Assembly: GCA_024694125.1 (NCBI GenBank)
Contig: JAILKE010000024.1
Location: 5,784 to 69,783, forward strand
DNA length: 64,000 nt
Reading direction: 5' to 3'
DNA from: Bacteroidales bacterium
GTDB lineage: Bacteria > Bacteroidota > Bacteroidia > Bacteroidales > UBA3663
Shown: positions 1-64,000 of the stretch, piece after piece
How the letters are laid out: the number at the start of each line of letters is the position of its first letter
Numbering within the stretch: the stretch's first letter is position 1
Made by a program: the position numbers and the translations under genes
The notes under the pieces: model-generated
What the model saw: the letters and a program-made list of their open reading frames with translations, nothing else
Databases searched by the model: none
What the model was told of the DNA's origin: nothing

Positions 1-1
1 T

Positions 2-1204
2 TCGTCTGAACTTGTCACCGAAGTTGTTGATGGTGTGTTCTTGTATAAGTTAGGCATCCTCTATGGTTCAAACGCCTCGGGTAAGTCGAATATGCTGATT
101 GCCATGAACGAGGTGTTCCGTCTGTTGGTCTTGCCAAAATCGGATGCTACTGTCGAAATTGGCGGTTGCATACCCTTTGTGCTCACCAAAGATGAGCCAA
201 CGGAAATGCACGTATCATTCTATGCCGATGGCATCCGATATGATTACGATGTCAAGTTCAACGGCAAGCACATCCTCAGTGAATCCTTGTACTATTACCC
301 AAACAAATCGAAGTCTTTGTTTTATGAACGTAGTTTTGTAGGTGAGAATGTACAGGCTGACATCAAGTTTGGTGCGAGTCTCAAACTGCAAGTCAAGACA
401 CAAGAAAGCATCCGCGAAAATACTCTGAACAATCACAGTGTATTGTCCGTATGTCGAAAGGCTGCATTGAAAGAAGACATTGCTCCCTTTAATGCACTTC
501 ACGCTTGGATTATGGCTAATTATCACGACGTAGATGGCGATGTAGAAAAGGGACTTGTTGAAATCTTGAAGGATGCTTACAGCAATCCTAAGAAGCGTAA
601 GTTTTATAACACGATGCTTCAGAAGGCCGACTTGAACATTCTTGAATATCGTCCTGTTGTTGAGGACCGCATTGTGCCCAACGATTTTCGCGAGCGCATC
701 CTGAAGGAGAATATTCCAGAGGAAATGAAAGAGACCCTGCTCAAACCGACCGTTGACTCCATTGGTTTCTTGAACCATTCCGACAGTGGCGATTTTGACA
801 TTCCGCTCAGATGGCAGTCAAAGGGTACTCAGAAGTATATCCGCATATTGGATGCCTTGTACGACCTGATAACGAGTCCTCACGTGTACTATCTTGATGA
901 ACTGGGCGAGGATCTGCACGACGACCTGTTGTACTACTACCTCAATGTCTTCGTCTTCAACTCCGACAAGTCACAGCTGGTTATCACGAGTCAGGAGACC
1001 ACCCTCTTGTCGCAGGATATGATTAATGAGAATCGAGGTGTGGTATGGTTCGTTGAGAAGAACCGGGAGACAGCTTCATCCGAATATGCCCGTGGCGATT
1101 CCTTCGGCTTGCACAAGAATCTGTCTCTTTACAATTCATACCGCATTGGTAGATTGGGCGCCAAACCTGAACTTGGTAGTATCTTTATAAATCTGGAGGA
1201 CTGA
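2..1204 (+). CDS. RloA-like ABC/AAA_21 ATPase (5' end lies outside the window)
   Basis: Frame is open from base 2. Walker A GSNASGKS, signature-like QSKGTQK, Walker B YYLDE. Ends 1 bp before an RloB-like gene. Confidence 0.8.
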   Translation, partial: SSELVTEVVDGVFLYKLGILYGSNASGKSNMLIAMNEVFRLLVLPKSDATVEIGGCIPFVLTKDEPTEMHVSFYADGIRYDYDVKFNGKHILSESLYYYPNKSKSLFYERSFVGENVQADIKFGASLKLQVKTQESIRENTLNNHSVLSVCRKAALKEDIAPFNALHAWIMANYHDVDGDVEKGLVEILKDAYSNPKKRKFYNTMLQKADLNILEYRPVVEDRIVPNDFRERILKENIPEEMKETLLKPTVDSIGFLNHSDSGDFDIPLRWQSKGTQKYIRILDALYDLITSPHVYYLDELGEDLHDDLLYYYLNVFVFNSDKSQLVITSQETTLLSQDMINENRGVVWFVEKNRETASSEYARGDSFGLHKNLSLYNSYRIGRLGAKPELGSIFINLED

Positions 1205-1205
1205 T

Positions 1206-1811
1206 ATGGGAAAACTACGACAAACAGCACTCATTCTGGGCGAAGGACCAACGGAGTTCTTCTACTTCAAGTCCCTATGCGATGTATTCAAGCATCTGAC
1301 CATCAAACCAGACTATCCGAAGCATACAAGCATCAAGGAACTTGACCTGAAGATTACCGAGGGTATAGACATGGGTTACAGCCATATCTTCTGCATCATC
1401 GACATGGACACGAAGGACAAGGAGCCAGAGCGTTCACAATACCAGAAGCTAAAGGCAAAGTATGCCAAGCCTATCAACAAACCCAAGAAAGGCATCTATT
1501 GCGAGGTCGAATTCTTTGAGACTCACCGCTGCACAGAACTGTTCTTCCTTTACTATTTCCGCTACACCTCACGCCCCTACGACGAGCAGGAACCATTGCT
1601 TAAAGACCTCAACCAATGTGTAGAGTATCGGAAAACGATAGAGTTCTTCATCAAGACCAAAGGACTGCATAGCTACTTTGAACGCAATGGCGGTAGCCTT
1701 GAAAAAGCTGTGGCCAATGCAAATCGCTCAATGGATGAGAAGTTGAAGGATGGTAGAGATTATACTTACTCGGAGCTGGGGAGGTTGATAGGGAGGTTAA
1801 AGAGTATATGA
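1206..1811 (+). CDS. RloB-like protein (TOPRIM-like putative nuclease)
   Basis: N-terminal LILGEGPTEFFYF, DxD (IIDMD) and ELFFLYYF motifs are typical of the RloB family. Coupled to the ATPase gene. Confidence 0.75.
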   Translation: MGKLRQTALILGEGPTEFFYFKSLCDVFKHLTIKPDYPKHTSIKELDLKITEGIDMGYSHIFCIIDMDTKDKEPERSQYQKLKAKYAKPINKPKKGIYCEVEFFETHRCTELFFLYYFRYTSRPYDEQEPLLKDLNQCVEYRKTIEFFIKTKGLHSYFERNGGSLEKAVANANRSMDEKLKDGRDYTYSELGRLIGRLKSI

Positions 1812-1877
1812 GACTCAAAAAGATAGACAAAGAATATCACTAACAATCTTTTGAAGATTTATTTTTTTTTTTATTCT

Positions 1878-3323
1878 ATGATGAACATAAGTCAAGAAAT
1901 AGAAAAAGCACAAAAGGTGCTTAAAGACGGAGGCAATATTATTAAGACTAGGGATGACCGTGACTTGATATTAGTTGACAAGGACGGAAACATACAGAAT
2001 ACAGATAATTGCGGGTGGTTACCAGAGAATGATGGGGAAATCAACAAATCTGTGTTTCGTACACGTATTGAACCTTGGTTAACTTCTCTGTTTCAGTCAG
2101 AACACCTATCATTACTTTGTGGTTCTGGAATAACCAATGCCGTTAGTTTTTTGGCTGGTTGCGGTGGCGGCACAACAATGGCTGCAAGTTCTTTTACAAC
2201 TTATAAAAACGAGATTGAAGAGTCTGCCAAGAAATCCGCAAAAGCCAGCGGACGTGAAAACGGAAATATAGAAGATCAGATTAGGACTGCAAATGATTTA
2301 TTGCGTGGTCTTAGGATTTTGAATAAAAACACGGAAGCTGATTCATTAGAAAAGGAACTAAATGCTATCATCAGTGCGTTTGCCAAGTCGATTTTGGAGT
2401 CTGAAAAGGCCATTGCTACAGCTACAGACGATAAACGCGAAAATGCTTATTCCGTATTGGTAAACTTTTTATTGAGCTTTGCAAGCAGAACGGGAAACCG
2501 CGAAAGGCTGAATATCTTTACTACAAACTATGACCGATTGATAGAGGTTGGCGCGGAGTTAGCAGGTATTCATCTTATGGATAGGTTCGTGGGAACAATG
2601 ATGCCCATATTCCGTTCATCCAGACTAAATCTTGATATTCACTATAACCCTCCAGGAATACGTGGTGAGCCTCGCTATTTAGAGGGTGTTGCCCGATTGA
2701 CCAAATTACACGGTTCTGTTGATTGGGTACAAAATGAGGACGAAATAAGACGAATTGGATTACCATTTGGAGCTAATGATATTGCGCCTTATTTGAATGC
2801 ACCAGGTTTGAAAGGGACTGATCCACTGAAGTTGATGATATATCCCAATTCTGCCAAAGATAGAGAGACTGCAGAATACCCATATGTGGAACTATTCAGA
2901 GACTTTGCTGCTGCTATATGCAGACCTAATAGTACTTTGGTAACATACGGCTATGGTTTTGGGGACGAACATATCAACCGTGTTATTCATGATATGCTTA
3001 CGATTCCTTCTACACATCTGGTCGTTATTTCTTTCAATGACCCGATTGGAAGGATCCTGCAATTCTATTATGAATCCGCTCACTATGCACAGATGTCTGT
3101 GCTGATAGGTAGTGACTTGGGAAATCTTACCAATCTGGCTAACGATTATTTGCCTAAATCAGCTATTGACAGAACCACTATCCGTATGGCAGAACTTCTG
3201 CAACATCGTATGGGAGCAGCTTCAACTGCTTCTTCTACAAGTACAACTTCTACATCTTTGACAGGTTCTGCTTCGTCTACTACCACAACAACGTCAACTT
3301 CACAATCAACATTGGCAAAATGA
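1878..3323 (+). CDS. SIR2-like (SIR2_2) NADase effector
   Basis: Motifs LLCGSG, FTTNYD, KLHGS and GYGFGDEHIN. ATG at 1878 preferred over TTG at 1851. Stop overlaps the HerA start (ATGA). Confidence 0.85.
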   Translation: MMNISQEIEKAQKVLKDGGNIIKTRDDRDLILVDKDGNIQNTDNCGWLPENDGEINKSVFRTRIEPWLTSLFQSEHLSLLCGSGITNAVSFLAGCGGGTTMAASSFTTYKNEIEESAKKSAKASGRENGNIEDQIRTANDLLRGLRILNKNTEADSLEKELNAIISAFAKSILESEKAIATATDDKRENAYSVLVNFLLSFASRTGNRERLNIFTTNYDRLIEVGAELAGIHLMDRFVGTMMPIFRSSRLNLDIHYNPPGIRGEPRYLEGVARLTKLHGSVDWVQNEDEIRRIGLPFGANDIAPYLNAPGLKGTDPLKLMIYPNSAKDRETAEYPYVELFRDFAAAICRPNSTLVTYGYGFGDEHINRVIHDMLTIPSTHLVVISFNDPIGRILQFYYESAHYAQMSVLIGSDLGNLTNLANDYLPKSAIDRTTIRMAELLQHRMGAASTASSTSTTSTSLTGSASSTTTTTSTSQSTLAK

Positions 3324-5362
3324 CAACAACACCTATTGAACAACTGGCCTCACTTCGAGTTGGAACGGTAGAGTTTATTTCACCTGATAGGATAGAGGTA
3401 CAGCTTGATATTGAATCACCGGATAGCGTGGCGCTAAATACGGGAACACCAAGAAACTTTCCTCGAATCAATGGGTATGTAATGATTCCTGTTGATTTGG
3501 GATTTGTAGTTGGACAGGTGTCGTGGATTACAATTCAACGTTCACCATATCCAAAACGCAGTGGGTTTCAGGATTTCGGTTTGATAGACTTACCTTTTCC
3601 ATTGAGGAAAATGGAACTACAACCTGTTGGAACTTTGATTGCCTCAGAAAAAGGCTATAAGTTTAAGCGTGGACTTGAAACTTTTCCATCAGTTGGTGAT
3701 ATTGTCATCCTTCCAACAGAAGAACAATTGAAGTCTATTATCGAGTCTGGTGACAACCGTAGGGTACATATTGGAAATAGCCCGCTTGTTGGAAATGCGA
3801 AGGTGATGATAGACCCTGACAGATTGTTTGGTCGTCATCTGGCCGTTCTTGGTAATACAGGTAGCGGCAAGTCTTGTTCCGTGGCAGGACTTATTAGGTG
3901 GTCGCTTGAAAGTGCAAGCAATAATAAATTCAAGAAAGACTTACCTGTAAACAGTAGATTCATTGTTCTTGACCCTAATGGTGAATACAGTAAAGCGTTT
4001 ACTGATAAGAAGGACGCAAATATTTATTCTGTGAATATAGAGGATGGAGATGGTAGAAAACAGTTGGAAGTTCCTTTATGGTTTTGGAATACGGATGAAT
4101 GGTGTGGCTTTACAAAGGCATCACCCAAGACTCACCGAACGACCATCGTACATGCGCTAAAGTCTGTGAGGAGTGGTAACGTGTTTGAGGTAGAGAGTAA
4201 GGAAAAAGAATTGGCGAGCTTTGTTCGGACAGTAATCAATACGATAGAAGTTTATAAAACGAAAGGAACGCCATGGGGCAATTTCCCTGGGCCAAAGAAT
4301 TTCAGAGAATCACTCCAGAAATGGAATGCCGGAGTAGTATCAGAAGATACGTTTTCGCAAGAACTTAAGGATGCGGTAGCGGCTTTTAATACTAAAGTTG
4401 CTGAGTTTGAAACTCAAAGGGCTCCTCTATATTCTAATCAGGATTATGTGAGATGGAATGTGGATGTTTTGCTCACCTTATTAAAAGATGTTTATTTGAA
4501 AGCAGGAGGTAGGGAGGAGGAGTTCCTGCCTACAGATGAAGATAGTCCCATTCCATTCTCTGGAGAAAATTTTGTGCGCTCCATTGAAGCCAATGCTGAG
4601 ATTCTCAATACTACGGACTATATAGTAACGTTGATGCCTCGCATCAAGACGTTGTTATCGGATGTGAGAGTGAAAAAAGTGATAGATGATTCATCATTGG
4701 AGTTAAGTGATTGGCTAAGTGAATACATCGGTTCGGATTGTAAAGAATCGTTGACGATTATAGACCTGTCTCTCTTGCCTTCTGACGTAACAAGTATAAT
4801 TACTTCGGTCATTGCCAGAATGGTGTTTGAGGCACAACAGAGATATCTGAAACTGAATAAAGCATGTCTGCCAACCGTTTTGGTAATGGAGGAAGCACAT
4901 TATTTCGTGAAACGTTATAATGATGATGCAGAGAACACGGGACCAACGATCCAATGCTGCAAGGTGTTTGAGAAGATAGCCCGTGAAGGACGAAAATTTG
5001 GATTAGGCCTTGTTTTGTCATCGCAAAGACCCTCTGAATTATCACCCACAGTTTTGTCACAATGTAATTCCTTCTTGTTGCATAGAATATCCAATGACCG
5101 AGACCAAGAATTGGTTCAACGCTTGCTGCCCGACAATATGCGTGGGATACTGCGAGAGATTCCATCGTTGCCCTCTCAATATGCGGTATTGCTCGGTTGG
5201 GCATCAGAACTACCTGTTATGGTAAAAATGAGAACTCTCCCAGAAGCTCAACGTCCTCAGTCAGATGATCCCGACTATTGGAATGTATGGACTGGTGCAA
5301 AGGAACGTAAGATAGATTGGAAGAGTATTGCTAATGAGTGGCAAAACAAAAGAACAGAGTAA
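3320..5362 (+). CDS. herA: HerA/FtsK-family ATPase (DUF87), partner of SIR2 in a Sir2-HerA anti-phage system
   Basis: N-terminal HAS-barrel-like region, RHLAVLGNTGSGKS, LDPNGEY, Walker B VMEEAH, REGRKFG and SQRPSEL. Confidence 0.88.
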   Translation: MTTTPIEQLASLRVGTVEFISPDRIEVQLDIESPDSVALNTGTPRNFPRINGYVMIPVDLGFVVGQVSWITIQRSPYPKRSGFQDFGLIDLPFPLRKMELQPVGTLIASEKGYKFKRGLETFPSVGDIVILPTEEQLKSIIESGDNRRVHIGNSPLVGNAKVMIDPDRLFGRHLAVLGNTGSGKSCSVAGLIRWSLESASNNKFKKDLPVNSRFIVLDPNGEYSKAFTDKKDANIYSVNIEDGDGRKQLEVPLWFWNTDEWCGFTKASPKTHRTTIVHALKSVRSGNVFEVESKEKELASFVRTVINTIEVYKTKGTPWGNFPGPKNFRESLQKWNAGVVSEDTFSQELKDAVAAFNTKVAEFETQRAPLYSNQDYVRWNVDVLLTLLKDVYLKAGGREEEFLPTDEDSPIPFSGENFVRSIEANAEILNTTDYIVTLMPRIKTLLSDVRVKKVIDDSSLELSDWLSEYIGSDCKESLTIIDLSLLPSDVTSIITSVIARMVFEAQQRYLKLNKACLPTVLVMEEAHYFVKRYNDDAENTGPTIQCCKVFEKIAREGRKFGLGLVLSSQRPSELSPTVLSQCNSFLLHRISNDRDQELVQRLLPDNMRGILREIPSLPSQYAVLLGWASELPVMVKMRTLPEAQRPQSDDPDYWNVWTGAKERKIDWKSIANEWQNKRTE

Positions 5363-5377
5363 TAAGTTTTTTTAATC

Positions 5378-5424
5378 AATCTCAGGCGGGAACTTGCAAA
5401 ATAACGCAGTTTCCGCCCGAGATT
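5378..5424. terminator. Stem-loop between convergent herA and the Res remnant
   Basis: AATCTCAGGCGGGAAC...GTTTCCGCCCGAGATT imperfect inverted repeat. Confidence 0.55.
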
Positions 5425-5446
5425 ATCAGTCCGAAAGTTAAGCAAA

Positions 5447-5857
5447 TTACTTCGTCACAATATCATACAGTGACTTGTAGTCCTTGGCAACGTCGTAGAT
5501 GTAGCCGTTGTCGCTGATGGCCTTGAAGTGACGACGGGCGCATTCAATCTTGCTCTCCTCAGAGCCACGGAGTTGGGAGCCTTGAAGGTCATTGCCTTTT
5601 GTTTCTGCGACGAAATAGACGTGCTTGACACTGCCCTCCCGGAATGCTACAGCCCAGTCTGGATTGTACTTGCCCATTGGCGTATTTATATAGAAGCCAT
5701 TCGGTAACTTTGTATAGACAACTACGTTATCTTCGTGCTCCAGGGATTCTGCAAAGTTCTTCTCTGTACCCATGCTATCGAGCACTACGAGGTCATAGAG
5801 AGATTTGGTTGACTCAATAGCGTTGGTGCCAAGTTTGCCTTTACCCCAAGTTCGCAC
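5447..5857 (-). pseudogene. C-terminal endonuclease fragment of a type III restriction enzyme Res subunit
   Basis: KLPNGFYINTPMGKYNPDWAVAF...YFVAETKG is the PD-(D/E)xK C-terminus of Res. The helicase part and a mod gene are absent. Confidence 0.8.
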
Positions 5858-6224
5858 TAATTGAGACGGTTCATTAGCTGTGTCAGCGAGTTATGCATTT
5901 AGCATTGTGCTACTGTGTACTACAAAGTCGATGTCTCCTGAATGGCATTGGTTTATATTATAATCGGAGGTAGATGTCTGCTGTTGCATTTGTAGGCTCA
6001 CTGCATTGTCCGAGGAAAAAATGGGCATCCGAGCGGTGTTGTAATGATGGTATATTGGGCGTAGGTTGAGGTCTGTTGTCTGTGGTTTGTTCGTACGATC
6101 TATCTCACGTATTAGGTTGCAGTAGGACGTAAGTGTATCCGCAAAAATATCTTATCAATGCAATGCGAATGTCGAGACCATATTCCACGTGTAGCATATA
6201 ATTCAGTAGAATAACCTACGCTAT

Positions 6225-6367
6225 ACGCGGCATATTTGCATAGCAAATATACCTTCTGTCGCACCTTCGGCGCTCGATACAAATGCCTCGCTGCTCCGGT
6301 TGAAAGCGGGGGCTCATGCCCCCGCCTGTATTCCCGCGGACCTACAGCCCGCTGCCCAACGGTAAAC
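6225..6367 (-). repeat. Multi-hairpin REP-like element, copy 1
   Basis: About 140 bp, highly similar to 10811-10953 and 31897-32040, with four stem-loops. Confidence 0.85.
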
Positions 6368-6411
6368 AGTGGAATAATTCAATGTCATTCGTGACCATTT
6401 ATGGTAAAAAT

Positions 6412-6445
6412 ATGCCCCACACCCTGACAACAGGGAGCGGGGCAT
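6412..6445 (-). terminator. Probable terminator of the BspA gene
   Basis: ATGCCCCAC...GCGGGGCAT hairpin followed by a T-run on the minus strand, about 40 bp after the stop codon. Confidence 0.55.
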
Positions 6446-6484
6446 TGATTACGTGTTCCGTATGATATTGTACGAAAAGAGAAC

Positions 6485-9400
6485 TTACTTGACCAATACT
6501 ATTTTGCCGCCACGGACATAGAGGCCATTGCGACGTGGAGTCTGGGCCTTGGTGCCTTCCAGGGTGTAGGTGTTGACTTGGACGGCATCTGCCTCCACTT
6601 CCGTCAGACCATTGACCAAGGTGAAGGTGCCTGTGATGGTCAGGTCACTGGCTGGCATGGTGGCAGGAATCTCGCTCCACCCCGAGAAGGTGTAGCCCTC
6701 CTTGATTGGGTCATCCAGAGGAATGATGACTTTGCCCTCCTTGATAGAGAGAGTCTGATATACCACACCGTCCACAACGTAAGTCAGGGTGTAGTATTGA
6801 GGAGCATCGGCATTCTCGTTGATGAAGAAGAAATCCTTCCACTGGTCCGCTGCCTTGTATGCCTCGATGTTCTCCTTCGGGACATAGAGCGAGCAGTTCC
6901 ACTTGTTGATATCCTCCAGGGCCTGACTGCCGCAGGAAGGTGGAACTTCAGCTGTGCTGTAAATCTCGGTCAGTGCCGTGCAGTCGGAGAATGCCTCCTT
7001 GCCAATGCTCTGCATACCGTCTCCGAAACCGAAGTATCCGAGGCTGGAGCAGCCGGAGAAAGCATAGTTGCCTATCTTGCTGACTCCATCACCAATCTTG
7101 ACATTCTTCAGTCCAGTGCAGCCATAGAACTCATTGTCATATATCTCGGTCTCCTGGTCGGTGATGACGATGGTGCGGAGCGAGGTGTTGCGATAGAATG
7201 GCGAGTATCCATAGTCTGCGCTTGTCTGGTAGCTGATCTTGCCACCGATATAGACTGAATCCAATGTACAATCGGCAAACAGGGATGCACTGCCGTTGCT
7301 GCCCAGGGACAACACAGTCTTGCGGTCTGCTATCATTACATCGCCCAATAGTGTGCACTTCTGGAACGCATAGTTGCCGATAGAAGTTACTGATTGAGGG
7401 ATCTCTATTTCGGGCAAAACAGAACATCCACTGAAGGCATAACTGCCTACAGTCTGTAAGTTGTCATTGAGGAAAACCGAGGCCAATTTAGAGCACCCAG
7501 AGAAAGCGTAACTGCCTACCGATTTAATGCTTTTGCCCAGTTGGACAGAGAGCAATGCCGAGCATCCGTAGAAAGCATAGTCTCCAATAGAACTGATGCT
7601 GTCGCCCAGGTTACAAGCAGATAACGTACTGCAATTATAAAAAGCTTGGTTTCCTATGCTGCCATTATTGCGGATATTTGCCTCTTTTAGCTTGGTACAT
7701 CCGTAGAAAGCGGAATCGCCAATTGCACCATTGTTACTGATGTCGGCAGTTTTGAGATTGGTACATTCATAAAAAGCAGAACTGCCAATTGCACCATTGT
7801 TACTGATGTTGGTAGTTTTGAGATTGGTACATCCGTAGAAAGCACTTCCTTCAATAATGCCATCTGCCTCGGTGCTAAATCCTTTAAGGTTATTGTTCTT
7901 GTATGACAGGTATTGATTAATGGATTTTACGTTCATGGCTATACCCTTGAACGACACTGTCTTGCCAATCGAGATGATTGAGTCCTGTGGTAAGTAGGTC
8001 ACGTCAATGGCATCGCAGGTGCGTTCCGAAGGATTGACCGGCACATATCTTACTCCATTTACTTCGAACATGGAACTCAGGAAAGGATATACCTTCACAT
8101 TGCTCAGACTTGTATAGTTGGAGTTGGCAACGTAATTCACCATACCTGCTGCATTTCCGTAGTTAGTCGGAGGCGTATTGGTCAACCAAAATACTTTAGT
8201 AGGTTTGGAGCTAAATGCGTTGCTGCCGATTTCAGTTACTCCACTACCTATAGTTACAGACTGCAAAGCGGTGCAATCATTGAATGCGTAACCACCAATG
8301 ATTGTCACGCTGTTTGGGATGGTGATGCTCGTCAGGCCAGTGCAGCCATTGAAAGCAGAACCACCAATGCTTGTCACGCTGCTTCCGATGGAGATGCTCG
8401 TCAGGCCAGTGCAACCATAGAAAGCATAATAATCAATGTTTGTCACGCTGTTCGGAATGGTGATGCTTTTTATATCGTTGCGATAATAGAAGGCATATTC
8501 TGCAATTCCATCTACATTCGGCAAGGTCAAGGTTGTTGCAGTACCTAAATAGTCACAAATATACCGCTTGTCGTCCTTTGTCTGCAAAACATAATCTCCA
8601 TCTGTTGTATAGTTATTATAAACGGCAACAGCATAATAGGCCACATAACCATAGTTGGACGAGCCTTTAGTAATGGATAATGAAGAAAGATTAAAAACTT
8701 TTTTGAGATTAGAGCAGCCTTCGAAAGCAGAACTACCAATGCTTGTCACGCTGTTCGGGATGGTGATGCTCGTCAGACCAGTGCAGCCTTCGAAAGCATG
8801 ACTGCCAATGCCTGTCACGCTGTTCGGAATGGTGATGCTCGTCAGGCCAGTGCAGCCAGAGAAAGCCTCCCTACCAATATTTGTCACGCTGTTTGGGATG
8901 GTGATACTCGTCAGGCCAGTGCAACCTTCGAAAGCCCAACTACCAATGCTTGTCACGCTATTCGGGATGATGATGCTCGTCAGGTCTGTGCAGCCACCGA
9001 AAGCATCCTCACCAATGCTTGTCACGCTGTTCGGGATGGTGATGCTCGTCAGGCCAGTGCAGCCATTGAAAGCTAAATCACCAATGCTTGTCACGCTGTT
9101 TGGAATGGTGATGCTCGTCAGGCCTTTGCAGCCTCGGAAAGCTGCATAACCAATGCTTGTCACGCTATTCGGAATGGTGATGCTCTTCAGGCCAGAGCAG
9201 CCATCAAAAGCTGAACTGCCCATACAACAACAATTAGCATTTATTTCACAACTTGATATGGCCTTGGATTTAGCCTTTATCAAAGCTACGTATGGATTCT
9301 CTGTATTGCCTAAATAAAGAGAATTGTCATATTCGTTGTATTGTAGATTCGTGCAGCCTTTGAAAGCCTCCCAGCCAATGCCTGTCACGCTGTTCGGAAT

Positions 9401-10018
9401 GGTTATGCTCGTCAGGCCAGTGCAGCCACGGAAAGTATAATTACCAATGCTTATCACGCTGTTCGGGATGGTGATGCTCGTCAGGCCTTTGCAGCCATCA
9501 AAAGCCCCATGACCAATGCTTGTCACGCTGTTCGGGATGGTGATGCTCGTCAGGCCAGTGCAGCCATTGAAAGCAACACTGCCAATGCTTGTCACACTGT
9601 TCGGAATGGTGATGCTCGTCAGACCTTTGCAACCATAGAAAGCATAATTACCAATGCTTGTCACGCTGTTCGGGATGGTGATGCTCGTCAGTCCCGTGCA
9701 GTCCCAGAAAGCAGAACTAATGCTTGTCACGCTGTTCGGAATGGTGATGCTCGTCAGGCCAGTGCAGCCATAGAAAGCAGAACTGCCAATGCTTGTCACG
9801 CTATAGGTCTTGCCCGAATAAGTGACAGTAGAAGGAATGGTTACAGACCCAGTTATGTATGAAGAATTATAACTTTTATAAGTCACTTCCACTGTCAAGT
9901 CCGTGCTTGACGAGATGCTATAATACAATCCGCCACTATAGAAATCGTAGGCGGAGGCAGATTGGCAGAGGAGCATCAATATGCCCGTCAGCCAGAGGGT
10001 GAGTAAAGATTGTTTCAT
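6485..10018 (-). CDS. BspA-type (LRR_5) leucine-rich-repeat surface protein with InlB-B-like repeat and T9SS-like C-terminal tail
   Basis: Signal peptide, many [23 protein letters not shown] repeats, [18 protein letters not shown], and C-terminal YTLEG...[13 protein letters not shown]. Confidence 0.92.
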
Positions 10019-10160
10019 TTTAGTAAATTTTAATGGATATTGTTGTTTTAACTATAGATTATTGGTAATGACTACGTCGTAGTCAGAAAAATATTTATTG
10101 TGTGCGAGTAGTAAGATGATTAGTGTGCCTCCTGACTCCAAATTTGGCATCGATTTAAAC

Positions 10161-10403
10161 AAAAAAAGACGGGAGCTTCCACTTGGTTGCTTACCCGCTA
10201 TTGAGGCTCTCGCATCGCCCTTCTATAGATAAGCAACGATGAAAGCCCACGCCTATGAAGTATGTTTACACAAAAGCTGTGCTGATAGGATAGCACAGTG
10301 ATTGCATATACATAAATCACGCGCGGACGCTCTAATCGTTACATTATCATCATAGAAGAAATTTGCGAGATCTCAATAGCGATGATAACGACGTTGTAGC
10401 GTC
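10161..10403 (-). promoter_or_regulatory. Structured 5' leader of the BspA gene (attenuator-like, ends in hairpin + U7)
   Basis: Two hairpins with mutually complementary loops. Promoter -7 TATCTTTG on the minus strand at about 10461-10468. Confidence 0.6.
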
Positions 10404-10704
10404 TTTTGTATGAACAATAAAATCAATGAGAGAATCCACCACTGTGGCTCATTGATGTGGCAAAGATAAGAAAAATAATTGTTACCTTGAAATAAATTGC
10501 ACAAAAAAAATGCAATTGATGTGCAAAAAACGGGTTAATAGTTTATTTCTCGCAGAGTTTAAGGAGTGTAAGAGAGTTTATTCGTTTGGGTTATCGTTCC
10601 CGTTATCAATTCGTTTAATTTTTTTTGAACGCAAAATTTGCGAAAACGACGAAGAAGGTTTGTATGAATTTGTTTAATTGGATGATACCTCTTATTACGA
10701 AGTT

Positions 10705-11147
10705 TGAGAGTTTATAGGAGTAAGTATGGAAGTCCTCTGGTAGATGTATATTGATTTCAATTAATGGAGAATATAAAGAACACCGTTTGGGAGTCTTGAA
10801 GTCATCCTAAACGCGGTATATTTGCCATGACAAATATACCTTCTGTCGCACCTTCGGCGCTCGATACAAACCCCTCGCTGCTCCGGTTGAAAACGGGGGC
10901 TCACGCCCCCGCCTGTATTCCCGCGGACCTTCGGCCCGCCGCCTGACTGGAACCCGAGTGTAAGAGTGTTTTGTTATGGTCTTGGTTTTCGTCCGAAGTC
11001 TTTTTAATTTCTCGCAGAGGAAAAAGAGTGTAAGAGCGTTTCCTGGGTGCGTTAATCTCTTTCCTCTCTATTTCTCAATGAGAGTATATAGGAGTAAGTA
11101 TGGAAGACCTCTGGTAGATGTATATTGATTTTGATTAATGGAGAATA
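10705..11147 (+). repeat. 69-bp direct repeats (10705-10773 and 11079-11147) bracketing REP-like copy 2
   Basis: TGAGAGTWTATAGGAGTAAGTATGGAAGWCCTCTGGTAGATGTATATTGATTT..ATTAATGGAGAATA occurs twice, with 4 mismatches. Confidence 0.85.
10811..10953 (-). repeat. Multi-hairpin REP-like element, copy 2
   Basis: Same sequence family as 6225-6367 and 31897-32040. Confidence 0.85.
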
Positions 11148-11285
11148 CTTGACGGCCTAACTGGGAAGAGTGGAAAGGTTTGCAAAGGAGCTTTCGTCCG
11201 TTTCGATTCTTTCGTGTTCACTTAAATAAGCAGATTGAACAAGATAGAAACGGATTTTCGGTTAACGTTCTGATTTCGTAAGAAG

Positions 11286-11354
11286 TATAGCCAAGTATAG
11301 GCAAAAGTATAGGGGGGTAAAATTTGGATTGGGGAAATATGATTAGTACCTTTG
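11286..11354 (+). promoter_or_regulatory. Bacteroidetes sigma-A promoter with a 35-bp upstream element
   Basis: TTTG (11323-26), N20, TACCTTTG (11347-54). The upstream 35-mer is identical in inverted orientation to 29538-29572. Confidence 0.7.
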
Positions 11355-11497
11355 CGCCGCGATTCAGCCAAAGACAGCTGTCGAGGTTGGACGCTTGCTT
11401 CGGAGAGGCGCTGGTGTGCTGTACTATAGGCGGCGAAGTCAGCCCGGACCGAAGTAAACGATCTTTGACATATTGGAAATAAAAGTGTAAGTCCTGC

Positions 11498-12229
11498 CTA
11501 GTGGACCAGCATGGCGATGACGGAGAGGATGGTGACAATCTGGATGAAGCGGCGGAAGGTCCGTTCGGGGATTACCTTGACCAGACGGATGCCGATCAGT
11601 GCACCCAGTCCAATGACAGGGAGCATGAGGAGGTTGAGGCGGAAGGTGTCCCAGGTGATATTGTCCCAAACGAAGATCTGCAGCGGGACCTTGAGCAGAT
11701 TGACCACCAGGAAGAACCAGGCATTGATACCGATGTAGGAGAGCTTGTCCTGTCGCATGGAGAGCAGATAGATGGACATCACCGGTCCGGCTGCATTGCC
11801 GATCATGGTGGTGAAACCGCCCAGCAAACCGAAGATGGCGGAGTACCACCAACGGTTCATCCAGCGGTTCTCCTTGCCGAAGATCTCGCTCCATATCATC
11901 ACGCCCATTGCCAATGCCAGGGTCCAACCCATCAGCATGCGGAACCTTTCGGTAGGGATGAGACTGTCCACCCAGATGGCAACGAAGAAGCCTAATACCG
12001 CCGTGGGTAACAGCCGCGCCACCACGCGCCAGTCCGCTATGCGTTTGTAATAGATCACGGCTATGACATCGGCCATACAGAGCATGGGTAATATAATTCC
12101 GGTTGATTCCTTGGCACCGAACGCCATGGCCATATAGGGCACGACGAGCAGCGTCATTCCCTGTATGCCCGTCTTGGACATTCCTATGCATAATGCCGTC
12201 AGGATAAGTATGGTGTATTCGAAAAGCAT
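11498..12229 (-). CDS. TauE/SafE family (sulfite exporter-like) membrane protein
   Basis: About 8 TM helices, with IGMSKTGIQG and GLLGGFTTMIGNAAGP motifs. Confidence 0.85.
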   Translation of the reverse strand: MLFEYTILILTALCIGMSKTGIQGMTLLVVPYMAMAFGAKESTGIILPMLCMADVIAVIYYKRIADWRVVARLLPTAVLGFFVAIWVDSLIPTERFRMLMGWTLALAMGVMIWSEIFGKENRWMNRWWYSAIFGLLGGFTTMIGNAAGPVMSIYLLSMRQDKLSYIGINAWFFLVVNLLKVPLQIFVWDNITWDTFRLNLLMLPVIGLGALIGIRLVKVIPERTFRRFIQIVTILSVIAMLVH

Positions 12230-12243
12230 TGGCCCTTGGTCAA

Positions 12244-12456
12244 AAAATTGAAAATTGAAAGTTGAAAATTGAAAGTGAAAGTTGAAAATTGAAAAGTGAA
12301 AATTGAAAATTGAAAGTTGGAAATTGAAAGTTGAAAGTTGAAAGTTGAAAGTTGAAAATTGAAAGTTGAAAATTGCAACCGATTAGCCGATTGTATCGTC
12401 CCTGTCACTTCCTTTTCACTTCCTTTTCACTCCCTTTTCACGTCTTTGTCACTTCC
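12244..12456 (-). repeat. Composite intergenic repeat: 11-mer array, GGGACGATACA anchor, (TTTYCAA-type) 7-mer array
   Basis: About 18 GAAARTT units at 12244-12374, TGTATCGTCCC at 12392-12402, then TCACTTCCTTT 11-mers. Confidence 0.85.
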
Positions 12457-12457
12457 A

Positions 12458-15400
12458 TTATAATTTCACCTTCCCACCGTCGCTGTGTGCGACGAACTGA
12501 GGAGCGTATTGGCTCTGGATAGTGGCGATGCCGAGAGCAAAGGAGCCGGTGTTGGTGACGTGGCAGTCGTAGGTGAGGACGTGGACACCCTTGGGGAGAC
12601 GTTGGATGAAGAAGTTGGTCTGGCTGTCCTTGGTCTCCTGGTAGTAGATGCAGTCCTCCCAACCGTAGTGAGAGAGCTGATCGACAGGTTCGAGGCAGGC
12701 GGGACGCTGGTCCGTGAGGGTGAGATACTCCAGCGCCTTGGAGCAAGTGACCACGAGGCGGACCTGCACCCGCTGGCCGATGGAGAGGTCAGCCTTGCCG
12801 CTGGTGGAGAGGCGGTACCACTGGCCCGCGCGGTCCTGAGCCCACAGCTCCTTGCGGATGGAGAGTTCGCTGACCGACTGGCGCTGTACCTGTTCCATGG
12901 GAGCCTCGTACTGATGGATGACGGCACCCCAGGCAGGGTGATACTGGGCACTGGTCACCTCGATGTGACGTACCGAGTCGGGCAGGTCAATGCGCATGTT
13001 GCCGAGCAGGGCATTGTCCGGTGAGTAGGTGAGAGGACGTCCATTGATGCTGATGCGCAGTGTGCTGGCGGAGTCCGGCTGGTCGTGCACCCAGTCCTGA
13101 CCAGTGCGCAACAGGGCATGGACGGCATCGGCTGCCAGGCTGGAGTTGCCCCAGTCGGAGGTCTGTTTCTCGAGCAACAGCCACTGACGGATGCGCTCTA
13201 TCTGTGAGGCATACTGATGGGGTGCAATCTCGCTGAAGGCATTGAGTATGACAGCGGTATGTGCGACTGGATGCGACCACGGGCCATCGGGCAGACGATC
13301 CCAGTACATGCCGCGCTCCGGATCACTGACTGCCAGCTGCGAGAGACTCTCGACGATGCGTGCGGCTGCCTCGTGCCGACCGGAACGGTGCAGAGTGATG
13401 GCACAGTAGGCACGGTCAGAGAGCGACACCTGACGCCAGTCGTCCTCCATGGCATGGAGCACCTTGCGGCGCAGTTGTTCCGTCTGCTGGCGGATGTGGG
13501 CTGATGCGTAGGGGCGCTGCTGGTCGAAGAGCGTGCAGATATAGGCATAGTCGGCAAAGCAGAGGTAATCGATGCGTTCGCGCCAGCGCTTGCTGTCACT
13601 GAGCCTGTCGAGCACCTCATGGTCCAGATACTGGAGGGCGCGATGGAGCATGTCATCCAGCATCGGGTCACCCTGACGGCAACCCAATAGGCGCATCTCG
13701 CCGAGCAGTTGCACCACTGCTGAGGTGGCCCAGTAGGAGGAATGGAGGTAGTGCGGGTTGGAGCACCACAGGAAGCCTCCATCGGGCATCTGCATCAGAC
13801 GGAGCGCACCGCACAGACGGTTGTAGTCGGCACTGTTCAATGTGGGATTGAGCAGTCGGCCCAGTGCCTGCATCCGCTCCTGCTGCATATCCGCCGCACG
13901 GAGCCAGGGCGATGCCTGGAGCGTACCGACCTTGAGGTCGCTGTTCCGGTAGAGCTGCGAGACCATGGGCAGATGGGGCTGCTGTTCGATGAGCGTGCCA
14001 GCCACACCGAGGGCGAAGAGCTGGTGTGCTATGCCTGTGCTGGTCGAGGCGGGAGCTTGCGCCACGCTGGGTAGTGCCTCGATGCAGTACCAGGTGGGGT
14101 TGCTGCATGCCATCAGCACGCTGCGTGACTGACGGGCGGCGGGGCGATGGACATCGAACGAGATGCTCCTGGTACCTGATGCAAGGAAGAAGGGTTGACC
14201 CTCGATGACCGGTGTGACGCAGGGCAGGACGGGGATGCGCTGCTGCTCGCCGTCGCCATTGCCCTGAGCATCGACCGCCTTGATGCGGAAGCCGATGTAG
14301 GGTTCGGCCGTAGGAGCTGTGCACGAGATGGAAACGGTCTGGGTGCCGCGTGGTTCCAGCCGAACCTGCTGACGGCGGCTGTCCAGGACCTGCTCAGTGC
14401 GCGGGTCGAAGAGTTCGACGAGGACCGAGGCCTGGATGGCCGAGTCCGAGGCATTCTGTACATTGGCCGAGAGTGTTGTCCCGTCGCCTGCACGGAGGAA
14501 CCGCGGCAGGGAGGGTTGTACCATGACGGGACGCTGGGCAACGACCTCGGTATGCCACAGGTCGGTGGCCAGTGACCGGGTGAAAGCCAATGCCTGCAGG
14601 TGCCAGGTGGCATTGTCCGACGGCATATCGAACGTGATCTGTACAATACCCGCCGAATCGGTGGTCAAGGTGGGGCGCCACAGCGCCACGTGCGTCTGGG
14701 TGGAGCGGACGGCTATATCGTCGAACGTAGTCTGGGCAACGGCATTGCCGGCAGCGTCCGCAGTGGACACTGCCACCTTGATTTCCTCGTCGTCATAGAC
14801 CGTGTTGACTTCTGCGGCGCGGGAAGCCCTCTTGGACGACTTGAGCGACAGTCCGGCTATGCGTCCCTGCAGGGCTTCGCCCAGCGAGCGGCGTCCGGAG
14901 CGAGAGCCGACTACTACTGTCTCGCACAGTGCCATGCTATAATCCAAAGCATAGGTGTCATTGAACTCCGGCGGGACGATGCCCATGATGCGGCGTATTA
15001 CTCCATAGAGCGGGTAACGAGACCTGTATTGATAGGTACGACCGTATGAATGTAAAGAGGAATAATGGAAAGAGGTAGAGAGGTAGTCGGGGGCAAACTG
15101 CCACTGATTGGACTGGAGTTGTTCCAGCGCCTTGCTGTAGAGGTCGAGCAGCATTCGGCCCTGTGCCGGACGTCCCTCGGCATCGGTCAGCCGGAGCGTC
15201 CACTGCTGCCTGCTGCCAGCTGCAACATGGTCGCGGAAGGACTGGACATTGATCTTGACCTCATCCCGCAGGGGCGAGAGCAGGGTGGCGGACTGTCGGG
15301 ACAATCGGTCATCTATGTAGCAGATGACCTCGACATTGAGCCGTTCGTCACGTGCGGCAGGCATGTCCAATGTCAGGTCGTGCATGCCGGCAGCAAAGTG

Positions 15401-18073
15401 CTTCCAGCCACGACTGACTATGCCCTGGCGCGACTCGGCTATATAATAGAGATGGAAGGCGCTGTGTGCTCCCACAGGGATGTGCGCCTTGCCGTCGGCC
15501 GTGACCTGCTGCAGGGCAGAGGGCATCCACAACCCCTGGACGCCACGTGGAGCCAACCGGTCAGAGCGGCGGAAGAGGATGACCTCCCGTTCAAAGCCAT
15601 TGTCGGCAGGTTGGCCCTCGACGCGGGCGGACAGGATGTAGGTACCCGACGGAACGGCACTCCAATCGACCGATGGACGCTGGGCTGGGAATGTGCCCTG
15701 ACGGACCAGCTGCCTGCTGCCGGCATCGGTCAGCGTATAGCGGCAGATGACATCGGTGGTGGCGGTGTCGGCACTCTGGTAGGTGATGGGCAATGGGTAC
15801 AGACCCGTGTCGGGCAGGAGCAGGGCTGTCTGGTCGAGCTGGATGCGGCGACTGTGACCGATGCGTATGCTGGTGTGGGCTGTCTGGGTCTCGCCAGCCA
15901 GGTCGGTGCACTGGACATCGACGCTGATACGGAATGCGTCGGAATGAGATGAGTCCTCTATCCAGCCGTAGGGGCATCGGTACTCGAAGTTGCCCTCCTG
16001 GTCGGTAGTGGCAGTGCCGGAGTGTCGGCCCAGATTGCTCCCCCAGAACCACATGCGTGAGGCCTCGAGGTTGCACTGTATGGTGCCGTTGGACACGGGC
16101 AGACCGCTGTAGGACAATGCCTTGCCGCGGATGACGAGCAGGGAGTCGGACCGGGACTGCCCCTGGGGCGTGCCCGACAGATCGACGTAGAAGGTGGGCG
16201 CCTTGTACTCGCTGACCTGGATGAAGTGGGTAGCTATGGCCGAATTGCGCAACCCGGTAGGACTCTCCAGTTCGAGGCGGTATGTGCCGTTCATACGGTC
16301 AGTGGGCAGGGTGAACTGCTCGGTCAGTTGGCCCCAGTCATCGGCAGTGACACTCTTGGCAGCGAGTTTCTTGTGATTGGGGTCGTACAGGGTCAATGTA
16401 TAGAACTTGCCATCGGTGATGAGCCGGCGACTGGTTGTGCCGAGCTGATACAGGATGGCCGTGACGCGGACCTTTTCGCCAGGACGATAGATGGCCAGGT
16501 CGGTGAAAATCTGTGCGCTGATGGGCTCCCAGCGTTGGGGAAACTGTTTGCGCCGCGCATAGTTGGTCCTATCCAATTTGTTCAGATAGATGTCGTCGCC
16601 GCGGTGCAGGATGTAGTAGTAATACGACCCGTCGCAACCTGTGACAGCGCCGTTAAGGTCAGTCGTGCCCTGCATGGGGAATTGTAATTCTGGGTACCGA
16701 GAATACTCGACAGTGACACCCTCCTGCGGGGCTCCGTCCAGCGCATTGATGGCGAAGATGTCGATAGTGTCAGCCGTGCTGACCGCGAAGGTGCGCAGGT
16801 CCGAGACTGTGAATAAGTGATTGCTGGCTCGATTCAAATATTCATCATCATACTTCTTGGGGCACACCCATCGGCCTTGATCATCGCGCAATGAGGTGGT
16901 GGTGAAATAGACTCCGTAGGGTTGTGCCGGGAAAGAGGCGTGGCAGGTCTGCTGGCCAAGGCTGTCGTGATGGACTATAACCTCGTCGATGTATTGTAGC
17001 TGCGATAAGCGGACCTTGTCGAATTTGTTCAACAGCTTGTCCGGCATGCGGTACAGAGTGACCTTACACTCGGCTGCATTGTCGTCCATGAACCTGACGC
17101 TGACGGAGATGTCCTGACGTGAAGTGTAGCAGGGGTGGATTTCGGTCTCGACATTGGCTATGTCCCATATATCGATTTGGTTCTGGACATAGGGGGTGAA
17201 GGGGGAACGGGGATAGGCCGCAACGTAGCGCTGACAGTCGTCGTACGATGTCTGTCTGTGCATTCCAGACCCATGCAGGGTGTAGAGCAGACCGACTTCG
17301 GGTTGATTGCGATACTGGGCAATGAGTGAGTCTATGTCCTGCTGGTTCCAGTCCGAAGTGTTGTAGCTGATGTAGATGCGGGGATAGAGACTCTGGTCCT
17401 GGGCGTGGACATTGAGCCACTGCATACGCAGGTCCTTCCGCTGTGACTGTGGATGGGAGGGAAGGGTGGAGAATTTCTTTTCGGCCAACAAATCGAACAG
17501 ATAGGGCATGCAACGTTGTCCCCATTCATCGCCGGGATGGACGATGCCCTGATAGTGGGTACAGGGCTGCATCAGTGCCGATATGTCGCCATTGCCCAAC
17601 GGGTCGAGCGCACGGTCAAGGAAGGCGTCCCGAAGACTGTCCCTGCGGGAACTGCTCCACCGGGTAATGTCGTCGCTCTCATCATCTCCTTTCTCCAAAC
17701 TGAACCACATATTAGCATATCGGTTGAGTAACTCGCTCTTGTAGTAATAGAGTATAGCATTGTAATCGGGTGAAAGATGTCCTACCTGCATCACGGAATC
17801 AATCACGGTGAGTGCACTGCCGAGGTTCCGCTCTGAGATGTAGATGCGCGACTTGCCAATCTGCATGGCCGCCAGGACGATATCGTGCTGGTTGCCCTCC
17901 CGGAGGGCCTGGTGCAATGCCACGTAGGCATTGGCCTCGACCTCCCTGGGAAAATCGAAGTCGGGTTTCTGGAACGTGTTGGCTGCCTGGACGTCGGACA
18001 TAAATCCGCTCAATACTATGGTAAGCGTGAGGATTGATCTGGTAATATGTTGTAATGCCTTCATAATAGTCAT
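12458..18073 (-). CDS. Bacterial alpha-2-macroglobulin family protein
   Basis: FTDLAIYRPGE (MG2), QVSEYKAPTF, PSLPRFLRAGD and DQRPACLEP motifs; 1871 aa with a signal peptide. Confidence 0.92.
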   Translation of the reverse strand: MTIMKALQHITRSILTLTIVLSGFMSDVQAANTFQKPDFDFPREVEANAYVALHQALREGNQHDIVLAAMQIGKSRIYISERNLGSALTVIDSVMQVGHLSPDYNAILYYYKSELLNRYANMWFSLEKGDDESDDITRWSSSRRDSLRDAFLDRALDPLGNGDISALMQPCTHYQGIVHPGDEWGQRCMPYLFDLLAEKKFSTLPSHPQSQRKDLRMQWLNVHAQDQSLYPRIYISYNTSDWNQQDIDSLIAQYRNQPEVGLLYTLHGSGMHRQTSYDDCQRYVAAYPRSPFTPYVQNQIDIWDIANVETEIHPCYTSRQDISVSVRFMDDNAAECKVTLYRMPDKLLNKFDKVRLSQLQYIDEVIVHHDSLGQQTCHASFPAQPYGVYFTTTSLRDDQGRWVCPKKYDDEYLNRASNHLFTVSDLRTFAVSTADTIDIFAINALDGAPQEGVTVEYSRYPELQFPMQGTTDLNGAVTGCDGSYYYYILHRGDDIYLNKLDRTNYARRKQFPQRWEPISAQIFTDLAIYRPGEKVRVTAILYQLGTTSRRLITDGKFYTLTLYDPNHKKLAAKSVTADDWGQLTEQFTLPTDRMNGTYRLELESPTGLRNSAIATHFIQVSEYKAPTFYVDLSGTPQGQSRSDSLLVIRGKALSYSGLPVSNGTIQCNLEASRMWFWGSNLGRHSGTATTDQEGNFEYRCPYGWIEDSSHSDAFRISVDVQCTDLAGETQTAHTSIRIGHSRRIQLDQTALLLPDTGLYPLPITYQSADTATTDVICRYTLTDAGSRQLVRQGTFPAQRPSVDWSAVPSGTYILSARVEGQPADNGFEREVILFRRSDRLAPRGVQGLWMPSALQQVTADGKAHIPVGAHSAFHLYYIAESRQGIVSRGWKHFAAGMHDLTLDMPAARDERLNVEVICYIDDRLSRQSATLLSPLRDEVKINVQSFRDHVAAGSRQQWTLRLTDAEGRPAQGRMLLDLYSKALEQLQSNQWQFAPDYLSTSFHYSSLHSYGRTYQYRSRYPLYGVIRRIMGIVPPEFNDTYALDYSMALCETVVVGSRSGRRSLGEALQGRIAGLSLKSSKRASRAAEVNTVYDDEEIKVAVSTADAAGNAVAQTTFDDIAVRSTQTHVALWRPTLTTDSAGIVQITFDMPSDNATWHLQALAFTRSLATDLWHTEVVAQRPVMVQPSLPRFLRAGDGTTLSANVQNASDSAIQASVLVELFDPRTEQVLDSRRQQVRLEPRGTQTVSISCTAPTAEPYIGFRIKAVDAQGNGDGEQQRIPVLPCVTPVIEGQPFFLASGTRSISFDVHRPAARQSRSVLMACSNPTWYCIEALPSVAQAPASTSTGIAHQLFALGVAGTLIEQQPHLPMVSQLYRNSDLKVGTLQASPWLRAADMQQERMQALGRLLNPTLNSADYNRLCGALRLMQMPDGGFLWCSNPHYLHSSYWATSAVVQLLGEMRLLGCRQGDPMLDDMLHRALQYLDHEVLDRLSDSKRWRERIDYLCFADYAYICTLFDQQRPYASAHIRQQTEQLRRKVLHAMEDDWRQVSLSDRAYCAITLHRSGRHEAAARIVESLSQLAVSDPERGMYWDRLPDGPWSHPVAHTAVILNAFSEIAPHQYASQIERIRQWLLLEKQTSDWGNSSLAADAVHALLRTGQDWVHDQPDSASTLRISINGRPLTYSPDNALLGNMRIDLPDSVRHIEVTSAQYHPAWGAVIHQYEAPMEQVQRQSVSELSIRKELWAQDRAGQWYRLSTSGKADLSIGQRVQVRLVVTCSKALEYLTLTDQRPACLEPVDQLSHYGWEDCIYYQETKDSQTNFFIQRLPKGVHVLTYDCHVTNTGSFALGIATIQSQYAPQFVAHSDGGKVKL

Positions 18074-18158
18074 GTGAATAGGGGATGATGAATAAACGGG
18101 ACTTGCTGAAGGACGGGCTGACGTCGGTCCCTCGCAAATCCCGTAGGTTGAGATTGTC

Positions 18159-19352
18159 TTATCGGCCGTTGTACATACTCTCGTAGTACTTCTCGTACTC
18201 GCCCGATGTGATGTTGTCCATCCATTCCTGATGGTCGAGGTACCAGCGGACGGTGCGCTCTATGCCCTCCTCGAACTGCAGGGAAGGCTCCCAGCCCAGT
18301 TCGCGTTGCAGCTTGGTCGAATCGATGGCATATCGGGCATCGTGACCCAAGCGGTCCGTGACGTAGGTGATGAGGTCGAGGTCCTCGCCCTCCTTGCGCC
18401 CCAGAATCCTATCGACCGTCTTGATGACCACCTTGATGATGTCGATGTTCTTCCACTCGTTGAAGCCGCCGATGTTGTAGGTCTCGGCCACTTTGCCCTG
18501 GTGGAAGATGAGGTCGATGGCACGGGCGTGATCCTCGACAAAGAGCCAGTCGCGGACGTTCTCTCCCTTGCCATAGACAGGGAGCGGCTTGCGGTGGCGG
18601 ATATTGTTGATGAAGAGCGGAATCAACTTCTCGGGGAACTGGTAGGGACCATAGTTGTTCGAACAGTTGGTCACGATGGTCGGCATGCCGTATGTGTCGT
18701 GGAAGGCACGGACGAAGTGGTCGCTCGAAGCCTTGGATGCCGAGTAGGGTGAGTGGGGATTGTACTTGGTCGTCTCGTGGAAGAACTCATCGCCGTAGGC
18801 CTCGTGCTGGGTGCTCGATGCCTTGGTCGAGAAGGGTGCTGCCACTCCCTCAGGATGATTCATCTGGAGCGCTCCGTACACCTCGTCGGTCGAGATGTGG
18901 TAGAAGCGCTTGCCCTCATACCGCTCGGGCAGGCTCTCCCAGTAGAGCTTGGCTGCCTGCAGCAGGCTGAGCGTGCCCATCACGTTGGTGCGGGCGAAGG
19001 TGAAGGGATCCTTGATCGACCTATCGACGTGGCTCTCGGCTGCCAGATGGATGATGCCATCGACGTGCTCGTCCTGCATCAACTGATAGAAGGCATCGAA
19101 GTCGCAGATGTCCATCTTGACGAACTTGTAGTTGGGCTTGCCTTCGACATCCTTCAGATTGGCCAGGTTGCCTGCATAGGTCAGCTTGTCCAGATTGATG
19201 ATCTTATAGTCGGGATACTTATTGACAAAGAGTCTTACGACGTGACTGCCGATGAAGCCGGCACCACCCGTGATAACGATAGTACGAGACCCCCTCTTAT
19301 CCCCCTGTTTAGGGGGAAGGTTCTCCGCCTGAATAGAATTTTGCTGTGACAT
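18159..19352 (-). CDS. rfbB: dTDP-glucose 4,6-dehydratase
   Basis: ITGGAGFIGSH, DKLTYAGN, HLAAESHVDRSI, STDEVYG, YSASK and NNYGPYQFPEKLIP. Confidence 0.97.
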   Translation of the reverse strand: MSQQNSIQAENLPPKQGDKRGSRTIVITGGAGFIGSHVVRLFVNKYPDYKIINLDKLTYAGNLANLKDVEGKPNYKFVKMDICDFDAFYQLMQDEHVDGIIHLAAESHVDRSIKDPFTFARTNVMGTLSLLQAAKLYWESLPERYEGKRFYHISTDEVYGALQMNHPEGVAAPFSTKASSTQHEAYGDEFFHETTKYNPHSPYSASKASSDHFVRAFHDTYGMPTIVTNCSNNYGPYQFPEKLIPLFINNIRHRKPLPVYGKGENVRDWLFVEDHARAIDLIFHQGKVAETYNIGGFNEWKNIDIIKVVIKTVDRILGRKEGEDLDLITYVTDRLGHDARYAIDSTKLQRELGWEPSLQFEEGIERTVRWYLDHQEWMDNITSGEYEKYYESMYNGR

Positions 19353-19913
19353 ATTTTGTATTTTGATTATTTACAAATTTTATTTGGTGATATATGAAAT
19401 TTCAGAGAACTATTTCCCCTTGAGGCAATCCTTGATGCAAGTCTCAACTGTAGCAAGGGTGTTGTCAATGTCAAAGAGTACCTGAGCATTGGTGAAACGA
19501 AGCACTCTGTATCCTAATGATTCCAGCCACTGTTGCCGCAGGCTATCGTCCATCTCTTGTGTCCGTTCAGAATGGTATCCTCCATCTATCTCAACGATAA
19601 GCTGGGCATCTCTGCACAGAAAATCGACTATATAATCGCCTATGATGTGTTGACGTACGAATTTGTGTCCCAGTGATTGTCCCTTGACACAATACCAAAA
19701 GACTTTCTCTGCATCAGTCATATTCTCGCGGTTCTCACGCGCAAATGCTCTCAGCAGTTCATATCTGTCCGAACTTGCGGTACGCCAATTCATAGCCTAT
19801 TCTGTTTCTTTTGTAGAAGCCCCTTGATTGAGGCGACCGTAACGGTTTACATAATCAGAGACGACAGTATGTGGTAACTCAAGTCCCCCTAAGCAGGGGG
19901 ATTTAGGGGGTCT
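19287..19913. mobile_element. DUF559 cassette bounded by about 30-bp palindromic inverted repeats
   Basis: AGACCCCCTCTTATCCCCCTGTTTAGGGGGA (19287-19317) matches the reverse complement of 19884-19913, AGACCCCCTAAATCCCCCTGCTTAGGGGGA. Confidence 0.6.
19410..19793 (-). CDS. DUF559 (Vsr-like) endonuclease domain protein
   Basis: ARENRENMTDAE, FVRQHIIGDYIVDF, VEIDGGYH and GYRVLRFTN. Confidence 0.92.
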   Translation of the reverse strand: MNWRTASSDRYELLRAFARENRENMTDAEKVFWYCVKGQSLGHKFVRQHIIGDYIVDFLCRDAQLIVEIDGGYHSERTQEMDDSLRQQWLESLGYRVLRFTNAQVLFDIDNTLATVETCIKDCLKGK

Positions 19914-20793
19914 TTTTCAGCTCCTCAATGACTTTGAGCAGGTATTGGCCATACTGATTCTTGATCATAGGCTGGGCCAGTTGGCGCATCTTGGCCTCGT
20001 CGATCCAGCCCTGGCGATAGGCGATACCCTCCAGGCAGGCAACCTTGAGGCCCTGACGCTTCTCGATGACCTCGATGAAGGTGGAAGCCTCGGACAGAGA
20101 ATCGTGTGTGCCCGTATCGAGCCAGGCAAAACCGCGGCCGAGGGTCTGCACGAGCAGTTCCTTGTCATCGAGGAACCACTGATTGACCGTAGTGATCTCC
20201 AGTTCGCCGCGGGCAGAGGGCTTGATGTTCTTCGCCACATTGACGACCTTGTTCGGATAGAAATAGAGACCGACCACAGCGTAGTTGCTCTTGGGCTGGG
20301 CGGGTTTCTCCTCGATGCTCAGGCAGTTGCCCTGCTTGTCGAACTCAGCCACACCGTAGCGCTCGGGATCATTGACCCAATAACCGAAGACTGTGGCCTT
20401 GTTGTTCTGCTCGGCATCAATGACCGCTTTCTTGAGCATAGCGGTAAAACCGTTGCCGTGGAAGATATTGTCGCCCAGTACGAGGCACACCGAGTCATTG
20501 CCGATGAACTGCTCGCCGATCAGGAAGGCCTGGGCCAATCCGTCGGGTGAGGGTTGCTCGGCGTACTCGAAGTGGACGCCGTAGTCCGAGCCGTCGCCCA
20601 GGAGACGCTTGAATCCGGGCAGGTCGTAGGGGGTAGATATAATGAGTATGTCGCGTATGCCAGCCAACATCAATACGGATATCGGGTAATAGACCATAGG
20701 TTTGTCGTAGATAGGAATCAACTGCTTGCTGACACCCTTAGTGATGGGGTAGAGGCGAGTGCCGCTGCCACCTGCCAAAACTATTCCTTTCAT
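19903..20793 (-). CDS. rfbA: Glucose-1-phosphate thymidylyltransferase
   Basis: [38 protein letters not shown] and WLDTGT. Confidence 0.97.
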
Positions 20794-21006
20794 TGTGATA
20801 CAGGTACAAAAGTTAATTAAATTGTGTTTGCAAATGTAGTAAAAATAATAATAAGAAGTAAAAATATTGGGCGAAAACCTCTATTTTATGCAATCATTTG
20901 GTGCAAAATTTGTTTTTTTGCACGAAATTAACTAATTTTGTGCCCATAAAATTGAGGACTTATCAGCACAAAGCGGCCAATCGGTACGCTGAGAGAAGAA
21001 CGAAAA

Positions 21007-22788
21007 ATGGTACAAAGTTACTTGCAGATTGACGGACTGACCAAATCCTTCGGCGATTTGGTATTGCTCGAAAATGTTTCGCTGGGTATCAGCGAGGGTG
21101 ACCGCGTAGGATTGATAGCGCGCAATGGATCGGGCAAAACCACCCTGCTCAACATCATAATGGGAATAGAAGATCATGACAGTGGTTCAATAACTTTTCG
21201 CAACGATCTGCAGACGGGATACCTGAGCCAGGACCCGCAGTTTGCTCCCGGCATAACTGTGGGTGGAGTGTGTGGCGAGAGTGCCGAGATGGTACGCATA
21301 TTGACCCAACTCAAGATTACCGACCTCAACCAGCCTGTGGAACAACTATCGGGAGGCCAGCGCAAGCGTTTGGCCCTGGCTAAGGTGCTGTCCGACCATC
21401 CTCAGTTTCTGATATTGGACGAACCTACCAACCACCTGGACCTGGAGATGGTGGAGTGGCTCGAGGGGTACCTGGGCCGCGGCAACAGTACCCTGCTGAT
21501 GGTGACGCACGACCGCTACTTCCTGGACCGTGTGTGCAACCGCATAGTGGAAATGGCCGACCGCACGCTCTATACATACAAGGGCAACTACGCCTACTAC
21601 CTGGAGAAACGCCAGGAACGCATCAATGCACAGAACGTGCTGGTGGAAAGGGCCAATAACCTGTTGCGCACCGAACTGGACTGGATGCGCCGCCAACCGC
21701 AGGCCCGTGGACACAAGAGCCGTTCGCGTATCGAGGCCTTCTATGAACTGGAACAACGTGCCAAGCAGCGTCACGAGCAACAGGCCCTGCGCCTGCAGAT
21801 GAAATCGACCTATATCGGCAATAAGATATTCGAGGCCCACCATGTGAGCAAGTCGTTCCCCCCACGCAGTGAGACGGACCGTGAACGCATCATCCTGAAT
21901 GACTACAATTATGTCTTTGCCCGATATGAGAAGATGGGCATAGTCGGCCCCAACGGTACGGGCAAGAGTACGTTCCTCAAGATGCTGCTGGGGCAGATAG
22001 CCCCCGATCAGGGCCGTTTTGACATAGGCGAGACTGTCCGGTTCGGGTACTACAGCCAGGAGGGACTGCAGTTCGACGATAGCAAGAAGGTGATCGACAT
22101 AGTCCGCGACATAGCGGAATATGTGCAGATGAGCGACGGTTCGCGACTGTCCGCCACGCAGTTCCTGCAGCAGTTCCTGTTCTCGCCCGAGAAACAGTAC
22201 AGCTATGTCTATAAGTTGAGCGGCGGCGAGAAACGTCGGTTGTACCTATGTACGATACTGATGCGTTCGCCTAACTTCCTGATACTGGACGAGCCGACCA
22301 ATGACCTCGATATCGTGACGCTCAATGTGCTGGAGGAGTATCTGCAGAACTTCGGCGGGTGCGTCATCGTGGTGAGTCACGACCGATACTTCATGGACAA
22401 GGTGGTGGACCATCTGCTGGTCTTCAAGGGGCAAGGCGAGCTGCAGGACTATCCGGGCAACTACTCCGATTGGCGAGAATGGAAACGCCTCAAGGACGAG
22501 GAGGCGGCTGAGGCATCGGCCCCGAAAGTAACCACTCCGACCACTGCCAACGAGAAACCTCGCACGGAGAAGGCCCCGAAACTGACGTTCAAGGAGAAGA
22601 TGGAATTGGCGGCCCTCGAGGAGGACCTGCCCCGCCTGGAAAATGAGAAGCAGCAACTGGAGGCCGAGATGTCCAGCGGCACATTGTCCGGACAGGAACT
22701 GGTAGAAAAGGGCCAACGAATGCAAGCAATCATTGACGAAATTGATACCAAGGAAATGCGTTGGTTGGAACTATCGGAGAAACAATAA
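21007..22788 (+). CDS. ABC-F family ATP-binding protein (Uup-like)
   Basis: Two ABC domains (NGSGKTT/LSGGQ and GPNGTGKS/LSGGE), no TM segments, C-terminal coiled coil ending RWLELSE. Confidence 0.92.
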   Translation: MVQSYLQIDGLTKSFGDLVLLENVSLGISEGDRVGLIARNGSGKTTLLNIIMGIEDHDSGSITFRNDLQTGYLSQDPQFAPGITVGGVCGESAEMVRILTQLKITDLNQPVEQLSGGQRKRLALAKVLSDHPQFLILDEPTNHLDLEMVEWLEGYLGRGNSTLLMVTHDRYFLDRVCNRIVEMADRTLYTYKGNYAYYLEKRQERINAQNVLVERANNLLRTELDWMRRQPQARGHKSRSRIEAFYELEQRAKQRHEQQALRLQMKSTYIGNKIFEAHHVSKSFPPRSETDRERIILNDYNYVFARYEKMGIVGPNGTGKSTFLKMLLGQIAPDQGRFDIGETVRFGYYSQEGLQFDDSKKVIDIVRDIAEYVQMSDGSRLSATQFLQQFLFSPEKQYSYVYKLSGGEKRRLYLCTILMRSPNFLILDEPTNDLDIVTLNVLEEYLQNFGGCVIVVSHDRYFMDKVVDHLLVFKGQGELQDYPGNYSDWREWKRLKDEEAAEASAPKVTTPTTANEKPRTEKAPKLTFKEKMELAALEEDLPRLENEKQQLEAEMSSGTLSGQELVEKGQRMQAIIDEIDTKEMRWLELSEKQ

Positions 22789-22884
22789 AGTGCAAGATCC
22801 TCTGAAACTCCCAGCTCCGGGGGACGTTGCCAGGCAGACAAGTTCTTTTTTTTTGAATCATAGGCTACAACATATTTAGATGAT

Positions 22885-24459
22885 ATGAAACGATTATTAT
22901 ATACTATTTTATTCTTACTGATTTTGGTGCCAGCCGAGGCTAAACGCCTCAAGTTCGGCTGGAAGGCTGCCGAGCCCTCGCAGAAGGAGGAGTTCCGTGG
23001 AACATGGCTGCAGACCGCTTTCCAGGAGCGGTACATGAAGATGTCACCCGATGAGTGCAAGGCCTACATGGATCAGATGGTCGAGGAGTTGTACAATACG
23101 GGCTTCAATGCCATCTTCTTCCAGGTGCGTCCCGAGGGCGATGCTTTCTTCCAGAGCCCCTACGAGCCATGGAGCCGATTCCTGACCGGCAAGCAGGGTG
23201 TCGCTCCACAGCCATTGTGGGACCCGATGGACTACCTCATCTCGGTGTGCCACAAGCATCAGATGGAGTTCCACGCCTGGATCAACCCTTACCGCATGAC
23301 TGCCAGCAAGTTCACGGTGATGGCCGACAATCATCTGTACCGCCAGCATCCGGAGTGGTTCGTGCGATATGACGACCGTCTGTACCTCAATCCTGCTCTG
23401 CCCGAATCGCGCGCTCACGTCCGCCAGGTAGTCAAGGATATCGTCACCCGATATGACGTGGATGCCATCCACATGGACGACTATTTCTATCCATATCCGG
23501 TCAAGGGACAGACCTTCGATGACAAGGTGGCCTTCGAGATCTATGCCCGCCAGATGAATATCGACGTCGATGAACCGGATGCGTTGGGCAAGTTCCGTCG
23601 CCGCAGCGTAGATATCCTGATGAAGTCCCTCCACGAGGATATCCGCGCCATCAAGCCCTGGGTGCGATTCGGCATCAGTCCGTTCGGCATCTACCGCAAT
23701 GCCACGACCACCTATCCAGCAGGCTCGAACACACAGGGCACACAGTGCTACGATGACCTCTATGCCGATATACTCTTCTGGGCCAAGAGCGGTTGGATTG
23801 ACTATGTCATACCGCAGCTCTACTGGGAGATAGGACATCCCGCTGCTGACTACAGCACTCTGGTCCGCTGGTGGAACGACCACATCCCATCGGACTGCCA
23901 TCTCTATATCGGCCAGAGCATAGAACGTTCGCTGGATGGAGCCAAGGATACCAAGCCTACGCCCGATCTGACCAAGCAACATGTGCACATGAGCAACAAA
24001 CTGAATCAGGCTGCCGAGGGTAAGAACATCCGTGGCAACTGTTTCTGGTATGGTTATCAGGTGCTCGACAACAGCTATCATATCCGCGACTTCCTGAAGC
24101 AGGACCTGTTCCGCGTACCTGCCTTGCCTCCGGCATATACCAATATTGATGCCATCGCGCCCGACAAGGTCTGCAACCTCCGCATTGGACTGGTACAGCA
24201 GGGTCTGCGTGTCTCGTGGCAATATGTGGTGACCGAAGACCCTATGCAGAAACCTCGTTACTTCTGCGTCTATAAGTTCCGCAAGGGTGAGAAGGTCGAT
24301 ATCAGCGACGGCTCGCACCTGTTGCTCCGCACGGTCAATACCAATTTCATAGATGCTGATGTCCCCGCTGGCAAATACACTTATGTAGTTACTTCGGTCG
24401 ATATCGTTGGCAATGAATCGGGTCCTGTCAAGAAGTCATTCAAGGTCAAGCTCCGTTGA
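22885..24459 (+). CDS. GHL10/YddW(DigH)-like glycoside hydrolase with a C-terminal Fn3-like domain
   Basis: EFRGTW, FFQVRPEGDA, FHAWINPYR, IHMDDYFYPY, GISPFGI and DYVIPQLYW. Confidence 0.88.
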   Translation: MKRLLYTILFLLILVPAEAKRLKFGWKAAEPSQKEEFRGTWLQTAFQERYMKMSPDECKAYMDQMVEELYNTGFNAIFFQVRPEGDAFFQSPYEPWSRFLTGKQGVAPQPLWDPMDYLISVCHKHQMEFHAWINPYRMTASKFTVMADNHLYRQHPEWFVRYDDRLYLNPALPESRAHVRQVVKDIVTRYDVDAIHMDDYFYPYPVKGQTFDDKVAFEIYARQMNIDVDEPDALGKFRRRSVDILMKSLHEDIRAIKPWVRFGISPFGIYRNATTTYPAGSNTQGTQCYDDLYADILFWAKSGWIDYVIPQLYWEIGHPAADYSTLVRWWNDHIPSDCHLYIGQSIERSLDGAKDTKPTPDLTKQHVHMSNKLNQAAEGKNIRGNCFWYGYQVLDNSYHIRDFLKQDLFRVPALPPAYTNIDAIAPDKVCNLRIGLVQQGLRVSWQYVVTEDPMQKPRYFCVYKFRKGEKVDISDGSHLLLRTVNTNFIDADVPAGKYTYVVTSVDIVGNESGPVKKSFKVKLR

Positions 24460-24542
24460 TAGAGTATCAATTGTCAATTATCAATTGTTTCTTCAATGGA
24501 GGTTTTATCAATTATCAATTGTCAATTATCAATTAATTGCAT

Positions 24543-25373
24543 ATGTTTCTGATCGCCGATTCTGGCAGTACCAAGACAACCTGGTGCCTGGTCGATAAGA
24601 CTCCGGGCCAACCCAAGTTCGTGCAGCCCTTCCAGACGCAGGGGCTCAATCCGCTCTATGCAACGGAGGAGGAGATCGTGGTTGCCGCCCGTCAGGTGGT
24701 TGAGCAGTCCGGGGAGCGTATGCCCAGTCTGGTGCAGTTCTACGGAGCAGGTTGCAGCGGCGAACGGAGCGAGCTGGTCGAGCGTGCCTTGCGCCGGGTC
24801 TTCACGCCGATGACCCGTGTTGAGGTGGCGTCGGACCTGTTGGGTGCCTGCCGTGCACTGGGCGATGGCCTGTGCTGCATACTCGGGACTGGTGCCATTG
24901 CGGCGCGTTATGATGCTGCACATGACCAGATGCAGACTGCCAGCAGCCTGGGATATATCCTGGGCGATGAGGGCAGCGGAGCCTGGTTGGGCCGACAGGT
25001 ATTGAGCGACTATCTCAAGGAACAGATGCCCCAGCGAGTACGCTCGCTCTTTGCCGAAGATTTCGGCGAGGTATCGGCCGAATCGGCTATTGAACACGTC
25101 TATCGTCAGCCTTTCCCCAATCGTTATCTGGCGACGTTCGCCGTCTTTGTCGGCCGTCATTCCGACTGTGACTATTGCCAACGGTTGGGCTACCAGGGCA
25201 TCGAACTTTTCTTCAAGCGCAATGTCCAGCGCCTCAATCCTCGTTCCGGCGAGAGCATCTCGTTCGTGGGCAGTGTGGCGGACGGATTGCAGGACACACT
25301 GCGTGTCGTGGCCGAGCTGCACGATCTGCACGTCGGCCGAATACTCAAGGATCCTATCGAAGGTTTAATATGA
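24543..25373 (+). CDS. BadF/BadG/BcrA/BcrD-type ATPase (N-acetylglucosamine kinase-like)
   Basis: LIADSGSTKT, FYGAGC, ILGTG and GYILGDEGSGA. Confidence 0.88.
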   Translation: MFLIADSGSTKTTWCLVDKTPGQPKFVQPFQTQGLNPLYATEEEIVVAARQVVEQSGERMPSLVQFYGAGCSGERSELVERALRRVFTPMTRVEVASDLLGACRALGDGLCCILGTGAIAARYDAAHDQMQTASSLGYILGDEGSGAWLGRQVLSDYLKEQMPQRVRSLFAEDFGEVSAESAIEHVYRQPFPNRYLATFAVFVGRHSDCDYCQRLGYQGIELFFKRNVQRLNPRSGESISFVGSVADGLQDTLRVVAELHDLHVGRILKDPIEGLI

Positions 25374-25756
25374 ATACGTTAATGCTGCGAGGCTTGGCCA
25401 CAGTGGCAATGCTTGTTTTGTCGAACGTTTTTATGACGTTCGCGTGGTACGGCAGTTTCAAATTGCGCGAGATCTATCCCTCCGTGCGCGATTGGCCGTT
25501 GTTTGTAGTGATACTCTTCTCGTGGGGCTTGGCCTTTTTCGAGTATTGTGTGGCAGTCCCCGCCAATCGCATCGGTCATCACGATATGGGTGGTCCCTTC
25601 AACCTGATGCAGCTCAAGGTCCTGCAGGAGTCCGTATCGCTGTTGGTCTTTGTCCTCATCGTGCACTTTGTCTTCAAGGGCGAACCTCTGCATTGGAACC
25701 ATTTCGTAGCGTTGTTCTGCCTGGTCCTGGCAGTGTTCTTCGCTTTTCTCAAGTAG
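25370..25756 (+). CDS. DMT family small membrane protein (DMT_6)
   Basis: SNVFMTFAWYG, SWGLAFFEY, VPANRIG and QLKVLQE. ATG at 25370 overlaps the previous stop. Confidence 0.88.
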   Translation: MNTLMLRGLATVAMLVLSNVFMTFAWYGSFKLREIYPSVRDWPLFVVILFSWGLAFFEYCVAVPANRIGHHDMGGPFNLMQLKVLQESVSLLVFVLIVHFVFKGEPLHWNHFVALFCLVLAVFFAFLK

Positions 25757-25843
25757 GGAATCTATGCAATATAGGCAATCTATAACTTCAAGAGCCTCTA
25801 TTGTTCCTAATCTCTCCATGACCTCAATTATTTACAATCTAAT

Positions 25844-27691
25844 ATGAAACATCTAACCGCTTTGTTTTGCGTGGCTCTGTTGGGCATTACCACCCTCACG
25901 GCCAAGAAGAAAGAGACCGTCGTCCCCGGCAATCTGCAGATGGGTGACTATGGCTATCTGTATTGCCACATGAGCGACCGTGGTCAGTGGACGGCTTTCG
26001 CCCTCTCACGCGACGGACTGCATTACCATGACCTGTTGAACGGAGATTCGGTCTTCTCGGCTTTCGAACATGCCCGTATCGAGGGTGGAACACGCGACGC
26101 CTATATATGCCGCAAGTATGATGGCAGTGGCTATCTGATGGTCACTACCGATATGAACAACTCGATGACCAAGCGGCTCAACAAGGGCGGTACATGGGAG
26201 AACTTCGGCATTGACCTCTTCACCAGTGAAGATTTGATCCATTGGCAGAGCAAGACGTTCGACTTCCGCCAGGGCCGATCTACCTTCTGTGATGGAGCTA
26301 CTGCCCACAGCGTATATAAGGACTGGAGTACCATTACCCGTGTCTGGGCTCCTCAGATCTTCTGGGATGCATCGTACCGTTGGCCCGATGGTAGCCGTGG
26401 TGGTTACTTCATCTACTATAGCCTCTGGAATCCCAAGGAGGAGAAGTACGACCGTATGTACTACAGTTATGCAGACAAGTCGTTCACGCAGATGACTATG
26501 CCGCAGTTGCTCTTTGACTGGGGTTATGCTACCATTGATGCTGACATCAATTACCTCACGACCGATGGCAAGTACCACATGATGATCAAGAAGGAGGGCG
26601 GCAAGCCTGGCCTCTTTACGGCAACTGCTCCGAGTCTGACTGGCCCTTGGGGCGAACCTGTCGAAGATGATTATGTCGATTTCGAGGGCAACAAGAAGTG
26701 CGAGGGCGTTTCGGCTTTCCAGATCGTAGGAGAGGAGGGCTGGCGCATCGGCTATATTGAATACTCGTCGCGTCCACGTCATTACCGTATCTGCAAGGCG
26801 GATGCCAATATGCGCAATTTCTCGGACCCACAGGACATCCAGGGCGTCACTGGACCTCAGCATGGCTCGTTCATGCGTCTCACTCAGGAGGAGTATGAAC
26901 GGCTCGAGGCATGGGGCAATCCCAAGCCGCAGCAGAGCCAGTGGAATGGCAAGCGTGTCGGTTTCCTGGGCGACAGTATGACCGATCCCCGCAACCGTGC
27001 CACTCAGTATCATTACTATGACTATCTGCGCGACAGCCTGGGCATTGAACCTTGCATCTATGCCCGTAGCGGCAATCAGTGGAAACAGGTCCGCCAGCGT
27101 GCAGAGGAGATGATCAAGGCCGAGGGCGACAATCTCGATGCTATCTTCATTTGGGCTGGTACCAATGACTATTTCCATGGTACGCCCATGGGCCAGTTCT
27201 ATACGGAGCGCGATACGGTGGTCGATTACAATGGCAAGATGGTGCAGCGCCGTTGCCGTGATTTCGTCTATTCGGACAGCACTTTCTGTGGTCGCATCAA
27301 TATGCTGCTCAGTATGCTCAAACACCGCTATCCCACCAAGCAGATCATCATCATGACCCCGCCTCACCGCGGCTATGCCAACTTCTCGGACCCTGCCAAG
27401 AACAAGTTCAATGTGCAGCCCGACGAGAATGTGGCCAACAGTGAGGGCCTCTACATCGAGGACTATGTGCAGACGCTCCGCCAGGCGGGTCAGTATTGGG
27501 CCATGCCGGTCATAGACCTGTTCAGCCTGTCTGGCCTGTTCCCGATGGAGCCTTCCCACGGTGTCTATTTCGCCGAACCGGAGGGTCATCCCAACTCTGT
27601 CCGTTATGACCGTCTGCACCCCAGCCGTGCCGGTCATATCCGTCTGGGCGAGACGCTGCGTCGTCAGTTGCTGGCTTTGCCTGTATTCTGA
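25844..27691 (+). CDS. Secreted GH43-like glycosidase fused to an SGNH/GDSL esterase
   Basis: N-terminal beta-propeller motifs (TRDAY, WAPQ, TIDADI, CEG). C-terminal GDSMT, AGTND and DRLHP SGNH blocks. Confidence 0.82.
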   Translation: MKHLTALFCVALLGITTLTAKKKETVVPGNLQMGDYGYLYCHMSDRGQWTAFALSRDGLHYHDLLNGDSVFSAFEHARIEGGTRDAYICRKYDGSGYLMVTTDMNNSMTKRLNKGGTWENFGIDLFTSEDLIHWQSKTFDFRQGRSTFCDGATAHSVYKDWSTITRVWAPQIFWDASYRWPDGSRGGYFIYYSLWNPKEEKYDRMYYSYADKSFTQMTMPQLLFDWGYATIDADINYLTTDGKYHMMIKKEGGKPGLFTATAPSLTGPWGEPVEDDYVDFEGNKKCEGVSAFQIVGEEGWRIGYIEYSSRPRHYRICKADANMRNFSDPQDIQGVTGPQHGSFMRLTQEEYERLEAWGNPKPQQSQWNGKRVGFLGDSMTDPRNRATQYHYYDYLRDSLGIEPCIYARSGNQWKQVRQRAEEMIKAEGDNLDAIFIWAGTNDYFHGTPMGQFYTERDTVVDYNGKMVQRRCRDFVYSDSTFCGRINMLLSMLKHRYPTKQIIIMTPPHRGYANFSDPAKNKFNVQPDENVANSEGLYIEDYVQTLRQAGQYWAMPVIDLFSLSGLFPMEPSHGVYFAEPEGHPNSVRYDRLHPSRAGHIRLGETLRRQLLALPVF

Positions 27692-27807
27692 GTGAAATTG
27701 TCGGGACGCTGATTCGTTTTATTCTGTTCAATCTGCGTTGAGGTTGAATCGGTTATATGATATCAGCGTCCTGAATTGTTTTGAACTACATAAACGCTTT
27801 TATTATT

Positions 27808-29460
27808 ATGAAGTCGCTTTTCTCTCTCTCATTGATAGCGCTCTTGGCTGTGCCTGTATGTGCCAAGCCGAAGAGCAAGGCCCCAGCCCCTGTTCAGGTG
27901 GAACGTTGGGGTATGTATGAAGTTGCCTTTACTGCTCCTGTCCCTGTTGGAACCAATCCTTTCGAGGTACCTTTTACCGCTACGTTCTATGGTGCGGACA
28001 CGCTCACGGTAGCAGGCTTCTATGATGGTGGCGATACATGGCGCGTGCGTTTCATGCCGCAGCAGGAGGGTACCTGGCGCTACGAGACAGCCTCTGCTCT
28101 CTCACCGTTGGACCAGCAGCAGGGCAATTTCCAGTGCATTGCTCCTTCGGCAGATAATCACGGTCCAGTGCAGGTCGATACTACTGGCCTTAATTTCTGC
28201 TATGCTGATGGCAAGCAGTATTACCCCATTGGCACTACCTCCTATGACTGGATGCATGCATCGAGTGCACCCGAGGTTACGTCGGCAGATGCTGGTCTGA
28301 CCATGCAGCAGCAGACGTTGCGCTCGCTCTCCGAGACTGGATTCACCAAGATCCGTTCGCTCCTTTTGCCACAGAACTTCAACCCCAATTATCCCGAGCC
28401 CGAGCAGTACCCCTTCGAGCGTACAGCCGATGGCAAGTGGGACTGGACGCGCCTCAATCCTCGTTACTTCGATCATGTTGAGGAGTGTACGCGAGGCCTG
28501 ATGCAACTGGGCATCGAGCAGGATCTCATCCTCTTTCATCCTTATGATGGCGGTCGTTGGGGCTTCCATGCCATGCCGATTGAGGCTGGTCAGTTGCTGT
28601 GCCGATATGTAGGTGCCCGTATGTCCAGCTTCCGCAATGTGTGGTGGAGCTTGGCCAATGAGTATGACCTGGTCAAGGAGCAGCCCAAGGAGGCCTGGGA
28701 TGCCTGGACCGATGCCATCATTGCTGCCGATCCCTACCGTCATCTGGTCTCCATCCACAGCTATACGGCTCAGTACTACAGTTATTGGGACCCACGCTAT
28801 ACGCATTGCTCCATTCAGGACCAGGCTCCGGTCGAGGACTTCGGTCGTGCAGCCATCGTGCGCAATATCTATCGCAAGCCTATCGTCTTTGACGAGGTGC
28901 TCTACGAGGGCGATATGAATGTCCGTTGGGGCAATCTGAGCGGCGAGGAGGAACTCTTCCGTATGTGGATGGCGCTCATAGCTGGTACCTACTGCACTCA
29001 CTCGGAATGTTATCAGTTCGGTGACCCGAGCGGGTTCCGCAACAATTTCCTCGCTGTGGGTGGCAAGTTCCACGGCACGATGTGGTCGCGCACCAAGTTC
29101 CTCAAGCAGATTCTGGACGATATGCCTATGCCTATGTACCTGGCCGATTCGTCGTGGGATCCTCACACCTCGGCATGTGGCCCTGGCTACTATATGGTCT
29201 ATCTGGGCAAGGAGGTGATGGAGCAGTGGCGCTTTGACCTGCCTCTGCGCAATGGCCGCACACCTGCCTATCCCCGCATTCAGGAGGGAGACCGCTTCAA
29301 GGTCGAGATTATCGATACATGGGGCATGACCATCACTGAGTATCCTACGGTGTTCGAGGCCAAGAAGCAGGATGGCTACCGTATGATAGATGCACAGAAC
29401 CGCGCTGTCCGTTTGCCCGAGCGGCCTTATCTGTTGCTCCGCATCAAGCAGGTCAAGTGA
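27808..29460 (+). CDS. DUF5060-DUF4038-DUF5605 putative glycoside hydrolase (GH140/apiosidase-like)
   Basis: GFYDGGDTWRVRFMP, NHGPVQV, LILFHPYD, NVWWSLANEYD, DEVLYEG and IIDTWGMTI. Confidence 0.8.
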   Translation: MKSLFSLSLIALLAVPVCAKPKSKAPAPVQVERWGMYEVAFTAPVPVGTNPFEVPFTATFYGADTLTVAGFYDGGDTWRVRFMPQQEGTWRYETASALSPLDQQQGNFQCIAPSADNHGPVQVDTTGLNFCYADGKQYYPIGTTSYDWMHASSAPEVTSADAGLTMQQQTLRSLSETGFTKIRSLLLPQNFNPNYPEPEQYPFERTADGKWDWTRLNPRYFDHVEECTRGLMQLGIEQDLILFHPYDGGRWGFHAMPIEAGQLLCRYVGARMSSFRNVWWSLANEYDLVKEQPKEAWDAWTDAIIAADPYRHLVSIHSYTAQYYSYWDPRYTHCSIQDQAPVEDFGRAAIVRNIYRKPIVFDEVLYEGDMNVRWGNLSGEEELFRMWMALIAGTYCTHSECYQFGDPSGFRNNFLAVGGKFHGTMWSRTKFLKQILDDMPMPMYLADSSWDPHTSACGPGYYMVYLGKEVMEQWRFDLPLRNGRTPAYPRIQEGDRFKVEIIDTWGMTITEYPTVFEAKKQDGYRMIDAQNRAVRLPERPYLLLRIKQVK

Positions 29461-29503
29461 TCCTGCTTTCAGTAGGGGGGTAGGCTTGTCCGATTGAGCG
29501 CTG

Positions 29504-29572
29504 CAAAGGTAAGCACTTATTTTCGGATGCGCAAATATTACCCCCCTATACTTTTGCCTATACTTGGCTATA
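29504..29572 (-). promoter_or_regulatory. Bacteroidetes sigma-A promoter with a 35-bp upstream element (twin of 11286-11354)
   Basis: Minus-strand TTTG (29532-35), N20, TACCTTTG (29504-11). 35-mer at 29538-29572. Confidence 0.7.
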
Positions 29573-29745
29573 GTTTACTACAATAAATTGATATGTAGCG
29601 CTTTACTTTTTTTCTAACGGACTCCGCCGGATGAGGTCTCAAATTCTCATCAATTTCCAGCAGCGAGGGATATTCTCTCAATTCTCAGATTCTTGAGAAT
29701 TTATCAGTTCTAAGGATGGATTTTATAGAACTTTCGACCATTGGG

Positions 29746-31074
29746 TCAATGCTCATCGGTCTCGGTATTGTCTTTTTTCGCAGAATCCAATTCTTTCAAA
29801 TAGCTCTTGATCTTCTGCAGGTATCTTTGACTTGTCGAACTGAATTCATCTGGATTCAAGGATTCTATATAGGAATGGAGATCTCCGACACGCCGGCTAT
29901 ATGGAGTATCTATATTAGCTCCATGAGTCAGTAGGAGGTATATCATCTTGAGATAATTCCTTTTTCGCGCCATGTCAATAGGGTATTCCCGTTCCTCTTT
30001 AAACTCTGTATTTTCGTCAAGGTGATACATATCATCCGCATAAAAAATTATACGAAAAGAATTTACGTCAGCGCCATGCTCTATCAAGAACTTAGCCATC
30101 TCGTAGTTTTTTCCACTAATCGCCGAAGATAATGGACAGTAACTTAAACCATCATTAGGAAATTGCATGTTTACATTAGCGCCATATTGCACCAATAATT
30201 TACCACATTTATTATAATAAGAGTTCTCACAAGCATCTATAAACGGATTTACATCACTACCTGCGAAACAATTACTTGCAATTTTAAGTTCATCTTCTTC
30301 TCTTGGAATAAAGCGATTAGGATCGAAACCAAGGTCCAAAAGCGTTTTCAACACAGTATCCTGTTGGAAAAGAATACAATGTAAAACCAACGGAACTCTT
30401 TCTTTTGCATCACGTGCGTACATTATGCTCGGATTCCGCTTGACGATGGACACAATTGAATCGATATTCTCCTGACACATGTATCGTGCTAAAGTCTCGG
30501 CCTTGGTATTTGCAAACATACCATAATTCGGGATGTATTTATCTTCATCATATGCCGGGAATTTATAATATTTATAATCACCTTTCCAATAGGTTCGTTC
30601 CAGAACCTCCTTCCAAAGACTATCTCGGAAAGCTAAAGCATGCAATACAGAATCAATGAATGCCCTGTTGTCGAACCGTTTCATGCCGAGGATAAAACCT
30701 CGGCTCAGGCTAATCGGAATACTTAAGGTGTCCGTTGTTCCATCCACGTACTCAACTAAGGCTGCGACATCTGTATCACAAGTCATGTCACTGTCCTGCT
30801 CAATCAAAATAGATTGATGCAATAGTTTCTGAAACACACTCAGAGTATCCTGCGATTCAATTCGATACTTTGCAAGATATTTTTGTCTAAGTAAGTCCTC
30901 AGGTACGTCATCCATAAAACATAAAGAGAAATAGCCTTTGAGATCAAAACTATCACAATACAAGGTAAGACTGGCTATGTCCTTTGTGAAATAATACTCT
31001 TGTTCCCTCTGCGAAGGAGTATTACATGCGACAAAACCCAGTAATACTAATAGAACTATTAAAACCTTTTTCAT
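29746..31074 (-). CDS. Ankyrin-repeat lipoprotein
   Basis: Lipobox FVAC. Repeats LLDLGFDPN, LVQYGANVN, FLIEHGADVN and LLTHGANID. AT-rich relative to its neighbours. Confidence 0.85.
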   Translation of the reverse strand: MKKVLIVLLVLLGFVACNTPSQREQEYYFTKDIASLTLYCDSFDLKGYFSLCFMDDVPEDLLRQKYLAKYRIESQDTLSVFQKLLHQSILIEQDSDMTCDTDVAALVEYVDGTTDTLSIPISLSRGFILGMKRFDNRAFIDSVLHALAFRDSLWKEVLERTYWKGDYKYYKFPAYDEDKYIPNYGMFANTKAETLARYMCQENIDSIVSIVKRNPSIMYARDAKERVPLVLHCILFQQDTVLKTLLDLGFDPNRFIPREEDELKIASNCFAGSDVNPFIDACENSYYNKCGKLLVQYGANVNMQFPNDGLSYCPLSSAISGKNYEMAKFLIEHGADVNSFRIIFYADDMYHLDENTEFKEEREYPIDMARKRNYLKMIYLLLTHGANIDTPYSRRVGDLHSYIESLNPDEFSSTSQRYLQKIKSYLKELDSAKKDNTETDEH

Positions 31075-31454
31075 AGTTATGTATTATTTTTTATCGTTAC
31101 GTTTTCTACATTCCTCGGACATTTTTTCAATACTCTCATTCGTCGTTTCTTTACTTTCAAGGTTCAATTTGTGATTGGTCCTTGTTACTTGTCCGTCCTT
31201 TATTTCTCCATGTTTTTTTGCAGCTTCCTGTTCTGTATATATAGTCGTTCCTCATAAAGCCTCCTTTCTCTCGCATGCGTACGCTCAAGGAGAAATTGCT
31301 GGGCACAAAGACTGCTTGTTGAGTCTCATTTGATCCCAAATCCGAATAATGGCAAGCCTTTCAATAAGGCACAAAAGAACTCTCATGGCTCATTCCGGAA
31401 ACCATTGCGACAGAACTTGAAGACCTTGTTCAAGAGTTTGGAGTCGGTTGGAAC

Positions 31455-31567
31455 AGATTCCAATCTACAAGATTCGCCAATTTGTACAAGGGATACTTTG
31501 AATCGAGCATAGACTCTAAATCCCAGAAAAGAGATGCCTGTCGGACGTTACCGGATGATTTATACGT
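31455..31567 (-). pseudogene. IS5-family transposase N-terminal remnant
   Basis: YKSSGNVRQASLFWDLESMLDSKYPLYKLANLVDWNLF resembles the IS5 N-terminus (HPLYKLA..IDW). The start appears decayed to ACG. Confidence 0.6.
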
Positions 31568-31657
31568 AGCTGAATTGCAAGTTTTTAAGGTGCAAAGATA
31601 CGAAAAAGTTTTGAAACTTTCTTCATTCAGGCTATGATAATTTACGTAACATCGTTT

Positions 31658-31843
31658 AATCGCATCAATTTTTCTCAAATGGCACGACTTTCTTCGTCGT
31701 GTGAGCAGCGTTTTCGTCAGAATTTCGAGAAAGAATTTGATTGGATTACGTTCAACAAGTTTTATCTGTCGATGTTACCATTGAAACGCATAGCCATAGC
31801 TATTGATCCAAGCTACATAACCAAATCCGGCAAATGTACACCG
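31658..31843 (+). pseudogene. DDE transposase fragment (IS701/IS4-like, Bacteroidetes type)
   Basis: RINFSQMAR...CEQRFRQNFEKEFD...IAIAIDPSYITKSGKCTP, truncated on both sides. Confidence 0.65.
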
Positions 31844-31896
31844 GTTTACTTTTCGACCATTTTTGCAGTACAATTGTTATTTATTGAGAATTCAAA

Positions 31897-32040
31897 ACGC
31901 GGTATATTTGCTAGAGCAAATATACCTTCTGTCGCACCTTCGGCGCTCGATACAATCTCCTACGTGCTACTGTGGGAAGCGGGGGCTCACGCCCCCGCCT
32001 GTATTCCCGCACACCTTCGGCGTGCTGCCTAACTGGAAAC
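31897..32040 (-). repeat. Multi-hairpin REP-like element, copy 3
   Basis: Same family as 6225-6367 and 10811-10953, with compensatory stem changes. Confidence 0.85.
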
Positions 32041-32393
32041 AGAGGAAAGAAAATGGTTAAGGGTCGTTATAGTTTAAGGTTTAATGGAGAACACAGTGAA
32101 GCAATATTTGGAATGTTTGAAGTCTCACAAAAAGGCGGTGTTATTAATGTAATTCAAGTTTCGCAAGTTTCCAACTTGCTCACTTTCAGCAAAGAAGGGG
32201 AGTAAGGAAAATTAAAAATTTATAGTTAAGAATTAAAAATGGGTAGTAAAAGTGACATTTGCTATTACTGGCGGGAGTTTTCAGGGATTGTTTGTATCGT
32301 CCCTTTTACTCCCCTTTTACTACTTTTTTTAGCCTTTCCCTACTCTCAACTGGAGCTTGCGAAAGTTGAGTAAATAATTTTGAACAACTACTT

Positions 32394-32432
32394 AAAAAGC
32401 TCCCTCCCTCGGAACAATCCGGGGGAGGGAGC
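32394..32432 (-). terminator. Intrinsic terminator downstream of glnA
   Basis: GCTCCCTCCC...GGGAGGGAGC hairpin followed by a T-run on the minus strand. Confidence 0.75.
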
Positions 32433-32688
32433 GCTGCTAAATACAGATAAAAAGTGTAACAATGACTTCGGGGGAATAGCTGCAATGGAGCATCCAGAGT
32501 CGGTAGGGAGTAGTCATCCAGCCCATGGTAAGACTACTGGGTATCGGCCTGTGGCTCACGTTGCAGAGCCTATGTGAGGAGGTGTGGTCCCGTCTGTAGC
32601 CGTCCAGCCCTTGGCACAGGAACGGGGTACCGCCAGACTTCGGCGCAGGTTGCCGCTTGGGGAGGTTCGGATTGGGGGGTACCTCCTA

Positions 32689-34878
32689 TCAGCGGATGAA
32701 GAGCAGTTCGCGATACTTAGGCAATGGCCAGAGTTCGTCGCAAACGGTCATCTCGAGGTGGTCAATCTCGTAGCGGATCTTGTCCATCAGCGGAATGACG
32801 TTGTCGTGGTAGGCGATAGCCTTCTCGCGCTCCGATGCAATGGCATTGGCCACCTTGCGACTCTCGACCAAAGCATAGACATACTCCTCGATGTGGTCGA
32901 TGCGCTGAGCAATCTCGCCGATGATGCGGCGGTTACGGTTGCAGAGGACGTCGGCCTGATCCGTAGGATAGATGCTGGCCATACCCTGTACCAACTTGAC
33001 CAGTTCGTACTGGTAGCGAGTGGCAGTAGGGATGATGTGGTTGAGCGATAGGTCGCCCAGCACGCGTGCCTCGATCTGAATCTTCTTGGTGTAGGTCTCC
33101 CACTTCACCTCGTTGCGGGCCTTGAGCTCGAACTCCTTCATGACGCCCATGCTCTCGAACATCTTGACCGAGTCGGCCGACAGATAGTTGTCGAACACAA
33201 CAGGGCACGATGTCTCGGTATCCAGTCCACGACGGGTAGCCTCCTTGACCCACTCATCGCTGTAGCCGTTGCCGTCGAAGTGGATAGGCTTGCAGGTGGC
33301 AATGTCCTCGCGGACGACCTTGACGATGGCGGCAAACTTGTCGGAGCCGGCAGCGATCAGGGCATCGACACGCTCCTTGAAGAGGGTGAGCGCCTCGGCT
33401 ACAGCCGTATTGAGGGCTATCATGGCCGATGCACAGTTGGCCTCCGAACCGACAGCGCGGAACTCAAAGCGGTTGCCCGTGAAGGCGAATGGAGAGGTAC
33501 GGTTGCGGTCCGTATTGTCGAGCATGATCTCGGGGATGACAGGGATATCGAGTTTCATCTTCTGCTTGCCCGAGAGGTTGAAGACATCCTCCTTGTCCGA
33601 CTTCTCGATAGCCTCGAGCAGGTCAGAGAGCTGCTTGCCCAGGAACGAAGAAACGATAGCCGGAGGTGCCTCGTTGGCGCCCAGACGGTGAGCGTTGGTA
33701 GCCGACATGATAGAGGCCTTGAGCAGGCCGTTGTGCTTATATACAGCCATCAGAGTCTCGACGATGAAGACGGCGAAACGCATGTTGTCCAATGGAGTCT
33801 TGCCAGGACCGTGCAGCAGAACGCCGGTGTCGGTGCTGAGCGACCAGTTGTTGTGCTTGCCCGAACCGTTGATGCCGGCAAATGGTTTCTCGTGCAGGAG
33901 GCAGCGGAAGCCGTGCTTGCGTGCGATGCGCTTCATCAGGGACATGAGCAACATATTGTGATCCACAGCCAGGTTGGTACCCTCGAAGATTGGGGCAATC
34001 TCAAACTGGTTAGGTGCTACCTCGTTGTGGCGGGTCTTGCATGGGATGCCCAGTTCCAGGGCGCGTATCTCCAGCTCCTTCATGAACTGCATGACACGCT
34101 CAGGGATGATGCCGAAGTAGTGGTCATCCATCTGCTGGTTCTTGGCCGAATCGTGACCCATCAGAGTGCGGCCGGTCAGTACCAGGTCAGGGCGGGCATT
34201 GTAGAGGTCCTCGTCAACGAGGAAGTACTCCTGCTCCCAGCCCAGGTTGGACTGCACCTTCTTCACATCAGGATAGAAGTAGTGGCAGACCTCGGTGGCA
34301 GCCTTATCTACAGCGCTCAGTGCGCGGAGCAATGGAGCCTTGTAGTCGAGCGCCTCGCCCGTGTAGCTGATGAAGATGGTAGGGATGCAGAGTGTGTCGT
34401 CGATGATGAATACAGGCGATGTAGGGTCCCAGGCAGAGTAGCCGCGGGCCTCGAATGTGGCGCGGATACCACCCGATGGGAACGATGAGGCATCAGGCTC
34501 CTGCTGCATCAGCAGCTTGCCCTCGAACTCCTCGATCATACCACCCTTGCCGTCGTGCTCGATGAATGCATCGTGCTTCTCGGCAGTGCCCTCGGTGAGA
34601 GGCTGGAACCAGTGCGTGTAGTGCGTCACTCCATTCTCCTGGGCCCACTGCTTCATACCGGCAGCCACAGCGTCAGCTATGGTACGGTCGAAGTCGGCAC
34701 CGTGGTCCATTACGTCGGTCATCTTGCGATATACGTCCGATGGAAGGTACTTGAACATCTTCGGACGGTCGAACACATACTTGCCAAAGTAGGTCGATGC
34801 CATCTCCTTGGGGATGGCCACTTCCAGTGGCTTCTTGCGGGATGCAGTTTCTACTGCATTGATTCTAAAGCTTCCCAT
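32689..34878 (-). CDS. glnA: Glutamine synthetase type III
   Basis: THYTHWFQPLT, QQEPDASSFPSGG, GWEQEYF, HNEVAPNQFE, NGSGKHNNWS and DRNRTSPFAFTGNRFEFR. Confidence 0.97.
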   Translation of the reverse strand: MGSFRINAVETASRKKPLEVAIPKEMASTYFGKYVFDRPKMFKYLPSDVYRKMTDVMDHGADFDRTIADAVAAGMKQWAQENGVTHYTHWFQPLTEGTAEKHDAFIEHDGKGGMIEEFEGKLLMQQEPDASSFPSGGIRATFEARGYSAWDPTSPVFIIDDTLCIPTIFISYTGEALDYKAPLLRALSAVDKAATEVCHYFYPDVKKVQSNLGWEQEYFLVDEDLYNARPDLVLTGRTLMGHDSAKNQQMDDHYFGIIPERVMQFMKELEIRALELGIPCKTRHNEVAPNQFEIAPIFEGTNLAVDHNMLLMSLMKRIARKHGFRCLLHEKPFAGINGSGKHNNWSLSTDTGVLLHGPGKTPLDNMRFAVFIVETLMAVYKHNGLLKASIMSATNAHRLGANEAPPAIVSSFLGKQLSDLLEAIEKSDKEDVFNLSGKQKMKLDIPVIPEIMLDNTDRNRTSPFAFTGNRFEFRAVGSEANCASAMIALNTAVAEALTLFKERVDALIAAGSDKFAAIVKVVREDIATCKPIHFDGNGYSDEWVKEATRRGLDTETSCPVVFDNYLSADSVKMFESMGVMKEFELKARNEVKWETYTKKIQIEARVLGDLSLNHIIPTATRYQYELVKLVQGMASIYPTDQADVLCNRNRRIIGEIAQRIDHIEEYVYALVESRKVANAIASEREKAIAYHDNVIPLMDKIRYEIDHLEMTVCDELWPLPKYRELLFIR

Positions 34879-35126
34879 AATCAATACTTTTTTATTTTAT
34901 GGTTGATGAATTCTTTAATGAGTAAAGGGTAAAGTGTAAAGTGTAAAGTGTAAAGGGTAAAGGGTAAAGTAAAAAAGATGGAGGGGAGGGGACATTAGTT
35001 TGTTCCGTACTTAAAAATGATTAGATTGTTGCGACCGATGTTTCTGTCGTCCCCTCCTCTCCTTTTTAATACTAATCCTTTTTTTTAATACTAATCCTTT
35101 TCCAGTTTTATTTTCGCCTTTCAAAC

Positions 35127-36356
35127 TTATAATTTCCACTTTTTGAGTCGTTCCATGGCCTCGAGGCAGTCTTCGCGCGAGCCGAACGCCGTGAGACGAA
35201 CATAACCCTCGCCCGATGGACCGAAGCCGGCACCTGGAGTGCAGACTATGCCGGTGGCGTAGAGCATCTCCTCGAAGAAGGTCCACGAACCGCTCTTGCC
35301 TGGAGTGCGCAGCCAGATGTAGGGGGCATTGACGCCGCCATAGACCGTGAGTCCCATGGCCGTGAGCGTCTCGCGCATCAGTCGGGCATTCTCCATGTAG
35401 TAGGCTATCTGCTCACGTATCTGCTGTTTGCCCTCGGGGGTGTAGATAGCCTCGGCAGCACGCTGTGAGATGTAGCTGGTACCGTTGAACTTGGTTGACT
35501 GGCGACGCTCCCACAGGTGGTTCAGCGTGACGCGTTGTCCGCTCAATGTCGTGGCAGCTACCTCCTTGGGTACGACGGTATAGCCGCAACGGATGCCGGT
35601 GAATCCAGCTGTCTTCGAGTAGGAGTGGAACTCGATGGCGCATTTCTTGGCGCCGCGTATCTCGTAGATACTGTGTGGGATGCCGTCCTCCTGGATGTAG
35701 GCCTCGTAGGCTGCATCGAACAGGATCAGAGCTTCCTCCTTGAGTGCGTACTTGACCCACTTCTCGAGCTGCGCCTTGGTGAGCGTGGTGCCCGTGGGGT
35801 TGTTCGGATAGCAGAGGTAGATGATGTCTATGCCTCGTTTGGGCAGTGCCGGGCAGAAATCGTTCTCGGCCGTGGTGGGCAGATAGGAGATGTCGCTCCA
35901 GATGCCGTCCTGGCAGATACCGGCACGACCAGCCATGGCGTTGCTGTCCACATAGACGGGATAGACCGGGTCCGTGACAGCTACTGAATTGTCCCAACGC
36001 AGGATGTCGCCTATGTTGCCCAGGTCGCTCTTGGCGCCGTCGCTGATGAAGATCTCCGAACTGTCGAGCCGCACACCTCGCGGCTGGAAATCGTTCTTGA
36101 TGATGGCGTCGCGCAGGAAGGCGTAGCCTCGCTCTGGACCGTAACCGTGGAAGGTCTCCGGTCGCGTCATCTCGTCGGTAGCCTCGTGTATGGCCTTGAT
36201 CACCGCCGGACACAGAGGTTGCGTTACATCGCCTATGCCCAGTGAGATGATTTTCTGTTTGGGATGCAGCACCTTGTAGGCATTGACTTTCTTTGCAATC
36301 TCGGCAAAGAGGTAGTTTTCTGACAGTTGCAAGAAGTGTTCGTTGACTAAAGCCAT
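35127..36356 (-). CDS. dapL: LL-diaminopimelate aminotransferase
   Basis: [32 protein letters not shown] and [14 protein letters not shown]. Confidence 0.96.
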
Positions 36357-36525
36357 TGTTGTAAATAGTTTTAAATGATTATTTGAGGCTGTTAGGTTCG
36401 ATGTTCCTGAGGCAGTATTGAATCGCTTGCCTGTCCCGGCTTGGTTTTCCCGTTGATTTTCCCGTTGATTGTTCCCGTAATAATAGTAACTTGCCTTGAA
36501 CTATAACCATAACAGCGCAGCGAAC

Positions 36526-37344
36526 TCATAGCCTGATCACGCCCTCGTAGGCAATCTCGGCAGGACCGGTCATGTATATATGGCCGTCCGCCTCGGACCA
36601 GTGGATGTGCAGCGTGCCGCCGTCCATCACTATGTCACTCTCCCGTCCTGCGTGACCCGTCAGGGATGCTGCTACGGCAGTGGCGCAGGCACCCGTGCCG
36701 CACGCCAGCGTGATGCCGCTGCCTCGTTCCCATACACGCATACGCAGTTTGCCGTCGGGCATCAGACTGACGAACTCGATGTTGCAACCATCGGCAAAAG
36801 CCTCATGACGAGTCAGGGCAGAACCGTATCGCTGAATATCGAAGTGCTCGACGTCCGACATGAAGACCACGAAGTGTGGATTGCCCATCGAGACGAACAT
36901 GCCCTCTATGCTGCGTACCTCCGTCTGGGTCAGGCTGAGGGTGAGCGGGTGCATATCAGCGGGGCGTCCCATATCGACGGTTACGTCACGAACCTCGCCG
37001 TCCGGGTTCAGGTTCAGGTGGAGTACCTTGATTCCCGCCAATGTCTGCAGTCGGATGTCGGTCCGGTCAGTGAGGTGGTAGTCGTGCAGGTAACGTGCCA
37101 CACATCGGGCACCATTGCCGCACATCATAGCCTCCGAGCCGTCGTTGTTGAAGATCCGCATCGAGAAGTCTGCATCCTCGCGGTCCGCCTGACCTATCAG
37201 TATCAGTCCGTCCGAACCAATCGAGTAGTGGTGCCGGCTCCATTGTCTGGAAGCTTCAGCGGGATCTGCAATGGGGTAGAGCATCGTGTTGACATAAATG
37301 TAATCGTTGCCTGCTCCGTGCATCTTGGTGAATCTGATGTCCAT
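36526..37344 (-). CDS. dapF: Diaminopimelate epimerase
   Basis: FTKMHGAGNDY, MCGNG, SMGNPH and ERGSGITLACGTGA. Confidence 0.97.
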   Translation of the reverse strand: MDIRFTKMHGAGNDYIYVNTMLYPIADPAEASRQWSRHHYSIGSDGLILIGQADREDADFSMRIFNNDGSEAMMCGNGARCVARYLHDYHLTDRTDIRLQTLAGIKVLHLNLNPDGEVRDVTVDMGRPADMHPLTLSLTQTEVRSIEGMFVSMGNPHFVVFMSDVEHFDIQRYGSALTRHEAFADGCNIEFVSLMPDGKLRMRVWERGSGITLACGTGACATAVAASLTGHAGRESDIVMDGGTLHIHWSEADGHIYMTGPAEIAYEGVIRL

Positions 37345-37453
37345 CTGTTCGCTGTCTTTAGATATTTAAATGTATGAGTCTCAGCGCCGAGGCGCCGAGT
37401 GGAGAGAGAGTTGCCGTAAGGCGAATGAGTATAGAGTTTCGCTTTTGACGGTG

Positions 37454-37677
37454 CAAAGATAGCAAAAGTTCTGCAAATACGCAAATAATGTGGCAAAAAT
37501 ATATGGAAAATATCAAAAGAATTACAAAAAGTTACAAAAGTGAAAGCATAATACATAAAAACTAAATAATTTTGCAATTATTCTGCCCAAAATACTTGCA
37601 AAATGCCACCGTCTGACAAAAGTATAGAAAAAGTATAGTCCAAACATTGAATATTATGACAAAATGCAATACCTTTG
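37454..37677. promoter_or_regulatory. Divergent promoters for dapF-dapL-glnA and pyrG
   Basis: -7 boxes TATCTTTG on the minus strand (37454-61) and TACCTTTG on the plus strand (37670-77), in an AT-rich spacer. Confidence 0.65.
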
Positions 37678-37719
37678 CACCGAAAATAAACAAAATGCAA
37701 GTTATTTATATATTATTAT

Positions 37720-39324
37720 ATGAGACGCGAAACATCGTATATTTTTGTGACGGGAGGAGTGGTTTCCTCATTAGGTAAAGGTATTTTGTCATCGAGCATC
37801 GGCAAGTTGCTCCAGGAACACGGCTACAGGATCACCATACAGAAGTTCGATCCATACATCAACATTGACCCGGGAACACTGAATCCCTATGAACACGGTG
37901 AGTGCTACGTGACGGTGGATGGAATGGAGACGGACCTGGACCTGGGCCACTACGAACGATTCACAGATATACATACTACGCGTGGCAATTCGGTCACCAC
38001 CGGACGCATCTACCAGACCGTGATAGACAAGGAGCGCCGGGGAGACTATCTGGGCAAGACCATTCAAGTGGTACCTCACATCACCGACGAGATCAAGCGC
38101 CGCATGCTGCGCGAGGACGACAAGACGGAGTACGACTTCGTCATCACCGAGATAGGCGGTACCATAGGCGACATAGAGAGCGCCCCGTTCATGGAGGCCG
38201 TGCGACAGCTCAAGTGGGAGCTGGGCCAACGGGCACTGTCAGTGCATCTGACCTACGTTCCCTACCTGCGTGCTGCGGGTGAGGTCAAGACCAAGCCCAC
38301 ACAGCATTCGGTCAAGGAACTGCAGGGCATGGGCATCCAGCCCGATGTGCTGGTGCTGCGTACCGAACAACATCTGGAGGAATCGGTGCTGCGCAAGGTA
38401 GCCTCGTTCTGCAACGTGAGCCAGGATGCCGTGATGCAGAGCGAAGACCTGCCGAGCATCTATCAGGTGCCGGTGCACATGATGGAACAGGGCCTGGACC
38501 GCATCATACTGCAGAAGATGGGCAAGGAATGTCGTCAGGATGCTGACCTCACAGAGTGGAAGCGCGTGCTCCATATGCAGCAGTCCGCCACAGCGCAGCG
38601 CACCGTGGCACTGGTAGGCAAGTACGACCTGCAGGATGCCTACAAGAGCATACGCGAGAGTCTCAACATAGCCGGTATATATAATGGTGTGAAGGTCCAC
38701 CTCAAGTTCGTCAACAGTGAGTTGCTCTCCCCGATGACCATCGAGTCAGAGTTGGACGATGTGGATGGCATAGTCATCTGCCCGGGCTTCGGCCAGCGAG
38801 GCATAGAGGGCAAGATACTGGCAGCACAGTATGCACGTACGCACGACATTCCAACCTTCGGCATCTGCCTGGGTATGCAGATGATGGTGATAGAGTTCGC
38901 CCGCGACGTGCTGGGATATGCCGATGCAGACAGCCGCGAGATGAATGCCGAGACACCGCACAACGTGATCGACATCATGGAGAACCAGAAGAACCTCACA
39001 CAGATGGGCGGCACGATGCGACTGGGAGCCTACGACTGTACCCTGTCGCCCGACAGCAAGGTGCGCGCCATCTATGGCCAACCTGTGGTACGTGAGCGTC
39101 ACCGCCACCGCTATGAGTTCAACAGTGCCTACACCGAGGCATACGAACAGGCTGGCATGCTCTGCGTGGGACGCAACCCCGACAGCCATCTGGTCGAGAT
39201 AGTGGAGATACCGCAGTTGCGCTGGTACATCGGCACGCAGTTCCACCCCGAGTATTCGAGCACGGTACTGCATCCACACCCACTTTTCGTTTCGTTCCTG
39301 CAGGCTTGTGCAGGGGCAGAGTGA
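37720..39324 (+). CDS. pyrG: CTP synthase
   Basis: FVTGGVVSSLGKG, KTKPTQHSV, GICLGMQ, ERHRHRYE and QFHPE. Confidence 0.97.
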   Translation: MRRETSYIFVTGGVVSSLGKGILSSSIGKLLQEHGYRITIQKFDPYINIDPGTLNPYEHGECYVTVDGMETDLDLGHYERFTDIHTTRGNSVTTGRIYQTVIDKERRGDYLGKTIQVVPHITDEIKRRMLREDDKTEYDFVITEIGGTIGDIESAPFMEAVRQLKWELGQRALSVHLTYVPYLRAAGEVKTKPTQHSVKELQGMGIQPDVLVLRTEQHLEESVLRKVASFCNVSQDAVMQSEDLPSIYQVPVHMMEQGLDRIILQKMGKECRQDADLTEWKRVLHMQQSATAQRTVALVGKYDLQDAYKSIRESLNIAGIYNGVKVHLKFVNSELLSPMTIESELDDVDGIVICPGFGQRGIEGKILAAQYARTHDIPTFGICLGMQMMVIEFARDVLGYADADSREMNAETPHNVIDIMENQKNLTQMGGTMRLGAYDCTLSPDSKVRAIYGQPVVRERHRHRYEFNSAYTEAYEQAGMLCVGRNPDSHLVEIVEIPQLRWYIGTQFHPEYSSTVLHPHPLFVSFLQACAGAE

Positions 39325-39549
39325 AGAGGGGACAACGACTGACCGGGACGGGCATCTATCCCGGCAGTCTGAACCGAAATGGTTTGTTCTACAGGGCCGA
39401 TGGGCCCGAGACATTGAGCATAAATAAAAAAGAGAGATATTAAAGAGAGTATAAAAGAGAGAGACGTTGCGGTAAGGTAACTGACGAGAGATTCGCTCGC
39501 GTTTGACAAGTTATTCAATTTTTTTATTCACCTCAAAATTAATTGCGTT

Positions 39550-39897
39550 ATGAAAAGGATTGAAGCAATTATTCGCAAGACGAAGTTTGACGAGGTCAAA
39601 GAGGCCTTGCTCAACTCCGACATCAACTGGTTTGAATACCACGACGTGCATGGCATCGGCCAGAGTCGTGAGGAGCGTATCTATCGAGGCGTACAGTATT
39701 CTACCGACGTGATTGAACGTGTTGCCATCACTATCGTGTGCCGCAACCAGTTCGTTGATTCCACCATCAAGGCTATCATCTCGACGGCGCAGACTGGTGA
39801 AGTGGGCGACGGACGAATCTTTGTCAGTGAGATGGTCGATACCTGGAGCATCCGCACAGGTGAACATGGTGATGACGTACTCCGTGATAAGAAGTAA
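39550..39897 (+). CDS. glnB: P-II nitrogen regulatory protein (GlnB/GlnK)
   Basis: MKRIEAIIR, IYRG and TGEVGDGRIFV. Lies upstream of amtB. Confidence 0.9.
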   Translation: MKRIEAIIRKTKFDEVKEALLNSDINWFEYHDVHGIGQSREERIYRGVQYSTDVIERVAITIVCRNQFVDSTIKAIISTAQTGEVGDGRIFVSEMVDTWSIRTGEHGDDVLRDKK

Positions 39898-40130
39898 TTA
39901 AGGTATTGTTTAATTTCGTAGGGACTCAGATTGGGAAAACTATTTTAATAATAAGGAGTTAAAGGAGACAGTAACGGCAATAAAGTCAATGACTATAGGA
40001 ACGTCAATGATGTAAGGAACGATAGTAACGACACTACTCATTACTCTCTACCCTTTACTCATTACCCATTACTCTTTACTCATTACCCTTTACTCATTAC
40101 TCTCTATTCCCTACACAAATATTTACTATT

Positions 40131-41384
40131 ATGAACGATATTTCACTTTCTCTCGATACAGTATGGATGTTGCTGGCTGCAATGTTGGTCTTCTGGATGC
40201 AACCTGGTTTTGCACTGTGTGAAGCAGGTTTTACCCGCAGCAAAAACACCGCAAATATCTTGTTCAAGAACTTCGTCGATTTCATCTTAGGTTCGTTGCT
40301 CTTCTGGTTGGCAGGTTTCGGCATCATGCACGGATCGAATGGTGAGGGTTTCATGGGAATGCCCAACTGGGGCGATCTCACATTCTATAGCGGCGACCTG
40401 CCGGTGGAGGGCTTCCTGATGTTCCACACCGTATTCTGCGCCACAGCCGCCACGATCGTTTCGGGCGCCATGGCAGAGCGTACCAAGTTCTCCATGTATG
40501 TGATCTACAGCGCTATCATCTCGCTCTTCATCTACCCCATCGAGGGTCACTGGACCTGGGGTGGAGGTTGGCTCTGCAACGGCGCAGATGGCAGCTTCAT
40601 GATGGAGACATTCGGCGCAACGTTCCACGACTTTGCCGGTTCGGCCATCGTACATAGCGTGGGTGGCGTATTGGCACTGGTAGGCGCTATCTTCCTGGGT
40701 GCACGCCGTGGCAAGTATGCTGCTGATGGCAGCAGCCGTGCCATCCCTGGTCACTCACTCACACTGGCTGCCCTGGGCGTCTTCATCCTGTGGTTGGGTT
40801 GGTTCGGTTTCAACCCTGGTTCACAGCTTGCAGCATCAGGCGAAGTCAACCGTACAGCCATCAGCCACGTATTGCTCACCACCAATCTGGCAGCTGCTGC
40901 AGGTGGTCTGGGTACCATGATCGTAACGTGGATCAAGTATCGCAAGCCATCGCTCTCACTGACTCTGAATGGTGTATTGGCCGGTCTGGTCGGTATCACA
41001 GCTGGTTGTGACCTCGTTTCGCCTGTAGGCGCCGTCATCATCGGTCTGGTATGCGGCATCGTGCTGGTATTCAGCATTGAGTTCATCGATCACCGTCTGC
41101 ACATTGACGATCCTGTAGGTGCCAGCAGCGTACACGGTGTGTGCGGTATCCTGGGTACCCTGATGACCGGTCTGCTTGCAGTGGATGGCGGACTCTTCTA
41201 TGGCGACGGTTGGGGCTTCTTCGGCGCACAGGCTTTCGGTGTATTGATCATCGACCTCTGGGCTGCTGTATGTGGCGTGATCCTGTTCGGCGCTATCAAG
41301 AAACTGCACGGTCTGCGTGTCGATTCCCGTATCGAGGAGGAGGGCCTGGATGTGTACGAGCACGGAGAAAGCTGTTACAACTAA
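40131..41384 (+). CDS. amtB: Ammonium transporter
   Basis: MQPGFALCEAG, DFAGSAIVH, WFGFNPGS, IDDPVGASSVHG and GLDVYEHGE. Confidence 0.96.
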   Translation: MNDISLSLDTVWMLLAAMLVFWMQPGFALCEAGFTRSKNTANILFKNFVDFILGSLLFWLAGFGIMHGSNGEGFMGMPNWGDLTFYSGDLPVEGFLMFHTVFCATAATIVSGAMAERTKFSMYVIYSAIISLFIYPIEGHWTWGGGWLCNGADGSFMMETFGATFHDFAGSAIVHSVGGVLALVGAIFLGARRGKYAADGSSRAIPGHSLTLAALGVFILWLGWFGFNPGSQLAASGEVNRTAISHVLLTTNLAAAAGGLGTMIVTWIKYRKPSLSLTLNGVLAGLVGITAGCDLVSPVGAVIIGLVCGIVLVFSIEFIDHRLHIDDPVGASSVHGVCGILGTLMTGLLAVDGGLFYGDGWGFFGAQAFGVLIIDLWAAVCGVILFGAIKKLHGLRVDSRIEEEGLDVYEHGESCYN

Positions 41385-41651
41385 TCGCTCTGGAGAGCGA
41401 ACGGTTGTAAAATTAAAAGTTAACAATTAAAAATTACCCTTCGGCGCGATGCCTTTGGCAATTATAATTAAAAGTTAACAATTAACAATGAAAAATTAAT
41501 TCCCCGCGGAAGATTCTTTAAAAATAAAGGAGTTAACGGGCAATGAAATAACTTGCATTAGGGAAAATGGATTAAATCACGGATTGTCCGTTAACTTCTA
41601 TTTTACTATTAACTACTCTTTATAAATTACTCTAAACAATTGAATTGCGTT

Positions 41652-42341
41652 ATGAAAAAGTATATGGTTATCATGCTGGCAGCTGCCATGGCAGTTGCAG
41701 CCGAAGCACAAGATAAGACAGAGGTTACATTGGGCACCGACTTGGTGAGCAGTTATATATGGCGTGGACAGGAACTGGGCGACGTGAGCCTGCAACCTGC
41801 ATTGGGTGTGAGTCGCGCAGGACTGAGCCTCTCTGCCTGGGGAAGTGTCGGACTGTCAGACCCATCGGATGCCAAGGAGTTGGACCTGACCCTGGCCTAC
41901 AGCGTGGGCGGACTGAACGTAGGTGTGACCGACTACTGGTTCAGCGTCGGCAACTACTTCGACTACGCCGCACACACCACTACCCATGTGTGGGAGGCCA
42001 ATGTAGGTTACGACTTCGGTCCCCTCAGTGCACAGTGGTACACCAACATAGCCGGCGATGACGGTGTCAACGAGGATGGCGACCGCGCCTACTCCAGCTA
42101 CCTCGAACTGGCTGCACCCTTCACCCTGGGTGAAGTGGACTGGACCGCTTCGGTCGGAGTCGTACCCTTTGCCACCTCGTTCTATGGTACCGACGGCTTT
42201 GCAGTGACCCACCTCGGTCTGCGAGCCTCCAAGCAGCTCAGCACCTCGGAGAGTTTCTCGCTCCCCATTTACGCTGGCTTGTCGGCCAATCCTTGCAGCG
42301 AGCGGATGTACTTCTACGTAGGCATCAGCCTGGGTCTGTGA
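41652..42341 (+). CDS. Outer-membrane beta-barrel protein (TorF/Gcw_chp-like putative porin)
   Basis: Signal peptide, DLVSSYIWRG, ELDL, TDYWF, alternating beta-strand pattern and C-terminal YVGISLGL. Confidence 0.7.
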   Translation: MKKYMVIMLAAAMAVAAEAQDKTEVTLGTDLVSSYIWRGQELGDVSLQPALGVSRAGLSLSAWGSVGLSDPSDAKELDLTLAYSVGGLNVGVTDYWFSVGNYFDYAAHTTTHVWEANVGYDFGPLSAQWYTNIAGDDGVNEDGDRAYSSYLELAAPFTLGEVDWTASVGVVPFATSFYGTDGFAVTHLGLRASKQLSTSESFSLPIYAGLSANPCSERMYFYVGISLGL

Positions 42342-42713
42342 CCCGCCCGCCTCAGTTCATCGCACCTCACAGTCACCCACGGGGTACTGTGAGGTATCGA
42401 TGACAGTGCGAACGGTCCGCCGTTGCTACCCGATCAGAGTACGCTTCGTGTACGATGAGGTAGGGATGACCAATCGCACACCAATCGCATTCCAATCGCA
42501 CACCAATCGCACTCTCAACGTAGGGACAGCGCATTGGTTATTGTAGCAGATTGGACCAATAAACAGTCATGAAAAACCTGTAACAGGAAATATAGATAAA
42601 AAATGTAATTAATAATCGGAACATAGAACCCTTGGTCCTTTGTACTTAGTAACTTGGTCCTTTGTACTTAGTAACATGGTCCTTTGTACTTTGTTCCTTA
42701 GTCCCTTAAAATT

Positions 42714-44417
42714 ATGTGTGGTATAGCTTGTATATTGGACATTGATGACCAGACCCCGCAGTTGCGGCAGAAGGCACTCCGAATGAGTCAGAAGATCCGT
42801 CACCGCGGACCAGACTGGAGCGGCATCTACGTCGGACCATCAGCCATATTGGCCCATGAGCGACTCAGCATCGTGGACCCAGTTTCCGGAGGGCAGCCCC
42901 TCTATTCGCCCGATCGTCGTCAGGTACTTGCCGTCAATGGAGAGATATACAATCACCGCGAGATACGACGCACGTTGGCTGGACGGTACGAGTTCAGTAC
43001 CGGTTCGGACTGCGAGGTCATACTGGCGCTCTATCGCCAGTGGCGTGAGCAGGGAACCGACGATGCGACCTGGCTCTTCGAACAGCTGAACGGCATCTTT
43101 GCCTTCTGTCTGTACGACGAGGAGACCGACCAGTACCTGGTGGGCCGAGATCCTATCGGCGTCATACCGCTCTACATTGGGCATGACAGCGAGGGCCGAT
43201 GCTACGTGGCATCGGAGCTGAAGGCGCTCGAGGGATTCTGCGACACATACGAACCCTTCCTGCCCGGCCATTACTACAGCAGCCGGAGCAAGAAACAGAC
43301 ATGTTGGTATAAGCGCGACTGGATGACTTGGCGTCCAGAGTCGTCCAGCCGCCAGCCAACTTATCAAGAGAGCGTGACGGCAGTGCACGATGCACTCGAG
43401 GCAGCCGTCAAGCGTCAGCTGATGTGCGATGTCCCCTACGGCGTATTGCTGTCGGGCGGACTGGACAGTAGCGTCACATCGGCCATTGCGATGCAGTACT
43501 CACAGCGCCGCATCGAGAGCAATGACACCGAACATGCCTGGTGGCCACGGCTGCACTCCTTTGCCGTGGGACTGAAGGGTGCACCTGACCTGGCCAAGGC
43601 CCGCGAGGTGGCCGAACATATCGGTACGGTGCATCACGAGATCAACTACACGATACAGGAGGGTCTGGATGCCATCCGCGACGTGATCTATTATATCGAG
43701 ACGTACGATGTCACCACCGTGCGTGCCTCGACCCCTATGTACCTGCTGGCCCGTGTCATCAAGTCGATGGGCATCAAGATGGTCCTGTCCGGCGAGGGTG
43801 CCGACGAGGTCTTCGGCGGGTATCTCTATTTCCACAAGGCGCCCGATGCACGCGAGTTCCACGAGGAGACGGTGCGCAAACTGGGCAAACTCTATCAGTA
43901 CGATTGCCTACGCGCCAACAAGTCGCTTGCTGCATGGGGCATCGAGGGCCGAGTACCATTCCTGGACAAGGAGTTCCTGGACGTAGCCATGTCGGTGCCT
44001 GCCGAGCACAAGATGTGCCCTGGCAAGACCGTCGAGAAGAAAGTGGTGCGCGATGCCTTCTCGTCCATCCTGCCCGAGAGCGTGGCATGGCGTCAGAAGG
44101 AGCAGTTCTCCGACGGCGTGGGTTACTCATGGATCGACACCCTGAAGGAGATTACCTCCGCTGCCGTCACGGACGAGCAGATGGCACACGCCGCCGAGCG
44201 TTTCCCCATCAACACTCCTATGTGCAAGGAGGAGTATTACTACCGCTCTATCTTCGAGGAGCATTTCCCCTCCGAGAGCGCAGCCCGCTCCGTACCTCAC
44301 GAGGCGAGCGTAGCCTGCTCTACAGCCAAGGCCCTCGAATGGGATGCCCGCTGGAAGAACATGAACGAGCCGTCGGGTAGAGCGGTAACGGACGTTCACT
44401 CGGCTGCTGCCGAGTGA
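42714..44417 (+). CDS. asnB: Asparagine synthetase B (glutamine-hydrolysing)
   Basis: MCGI, RHRGPDWSG, NGEIYNH, LLSGGLDSS and SGEGADE. Confidence 0.97.
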   Translation: MCGIACILDIDDQTPQLRQKALRMSQKIRHRGPDWSGIYVGPSAILAHERLSIVDPVSGGQPLYSPDRRQVLAVNGEIYNHREIRRTLAGRYEFSTGSDCEVILALYRQWREQGTDDATWLFEQLNGIFAFCLYDEETDQYLVGRDPIGVIPLYIGHDSEGRCYVASELKALEGFCDTYEPFLPGHYYSSRSKKQTCWYKRDWMTWRPESSSRQPTYQESVTAVHDALEAAVKRQLMCDVPYGVLLSGGLDSSVTSAIAMQYSQRRIESNDTEHAWWPRLHSFAVGLKGAPDLAKAREVAEHIGTVHHEINYTIQEGLDAIRDVIYYIETYDVTTVRASTPMYLLARVIKSMGIKMVLSGEGADEVFGGYLYFHKAPDAREFHEETVRKLGKLYQYDCLRANKSLAAWGIEGRVPFLDKEFLDVAMSVPAEHKMCPGKTVEKKVVRDAFSSILPESVAWRQKEQFSDGVGYSWIDTLKEITSAAVTDEQMAHAAERFPINTPMCKEEYYYRSIFEEHFPSESAARSVPHEASVACSTAKALEWDARWKNMNEPSGRAVTDVHSAAAE

Positions 44418-44590
44418 ACAAAGGAAGTGACAAAGAAGTGACAAGGAAGTGACAGGGAAGTGACAAGGACGAATGAAACTACCTAATTGGAAAAGTAATT
44501 TGTAAACTAACTTTTTGTACTTTGTATTTCTAACTTTTTGTACTTTGTACTTTGTCCCTTTGTCCTTAATCCAAGGTTCCTTTGTCCTTA
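44418..44590 (+). repeat. Composite intergenic repeat (AAGGAAGTGAC 11-mers, degenerate anchor, CTTTGTA 7-mers)
   Basis: Four GAAGTGACA units, AGGACGAAT at 44466-74, then a TTTGTAC/TTTGTCC array. Confidence 0.75.
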
Positions 44591-44633
44591 AAAAAGCGAT
44601 TTCTAAATAATTAATCCATAAAAAGTGTAACAT

Positions 44634-47600
44634 ATGACAAGTCATCAGGGACTGTACAGTCCTGCTTACGAACACGATGCTTGTGGTGTTGGCATGGTAG
44701 TCAACATCAATGGCAACAAGAGTCATCAGTTGGTCGATGACGCCCTGCGCGTATTGGAAAATATGGAGCACCGTGGAGCCGAGACGCCCGACAAGACGGG
44801 CGATGGCGCCGGTATCATGCTCCAGATTCCTCACGAGTTTATCCTGCTGCAGGGTATTCCAGTGCCCGAGAAGGGCCACTACGGCACCGGCCTGGTCTTC
44901 CTCCCCAAGAACGCCGACCGCCAGTCGGAGATCCTCTCCGTAATGATAGAGGAGGTAGAGCGCGAAGGCCTCAACATCATGTACATACGCACGGTACCCA
45001 CCTGTCCGGAGGTACTGGGCGATGCTGCGCGTGAAGTCGAACCCGACATCCGCCAGATCTTCATCACGGGCATAGCCGATGACCGCGTGCCCGTCTTCGA
45101 GCGCATATTGTACCGCATCCGTCGCAAGATCGAGAACCGCATCAAGGATGAGGACTTCTACATCTGCTCGCTCTCCAACCGCAACATCATCTACAAGGGT
45201 ATGCTCACCTCGAGCCAGTTGCGCCGTTACTATCCGGACCTGAGCAACAGCTACCTGACCAGTGGTCTGGCCCTGGTACACTCACGATTCTCGACCAACA
45301 CGTTCCCCAAGTGGAAGTTGGCGCAGCCATTCCGTCTGTTGTGCCACAATGGCGAGATCAACACCATACGCGGCAACCGCGGCTGGATGCAGGCGCGCGA
45401 GAGCGTGCTCTCGTCACCGGCATTGGGCAATATCCGCGACATAGCACCTATCCTGCAGTCGGACATGAGCGACTCAGCCAGTCTGGACAACGTACTGGAG
45501 TTCCTGCTCATGTCGGGCCTGAGCCTGCCCAAGGCTATGGCAGTGCTGGTTCCAGAGTCGTTCAACGACCTGAACCCTATCAGCGAGGACCTCAAGGCAT
45601 TCTACGAGTATCACTCCATCCTGATGGAGCCATGGGACGGTCCTGCAGCATTGCTGTTCAGTGATGGCCGATATGCAGGCGGAATGTTGGACCGCAACGG
45701 TCTGCGTCCGTCGCGCTACACCATCACCAAGGGCGGTATGATGGTCGTGGCGAGCGAGGTAGGCGTGATGGACTTCGACCCCAGTGAGGTGGTCAGCAAG
45801 GGCCGTCTGCAGCCTGGCAAGATACTGCTCATCGATACCGAGGAGGGCAAGATTTACTACGACGGCGAGATCAAGGAGCAGTTGGCCCGCGAGTACCCCT
45901 ATGCCCAGTGGCTATCGACCAACCGCATACAGCTGGAGCGACTCAAGAGCGGCCGCAAGGTAGATAACTCCGTGCCCAACTACGAGCGTAAGTTGCGCCT
46001 GTTCGGCTTCGGCCAGGAGGACATCGACAAGACCGTCATCCCTATGTGTACCCAGGGTCAGGAGCCCGTGGCTGCCATGGGCAACGACACGCCGTTGGCA
46101 GTCATCTCGGACCGTGCACAGGTCTTCTTCAACTACTTCCGCCAGCAGTTCGCGCAGGTGACCAACCCTGCCATTGACCCAATCCGCGAGGAACTCGTGA
46201 TGTCGCTCACCGAGTACATCGGCGCAGTGGGCACCAACATCCTCACACCGTCCGAGTCCAACTGCAAGATGGTGCGTCTGCCACAGCCTGTATTGACCAA
46301 TGCCCAGTTGGACATCCTGTGCAACATCCGCTACAAGGGCTTCAATACCAAGAAGGTGCCCATGCTGTTCGATATCAGCAAGGGCGAACTGGGACTGCAG
46401 CAGGCCATCGACCAGCTGTGCCGTCAGGCCGAGGCCTGTGTCGATGAGGGCGTCAACTACATCATCCTCTCTGACCGCGACGTGGATGCCACCCATGCAG
46501 CCATCCCATCGCTGCTGGCAGTGAGTGCCGTGCACCACTATCTGATCAGTGTGCAGAAGCGCGTACAGACTGCATTGATCGTCGAGTCCGGCGAGATACG
46601 CGAGGTGATGCACGCCGCACTGCTGCTGGGCTACGGCGCCAGCGCCATCTGCCCATATATGACCTTCGCCGTGCTGGATCGCCTGGTGGCTACCCACCGC
46701 ATCCAGGAGGAGTACCACACCGCCGAGAGCAACTACATCAAGGCTGTCGATAAGGGCCTGAAGAAGATCATGTCCAAGATGGGTATCTCCACCATCCGCA
46801 GCTACCGCGGTGCACAGATATTCGAGGCCATCGGCCTGAGCGAGGACCTGCTGCGCCGTTACTTCGGCACCGAGATCAGCACCATAGGCGGCATCGGACT
46901 GCGCGAGGTGGCACGTGATGCCATCGCCTTCCACCAGGAGGGCTTCGGCCCCGAACAGATCAACGAGTTCCTGCCCAACAACGGCCTGTTCAACTACCGC
47001 AAGGACGGCATCAAGCATGCCTGGAACCCCGAGACCATCGCACAGCTGCAGATTGCTACGCACGAGGGTAACTACGAGAAGTTCAAGGCATGGGCGAACA
47101 TCGTCGATGAGAAGGAGAAGCCTATCTTCCTGCGCGACTTCCTCACCTACCGCAAGGCTGCCAAGCCATTGCCACTGGAGAAGGTCGAACCGGTAGAGAG
47201 CATCGTCAAGCACTTCGTCACCGGCGCCATGTCGTTCGGCGCATTGAGCATCGAGGCGCACGAGGCGCTGGCATTGGCCATGAACAAACTCGGCGCACGC
47301 AGCAACACCGGCGAGGGCGGCGAGGACAATGCCCGCTACCACAGTGAGGTGGATGGCATCAGCCTGTCGTCCAAGACCAAGCAGATCGCCTCAGGCCGTT
47401 TCGGCGTGACAGCCGAGTACCTGGTCAATGCCGAGGAGATTCAGATCAAGGTCGCCCAGGGTGCCAAGCCTGGTGAGGGTGGTCAGTTGCCTGGTTTCAA
47501 GGTCAATGACATCATTGCCAAGACCCGTAACGCCATCCCTGGCATCTCGCTCATCTCGCCTCCGCCTCACCACGACATCTATTCGATCGAGGACCTGGCG

Positions 47601-49121
47601 CAGCTCATCTTCGACCTCAAGAACATCAACCCGACGGCTGCCGTCAGCGTCAAGCTGGTAGCCGAGAGCGGCGTCGGTACCATCGCTGCCGGTGTAGCCA
47701 AGGCTAAGGCTGACCTGATTGTCATATCGGGCGCCGAGGGCGGTACAGGCGCATCGCCTGCCAGCTCTATGCGTTTCGCCGGCATCTCGCCCGAGATTGG
47801 ACTGGCCGAGACCCAGCAGACACTGGTGCTGAATGGCCTGCGTGGTCAGGTCCGACTGCAGACTGACGGTCAGATCAAGACTGCCCGCGACGTGATCATG
47901 ATGGCGCTGCTGGGCGCCGACGAGTATTCGTTCGGCACACTGCCTCTCATCGTGCTGGGTTGCGTCATGATGCGCAAGTGCAATACCAATACCTGTCCGG
48001 TGGGCGTGGCTACACAGGACGAACGTCTGCGTGCCCGCTTCCGTGGCCGCTACGAGTATGTGGTCAACTTCTTCACCTTCCTGGCTCAGCAGGTACGCGA
48101 GTATCTCGCCGAGATGGGCGTGGCACGACTGGAGGACATCATCGGCCGTACCGACCTCATCGAGCGCCGTCCCGTTGACCCTACATCCAAGCAGGCTACC
48201 ATCGATCTGTCGCGCCTGTTGGCCAAACCTACAGCCGACCGTCCTCTCTGCTGGGATCATCGTCCATTCTCTACCATCGACCCCGTGCGCGACCAGGACA
48301 TCATCCGTGCTGCCCAGCACGCACTGGAGAAGCAGGAGGAGGTCAATCTGGACTATGCCCTGCGCAACACCGACCGTGCCGTGGGTACGATGCTGTCGGG
48401 TGAGATTGCCCGCCGATATGGTGAGGCTGGTCTGCCGGACGATACCATCAACATCCGTTTCAAGGGCAGCGCAGGTCAGTCGTTCGGCGCCTTCCTGGCG
48501 CACGGCGTCACCCTCAAGCTCGAGGGCGAGTGCAACGACTACTTCGGCAAGGGCCTCTCGGGCGGTCGCATAGCTATCCTGCCTCCGGCTCGCCGCGGCA
48601 TCGACTTTGCTGCCGAGGACAATATCATAGCCGGCAACACGGGCCTGTACGGCGCTACATCGGGCCAGCTCTTTGTCAATGGCAAGGTAGGCGAACGCTT
48701 CGGTGTACGTAACTCGGGCGCCACCGCCGTCATCGAGGGCGCAGGCGATCACTGCTGTGAGTACATGACCGGTGGCCGCGTAGTGGTACTGGGTGAGGTA
48801 GGACGTAACTTCGCTGCCGGTATGTCGGGCGGCGTAGCCTATGTCTGGGACCGCAACCACCACTTCGACTACTTCTGCAACATGGATATGGTCGAGATTA
48901 ATCTGGTCGAGGAGTCGGCCTACCGCAAGGAACTGATGGAACTGGTGCGCAAGCATTATCTCTATACGGGTTCGCCTCTGGCTGGCCGTATGCTCGACAA
49001 CTGGAACCAGTACGTCGATGAGTTCATTCAGGTAGTGCCTATCGAGTACAAACGCGTTCTCGAGGAGGAGAAGATGCTCCGACTCCAGAAGAAGATTGCC
49101 GATATGCAGAGAGATTATTAA
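44634..49121 (+). CDS. gltB: Glutamate synthase large subunit
   Basis: EHDACGVG, HSRFSTNTFP, EPWDGPA, NTGEGGE, QGAKPGEGGQL and SPPPHHDIYSIEDL. Confidence 0.98.
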   Translation: MTSHQGLYSPAYEHDACGVGMVVNINGNKSHQLVDDALRVLENMEHRGAETPDKTGDGAGIMLQIPHEFILLQGIPVPEKGHYGTGLVFLPKNADRQSEILSVMIEEVEREGLNIMYIRTVPTCPEVLGDAAREVEPDIRQIFITGIADDRVPVFERILYRIRRKIENRIKDEDFYICSLSNRNIIYKGMLTSSQLRRYYPDLSNSYLTSGLALVHSRFSTNTFPKWKLAQPFRLLCHNGEINTIRGNRGWMQARESVLSSPALGNIRDIAPILQSDMSDSASLDNVLEFLLMSGLSLPKAMAVLVPESFNDLNPISEDLKAFYEYHSILMEPWDGPAALLFSDGRYAGGMLDRNGLRPSRYTITKGGMMVVASEVGVMDFDPSEVVSKGRLQPGKILLIDTEEGKIYYDGEIKEQLAREYPYAQWLSTNRIQLERLKSGRKVDNSVPNYERKLRLFGFGQEDIDKTVIPMCTQGQEPVAAMGNDTPLAVISDRAQVFFNYFRQQFAQVTNPAIDPIREELVMSLTEYIGAVGTNILTPSESNCKMVRLPQPVLTNAQLDILCNIRYKGFNTKKVPMLFDISKGELGLQQAIDQLCRQAEACVDEGVNYIILSDRDVDATHAAIPSLLAVSAVHHYLISVQKRVQTALIVESGEIREVMHAALLLGYGASAICPYMTFAVLDRLVATHRIQEEYHTAESNYIKAVDKGLKKIMSKMGISTIRSYRGAQIFEAIGLSEDLLRRYFGTEISTIGGIGLREVARDAIAFHQEGFGPEQINEFLPNNGLFNYRKDGIKHAWNPETIAQLQIATHEGNYEKFKAWANIVDEKEKPIFLRDFLTYRKAAKPLPLEKVEPVESIVKHFVTGAMSFGALSIEAHEALALAMNKLGARSNTGEGGEDNARYHSEVDGISLSSKTKQIASGRFGVTAEYLVNAEEIQIKVAQGAKPGEGGQLPGFKVNDIIAKTRNAIPGISLISPPPHHDIYSIEDLAQLIFDLKNINPTAAVSVKLVAESGVGTIAAGVAKAKADLIVISGAEGGTGASPASSMRFAGISPEIGLAETQQTLVLNGLRGQVRLQTDGQIKTARDVIMMALLGADEYSFGTLPLIVLGCVMMRKCNTNTCPVGVATQDERLRARFRGRYEYVVNFFTFLAQQVREYLAEMGVARLEDIIGRTDLIERRPVDPTSKQATIDLSRLLAKPTADRPLCWDHRPFSTIDPVRDQDIIRAAQHALEKQEEVNLDYALRNTDRAVGTMLSGEIARRYGEAGLPDDTINIRFKGSAGQSFGAFLAHGVTLKLEGECNDYFGKGLSGGRIAILPPARRGIDFAAEDNIIAGNTGLYGATSGQLFVNGKVGERFGVRNSGATAVIEGAGDHCCEYMTGGRVVVLGEVGRNFAAGMSGGVAYVWDRNHHFDYFCNMDMVEINLVEESAYRKELMELVRKHYLYTGSPLAGRMLDNWNQYVDEFIQVVPIEYKRVLEEEKMLRLQKKIADMQRDY

Positions 49122-49123
49122 TC

Positions 49124-49154
49124 AGACCCCCCCTTCCCCCCTGCATAGGGGGGA
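49124..49154. repeat. Solo copy of the DUF559-flanking palindrome
   Basis: AGACCCCCCCTTCCCCCCTGCATAGGGGGGA between gltB and gltD. Confidence 0.65.
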
Positions 49155-49181
49155 GATTCTTCTCAGTTTATAATATTTACT

Positions 49182-50528
49182 ATGGGAAATCCAAAAGCAT
49201 TTCTGACCGTGCCTCGCAAGGAGGCCGGCTATAGACCAATAAATGACCGAATACATGATTTCGGAGAGGTCGAACAGACCTTGAACACCAAGGACCGCCA
49301 GGAACAGGCAAGCCGCTGTATGGATTGCGGCGTACCATTCTGCCACTGGGCATGTCCATTGGGCAACAAAGATCCAGAGTGGAATGACGCTCTCTACCGC
49401 GGTGAGTGGGAGATGGCTTACAAACTGCTCAAGAAGACGAACGACTTCCCGGAGTTCACGGGCCGTATCTGCCCTGCTCTGTGCGAGAAGAGCTGTGTGC
49501 TCTACCTCTCGGAGGGCGCTCCTGTCACCAACCGTGAGAATGAGTGCGCCATTGCCGAACGTGCCTACCAGGAGGGTTACGTCACCATCGAACATCCTGT
49601 GCGCAACGGCAAGCGCGTGGCTGTCATCGGCGCAGGACCTGCCGGTCTGGCTGCTGCCAATCAGCTCAATTACATGGGCTACGAGGTGACGGTCTTCGAC
49701 CGCAATGAGGCTGCCGGTGGTCTGCTCCGCTACGGCATCCCAAACTTCAAGCTCAACAAGGGGGTCATCGACCGCCGCATCCACGTGATGGAGCAGGAGG
49801 GCGTCCACTTTGAGTACGGACAGGACATCGACCCCACCAAGTTGCCTGCCGGTTTCGATGCCTACGTGCTGGCTACCGGTACGCCCCAGGCGCGTGACCT
49901 GAACATCCCCGGACGTGAACTGAAGGGTGTGCATCTGGCCCTGGAACTGCTCTCGCAGCAGAACCGTGTCCTGGCTGGACGTACTTACAGCGACGACGAA
50001 CGTGTCACTGCCCAGGGCAAGCATGTGCTGGTCATCGGTGGCGGTGATACTGGTTCGGACTGTATCGGTACTTCGCACCGTCAGGGCGCCCTCTCGGTCA
50101 CTCAGATTGAGATTATGCCTAAACCGCCCGTCGGCCATAACCCCGCTACCCCTTGGCCTAACTGGCCTGTGGTGCTCAAGACGACTTCGAGCCACGAGGA
50201 GGGTTGTACCCGCCGTTGGAACATCAATACACTGGAGTTCATCGGCAAGAAGGGCAAACTGACCGGCGTCAAGGTGCAGCCTATTGACTGGAAGCCTAAT
50301 CCCGCAGGCGGCCGTCCTATCATGGTCGAGGCTGGACCTGTCGAGGTCATTCCTGCGGACATTGTCTTCCTGGCTATGGGATTCATCAAGCCGCAGCACC
50401 CCGAACTGCCAGCTAACGTCTTCGTCGCAGGTGATGCCGCATCGGGTGCCAGCCTGGTGGTACGTGCCATCGCCAGTGGCCGCAAGACTGCCGCAGCAGT
50501 GGATGCTTTCCTGCGTAAGGAAAATTAA
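49182..50528 (+). CDS. gltD: Glutamate synthase small subunit
   Basis: RCMDCGVPFC, FPEFTGRICPALCE, GAGPAGL and GGGDTGSDC. Confidence 0.97.
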   Translation: MGNPKAFLTVPRKEAGYRPINDRIHDFGEVEQTLNTKDRQEQASRCMDCGVPFCHWACPLGNKDPEWNDALYRGEWEMAYKLLKKTNDFPEFTGRICPALCEKSCVLYLSEGAPVTNRENECAIAERAYQEGYVTIEHPVRNGKRVAVIGAGPAGLAAANQLNYMGYEVTVFDRNEAAGGLLRYGIPNFKLNKGVIDRRIHVMEQEGVHFEYGQDIDPTKLPAGFDAYVLATGTPQARDLNIPGRELKGVHLALELLSQQNRVLAGRTYSDDERVTAQGKHVLVIGGGDTGSDCIGTSHRQGALSVTQIEIMPKPPVGHNPATPWPNWPVVLKTTSSHEEGCTRRWNINTLEFIGKKGKLTGVKVQPIDWKPNPAGGRPIMVEAGPVEVIPADIVFLAMGFIKPQHPELPANVFVAGDAASGASLVVRAIASGRKTAAAVDAFLRKEN

Positions 50529-50695
50529 AAGTTAAGAGTTAATAATTAAGAGTTAAAAGTTAAGAATTAAAAATTAAAAGTGATTACCCTCCCTTTGGAG
50601 TAAGTTAAAATTTAAAGGTGATTTTTTTCCTTAACTTCTACAGATATATACGATTACATTTTTATTTCTTACTGCAATATCTTTATTATGCGTTG

Positions 50696-50739
50696 GCGCG
50701 CAGGGCGGCTTGGTGCCGGTCTGCGCGCTCTTCTTTTTT
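50696..50739 (+). terminator. Intrinsic terminator after gltD
   Basis: GCGCGCAG...CTGCGCGC stem followed by TCTTCTTTTTT. Confidence 0.7.
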
Positions 50740-50883
50740 GACTGATTTATAGTCGGGTTCTTCTTGCAATTGAGGTCGATTTTCTCCTTTTTTTCAATTA
50801 CACCATTGAAGTGAGCAAGTTGAGAAGACTTGTTCACTTCATTTTTCATTTTCAACTTTCAATTTTCAACTTTCAATTTTCAA

Positions 50884-53800
50884 TTAGTTTACGGCTTGGT
50901 ACAGGCGTATCATAGCCTGGAGGGCATCATATTGATGTTGGGCCAATGTCTGTTGCGCCGAGAGCAGGTTCTGTTGGGCCGAGAGAATCTCCAGATAGGT
51001 GGTCGATGAGTGCTGCATCAGGCGGGTAGTCTGATCGACGGCACGTTGCAACAGGGCTACGCGCTGCAGGTCATCCTCAACCAGGTGTCGGGTGGTCTGG
51101 CACAGAGACAATGCCGAACGGGTAGCTTCGCCTGCCGAGAGCAGCGCCTGGCGGAAGGAGAGCAGTGCCTCCTGCTGTTGCGCCTTGGCTATCTTCAGGT
51201 TGGCGCGGTTGGCACCCTGGGCAAAGAGCGGTTGCGTCAGTCCTGCCAGCAGGTTCCATATCATCTCGCCTGGATTGGCTACCGAGCCGGTTCCATCCAC
51301 GGTCCACTGACCATTGGCGGACAGCGTCAGTTTGGGGTAGAAGGCGGCGCGTGCAGCATTGACGGCGTAGAAGCATTGGCGCAGTTCCGCCTCGGCTACC
51401 ATCACCTCGGGGCGCGATGCCAGGTCCATCAGTGCCACGCCTTGCAGGGGTTCCACACGCAGCACCTGGCTGTCTATGTCGGACCGCTCTATGTGTCGTG
51501 GCGTCCAGCCCAGCAGGGTGCAGAGCGATGCCTCGGTGTCGGCGAGCGTCTGCTGCACGTCGAGCAGCGTCTGGTGCAGCGCCAGACAGGCAGCTTCGGC
51601 CTGCAGTACAGCTACTTCGGTGGTCATGCCTGCCTCCTTCATGCGGCGCAGCATCTCGGCATTACGCTGCCAGTTGGCGAGTGTGGCTTGGTCTATCTCG
51701 CACTGGCGGTCCAGCAGCAACAGCAGGTAGTAGTGTTGTGCCACGGTACCTATGACCGATGTCTGGGTGGCGTGGCACTGCGCCATGCGGGCAGCCAGCA
51801 GGGCCGATGCGCCGCGGTGGGCATTGGTCTGCGCGCCCCACAGGGGCAGTTCCCACGATGCCACAGGTCCTATCGTATTGTGATGCTCAGGGCGGAATCC
51901 GTCCTGGGCATATATATTGGCCTGAGCTTGCAGTGAGAGCGTAGGCAGGTACTGGAGCCGACGTGTGCTGAGGGTGGCTTGAGCCTCCTCCACGCGCAGT
52001 CGGGCTATGCCCAGGTCGGCATTGCGGACCAATGCGGAGTCTATCAGTTGCTGCAGCAGCGGGTCGGTGTATATGTTGTGCCATTGGGCCGATGTGAGGC
52101 TGTCCGTCTCCGCTACGGGATAGCCAGGTGTGGCGGTGGCATTGTCCGATAGCTCTTCGGCGAGTTGCTGCATCTCGGCTGGCCGTTGGTACTTGCCGTA
52201 CAGGCTGCATCCCGACAGCGAGAGCGAGGCAGCCACACAGAGCGGCACCATGATCCACGAGGCGAGATTGCGCTGCGGCATACGTTCCTGCAGACGTTGC
52301 ATCAGGACGAACAGCACCGGTACCACGAAGAGCAGCGCCAACGTACCGATCATCATGCCGCCCACGGTACCTATGCCCAACGAACGGTCGCCGTTGGCGC
52401 CGGCACCCGAGGCAAAGCACATAGGCAGCAGACCGAAGACCATCGTCAGTGAGGTCATCAGGATAGGGCGCAGACGTACCTGCGTGGCATCCAGGGCGGA
52501 CTCCTCGATGGTCATGCCCGATGCACGGCGCTGCGAGGCGTACTCGGTGAGCAGGATGGCAGTCTTGGACAACAGTCCTATCAGCATGATGATACCGGTC
52601 TGCATGTATATATTGTTCTCGATGCCGAATATCCTGGCGAACAGGAACGAGCCAGCCAGGCCGAACGGCACGCTGAAGATGACCGCCAACGGGATGCACA
52701 GACTCTCATACAGTCCGCACAGTATCAGGTAGATGAAGATGGTACAAGCCACGAACACCCATGCCGTGTTGCTGCCCTTCTGCTCGTTCTCCTCGCGCGA
52801 CATACCGCTGAACTCGTAGCTGTATCCCTCGGGCAGTGTCCGGGCTGCTACCTCGCGGATGGCCTTGATACATTCGCCCGATGAGTATCCCTCGTTGGGC
52901 ACGCCGTTCACGCGTATGGCATTGAACATATTGAAGCGGGTCAATGACTCGGAGCCGTAGGTCTTCTTCAACACTGTGAACTGTCCGACAGCGAGCATAT
53001 CGCCCGATGACGAGCGCACATAGAGACGGTCCAGGGCGGAGCGGTCCATGCGTATGTCGGGGTATGCCTGCACCATGACGCGGTACAGTTTGGAGAATCG
53101 GATGAAGTCCGATACATAGTTGCCGCCCACATAGCCCGATATGACATTGAGCACGTCATCCGGGTCAACGCCCATGCGTTTGCATCGCACCACGTCAACA
53201 TCAAACAGGTATTGGGGATAGTTCATGGCGTAGCTGGTCTGGGCACGGGCTATCTCAGGACGCTCGTTCAGTCCCTGAATCAGGTCGCGCGTATAGCGGT
53301 CCAGTTCCTCCCACGTGCTGCCTTTCTTGTCCTGCACATAGAGGTCAAAGCCGTTGGACGAGCCGTAGCCCGATATCACCGGTTGGCCCTGGATGAGCAG
53401 TTTGGTATCCTTGATGTGGTCGGTCAGGGCGTAGATGCGGCGTTGGACAGCCTCGATGCTGTGTTCCTTGCCCTGGCGCTCGTCCCAGTTCTTCAGGCGT
53501 ATGGTGAACTGGGCGTTCGATGCACCTTGGCCCGAGTTCTTGCCGGCACCCAGTATGATGGAGTATGCCTTGATCTCCTCGACCTGTTTCAGGCATTGGT
53601 CCACCTCATCGACAGTGCGCTTGGTCTCGGTCATGGTGCTGCCTGGAGCGCCCTGTATGCTCAATGTGAGCGAACCCATGTCCTCGCTGGGCACCAGTCC
53701 GGTCTTGGTATTGTCCAATAGATAGGCGAAGACGCCGATGGCCAGCAGTGTACTGCCCAGCACGATGACCTTGTGGCGCAGACATAGTTGCACGCCGTTG

Positions 53801-55398
53801 CTGTATGCACGCAGCAGCCGGTCGAAGTAGAGATTGAATATCCTGCGCATACGGGCCGATGGACTGCGGCGCGACTGGCGTTGTTCCGTTGCTTCGTCCG
53901 CAGGCACAGCCTTCAGTATCAGGCTGCACAGCATGGGGGAGAGGGTCAATGCATTGACCAGGGACAATGCCACTGCCACAGCCATGGTGACGCCGAACTG
54001 GCGGTAGAAGACACCCGACGTACCTCCCAGGAAGCACACCGGCACGAACACAGCCATGAAGACCAGTGTCGAGGTGAACAGTGTGACGGACAGTCCCTTC
54101 ATCGCGCCGATGGTGGCGCGGTAGGGCGATGTTTCGCCGTCGTCCATACGAGCCTTGACCGCCTCGACCACGACGATGGCATCATCGACCACGGTGCCTA
54201 TCACCAGCACCAGGGCAAAGAGGGTCAATGTGTTGATGCTGTATTCCGCCAGGTACATGAAGATGAACGTACCGACCAGCGATACCAGTATCGTGATGGC
54301 GGGAATGAGCGTGGAGCGCATGTCCTGCAGGAAGACGAAGATGATCAATATCACCAGCAGTACTGCCAATATCAGCGTGATGACAACCTCGCGGATAGAG
54401 GCATCGACGAAGTCCTTGCTCGACTGCAGGTCTATCATCACCAGTCCGTCGGGCAGTTCGGCGCGGCACTCCTCCAGCACCTTGTCGATACGTTCGATGG
54501 TGGCATTGGCGTTCGAACCTGGCGTCTGCGATATGGAGCAATGGGTGCCTGGGTGACCGTTGACCTGCGTCTGCAGTGTGTATTTGAGCGATCCCAGTTC
54601 CACGTCCGCCACGTCGGCTATGCGCAGCACCTGTCCGTCGGGCAGCGCCTTGATGACCAGTTGTGCGAATTCCTCCGGTTTCTCATACCTGCCGCGGTAC
54701 TTGAGCGTGTATTGGAAAGTCGATTCCGAGTCTTCGCCCAGCGTACCCGTGGCAGCCTCCATGTTCTGCTGGTCCAGCACGGTACGTATGTCCGATGGCA
54801 TCAGTCCGTATGCCGCCATCTTGTCGGGCTTCAGCCACAGGCGCATCGCATATTCCGGACCATGCACATTGACCTCGCCCACGCCATCGACACGGTTCAG
54901 GCGGGGTTCGATGTTGATGCGCATATAGTTGTTGATGAAGTCGGAGCCGTAGCGGTCGTCCGGGCTGTACATTGCTATCTGTTTCAGGGGCGATGACTGG
55001 CGACGGCGCACCGTCACACCGCTCTGCTTGACGTCGGCAGGCAGTTTGGTCTGTGCCTGCGATATGCGGTTCTGCACATCGACGTGAGCTATCTTCGGGT
55101 CTGTTCCCTGTTCGAAGACGATGTCTATGTTGGCCTTGCCGGTATTGGTTGCCGAACTGGTCATATAGGTCATGTGCTCCACGCCGTTGATGGCCTCTTC
55201 CAGGGGCACGATGACGCTCTTGAGTACGGTTTCGGCATTGGCGCCGGTGTAGTTGCAGTTCACGTTGATGGTAGGTGGTGCTATCTGCGGGAACTGTTCT
55301 ACCGGCAATTGCCAGAAACATACGGCTCCGACCAGCAGTATCATCACCGAGATGACACCGCTCAATATGGGTCGGTCTATGAAGGTCTTGACGGTCAT
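50884..55398 (-). CDS. RND (HAE1/AcrB-like) permease fused in frame to a NodT/OprM-type outer-membrane factor
   Basis: Residues 1 to about 1040 are AcrB-like (FIDRPI, GTVVDDAIVVVE, RLRPILMTSL). Lipobox LSGC at Cys1064 is followed by OMF motifs (DPLLQQLIDSAL, RPEV, YLEILSAQ). Confidence 0.9.
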   Translation of the reverse strand: MTVKTFIDRPILSGVISVMILLVGAVCFWQLPVEQFPQIAPPTINVNCNYTGANAETVLKSVIVPLEEAINGVEHMTYMTSSATNTGKANIDIVFEQGTDPKIAHVDVQNRISQAQTKLPADVKQSGVTVRRRQSSPLKQIAMYSPDDRYGSDFINNYMRINIEPRLNRVDGVGEVNVHGPEYAMRLWLKPDKMAAYGLMPSDIRTVLDQQNMEAATGTLGEDSESTFQYTLKYRGRYEKPEEFAQLVIKALPDGQVLRIADVADVELGSLKYTLQTQVNGHPGTHCSISQTPGSNANATIERIDKVLEECRAELPDGLVMIDLQSSKDFVDASIREVVITLILAVLLVILIIFVFLQDMRSTLIPAITILVSLVGTFIFMYLAEYSINTLTLFALVLVIGTVVDDAIVVVEAVKARMDDGETSPYRATIGAMKGLSVTLFTSTLVFMAVFVPVCFLGGTSGVFYRQFGVTMAVAVALSLVNALTLSPMLCSLILKAVPADEATEQRQSRRSPSARMRRIFNLYFDRLLRAYSNGVQLCLRHKVIVLGSTLLAIGVFAYLLDNTKTGLVPSEDMGSLTLSIQGAPGSTMTETKRTVDEVDQCLKQVEEIKAYSIILGAGKNSGQGASNAQFTIRLKNWDERQGKEHSIEAVQRRIYALTDHIKDTKLLIQGQPVISGYGSSNGFDLYVQDKKGSTWEELDRYTRDLIQGLNERPEIARAQTSYAMNYPQYLFDVDVVRCKRMGVDPDDVLNVISGYVGGNYVSDFIRFSKLYRVMVQAYPDIRMDRSALDRLYVRSSSGDMLAVGQFTVLKKTYGSESLTRFNMFNAIRVNGVPNEGYSSGECIKAIREVAARTLPEGYSYEFSGMSREENEQKGSNTAWVFVACTIFIYLILCGLYESLCIPLAVIFSVPFGLAGSFLFARIFGIENNIYMQTGIIMLIGLLSKTAILLTEYASQRRASGMTIEESALDATQVRLRPILMTSLTMVFGLLPMCFASGAGANGDRSLGIGTVGGMMIGTLALLFVVPVLFVLMQRLQERMPQRNLASWIMVPLCVAASLSLSGCSLYGKYQRPAEMQQLAEELSDNATATPGYPVAETDSLTSAQWHNIYTDPLLQQLIDSALVRNADLGIARLRVEEAQATLSTRRLQYLPTLSLQAQANIYAQDGFRPEHHNTIGPVASWELPLWGAQTNAHRGASALLAARMAQCHATQTSVIGTVAQHYYLLLLLDRQCEIDQATLANWQRNAEMLRRMKEAGMTTEVAVLQAEAACLALHQTLLDVQQTLADTEASLCTLLGWTPRHIERSDIDSQVLRVEPLQGVALMDLASRPEVMVAEAELRQCFYAVNAARAAFYPKLTLSANGQWTVDGTGSVANPGEMIWNLLAGLTQPLFAQGANRANLKIAKAQQQEALLSFRQALLSAGEATRSALSLCQTTRHLVEDDLQRVALLQRAVDQTTRLMQHSSTTYLEILSAQQNLLSAQQTLAQHQYDALQAMIRLYQAVN

Positions 55399-55417
55399 AA
55401 TTCAAATGGAATTTTTT

Positions 55418-55548
55418 AAGGGGAGTAAAAGGGGAGTAAAAGGGGAGAGAAAAGGGAGTAAAAGGGACGATACAATCTCCTGCGGGGATGCCCTTTGTCA
55501 CTTTGTACTTAGTCTCTTTGTCACTTTGTACTTTGTCCCTTTGTCACT
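55418..55548 (+). repeat. Composite intergenic repeat (AAGGGGAGTAA 11-mers, GGGACGATACA, hairpin, CTTTGTM 7-mers)
   Basis: Visible directly; anchor at 55464-55474. Confidence 0.85.
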
Positions 55549-56644
55549 TATCCAAGACTTTTGTTCCGTTCTTTACCAGTCCGGCTCCCTTGGCGATGAT
55601 GACGTCACCGGCTTTCAGTCCTTGGTGCACGATACAGTTGCGGCCGTCGTCGGAGATGCTCACCTGCAGCAGCGTCTGTGTGGTGAGGCCATCCACGATG
55701 CGGTAGCAGAACGTCTTGTCCTGCATCTCGAATGTAGCGGCGCGAGGGATGATGATGGCCGAATCGTAGTAAGTGGGCAACAGCAACTGGCCGCTGCCGC
55801 CGTTGCGTAGCAGACCGTCGGGGTTGTCGAATGCGGCGCGCACCTGCACAGCGCCGGTACTCTGGTCTATGGTGCCGCTCACTGCATCGATGCGTCCCGT
55901 GTGGTCGAAGCGTTTGCCGTTGCTCATCAGCAGGCTCACTTCGGGCATGGATTGGATCAATGCTTCGTTCGAACCATATTGTTCCGTCAGGTCCAGCATC
56001 TGGCTCTCGCTCAATGATATATAGGCGTGTATGGTGCGGTCGTCACTCACCGTGACGAGAGGATTGCTGCTGCTCGATACCAGGTCACCCACGCGGTAGG
56101 CTATCATGCCCGTCACGCCGTTCACTGGGCTGCGTACCTCGGTGTATGACAGGTCCTGGCGAGCCTTGACCTGTTGTGCCTGTGCCATAGCCAGGGTTGC
56201 TTCGGCGCTCGCCAGGGCGTTCTGTGCCGACATCAGGTCGTAGTCCGATACGATGCTGTCCCTGTGCAGTGCCTCACGGCTCTCGCAGTGCATGCGCGCA
56301 GTTGCCACTTCTGCCTCGGCGCTCTTGACTTGTGCTTCGGCTTGGCGCAATGCTGCCTGGTAGGGCACCTGGTCGATGACGAAAAGGCACTGCCCTGCAC
56401 GCACATAGGCACCTTCCTCGATGCATATGCGCGTCAGTGTACCCGCTATCTGGGGTCTGACCGATACGTGTTGCTGGCCTCGGAGTGTCGCTGGGTAGCG
56501 GCTCTCGGAGGTATAGTTGCTCAATGTGACGGTGAGTGTTTCATATTGGGCATTGTCTCCTTTGTCTGCCTGTTCCGGCTGGCACGAGGTAAGTGCGACT
56601 CCTGTCAACAGGGCTGCACTGATGGTATATAACAGATGGTTCAT
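55544..56644 (-). CDS. RND efflux periplasmic adaptor (MFP) lipoprotein
   Basis: Lipobox LTSC, VRPQIAG, EGAYVRAGQ, YTEVRSPVNG and AFDNPDGLLRNG. Confidence 0.93.
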   Translation of the reverse strand: MNHLLYTISAALLTGVALTSCQPEQADKGDNAQYETLTVTLSNYTSESRYPATLRGQQHVSVRPQIAGTLTRICIEEGAYVRAGQCLFVIDQVPYQAALRQAEAQVKSAEAEVATARMHCESREALHRDSIVSDYDLMSAQNALASAEATLAMAQAQQVKARQDLSYTEVRSPVNGVTGMIAYRVGDLVSSSSNPLVTVSDDRTIHAYISLSESQMLDLTEQYGSNEALIQSMPEVSLLMSNGKRFDHTGRIDAVSGTIDQSTGAVQVRAAFDNPDGLLRNGGSGQLLLPTYYDSAIIIPRAATFEMQDKTFCYRIVDGLTTQTLLQVSISDDGRNCIVHQGLKAGDVIIAKGAGLVKNGTKVLDK

Positions 56645-56856
56645 TTAGAACAATGATATTGATATCGGAGTTAATAAGAATGATATCGGCGTTATTAGTT
56701 TAAAATCTGAATTAATTAAAATGAGAGGTACTTGTTTCTGTATGTTAACAGTCTGATGTATGTGTGTCAAAAACTTCGTAATTCCCGTTTGTGTTAATCG
56801 CTGCAAAGATATGGAAAAAAAATTAAGTAAGCAAGAGTTTAAGGGAATTTTTTAAA

Positions 56857-57053
56857 AAGAAGTGACAAGGAAGAGACAAGGAAGCTAAAAAAAGAAGTGA
56901 CAAGGAAGTGACAGGGAAGTGACAAAGAAGTGACAGGGACGATAGTTTCATCCGGATGGGAACCATTTTTAATTTTTATCTTTTAATTTTTAATTATCAA
57001 AAGTATTTTGTATCGTCCCTGTCACTTCTTTGTCACTTCCCTGTCACTTCCTT
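56857..57053. repeat. MITE-like pair of composite repeats; perfect 43-bp inverted repeat (56902-56944 / 57011-57053)
   Basis: AAGGAAGTGACAGGGAAGTGACAAAGAAGTGACAGGGACGATA and its exact reverse complement flank a 66-bp spacer. Confidence 0.88.
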
Positions 57054-57092
57054 AAAATTCAATTAAATTCCTTTCCCTTCCCTGTAAATTCC

Positions 57093-60000
57093 TTAAAAAT
57101 TAAAATAATCTACCTCCACGTATCCGCCATTCTTTTTGGTGCAATAGTTGAAGAGGGCAAATTTCGTGCCCATGAAGAGCTTGCGGTAGTCGAAGCGCAT
57201 GCGGAAGGGGCGGCCCAACGGCAGCCAGTTTGTGCCGTTGTCCAGACTGTACCAGAAGGTAGCCTGGTCGTGAGCGCCGGGGCGGAAGTCTCCGTCGATG
57301 CGCAGCAGGATAGTAGAGAGGTCCGATACGTCCAGGCGTGCTATCTCCTCGCGTTTCACGTTCGTGATGGCCTTCTCGCGGTCCGACAGTTCCACCTCCT
57401 CGAAGGAGAGGACCAGCGCCGTCTTCTTGCCCGTGCGTTCCAGCGTCATCAGGGCCGAGTGTCCGTTGAAGGCAGCCAGACCCGCGCGGTCACCGTCGCG
57501 CATGTGGCTGAAGTCGATGCAGACCGTGCCGCTGCAGGTGGGGCCCTGCATGCGTTGGGTCAATGTGTTGCGGGCATGGTACAGGGTCGGAGCCACTTCG
57601 CTGGTGTGCAGTCGCAGCCATCCCTTGCGTTCCTTCAGGGACCATGCCTTGCCGGTCGGGTTGTGGTTGCACTGCCATGCGGGGACGTCGGTCATCAGGG
57701 TCGATGACTGGTCGAACTCGTCGTTCTGCAGCCACTGGATGTAGCCGTCGGCGGACAGGTGCGAGGTGGGGCGCAGGTCCTTTTTCTTGGGTTCGATGTC
57801 CGATGTAGGGTCCGCTTCGGCGGTCAGCATCATGCTCTCGGGGATGATGCGGCTACCGTCCGGCTGCAGTTCGCCTATCATGGGCCAACCATCGACCCAC
57901 TCACAGGGACTCAGGGTCAATACGCGGCCCACGCCGTCGCGGTCCTGGAAGATCACGCCGTACCATTCGCCCCGTTTGCCATCCACCACGGTGCCCTGCC
58001 CGGCGTAGTTCCATCCGCCGAACTTCGACTTGAGTATCACCTGCATCTCGTAGGGACCCTCGATGTTGCGGCTGCGGAACGCCAGCTGCTGGCGTCCCGA
58101 GCGGGGCCAGGAGATCATCGAGAGGTAGTAGTACCCATCGCGCTTGATGGCGCGTGACCCCTCCAGCAGTCCTTCGGGCATCAGTTCGCGTGTATTGAGC
58201 GTGCGCACCTCCCATGTCGGGTCGGCTGCGGTCAGGTCGGGGGTGAGGCGTGACAGGTGGACTGCCCCGCCGTCGTGATAGACGTAGCAGCGGTCATCGT
58301 CGTCGAACAGGAGTGAGGCGTCGTGGTAGTGGGGCAACCTTACCACCAGCGTCCATCCCTGGGCAGGGTCGGTGGTCTTGTACAACCACGAGCGGTGCGG
58401 GTCATCGTTCGCCGTGAACAGGGCGAAGAACAGTTTCTCGCCCTGCATCGGTCCCGACTTGAACTCGTGGTAGCGCAGCGAGGTCGCCCATTGGCCGCGG
58501 CCATAGACCGTGCCCTCCTTCAGGTCGTAGCGCGGTGTGTCGTGTATCTCGTCGAACAGGTACGACACCGTCTGCCACGTCACCAGGTCACGGCTGCGCA
58601 TCACCGGTGCCCCTGGCATCAGGTGCATGGTGGTCGATACCAGGTAGTAGTATTCCCCCACCCGTATGATGTCCGGGTCGGGCACGTCGCTCCACATCCA
58701 GGGATTGTGCACCTGCACCTGCTGCTGGTCGGCTGCAGTGGCGAACTGCCAGCTGTCGAACTGCATCAGGTCGGCTGTGCCCTCGCCCTCGAAGGTGAAG
58801 TACACGTCGTGCACGCCGCGCACCCGCAGTGCCTCTGTTCTGATGGTGGTCCAATGTGGGGCACCGCCTGTCACAGGGACATCGACCGTAGCTATCACCT
58901 GACCGTCGCGCGTGTCCAGTCGCACCTGCAGTCGGGCGCCTTTGACTTTGCCCGATACGCGTGCCTCGAAGGTCATCCGGTCGCTGCCTTGGCCGAAGTC
59001 CACGCTCCGCACCAGCACGGCGTCACCCCGGCTGATGCTGTCCAGATATACTCCGTGATGATATTTCCCCTCGTGGTAATTGGACTTTACGCCCCACGAG
59101 TTCGCCATCGTCGTGGCAGTCTGCAGCCGGTAGGGGTTGAGGTGCTCCAGTGGCGTGATCGCCGGGCAGTCCAGGAAGTAGGGCAGCTCCTCTATCGTGC
59201 CGTCCTCGCGGTAGCGCATCTCTGCCACCGAGGTGCTGCGGCGCTCCGAGTGCTCGGCGGTCTCGCGGCGCAGCAGGTCGTAGTTCAGGCCGAAGCAGTA
59301 GTGATGGCCCCTGTACTCAATGATGCCCGGATGGTTGCCGCGGGTGCGCGGTGTCGGTGCCATGATGTAGTCGGTGCCGTGCCAGGGGCCCAGTGGACTG
59401 TCCGCCATGGCATATCCGATGGCCTCGGGGCAGCAGGTCGAGGCGTATGCCATGTACCATTTCTTCTGCCAGCCCACGCGGTGACTCCACAGCCAGGGTC
59501 CCTCTTGGTAGTGCTGCACAGCCCATGTCGCTTTCTCCTCGGCGCTCGCCTTGAGGTTGATCTTGGCCGATGGGTCGGACACAGGGCGCATCACGCCGTC
59601 CTTGGGGTTCAGCACCAGTATCTCGCCTTGGGTCGAGATCATGTCTTCGTTCAACTTGATGCAGTAGGTGTAGGGGTTGCCCCAGTACATGTACGCCTGT
59701 CCGTCGTCGTCTATCCACACGGTCGGGTCGATGTCGTCCCAGTGTTCCTTCTGCCACACCAGCGGTTTGCCCAGTGGGTCCTTGAATGGGCCGTAGGGCG
59801 TATCCGCCACCAGTACTCCGATGCCGTGTCCGTGCAGTGGGCAGTACATGTAGAACTTTCCGTTGCGGGGTACGACGTGCATGGCCCATGCTCCGTTGTC
59901 GCGGCTGCGCCAGCTGAAGTCCTGCAGTGAGGCTACTGCGCCGTACTCGCGCCAGTTGACCATGTCGGTCGATGTGTAGAGCAGCCAGTCTTTCATCTCG

Positions 60001-60176
60001 AAGTTATAACCCCTGGCGTACTCTTCGTCGTGGGTCACATAGAGGAACACGGTGTCGTTCCACACCATGGGTGCGGGGTCGGCAGTGAATCGTGTCTGGA
60101 TGATTGGTTCTTGTGCCTGTGCATTGGTCAGGGCGCATGCCGCTGCCATCAGGCTGAAAATGGGTTTGTATTTCAT
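57093..60176 (-). CDS. Secreted GH43-CBM6-GH43 multimodular xylosidase/arabinofuranosidase
   Basis: Signal peptide MKYKPIF. First GH43: TADPAP, IDPTVW, QEGP. CBM6-like: VDFG...GVHDVYF. Second GH43: DVPDPD, YHDASL, LEGS, plus a C-terminal beta-sandwich. Confidence 0.9.
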   Translation of the reverse strand: MKYKPIFSLMAAACALTNAQAQEPIIQTRFTADPAPMVWNDTVFLYVTHDEEYARGYNFEMKDWLLYTSTDMVNWREYGAVASLQDFSWRSRDNGAWAMHVVPRNGKFYMYCPLHGHGIGVLVADTPYGPFKDPLGKPLVWQKEHWDDIDPTVWIDDDGQAYMYWGNPYTYCIKLNEDMISTQGEILVLNPKDGVMRPVSDPSAKINLKASAEEKATWAVQHYQEGPWLWSHRVGWQKKWYMAYASTCCPEAIGYAMADSPLGPWHGTDYIMAPTPRTRGNHPGIIEYRGHHYCFGLNYDLLRRETAEHSERRSTSVAEMRYREDGTIEELPYFLDCPAITPLEHLNPYRLQTATTMANSWGVKSNYHEGKYHHGVYLDSISRGDAVLVRSVDFGQGSDRMTFEARVSGKVKGARLQVRLDTRDGQVIATVDVPVTGGAPHWTTIRTEALRVRGVHDVYFTFEGEGTADLMQFDSWQFATAADQQQVQVHNPWMWSDVPDPDIIRVGEYYYLVSTTMHLMPGAPVMRSRDLVTWQTVSYLFDEIHDTPRYDLKEGTVYGRGQWATSLRYHEFKSGPMQGEKLFFALFTANDDPHRSWLYKTTDPAQGWTLVVRLPHYHDASLLFDDDDRCYVYHDGGAVHLSRLTPDLTAADPTWEVRTLNTRELMPEGLLEGSRAIKRDGYYYLSMISWPRSGRQQLAFRSRNIEGPYEMQVILKSKFGGWNYAGQGTVVDGKRGEWYGVIFQDRDGVGRVLTLSPCEWVDGWPMIGELQPDGSRIIPESMMLTAEADPTSDIEPKKKDLRPTSHLSADGYIQWLQNDEFDQSSTLMTDVPAWQCNHNPTGKAWSLKERKGWLRLHTSEVAPTLYHARNTLTQRMQGPTCSGTVCIDFSHMRDGDRAGLAAFNGHSALMTLERTGKKTALVLSFEEVELSDREKAITNVKREEIARLDVSDLSTILLRIDGDFRPGAHDQATFWYSLDNGTNWLPLGRPFRMRFDYRKLFMGTKFALFNYCTKKNGGYVEVDYFNF

Positions 60177-60405
60177 ATTGTTTCTTTGATGGTTCTGTAT
60201 GGTATGTCTGTATGGTGCGCATTTTTCCATCGCCGGTGCAAAGGTACTCCATTTCCCGTAATGTCCCAAACCGCAGTGTTACATATTTCTCTATTTCCAT
60301 TCTTTCGCGACGCCCATTCTTTCGCGACGCCAAAAGCGTCGCTTACGGAGAAGGCCCCTTTCCTTCCACCGTACGGAAAAGGTATCCCAACAGGAAGCAT
60401 ACTTG

Positions 60406-60620
60406 ACCTCGACAGACTGAATTAATGTCTATTAATGATGATTAATGGAGAAATTAAAACCTCATCTGACTGAATTAATGTCTATTAATGATAATTAATG
60501 GAGAAAAAACTTCGTACGAAAACGAATACGAAAACGAAAAAGCGTTTCGGCTGGCTGCATTTGAGGCCCTAAACCTCGACTGACTGAATTAATGTTTATT
60601 AATGACGATTAATGGAGAAA
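60406..60620 (+). repeat. Three 48-bp direct repeats with internal ATTAATG periodicity
   Basis: ACCTC..CWGACTGAATTAATGTYTATTAATGA..ATTAATGGAGAAA at 60406, 60459 and 60573. Confidence 0.85.
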
Positions 60621-60937
60621 TATAAAAAAGCAGTATTTGAAAATTAAGTTCAATTTTGGATAAAAATAGACCATCAGACAATTAATGGAAATTGGAGGAG
60701 TGGTGGCTATTTAAAGGCGTAAGCCCCCACCTTCACAGGCAAGGGCAAACTGTGTATGCATATAAAAAAACAAATCAATTCACTCTGGGTATATTCTATA
60801 TACGAATGTGACGTGTGTATTTCTCGAGTACAAAGGTATGGTCTTTTTTTCGATTCTCCAAATCTTTGGGATAAAAGCCCCAGCATTGGGACGAATGCCC
60901 TTTTTAGGAGGTGGAAAATCTTACTTTTCGACCATTT

Positions 60938-61870
60938 TCAGTACCGTTTACAAGGGTTGATAATCAAGTCCTTGACCTCTTGTACATAGGTTTTGGAGAC
61001 GGTTATCTGCCCGTTCACGCCACGGAGGGAAAGTTTCAGCGAGTGGTCCTGACTGACGAACTTGACCACGTGCGAAATATTGACCACGTATGCCCTGTGA
61101 CAGCGTATGATGTTGCAACACTGGGCGAAGGTCTCTTCAACCTGCGAGATACTGCTGCGCAGCGAAGTCTCGGAAGGTTTTCCCTCATTGAAATAGAATA
61201 TATGAACATAGTTTGCATCGCTCTCGGCGTATATGAACTCCGATGGATGCAGGGTTAGCGACTCTTTGGTAGAACCTTCGAGTCGGATGATTTCTTCAGG
61301 TTCGCGGACTGCCGGTTCCTCCTCGGGAGGAGTGGCGGCGCCCAGTGCAGCGCGGTCGGCTGCGCGTTTTCTGGCTGCTTCCGCCTCGATGCGGGCCTTA
61401 CGCTGGCGTTCCTCCAGGATACCGTTCAGGTACATGGCATCCTTCAGGCGGCGTTCTGATTCCTTTCGTGCGTAGTAATTGCGCCAATACATGCCTACGA
61501 TGAACGATATACAGGCCATGGCGCAGAACACCCTGAATGTGTTGGACCACGAAAGGTGGTTGTCAATCTGCTCGTTGCAGACCAGTTTGTCCAGATAAAT
61601 GCTTATGAATATGGTGAGCAGTATCACGTTGGTTATCTGGAATGTCTGGTTGCGTCTGATCAGATATACGCTGCTCTTGGCCAAGTTGTTAGGCATGCGG
61701 AATACCTTGACCACGATCATTTCACTCAATACGGGAACAAAAGTCATCAGTAGGCAGAGTCCTCCTATCAAAATCCATTTTTGTGGGCCGAATTGGTCCA
61801 ACCCAAATGGCTGGAACAAAACGAAGAACATTATGGCTATCAGTGAACTTATTAGCCTGACTTTTACCAT
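60938..61870 (-). CDS. Membrane-anchored LytTR-family transcriptional regulator
   Basis: Four N-terminal TM helices (LFQPFGL). C-terminal IYAESDANYV, IRCHRAYVVN and VSKTY. Confidence 0.88.
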   Translation of the reverse strand: MVKVRLISSLIAIMFFVLFQPFGLDQFGPQKWILIGGLCLLMTFVPVLSEMIVVKVFRMPNNLAKSSVYLIRRNQTFQITNVILLTIFISIYLDKLVCNEQIDNHLSWSNTFRVFCAMACISFIVGMYWRNYYARKESERRLKDAMYLNGILEERQRKARIEAEAARKRAADRAALGAATPPEEEPAVREPEEIIRLEGSTKESLTLHPSEFIYAESDANYVHIFYFNEGKPSETSLRSSISQVEETFAQCCNIIRCHRAYVVNISHVVKFVSQDHSLKLSLRGVNGQITVSKTYVQEVKDLIINPCKRY

Positions 61871-62059
61871 TCGTATATTTTAGAGTATATGATCTACTTG
61901 GTTAATTGCGGGTCTATTTTGGTTGAGCGCCCCGCTTCTTTTCTTTTTACGCGGCAAAGATAATGATTATAGTTGTATGCACCAAACATTTTCCGTAAAA
62001 TGTGCCATTTTTTCACTAAAATAACCCTATTTTGGTGGTTGAACAGCGAAAAAAGAAAG

Positions 62060-62352
62060 AAACTGCGTACCAAAACGGAAACTTCGTACGAAAACTAAAA
62101 CGAAAACGGGAACTTCGTACGAAAACCAAAACGAAAACGAAAAACTACGTACCAAAATCTAAATGATAACGAAAAATCCGTTCCAATCTGTTAGATCCGT
62201 TCAATCTGCGTTCTTTTTCTTGGAGAACACGAAAGTCGCGAAAGGGACGAAACCTCTTCACTCTGCGAGGTTTTTATATATCCCGTTTATCCGTGTTCCA
62301 GTTGTTTTTTTTCGTTATCGTTATCGTTTTCGTTATCGTTTTCGTACGAAGT
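62060..62352. repeat. ACTTCGTACGAA palindrome plus (GAWAAC)n hexamer arrays in both orientations
   Basis: Copies at about 62081 and 62112 (+), 62311-62352 (-), and about 60509. Confidence 0.75.
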
Positions 62353-62846
62353 CATATCACTACACCATACAGCATCTTCACTTCCTCCATGACGAAGGTG
62401 CTCTCCAGGGAGCCGAGCATGGGGAGTTGACCCAGGACATTGAGCACAAATTCCTGGTAGTATTTCATGTCGGGGGACTGGACCTTGAGCAGGTAGTCGT
62501 AGTGGCCCGATATGTTGTAGCATTCAGTCACTTCGGGGATGTCGCGGATGGCGTCGCAGAACTCCTCCGCCACCTTCTTGTTGATGGGGGAGAGCTTCAC
62601 GCTGCAGAAGACGATGAAGCCGCGTTTCAGTTTCTCGGCATCCAGTACGGTGACGTAGCGCTTGATGTAGCCCTCGCGCTCCAGTCGTTTGACGCGTTCG
62701 AAGACGGGCGTGGTGCTGAGGTTGACGCGTTGAGCCAGCTCCTTGGTGGTCAGTCGGGCATCCTGCTGCAGGGCGCGCAGCAGAGCCAGGTCGGTAGCAT
62801 CGAGCGTCTCAATGTTCAGATTGCTGTAGTTCTTCATATCTGTCAT
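62352..62846 (-). CDS. Lrp/AsnC family transcriptional regulator
   Basis: LDATDLALLRALQQDAR, LSTTPVFERVKRLE and ECYNISGHYDYLLKV. Confidence 0.94.
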   Translation of the reverse strand: MTDMKNYSNLNIETLDATDLALLRALQQDARLTTKELAQRVNLSTTPVFERVKRLEREGYIKRYVTVLDAEKLKRGFIVFCSVKLSPINKKVAEEFCDAIRDIPEVTECYNISGHYDYLLKVQSPDMKYYQEFVLNVLGQLPMLGSLESTFVMEEVKMLYGVVI

Positions 62847-63180
62847 ATATGTTTTAGTCGGGTGCAAAGGTATATATTTTTTCTCAATTCACCAAGAAAA
62901 GCTGTTGAATGTCGAAAAATTTGTTACACGTTTCATCAAAAATACGCAATAATCTTGCGATTGTTCACAAATGGTATAAAATTAGCCAAAAATGCCGATA
63001 GAAACGGCTCTATGGTGGGGCCTATTTTGTGTCAGAAACTTACGCAATACTTGTAAATAAATGTAAATCAATAGAATAAACGATTTTGCTTCAGTGTGAA
63101 AAGAAAGGTGGAAAATCTTACCGAAAACAGGTGGAAAAATACGTAGTTGTACGTAAAAGTGTCATTTTTGCCTAAAATAA

Positions 63181-63591
63181 TTTGGAGGATTGAAATTTTT
63201 GCTATACCTTTGCATCGGAAATCAGAAATGATCTCCACCTTCAGCAATAGGTTGCCAACGGGCCAACCGCTATGATTTGGAAATACTACTACGTTAAATA
63301 TATATATGCTGAAGCAAATCTGGACTACGATGTACATTGACTTGTTTCAAGTACCGATCTAACCTAGATAATTTTAACATATAATTTTTTCATCGGGATG
63401 TACACTGTAGTTCAGATCTCTTTTTAATGGTCGTTTTAAAGTGTCTTAGAATACTTTTTAAGCATAAATACATTGAATATATTTCATTTTTGGGCATTTG
63501 GCAGTTTCTATTTGGAACTGCATGAAGATTTGGATTATTGAGAAATTGTTAGTGTTGTCCATCGGCAGGGATGCCGGTGGTCAACTTTTTT
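63181..63591 (+). ncRNA. Candidate small RNA / small-ORF transcript
   Basis: Consensus promoter TTTG(63181)-N20-TACCTTTG(63205-12) and terminator hairpin + T-run at 63554-63591. No long ORF between them. Confidence 0.45.
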
Positions 63592-63638
63592 AAACCAATC
63601 TCAAGATTTTTTTATCAATCGTTTTAGTTTTTTTCAAT

Positions 63639-63834
63639 CTCAAGAATTAGAGAACATTGCTCCAGGAGATTTAAAAAAACTCAAGAATTAGAGAATTAAG
63701 AGAATATCAGTCACGTTTGGAATTAATAAGAATTAGAGAACATTGCTCCAGTGTGATATTATATAATCTCAAGAATTAGAGAATTAAGAGAATATCAGTC
63801 ACGTTTGGAATTAATAAGAATTAGAGAACATTGC
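63639..63834 (+). repeat. 67-bp exact direct repeat (63680-63746, 63768-63834) plus a partial copy
   Basis: CTCAAGAATTAGAGAATTAAGAGAATATCAGTCACGTTTGGAATTAATAAGAATTAGAGAACATTGC occurs twice. Confidence 0.9.
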
Positions 63835-64000
63835 CCGGATAGTTCGTGTTGTGGTGGAGCGCCCCGCTTTCTATGTTAAAATCCAAACATTTTGACCAAA
63901 ATTTTTAGTTTTAAGCTGAAATTTTATACTTTGGGTCAAAAAACTGCTTATTTTTGACCATTGCAGTCAAAATATGGATGAGTTTGTTCTTGACATTATT

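Follow-up and report, generated by a model that had tools for sequence, protein, structure and literature searches.

What kind of device is formed by a leader whose two long hairpins carry loops that are complementary to each other? This question was raised by a locus of a Bacteroidales bacterium that was examined within a window of 64,000 nt (the whole stretch of contig JAILKE010000024.1 that was analyzed, to which all position numbers refer). The locus lies upstream of a gene for a BspA-type leucine-rich-repeat protein, and its RNA order is read along the minus strand. In the initial annotation, two hairpins (A and C) with complementary loops were described, and pairing between the loops was proposed to compete with a terminator hairpin. 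Every pairing and coordinate listed for these hairpins and loops was recovered in the sequence and by folding, and the proposed order of promoter, hairpins, and U tract was present in the window copy and conserved across the related copies described below. For clarity, the strands of the leader are numbered as segments 1 to 6 (Table 1). Segment 1 has two possible partners, segment 3 in the two-hairpin fold or segment 6 and the U tract in a rod-like fold, and can also form a small local hairpin at 10403-10390 in the computed fold of the window copy. Segment 2 carries variable arms, 2a and 2b, around an invariant core that is exposed by a mini-hairpin of its own. As in intrinsic terminators, a stem composed of 4a:6b and 4b:6a stands directly before U7; a simple terminator scan missed this hairpin A because its loop, at about 30 nt, is unusually large. 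Likewise, helices that share strands and exclude one another lie between the promoter and the open reading frame (ORF), which is the arrangement of an attenuator.

Table 1. Leader features in RNA order and neighboring features, with positions in the window
Feature	Position	Strand	Basis or remark
-7 box, TAnnTTTG type	10461..10468	-	Read in the sequence; transcription start expected near 10455
P0, hairpin at the 5′ end of the transcript	10422..10457	-	Computed fold; compensated stem changes between copies, by eye in the alignment
Segment 1, consisting of 1a (A tract + GACGC) and 1b	10381..10407	-	Fold and aligned copies
Segment 2 (loop C): arm 2a, core UCUCGCA (10370-10364), arm 2b	10352..10380	-	Fold and aligned copies
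Segment 3, shared strand	10324..10351	-	Pairs with segment 1 (hairpin C) or segment 4 (rod)
Middle hairpin M	10255..10323	-	Variable sequence; AU-rich stretch kept on the 3′ side
Segment 4	10227..10254	-	5′ arm of terminator hairpin A, or partner of segment 3 in the rod
Segment 5 (loop A)	10197..10226	-	Variable arms flank a near-invariant core, GGCRAUGCGA..GCC (10220-10205)
Segment 6	10168..10196	-	3′ arm of hairpin A
U7 tract	10161..10167	-	With segment 6, an intrinsic-terminator-like end
Post-terminator hairpin, GGAG in loop	10126..10149	-	Stems covary by eye
Downstream gene, BspA-type leucine-rich-repeat protein, 1177 aa	6485..10018	-	Pfam LRR_5, E 5.2e-218, plus Flg_new
RloB	1206-1811	+	Defence-type cluster
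SIR2_2 protein	1851-3323	+	Defence-type cluster
HerA/DUF87 ATPase	3320-5362	+	Defence-type cluster
Dispersed repeat copy	10548-10571; second conserved block about 10715-10775	+	
Dispersed repeat copy	11010-11033; second conserved block about 11088-11150	+	

When the minus strand at 10150-10470 (321 nt) was folded, its free energy of -118.7 kcal/mol was well below that of shuffled sequences (-76.95 ± 4.98 kcal/mol; z -8.38; 0 of 100 shuffles as good), and the opposite strand folded more weakly (-107.8 kcal/mol). The two-hairpin picture was only partly retained: all of its pairings are present, but the computed minimum-energy fold is one long rod, in which segment 2 is paired with segment 5 (a duplex of 25 pairs, -32.2 kcal/mol) and segment 3 with segment 4. 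The ATG of the downstream gene, whose type was confirmed by Pfam LRR_5, is positioned 143 nt beyond the U tract, close to the 140 nt first estimated. A perfect 15-nt palindrome, GACTACGTCGTAGTC, at 10071-10085 lies between the post-terminator hairpin and this ATG and is kept in the paralogous leader on another contig of the genome (C3).

The leader was subsequently found to be widespread among relatives. In its own genome, a second full copy (the C3 paralogue, L002), 88% identical, precedes another BspA-like gene, and one or two weaker matches to hairpin A were additionally detected. By BLAST, 22 of 36 other genomes of the genus carried the element, compared with none of 24 genomes from other families. 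A covariance model of 117 positions, R1, was built from hairpin A and the U tract (104.9 bits for the window copy); within the genus it matched 32 of 39 genomes, one of them as many as 14 times, and outside it 13 of 149 genomes of other Bacteroidales genera, with E-values down to 8e-13. The family-level genome search covered no genomes beyond the 39 of the genus search. Copies outside the genus retained the whole architecture, with the upstream core visible by eye in eight of nine. An exact-pattern scan of named species genomes yielded 33 loci, all in uncultured Bacteroidales or Prevotellaceae and mostly from rumen or herbivore gut, with one genome named Candidatus Liminaster caballi, while viral contigs gave 23 loci with a broader pattern, and R1 confirmed 14 of these. 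One full, unannotated member was identified on a plasmid of Bacteroides finegoldii TSDC17.2-1.1 (NZ_OY725942.1, about 28.2-28.55 kb), and two 'Bacteriophage sp.' records from human stool also match the element. After removal of duplicates, 88 distinct copies remained, including 66 with a recognizable 5′ module, 19 without one at the nhmmer threshold, and 3 cut by contig ends; a hairpin 3′ of the terminator was detected by a crude test in 59 of the 88. Among the 19 apparent half copies, 10 had a diverged but cognate partner, 3 had no detectable core, and 6 had no partner at all. Since these six have hairpin A but no detectable upstream partner, hairpin A must also be able to work alone. In three hairpin-A-only copies (L021, L024, and L052) the usual 5′ module is replaced by a different shared sequence about 60-70 nt upstream of hairpin A, with a conserved TTTGGGAAC, 6 bases, and then GGTATCA (by eye), which is possibly another promoter type. 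The element gave no hit to Rfam 15 within 9000-12000 at E-values up to 1, and nine related loci searched at E-values up to 0.1 matched only a tRNA, in keeping with the initial annotation, which could assign no named family. Judged by sequence comparison, the leader is a member of a large, unnamed Bacteroidales family of leader RNAs of about 300 bases.

The position of the copies relative to promoters and genes was then considered. In 55 of the 66 full copies, a TAnnTTTG box preceded segment 1 by 20-120 nt (median 53 nt), compared with 6/66 on the opposite strand and 4/44 in an interval 200 nt further upstream. TAnnTTTG is the Bacteroidetes -7 consensus, as given in the introduction of PMC7366714. 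When all 88 copies were examined for the orientation of the downstream ORF, 4 were too short to score; in 81 of the other 84 the main ORF was on the same strand, two were opposite, and one copy had no ORF. The downstream ATG was located at a median of 69 nt past the end of the model. The copies are single and scattered between unrelated genes, and their upstream neighbors are likewise unrelated, mostly housekeeping genes with no common regulator. The proposal that the BspA transcript carries this region as its 5′ leader is one component of the attenuator reading set out below, and shares with it a single estimate of somewhat better than even.

Covariation in the homologues was found for the loop-loop helix as well as for both folds. 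The pairs were counted on a MAFFT alignment of 65 copies with the structure taken from the window copy. For the two-hairpin fold, 83.0% of the cells were paired (76.2% when shuffled and 40-49% when the partners were slid) with changes on both sides at 43 of 61 pairs, and for the rod (2:5, 3:4, and 1a:6b) 79.2% were paired (73.7% when shuffled) with changes on both sides at 39 of 55 pairs; in each case 0 of 500 shuffles reached the score, a figure that overstates significance, given that the copies share ancestry and that the window copy supplied the tested structures. The counts of double changes and an alignment-free test are the sturdier evidence. In the latter, cognate 2:5 duplexes were predicted at -33.5 ± 3.4 kcal/mol compared with -16.4 ± 4.0 kcal/mol for non-cognate combinations, and for 58 of 61 copies (31 of 32 in the first set) no segment 5 bound segment 2 better than the copy's own. 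Individual helices were also well maintained: (i) the segment 1 helices 1a:3b (97.8% paired), 1b:3a (80-90%), and 1a:6b (94.9%), each with pairs changed on both sides; (ii) the terminator stem, with 4b:6a at 95.6-96.5% and 4a:6b at 90.8% in the 65 aligned copies; and (iii) the 3:4 helix, 84.2% paired with both sides changed at 15 of 21 pairs. Both folds draw on alignment columns 88-100 (segment 3) and 285-295 (segment 4), and are therefore mutually exclusive. In a diverged subfamily the sequences of 1b:3a and 4b:6a differ, and segment 3 still fits both of its partners by eye. Thus, the competition between the loop-loop helix and the terminator hairpin that had been postulated is supported by overlapping strands and by compensation that has kept both folds. 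G-U pairs outnumbered A-C mismatches about 3 to 1 (584 vs 184 and 459 vs 195), an excess which indicates that pairing is selected on the transcribed (minus) strand.

The 2:5 helix has an organization of its own, with two private arms around a core, UCGCA:UGCGA, that was identical in 65 of 65 aligned copies. As this core is invariant though paired, a constraint beyond pairing is indicated. A conserved, purine-rich 3x3 internal loop is located beside it. On the segment 2 side, 61 of 65 copies can form a mini-hairpin of at least 4 pairs, for which 18 different stems were counted and which places the core in a loop of 7-9 nt; segment 5, in which GGC...GCC was present in 61 of 61 copies, can form its own core-showing mini-hairpin. 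The arms behave otherwise than the core. Between the window copy and L002, 18 of 41 arm positions in segments 2 and 5 differ compared with 21 of 216 elsewhere, and the arm changes are compensated; the arms thus evolve much faster than their surroundings, which could reflect diversifying selection or template-switch mutation. Overall, three alternative pairings of one RNA (mini-hairpins, two long hairpins, and rod) are each backed by covariation, a situation that is rare naturally.

Energy calculations were used to compare the two long-range folds. The rod was the minimum-energy fold in 63 of 65 copies; the 3:4 helix was present in every one of these 63, and 4:6 reached 8 pairs in none of them. 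When segment 5 was held unpaired, 4:6 formed with at least 12 pairs in 61 of 65 copies and 1:3 with at least 8 pairs in 63 of 65, so that the predicted fold switches to the terminator once loop A is blocked, in line with the proposal that loop pairing competes with termination. The flip from the rod to 1:3 plus 4:6 costs 18.4 ± 4.8 kcal/mol, and in view of the rod's much greater predicted stability the terminator fold may arise only transiently, as an intermediate. In 51 of the 63 rods, at least 6 pairs are predicted between the A-rich start of segment 1 and segment 6 with the first U's, and the rod itself might therefore terminate. In the window copy, the rod next to the U tract was seen by eye to offer only a 4-pair GACG:CGUC helix past a large internal loop; as a terminator, this is far weaker in the modeled structures than 4a:6b with its 9-12 contiguous pairs.

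Overall, we somewhat favor the interpretation that the leader is a cis-acting transcription attenuator driven by an intramolecular exchange of kissing loops. Transcription would start at a sigma-ABfr-type promoter near 10455, and hairpin C (1:3) would form first, displaying the core of segment 2 in a small apical loop. As segment 5 emerges, its complementary invariant core would kiss this loop, the copy-specific arms would zip, and segment 4 would take over segment 3 with displacement of segment 1. The resulting long rod would leave segment 6 without a partner, such that the 4:6 plus U7 terminator could not form and the polymerase would read through into the gene. Were the loop-loop contact prevented or too slow, as with a masked core or a polymerase that arrives at segment 6 first, 4:6 would form instead and the transcript would end at 10161-10167. 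While the parts and their order, the promoter box, the orientation toward the gene, and the selection for both folds are observed, the U tract would have to terminate, the rod would have to permit read-through, and something would have to set the balance between them. Candidates for this last role are a protein or RNA that acts on the invariant cores, or the speed of the polymerase. If the leader is an attenuator, a trans-acting factor on the cores has in our estimate about an even chance, purely kinetic tuning is the less probable though still substantial choice, and a small-molecule ligand is improbable. A factor that reads the cores is suggested by the combination of invariant paired cores, the six copies with hairpin A only, and the purine-rich 3x3 internal loop.

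Other readings of the same observations were weighed against attenuation. A small RNA gene of about 290 nt that stands alone and functions in trans, the downstream gene being expressed by leak or from signals of its own, could account for a unit with its own promoter and terminator-like end, a very stable rod, invariant cores, and several copies per genome (up to 14 matches); we consider it unlikely, since 81 of 84 copies have their downstream ORF on the same strand, with a start that mostly falls 40-120 nt past the U tract and so leaves too little room for a promoter of its own, since conservation runs past the terminator into a further hairpin, and since the variable arms are complementary to each other rather than aimed at a common target. 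Equally unlikely in our estimate is a constitutive structural leader, in which the rod would protect or insulate the 5′ end of the mRNA or be processed, the choice between folds would be unregulated, and the two-hairpin pairings would be folding intermediates. Such a leader would not need a terminator stem before the U tract that is kept by compensation (4b:6a and 4a:6b at the frequencies given above), nor would a mere rod need invariant paired cores, and hairpin A with its U tract is also found without the 5′ module; to its credit are the rod as ground state in 63 of 65 copies, some 18 kcal/mol better than the alternative, and cargo genes with no common function that would point to one signal.

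An element that acts at the DNA level, whether an inverton with the complementary 'loops' as its boundaries, a hairpin recombination site, or a MITE, appears very improbable. Inverted repeats of 30 nt do flank 125 bp upstream of a surface-protein gene, a layout similar to that known from Bacteroides phase variation, both strands fold well, and the element is multi-copy and present on mobile DNA. However, the promoter is outside the repeats, and the repeat arms differ in every copy, which leaves no shared recombinase site beyond the 5-7 nt core. The interior scored higher in the forward direction in all 63 copies with a hit (of 65), which is weak evidence as the set was selected in that orientation. 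In Logan contigs from four DNA runs, 9700-10900 showed skip joints, attributable to related copies, but no strand-change joint; this too is weak evidence, as rare forms are not visible in contigs. Integrases numbered only 2 among 43 upstream genes, with no common recombinase, and the G-U excess, the U tract, and the fixed orientation toward the gene fit an RNA. A Bacteroides inverton in particular was rejected, with the promoter outside the repeats, one orientation, no linked recombinase, and no inversion joints. Integron attC or rAID-1-like repeats were rejected as well, the copies being single and scattered, without arrays or a recombinase; the rAID-1 integron-like repeats, compared here by layout and not by motif sequence, have a different layout in the portion of 10.1101/471110 available to us.

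Returning to transcription attenuation, the leader was compared with known systems that act on RNA. In terminator/antiterminator attenuators (trp, pyr, bgl/sac-type, and riboswitch platforms), as in the predicted folds of the leader, a strand alternates between a terminator and an alternative helix; in these terms 1:3 would be the anti-antiterminator, 3:4 the antiterminator, and 4:6 the terminator. Unlike the classical examples, the leader has no conserved leader peptide and no match to a known aptamer or protein-binding RNA family, a long loop-loop helix in cis would nucleate its antiterminator, and its cargo genes are mutually unrelated. Leader-peptide attenuation was rejected in that no ORF is conserved: from conserved ATGs in RNA motifs, ORFs of 6 to 68 codons with scattered ends were read in 32 full copies, among which 12 ORFs begin before segment 1. 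Riboswitches of any Rfam class and T-boxes were also rejected, with no match to an aptamer model and downstream genes not tied to one metabolite or pathway; a metabolite riboswitch is unlikely given this mixed cargo, the initial annotation having listed a riboswitch-like switch among its options. In the plasmids pT181, pIP501, and pAMbeta1, a separate antisense RNA pairs with a leader loop and causes termination. There too, pairing of a leader loop chooses between a terminator and a competing helix, whereas here both partners reside in one transcript and pairing should prevent termination. CopA-CopT and ColE1 RNA I-RNA II recognize each other by kissing of apical loops. The leader resembles them in presenting complementary cores in small apical loops, with a segment 2 loop, (C/U)UCG..., that is YUNR-like, and in pairing that is predicted to spread into the flanking arms, possibly through a four-helix intermediate; it differs in that the interaction is intramolecular, the cores are invariant in the family, and the arms are private to each copy. 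RfaH with ops in enterobacteria, and UpxY at Bacteroides capsule loci, rely on a short DNA or RNA signal and a dedicated NusG paralogue encoded nearby. Here, too, a common leader element precedes many horizontally acquired accessory or surface genes and would act against premature termination, but as a structured RNA of about 250 nt and with no NusG-like gene linked among the upstream neighbors.

Candidate structured RNAs of a palindromic or terminator-like kind have been listed for Bacteroidetes, e.g., HMP2_1881, and include Bacteroidales candidates that are near mobile-element genes and expressed in stool (Fremin and Bhatt 2021; PMC8040213). At 108 bp, HMP2_1881-type candidates are comparable in size with hairpin A (117 model positions), a likeness that is by description only. 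The 10-letter core motif was absent from the five supplement tables of PMC8040213 that were searched, and by NCBIfam the single radical-SAM cargo was not linked to the 'mobile pair' family named in that paper. No description of the leader was found by word searches of the literature, the 10-letter core motif matched only unrelated primers in papers, and the available portion of Ryan et al. 2020 contained no mention of it.

The genes that follow the leader were surveyed in a cargo set of 79 downstream proteins (the window's own and 78 scanned with Pfam). LRR_5 was detected in only 14 of the 79. The remainder were diverse, including (i) BACON, OmpA or beta-barrel, CsgG, PD40, peptidase C10 or C13, and SPFH+GYF domains; (ii) DUF2971, DUF6140, SIR2_2, FRG, Mrr_cat, SNF2, protein kinase, and HTH domains; and (iii) a glycosyl- or acyl-transferase and a radical SAM/SPASM protein. 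Cargo on viral contigs included C-5 DNA methylase, UvrD-like helicase, and PAPS-reductase-like proteins as well as DUF2971 and DUF6946, and 34 of the 78 scanned proteins had no Pfam match. Since the downstream genes are so diverse, the leader is not specific to BspA, and its earlier description as a device of surface proteins was too narrow. On the predicted functions of these proteins, the leader serves accessory surface and defence genes generally. Within the window, a defence-type cluster at 1206-5362 (+) is located just beyond the BspA gene (Table 1); elsewhere, the leader family is often found upstream of defence-type genes.

Additional features were observed around the leader. A separate dispersed repeat with 19 copies in the same genome, two of which are listed in Table 1, opens with TCTCGCAGAG, 8 bases, and then GAGTGTAA; about 70 nt further on, many copies close with a partly complementary CTCTGTGAGAG and then ..AAGAGTAAGTATG. 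One copy is also upstream of the paralogous leader on C3, and the first 7 letters of the repeat equal the segment 2 core, possibly by chance. The repeat has the look of a further structured unit or leader. A G+C-rich (76%) double hairpin at 10893-10938 (+), in the 1-kb non-coding stretch upstream of the leader, had a sub-threshold match to Rfam Acido-Lenti-1 (27.6 bits against a gathering score of 37; E 0.0015). At about 12245-12375 (+), GAAAATTGAAAGTT-like units are repeated in tandem and succeeded by CACTTCCTTTT-like units; this array is positioned between an alpha-2-macroglobulin-like gene (12458-18073) and an ORF for a 250-aa membrane-protein-like product (11439-12191) that had no match in Pfam or NCBIfam.

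A broader, more tentative reading, to which we give less credence than to attenuation itself, is that the element is a portable 'plug-in' cassette of the Bacteroidales, consisting of a promoter and a self-kissing RNA switch, in which UCGCA/UGCGA would dock a global protein or RNA factor that decides between termination and read-through. If so, one factor would govern several accessory surface or defence genes per genome and act as well on plasmids and phages of human-gut Bacteroides, and the private arms would evolve fast in a manner that avoids cross-pairing between copies.

Bacteroidales dominate gut communities, and we know of few cis-regulatory RNAs in this order, in which, to our knowledge, Shine-Dalgarno-led control of translation, Hfq, and ProQ are lacking. 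The three covariation-backed pairings within one RNA make the leader a good model for co-transcriptional strand exchange, and the full member in cultured Bacteroides finegoldii makes the switch idea directly testable. A leader common to BspA-like adhesins, outer-membrane proteins, and many defence-type genes, and carried by plasmids and phage-like contigs, would define a regulon of accessory functions and provide a new handle on how such genes are silenced or activated.

Follow-up and report, generated by a model that had tools for sequence, protein, structure and literature searches.

The window studied here is a stretch of 64,000 nucleotides from a Prevotellaceae MAG (2.97 Mb, 79% complete), coded G000 in the comparisons between genomes. 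Five composite repeat loci lie in it, each at the position given in the original prediction; array periods and copy numbers were obtained with Tandem Repeats Finder. Locus 1, on the minus strand, starts 1 nt past the stop codon of an alpha-2-macroglobulin-like gene with a purine-rich 11-mer arm of 4.7 AAGGAAGTGAM units (12405-12456, period 11). The junction, or anchor, GGGACGATAC (12393-12402) follows, and then a T-rich downstream array of 19 TTTTCAA/CTTTCAA 7-mers (12244-12375, period 7), which ends about 15 nt from the start of the TauE gene. This copy is one-armed, without an inverted partner arm. Locus 2 (32152-32371, minus strand) is a complete member of a MITE subfamily named family A, whose terminal inverted repeat (TIR), ATTCAAGTTTCGCAAGT, occupies 32152-32168 and is matched by an imperfect inverted copy, GCTTGCGAAAGTTGAGT (plus strand), at 32355-32371. 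Its interior comprises 11-mers, the anchor (32295-32303), a core, and GTCAC with an inverted arm; 1.9 copies of a period-11 array were called at 32301-32321, and an AT-rich 7-mer insertion of 4.7 copies (period 7) occupies 32208-32240.

The other three loci were mapped on the plus strand. At locus 3 an 11-mer arm of 4.7 AAGGAAGTGAC units (44413-44466, period 11) begins directly 3' of the asnB stop codon, and the degenerate junction GGACGAATG (44467-44475) precedes the pyrimidine-rich right-hand arrays CTTTGTA/CTTTGTCC (44495-44590), within which a period-7 array was called at 44514-44567. Locus 4, antisense relative to the MFP-RND operon, consists of 4.5 units of the 11-mer AAGGGGAGTAA (55418-55466, period 11), the junction GGGACGATAC (55464-55473) and a pyrimidine-rich right-hand array of CTTTGTCA/CTTTGTAC with a 23-nt super-unit (55491-55549), called at 55493-55549 with period 8, or 23 as the super-unit. 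Locus 5 has two arms. The left one, of 7.2 GAAGTGACAAG units, terminates in GGGACGATAG (56859-56945; period-11 array at 56859-56939); a core with an AT-rich 7-mer array (56946-57009; array at 56965-56995, period 7) separates it from the inverted junction GTATCGTCCC and the right arm, which read on the minus strand (57010-57051; period-11 array of 3.3 copies at 57016-57051). A sixth, degenerate copy, absent from the original prediction, lies on the plus strand at 40016-40103 and consists of GGAACGATAG followed by TTACTCA/TTACCCT 7-mers. Locus 4 is spanned by contigs from another study (record 26 of X4 covers 54955-55627), so that an assembly artefact is excluded there; 23 nt at 55512, one array unit, are lacking in X2 and X3, and array length thus differs between independent assemblies. 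Among the pieces listed from that study, none crosses the middle of locus 5 (56921-57024).

The junction is not peculiar to this window. All five exact GGGACGATA sites in the window fall within the named loci, and 21 sites match with up to one mismatch, the exact ones included. Genome-wide there are 92 exact sites, 62 of them carrying the arm-end prefix GWRAMA, a combination with no occurrence in the reversed-pattern control. The predicted tie between the anchor and 11-bp arrays holds across the genome: a purine-rich, 11-periodic 44-mer precedes 91 of the 257 sites of the 8-mer GGACGATA, as against 4797 of 532313 intergenic strand-positions (0.9%). Conversely, 65 of 174 purine-rich 11-periodic arrays terminate in GGACGAWA and a further 43 in some other form of GGACR; most of these 43 have GGGACGTTTG, the sequence of the element's right inner end on its purine strand.

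On the other side of the anchor, a tandem array begins 8-120 nt downstream of 53 of the 91 armed anchors, compared with 768 of 5000 intergenic positions drawn at random. Pyrimidines make up over 60% of the anchor strand in 39 of these 53 arrays and under 40% in 5, so the polarity is real. The order proposed originally therefore stands as purine arm, anchor and pyrimidine array, but the downstream array comes in several types, 7-mers being just one, with periods of 7 (20 arrays), 11 (18), 9 (8) and other values (7). The small hairpin, put forward as a further module, is not a constant part of the element, since the 30 nt past all 91 anchors fold no better than shuffles. Their mean folding energy is -1.89 kcal/mol as against -1.66 kcal/mol in shuffles, without hairpin enrichment, and the DNA-fold z values of the three hairpins named at the outset are -3.63, -1.04 and -0.29.

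In a complete element, a purine-rich arm of tandem units, with a period of 11 here and of 9-11 elsewhere, leads into the invariant junction RGGACGATAS; a variable core comes next, then the right inner end ...AGCAAACGTCCC (also written ...AAACGTCCC), and a pyrimidine-rich arm in inverted orientation completes the plan. The two arms of locus 5 pair into a nearly perfect fold-back (-53.4 kcal/mol, z -11.99). Loci 3 and 4 show no folding advantage over shuffles (whole-locus z -0.49 for locus 3), and two long inverted arms of tandem units were not found at loci 1, 3 and 4. With the cut-off set at the 95th percentile of a reversed-arm control, an inverted partner arm exceeds it at 27 of the 89 armed anchors in the genome; by the same measure the partner is absent from 62. 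An element's own two arms are each other's best match in only 2 of 34 cases, and maintenance of a hairpin is hence no general constraint. The armed copies may have arisen by decay from a fold-back.

Family A, to which locus 2 belongs, adds 17-bp TIRs and target-site duplications (TSDs) of 8-10 bp, AT-rich, to the common plan. Fifteen complete copies are bounded by ATTCAAGTTTCGCAAGT and the imperfect inverted partner ACTCAACTTTCGCAAGC (anchor strand). They are 192-249 bp long and non-coding, and the 12 of standard length share 85-99% pairwise identity (mean 91%); copies were also found at three contig ends. At least 8 of 9 flanking positions match in 5 of the 15 copies, compared with 1.4% in cross-copy controls, and by eye the duplication is 10-11 bp at copy C99 and 10 bp at C49. 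With TIRs, TSDs and a small, non-coding, multi-copy body, this subfamily fits the description of a MITE in these respects. Copies lacking TIRs, which form the majority, have no recognisable target-site duplication. Among 82 TIR copies in 80 loci (L170-L249) no TIR pair was more than 700 bp apart, although MAG assemblies may collapse insertion sequences, and no gene recurred among the 59 adjoining ORFs that could be the autonomous partner; the recognised ORFs were, as judged by eye, housekeeping genes.

Relatives carry the same design. Within the genus, 10 of 38 further species have 10 or more matches to the pattern RRARGGACGATAS, the reversed control never exceeding 4, and copies in G053 and G042 are built on the same plan. 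Across the order, the TIR was located in at least 118 stretches, some of them from Segatella copri and Bacteroides. RGACRATAS lies within 170 nt of the TIR in 8 of 65 copies, compared with 1 for the reversed control, and these copies carry different arm words, such as GGAGTTAAA. The junction motif thus persists between species, and between families, that have different arm words, as at the asnB-gltB junction of G052, where the 9-mer GGACGAATG of locus 3 is flanked by other arm words. It is conserved between genomes whose neutral intergenic DNA cannot be aligned, and this conservation exceeds what pure selfish decay alone explains. Element-bearing junctions of G052 with collinear flanks contain a related element in G000 in 2 of 9 cases; at two adjacent-gene junctions (L350, L353) about 220-265 nt are filled in G052, and 18 and about 24 nt separate the genes in G000. 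Elements are therefore present or absent as blocks between species, a pattern in which gain and precise loss look alike without an outgroup.

Where copies lie between two called genes, these are co-directional in 59 of 74 cases (838 of 1357 intergenic regions overall), and the flanking genes are functionally unrelated to one another. There is no orientation bias, with 25 copies in sense and 34 in antisense. The suggestion that the copies are empty sites of small-gene cassettes was not borne out: 20 of the 23 ORFs enclosed by neighbouring copies were scanned, and 16 matched ordinary families, among them LuxS, QueC, QueF, dNK, Adk, IspF, GH77 and GH10, with no match at E <= 1e-5 for the other 4. 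Nuclease, recombinase, integrase and transposase families were all missing from these 20 ORFs. Integron-like cassette sites were likewise rejected, as the 16 matches among the ORFs scanned were to ordinary enzyme and domain families and none was to an integrase, recombinase or nuclease family.

The same context bears on whether the copies act in RNA, as intrinsic terminators, mRNA stabilisers or small RNAs. Some copies, at loci 1 and 5, do combine a weak hairpin with a T-rich run, and a copy often occupies the whole gap from a stop codon to the next start. We nevertheless regard an RNA-level role as very improbable given the unbiased orientation, the lack of hairpin enrichment 3' of the anchor and the absence of any Rfam family at gathering score within the window; in two-armed copies between co-directional genes, moreover, the better-folding strand is sense in 12 of 27 and antisense in 15. 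An intrinsic terminator in the strict sense, a stable hairpin and then a run of U, in the direction of the upstream gene, was rejected on the same grounds of orientation and hairpin frequency. An enzyme for dispersal might be sought in the single Y1_Tnp gene of G000, in which case the repeats would be REP/REPIN-like elements moved by a single Y1 (HUH), RAYT-like transposase that would recognise or cleave CGATAC in the junction. Past the stop codon of the gene, within about 60 nt, come GTATCGTCC and some 13 arm units, and inverted copies of a three-hairpin repeat of about 105 nt (family C, about 35 copies) border it on both sides. Family C and the armed elements also have the 14-mer CGATACAATCTCCT in common (32 copies: 18 in family C, 8 after arms, 6 elsewhere). 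This is an unlikely account, because Y1_Tnp was not found in four of the five anchor-rich relatives (G053, G051, G022 and G013, 83-90% complete), the fifth, G042, giving weak matches only, and because homologues of the Y1 protein, present in 7 of 38 congeners, do not follow anchor counts. Beside the closest orthologues (G043 and G046, 57-59% identity) lie hairpins of the family-C type rather than arms or anchors, and even in G000 an armed copy stands on one flank of the gene only, so that the flanking and co-occurrence expected of a RAYT are lacking. REPs are described as hairpins of 20-40 bp with an 8-9-bp stem and an unpaired GTAG or CGTC tag (PMC3733652); the arms here are tandem arrays rather than palindromes of that description, and CGTC stands at the arm's inner end beside the core, not as a terminal unpaired tag. 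The Y1 transposase gene is a lead only.

The arms are part of a wider abundance of arrays. We counted 849 intergenic tandem arrays in the genome, with period peaks at 7 (265) and 11 (210), in 540 of 1455 intergenic regions. Such over-represented intergenic arrays of 5-11-nt units belong to the LSSR/heptamer-repeat class. Their density, 40.7 per 100 kb, is about fourfold that in the congeners G050 (10.6; 169 kb sampled) and G042 (11.8; 400 kb sampled). This excess, the 23-nt indel between strains and the failure to find mutL in this 79%-complete MAG would suit slippage in place at a pre-existing conserved motif, with no transposition and with similarity between loci arising by gene conversion. 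We give this little credence. Family A has TSDs, whole elements are present or absent at adjacent-gene junctions, unrelated loci carry identical multi-part composites, and G052 possesses mutL and still has many arm arrays; loops of 7-11 nt are in any case poorly handled by mismatch repair. The original judgement that independent slippage explains the loci poorly was sound, the TSDs, the block-wise differences between G052 and G000 and the kept junction all supporting a dispersed mobile family. Alternatively, the host may use the arrays, the junction and helically phased units being putative binding or architectural sites, or G-quadruplexes that modulate neighbouring genes. Here 11 bp is about one helical turn and 3 x 7 = 21 bp about two. 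The sharp period peaks, the preference for co-directional pairs and a junction kept across genus and order while arms turn over point the same way, and type-2 arms of at least 4 units match, as read from sequence, the G3+N1-7 quadruplex rule (as given in PMC4692102), the G-rich arm AAGGGGAGTAA being a possible former. That reading is unlikely, since copies show no preferred orientation, differ in presence at orthologous junctions of related species and lie beside functionally unrelated genes, and no candidate binding protein is known.

We consider it probable, with moderate confidence, that the loci are copies of a lineage-expanded, decaying family of non-coding fold-back or MITE-like mosaic repeats. 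The idea of a mobile or repeat-generating footprint survives as a dispersed, apparently mobile family, but not with its cassette sites or constant hairpin. The copies are dispersed, conserve their junction, include a subfamily with TSDs, are present or absent as blocks between species and vary in array length between strains. They would have been mobilised in trans, probably by a DDE-type transposase. Once inserted, each arm may behave as a minisatellite, with replication slippage and unequal recombination adding, deleting, substituting and shortening its units (from 11 to 7 or 8). Arm complementarity would be lost in most copies because long palindromes are trimmed; the retained purine-to-pyrimidine switch across the core would then appear as the polar composite of 11-mers, anchor and 7-mers, an effect that the genome-wide bloom of period-7 and period-11 arrays may amplify here. 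A further, rather improbable proposal is that (R)GGAC(G/A)ATA(S) is the putative recognition or nicking site of an enzyme seeding strand-asymmetric arrays and lengthening them outward from the core; if so, this would be a dedicated repeat-generating system, and the fourfold bloom its activity or de-repression. Because its design and 17-bp end are found in Segatella copri, in Bacteroides and in many Prevotellaceae of the rumen and gut, the family may shape intergenic DNA widely among important gut bacteria. Its copies break short-read assemblies, serve as hypervariable VNTR-type strain markers, lie within operons, whose expression they could alter, and reveal fast rebuilding of intergenic DNA in gut and rumen Bacteroidales. 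As cultured carriers exist, the origin of short-unit (period 7, 11) bacterial arrays becomes testable.

We found no published account of this family, and several known systems resemble it in part. BOX elements of Streptococcus pneumoniae are modular and non-coding, with ends that stay constant around a varying number of tandem modules (boxB has a 45-bp unit), whereas the present elements are two opposed arrays around a junction. The STRR of cyanobacteria are comparable tandem repeats. In Foldback, two inverted arms of short units in tandem enclose a variable central part, and the units differ in number and sequence from copy to copy. Inverted tandem-unit arms and a variable centre recur here, although Foldback and Galileo are eukaryotic and kilobase-scale, with a transposase encoded by some copies, and our elements are 130-400 bp long, with no coding copy found and arm complementarity mostly lost. 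Long, internally repetitive TIRs are described for both Drosophila elements (PMC3573991, PMC4079207). Bacterial heptamer repeats such as TAACTGA (PMC4679880), the GGGNATC repeats of Xanthomonas and Nostoc (PMC4692102) and the LSSR of Mrazek 2007, as cited in PMC4679880, share with ours intergenic 5-11-nt arrays, a strongly preferred period of 7, co-directional gene pairs and variable copy number. In these accounts they are one-word arrays (PMC4679880, PMC4692102); here different words and periods stand in fixed order about an unvarying junction, with TIRs and TSDs in one subfamily. REP, BIME and REPIN sequences with RAYT (PMC3733652, PMC3116915) are likewise abundant intergenic palindromic or mosaic repeats, and this genome, too, has one single-copy Y1 transposase gene surrounded by repeats; unlike the REPs described in PMC3733652, the arms here consist of tandem arrays, and across relatives the abundance of anchors fails to track the Y1 gene. 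Another likeness is to the BrickBuilt MITE of Porphyromonas gingivalis (PMC4596501), which is likewise from the Bacteroidales, intergenic, non-coding and dispersed in tens of copies, and has a variable-number tandem array between constant flanks and small inverted-repeat ends. BrickBuilt is described as having a single internal 23-nt array between leader and tail, and the TIR, junction and unit sequences given for it are unrelated to those here (PMC4596501); the present family has instead two opposed arrays, of period 11, 9, 8 or 7, around a junction and core.

The five loci lie in gaps between ordinary genes of an uncultured Prevotellaceae MAG (2.97 Mb, 102 contigs, 79% complete): locus 1 (12244-12456, minus strand) between an A2M-like gene and TauE, locus 2 (32210-32340, minus) between a hypothetical gene and GSIII, locus 3 (44418-44590, plus) between asnB and gltB, locus 4 (55418-55548, plus) between MFP and RND, and locus 5 (56857-57053) between GH43 and MFP. 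The sequences described in the original prediction were borne out when the window was read again. The anchor strand of each locus opens with an arm of 1.9-7.2 purine-rich 11-mers (AAGGAAGTGAC, AAGGAAGTGAA or AAGGGGAGTAA), which ends at GGGACGATAC/G, the anchor with junction RGGACGATAS. This end is exact at four loci (five copies), locus 3 carrying GGACGAATG instead, and is followed downstream by a T- or pyrimidine-rich array with a period of 7, 8 or 23. The window also holds a variant copy at 41386-41735 (ggagttaacGGGCAATG ... TTGTCCGttaacttc) with GGAGTTAAC arms, the type dominating two orthologous junctions in G052, the closest species compared. Another constant-flanked 11-mer family, ACCAATCGCAC after GGGATGACC, is found at 42469-42512, and CAGCGTAAGTG arrays form a further one in the host genome. 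Locus 1 lies upstream of TauE; in the congener G049 (locus L056) short two-armed copies lie to either side of TauE.

The region is also covered by contigs from three runs of another study, which are approximately 98% identical in the flanks. One of them bridges locus 4 entirely, and two contig sets show a clean 23-nt deletion, corresponding to one super-unit, in its right array. The array-bearing locus 4 is thus not an assembly artefact; none of the contig pieces listed bridges the centre of locus 5. K-mer depth over the arms was 10-100 times that of the flanks, as expected of a multi-copy repeat. An inversion at the centre of locus 5 was considered and dropped, the single 'opposite strands' joint in one contig of set X2 being too weak.

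Genome-wide, exact GGGACGATA occurs at 92 sites. The arm-end prefix stands before 62 of them, and a control with the pattern reversed gave none. A purine-rich 11-periodic 44-mer precedes 91 of the 257 GGACGATA sites, compared with 0.9% of intergenic strand-positions, so that the proposed association of the anchor with an upstream 11-periodic array holds throughout the genome. Downstream, an array starts within 8-120 nt at 53 of the 91 arm-following anchors, compared with 768 of 5000 random intergenic positions. The 7-mer array proposed for this side is one of several array types found there: the period is 7 in 20 of the 53, the others having periods of 11 (18), 9 (8) or other values (7). Pyrimidine-rich arrays account for 39 of these 53 and purine-rich ones for 5, which shows that the polar order noted in the window is genuine and holds generally. 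The small hairpin had to be removed from the composite: of the three hairpins named, a single one folds better than shuffled sequences (z -3.63, -1.04 and -0.29), and across all 91 anchors the next 30 nt fold no better than shuffles, with no hairpin enrichment.

Among 174 purine-rich 11-periodic arrays, 65 end in GGACGAWA. A further 43 close with a different GGACR variant, usually GGGACGTTTGCT, the purine-strand form of the right inner end ...AGCAAACGTCCC. Complete copies are ordered as arm, GGGACG-ATAC, core, AAA-CGTCCC and inverted arm; of the 89 armed anchors, 27 have the inverted partner arm. Locus 5 folds back on itself almost perfectly (z -11.99); loci 1, 3 and 4 have a single arm or dissimilar arms and fold no better than shuffles. 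By direct reading, the outermost arm units shade into AAGGAATTTTA, and the anchor itself forms the innermost unit (AGGGACGATAC versus AGGGAAGTGAC). Several right-hand 7- or 8-mers (TTTACTC, CTTTGTCA) are sub-strings of reverse-complemented 11-mers, and we infer that they may be contracted arm units. Concerted evolution of the arms as a general rule was rejected: the two arms of an element are each other's best match in only 2 of 34 cases, and maintenance of the hairpin is therefore not a general constraint. A palindromic mini-element of about 60 bp (GCCCCTCGCTAAAG...GCGAGGAC) sits within arms or cores in three species, namely the host (C52:6500-6870, C73:43520-43880 and C98:5900-6400), G042 (L057) and G053 (L150, L151 and L167); in the latter two, left arms also enclose a second small hairpin (GTAGAGACG...CGTCTC).

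Locus 2 belongs to family A, a subfamily whose 15 complete copies measure 192-249 bp and are 85-99% identical. Its members are bounded by ATTCAAGTTTCGCAAGT and the imperfect inverted partner ACTCAACTTTCGCAAGC (anchor strand), contain arms, anchor, core and inverted arms, and are flanked by AT-rich direct duplications of 8-10 bp. Duplications with at least 8 of 9 matches were found at 5 of the 15 copies, versus 1.4% in cross-copy controls. Family A is accordingly shaped like, and predicted to be, a transposable subfamily. The same TIR pair also bounds minimal hairpins of 44-62 bp and unrelated cargo. No transposase adjoining the TIR was found in 80 loci, in which ORFs were judged by eye.

Coding DNA of G052 is 70-82% identical to that of the host, most intergenic regions being unalignable. 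Nine element junctions of G052 have collinear flanks in the host; 2 of them hold a related element there, and two others are near-empty in the host (18 and about 24 nt versus about 220-265 nt in G052). Elements have therefore been gained or lost as blocks. The A2M-TauE junction, which holds locus 1 in the host, has no such element in G052, and the GH43 3' junction of G052 contains two GGAGTTAAC-armed copies. A pattern of 11-mer arm, GGACGATAG, core and TTTACTC-type 7-mers recurs in G052 and reads as the same polar composite. At the asnB-gltB junction GGACGAATG is kept in both genomes and the arm words differ. The suggested comparison of this junction among relatives thus yielded a common anchor, but synteny was kept in only one of the 29 relatives' loci fetched upstream of gltB (L014-L042, from 32 congeners matching gltB). 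The search for MFP orthologues gave 2 syntenic relatives out of 38, too few for comparison. At the end of a host contig (C10:38268-38764), 497 nt adjoining an arm array are 95% identical to G052 C85, coding DNA elsewhere being 65-90% identical; this may reflect recent exchange or a binning issue.

At least 10 matches to RRARGGACGATAS were found in 10 of 38 other species of the genus (G053 41, G042 38, G051 22, G022 20, G013 17, and others), the reversed control giving at most 4 in every genome. A stricter anchor pattern was present in 12 of 24 congeners and in 1 of 16 genomes of other families. Copies in G053 and G042 have arms, junction, right inner end and family-A TIRs as in the host. The TIR itself occurs in at least 118 stretches across the order, the matches listed including Segatella copri, Bacteroides faecis, Muribaculaceae and Alloprevotella. 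RGACRATAS lies within 170 nt of the TIR in 8 of 65 copies, versus 1 for the reversed control, and the intervening arms consist of other words, for example GGAGTTAAA or GGAGTGTA, with a period of 9-11. A constant junction thus goes together with changing arm words, as was suspected from the window.

Intergenic arrays with periods of 5-24 number 849 in the host genome; periods 7 (265) and 11 (210) stand out as sharp peaks. The arrays lie in 540 of 1455 intergenic regions (37%) and cover 43 kb. Their density, 40.7 per 100 kb, is about four times that in the samples from two congeners, the anchor-free G050 (10.6, in 169 kb) and the anchor-rich G042 (11.8, in 400 kb). The arm-and-anchor family can therefore be told apart from the 7-mer bloom, and their overlap in the host lineage is the source of the composite look. 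Searches with two Pfam domains found no mutL in the host (MAG 79% complete), which does have RecJ and two MutS paralogues; mutL is present in four congeners.

Several readings other than a mobile fold-back family were considered. A structured RNA is not supported: copies lie in sense (25) or antisense (34) to co-directional flanking genes, two-armed copies (n = 27) show no strand bias, 12 folding better in sense and 15 in antisense, and no Rfam family reached its gathering score within the window. At E <= 1, region 31700-32600 gave sub-threshold matches only, the best, Acido-Lenti-1, falling on family C, a separate repeat, and not on the armed element. The loci had also been proposed as empty sites of small-gene cassettes. 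This reading was abandoned, as 16 of 20 scanned ORFs lying between adjacent copies belong to ordinary families, with no nuclease or recombinase among the 20; the other 3 of the 23 enclosed ORFs, outside the scan, are the already annotated MFP gene and two short ORFs.

A link of the armed elements to a Y1 (RAYT-like) transposase drew on the sole Y1_Tnp gene of the host (L001 1486-1941, 151 aa), which is directly followed by the anchor GTATCGTCC and about 13 arm units, and on a 14-mer, CGATACAATCTCCT, common to family C and some anchors. It has been weakened, however, because the flanks of the Y1 orthologues in G043 and G046 hold only family-C-like hairpins, and 4 of 5 anchor-rich relatives have no Y1_Tnp match. 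Family C comprises about 35 copies of approximately 105 nt with three hairpins, whose G-U-type mismatches all lie on one strand; copies in the window are at 31928-32033, ~6262-6370 and ~10850-10960. It scores 29 of 37 bits against Acido-Lenti-1 (E 0.00019, sub-threshold), and inverted copies bracket the Y1_Tnp gene on both sides. Family C is likely the REPIN-type partner of the Y1/RAYT gene, and the anchor copy beside that gene is likely a neighbour or chimera.

The loci are members of a real and abundant element family, probably of the MITE/fold-back class, whose hallmarks are a conserved junction and fast-evolving tandem arms. Literature searches gave no relevant report for the TIR, anchor or arm strings, the literal matches being unrelated primers among the papers listed, and searches by topic found no report of this family. 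It is apparently undescribed; the TIR family may already have an entry in the MITE catalogues that supplement PMC11602168. The closest published systems are BrickBuilt (PMC4596501) and the heptamer or LSSR arrays of bacteria (PMC4679880, PMC4692102), followed by REP/RAYT systems (PMC3733652), and in architecture the family resembles the eukaryotic Foldback and Galileo elements.
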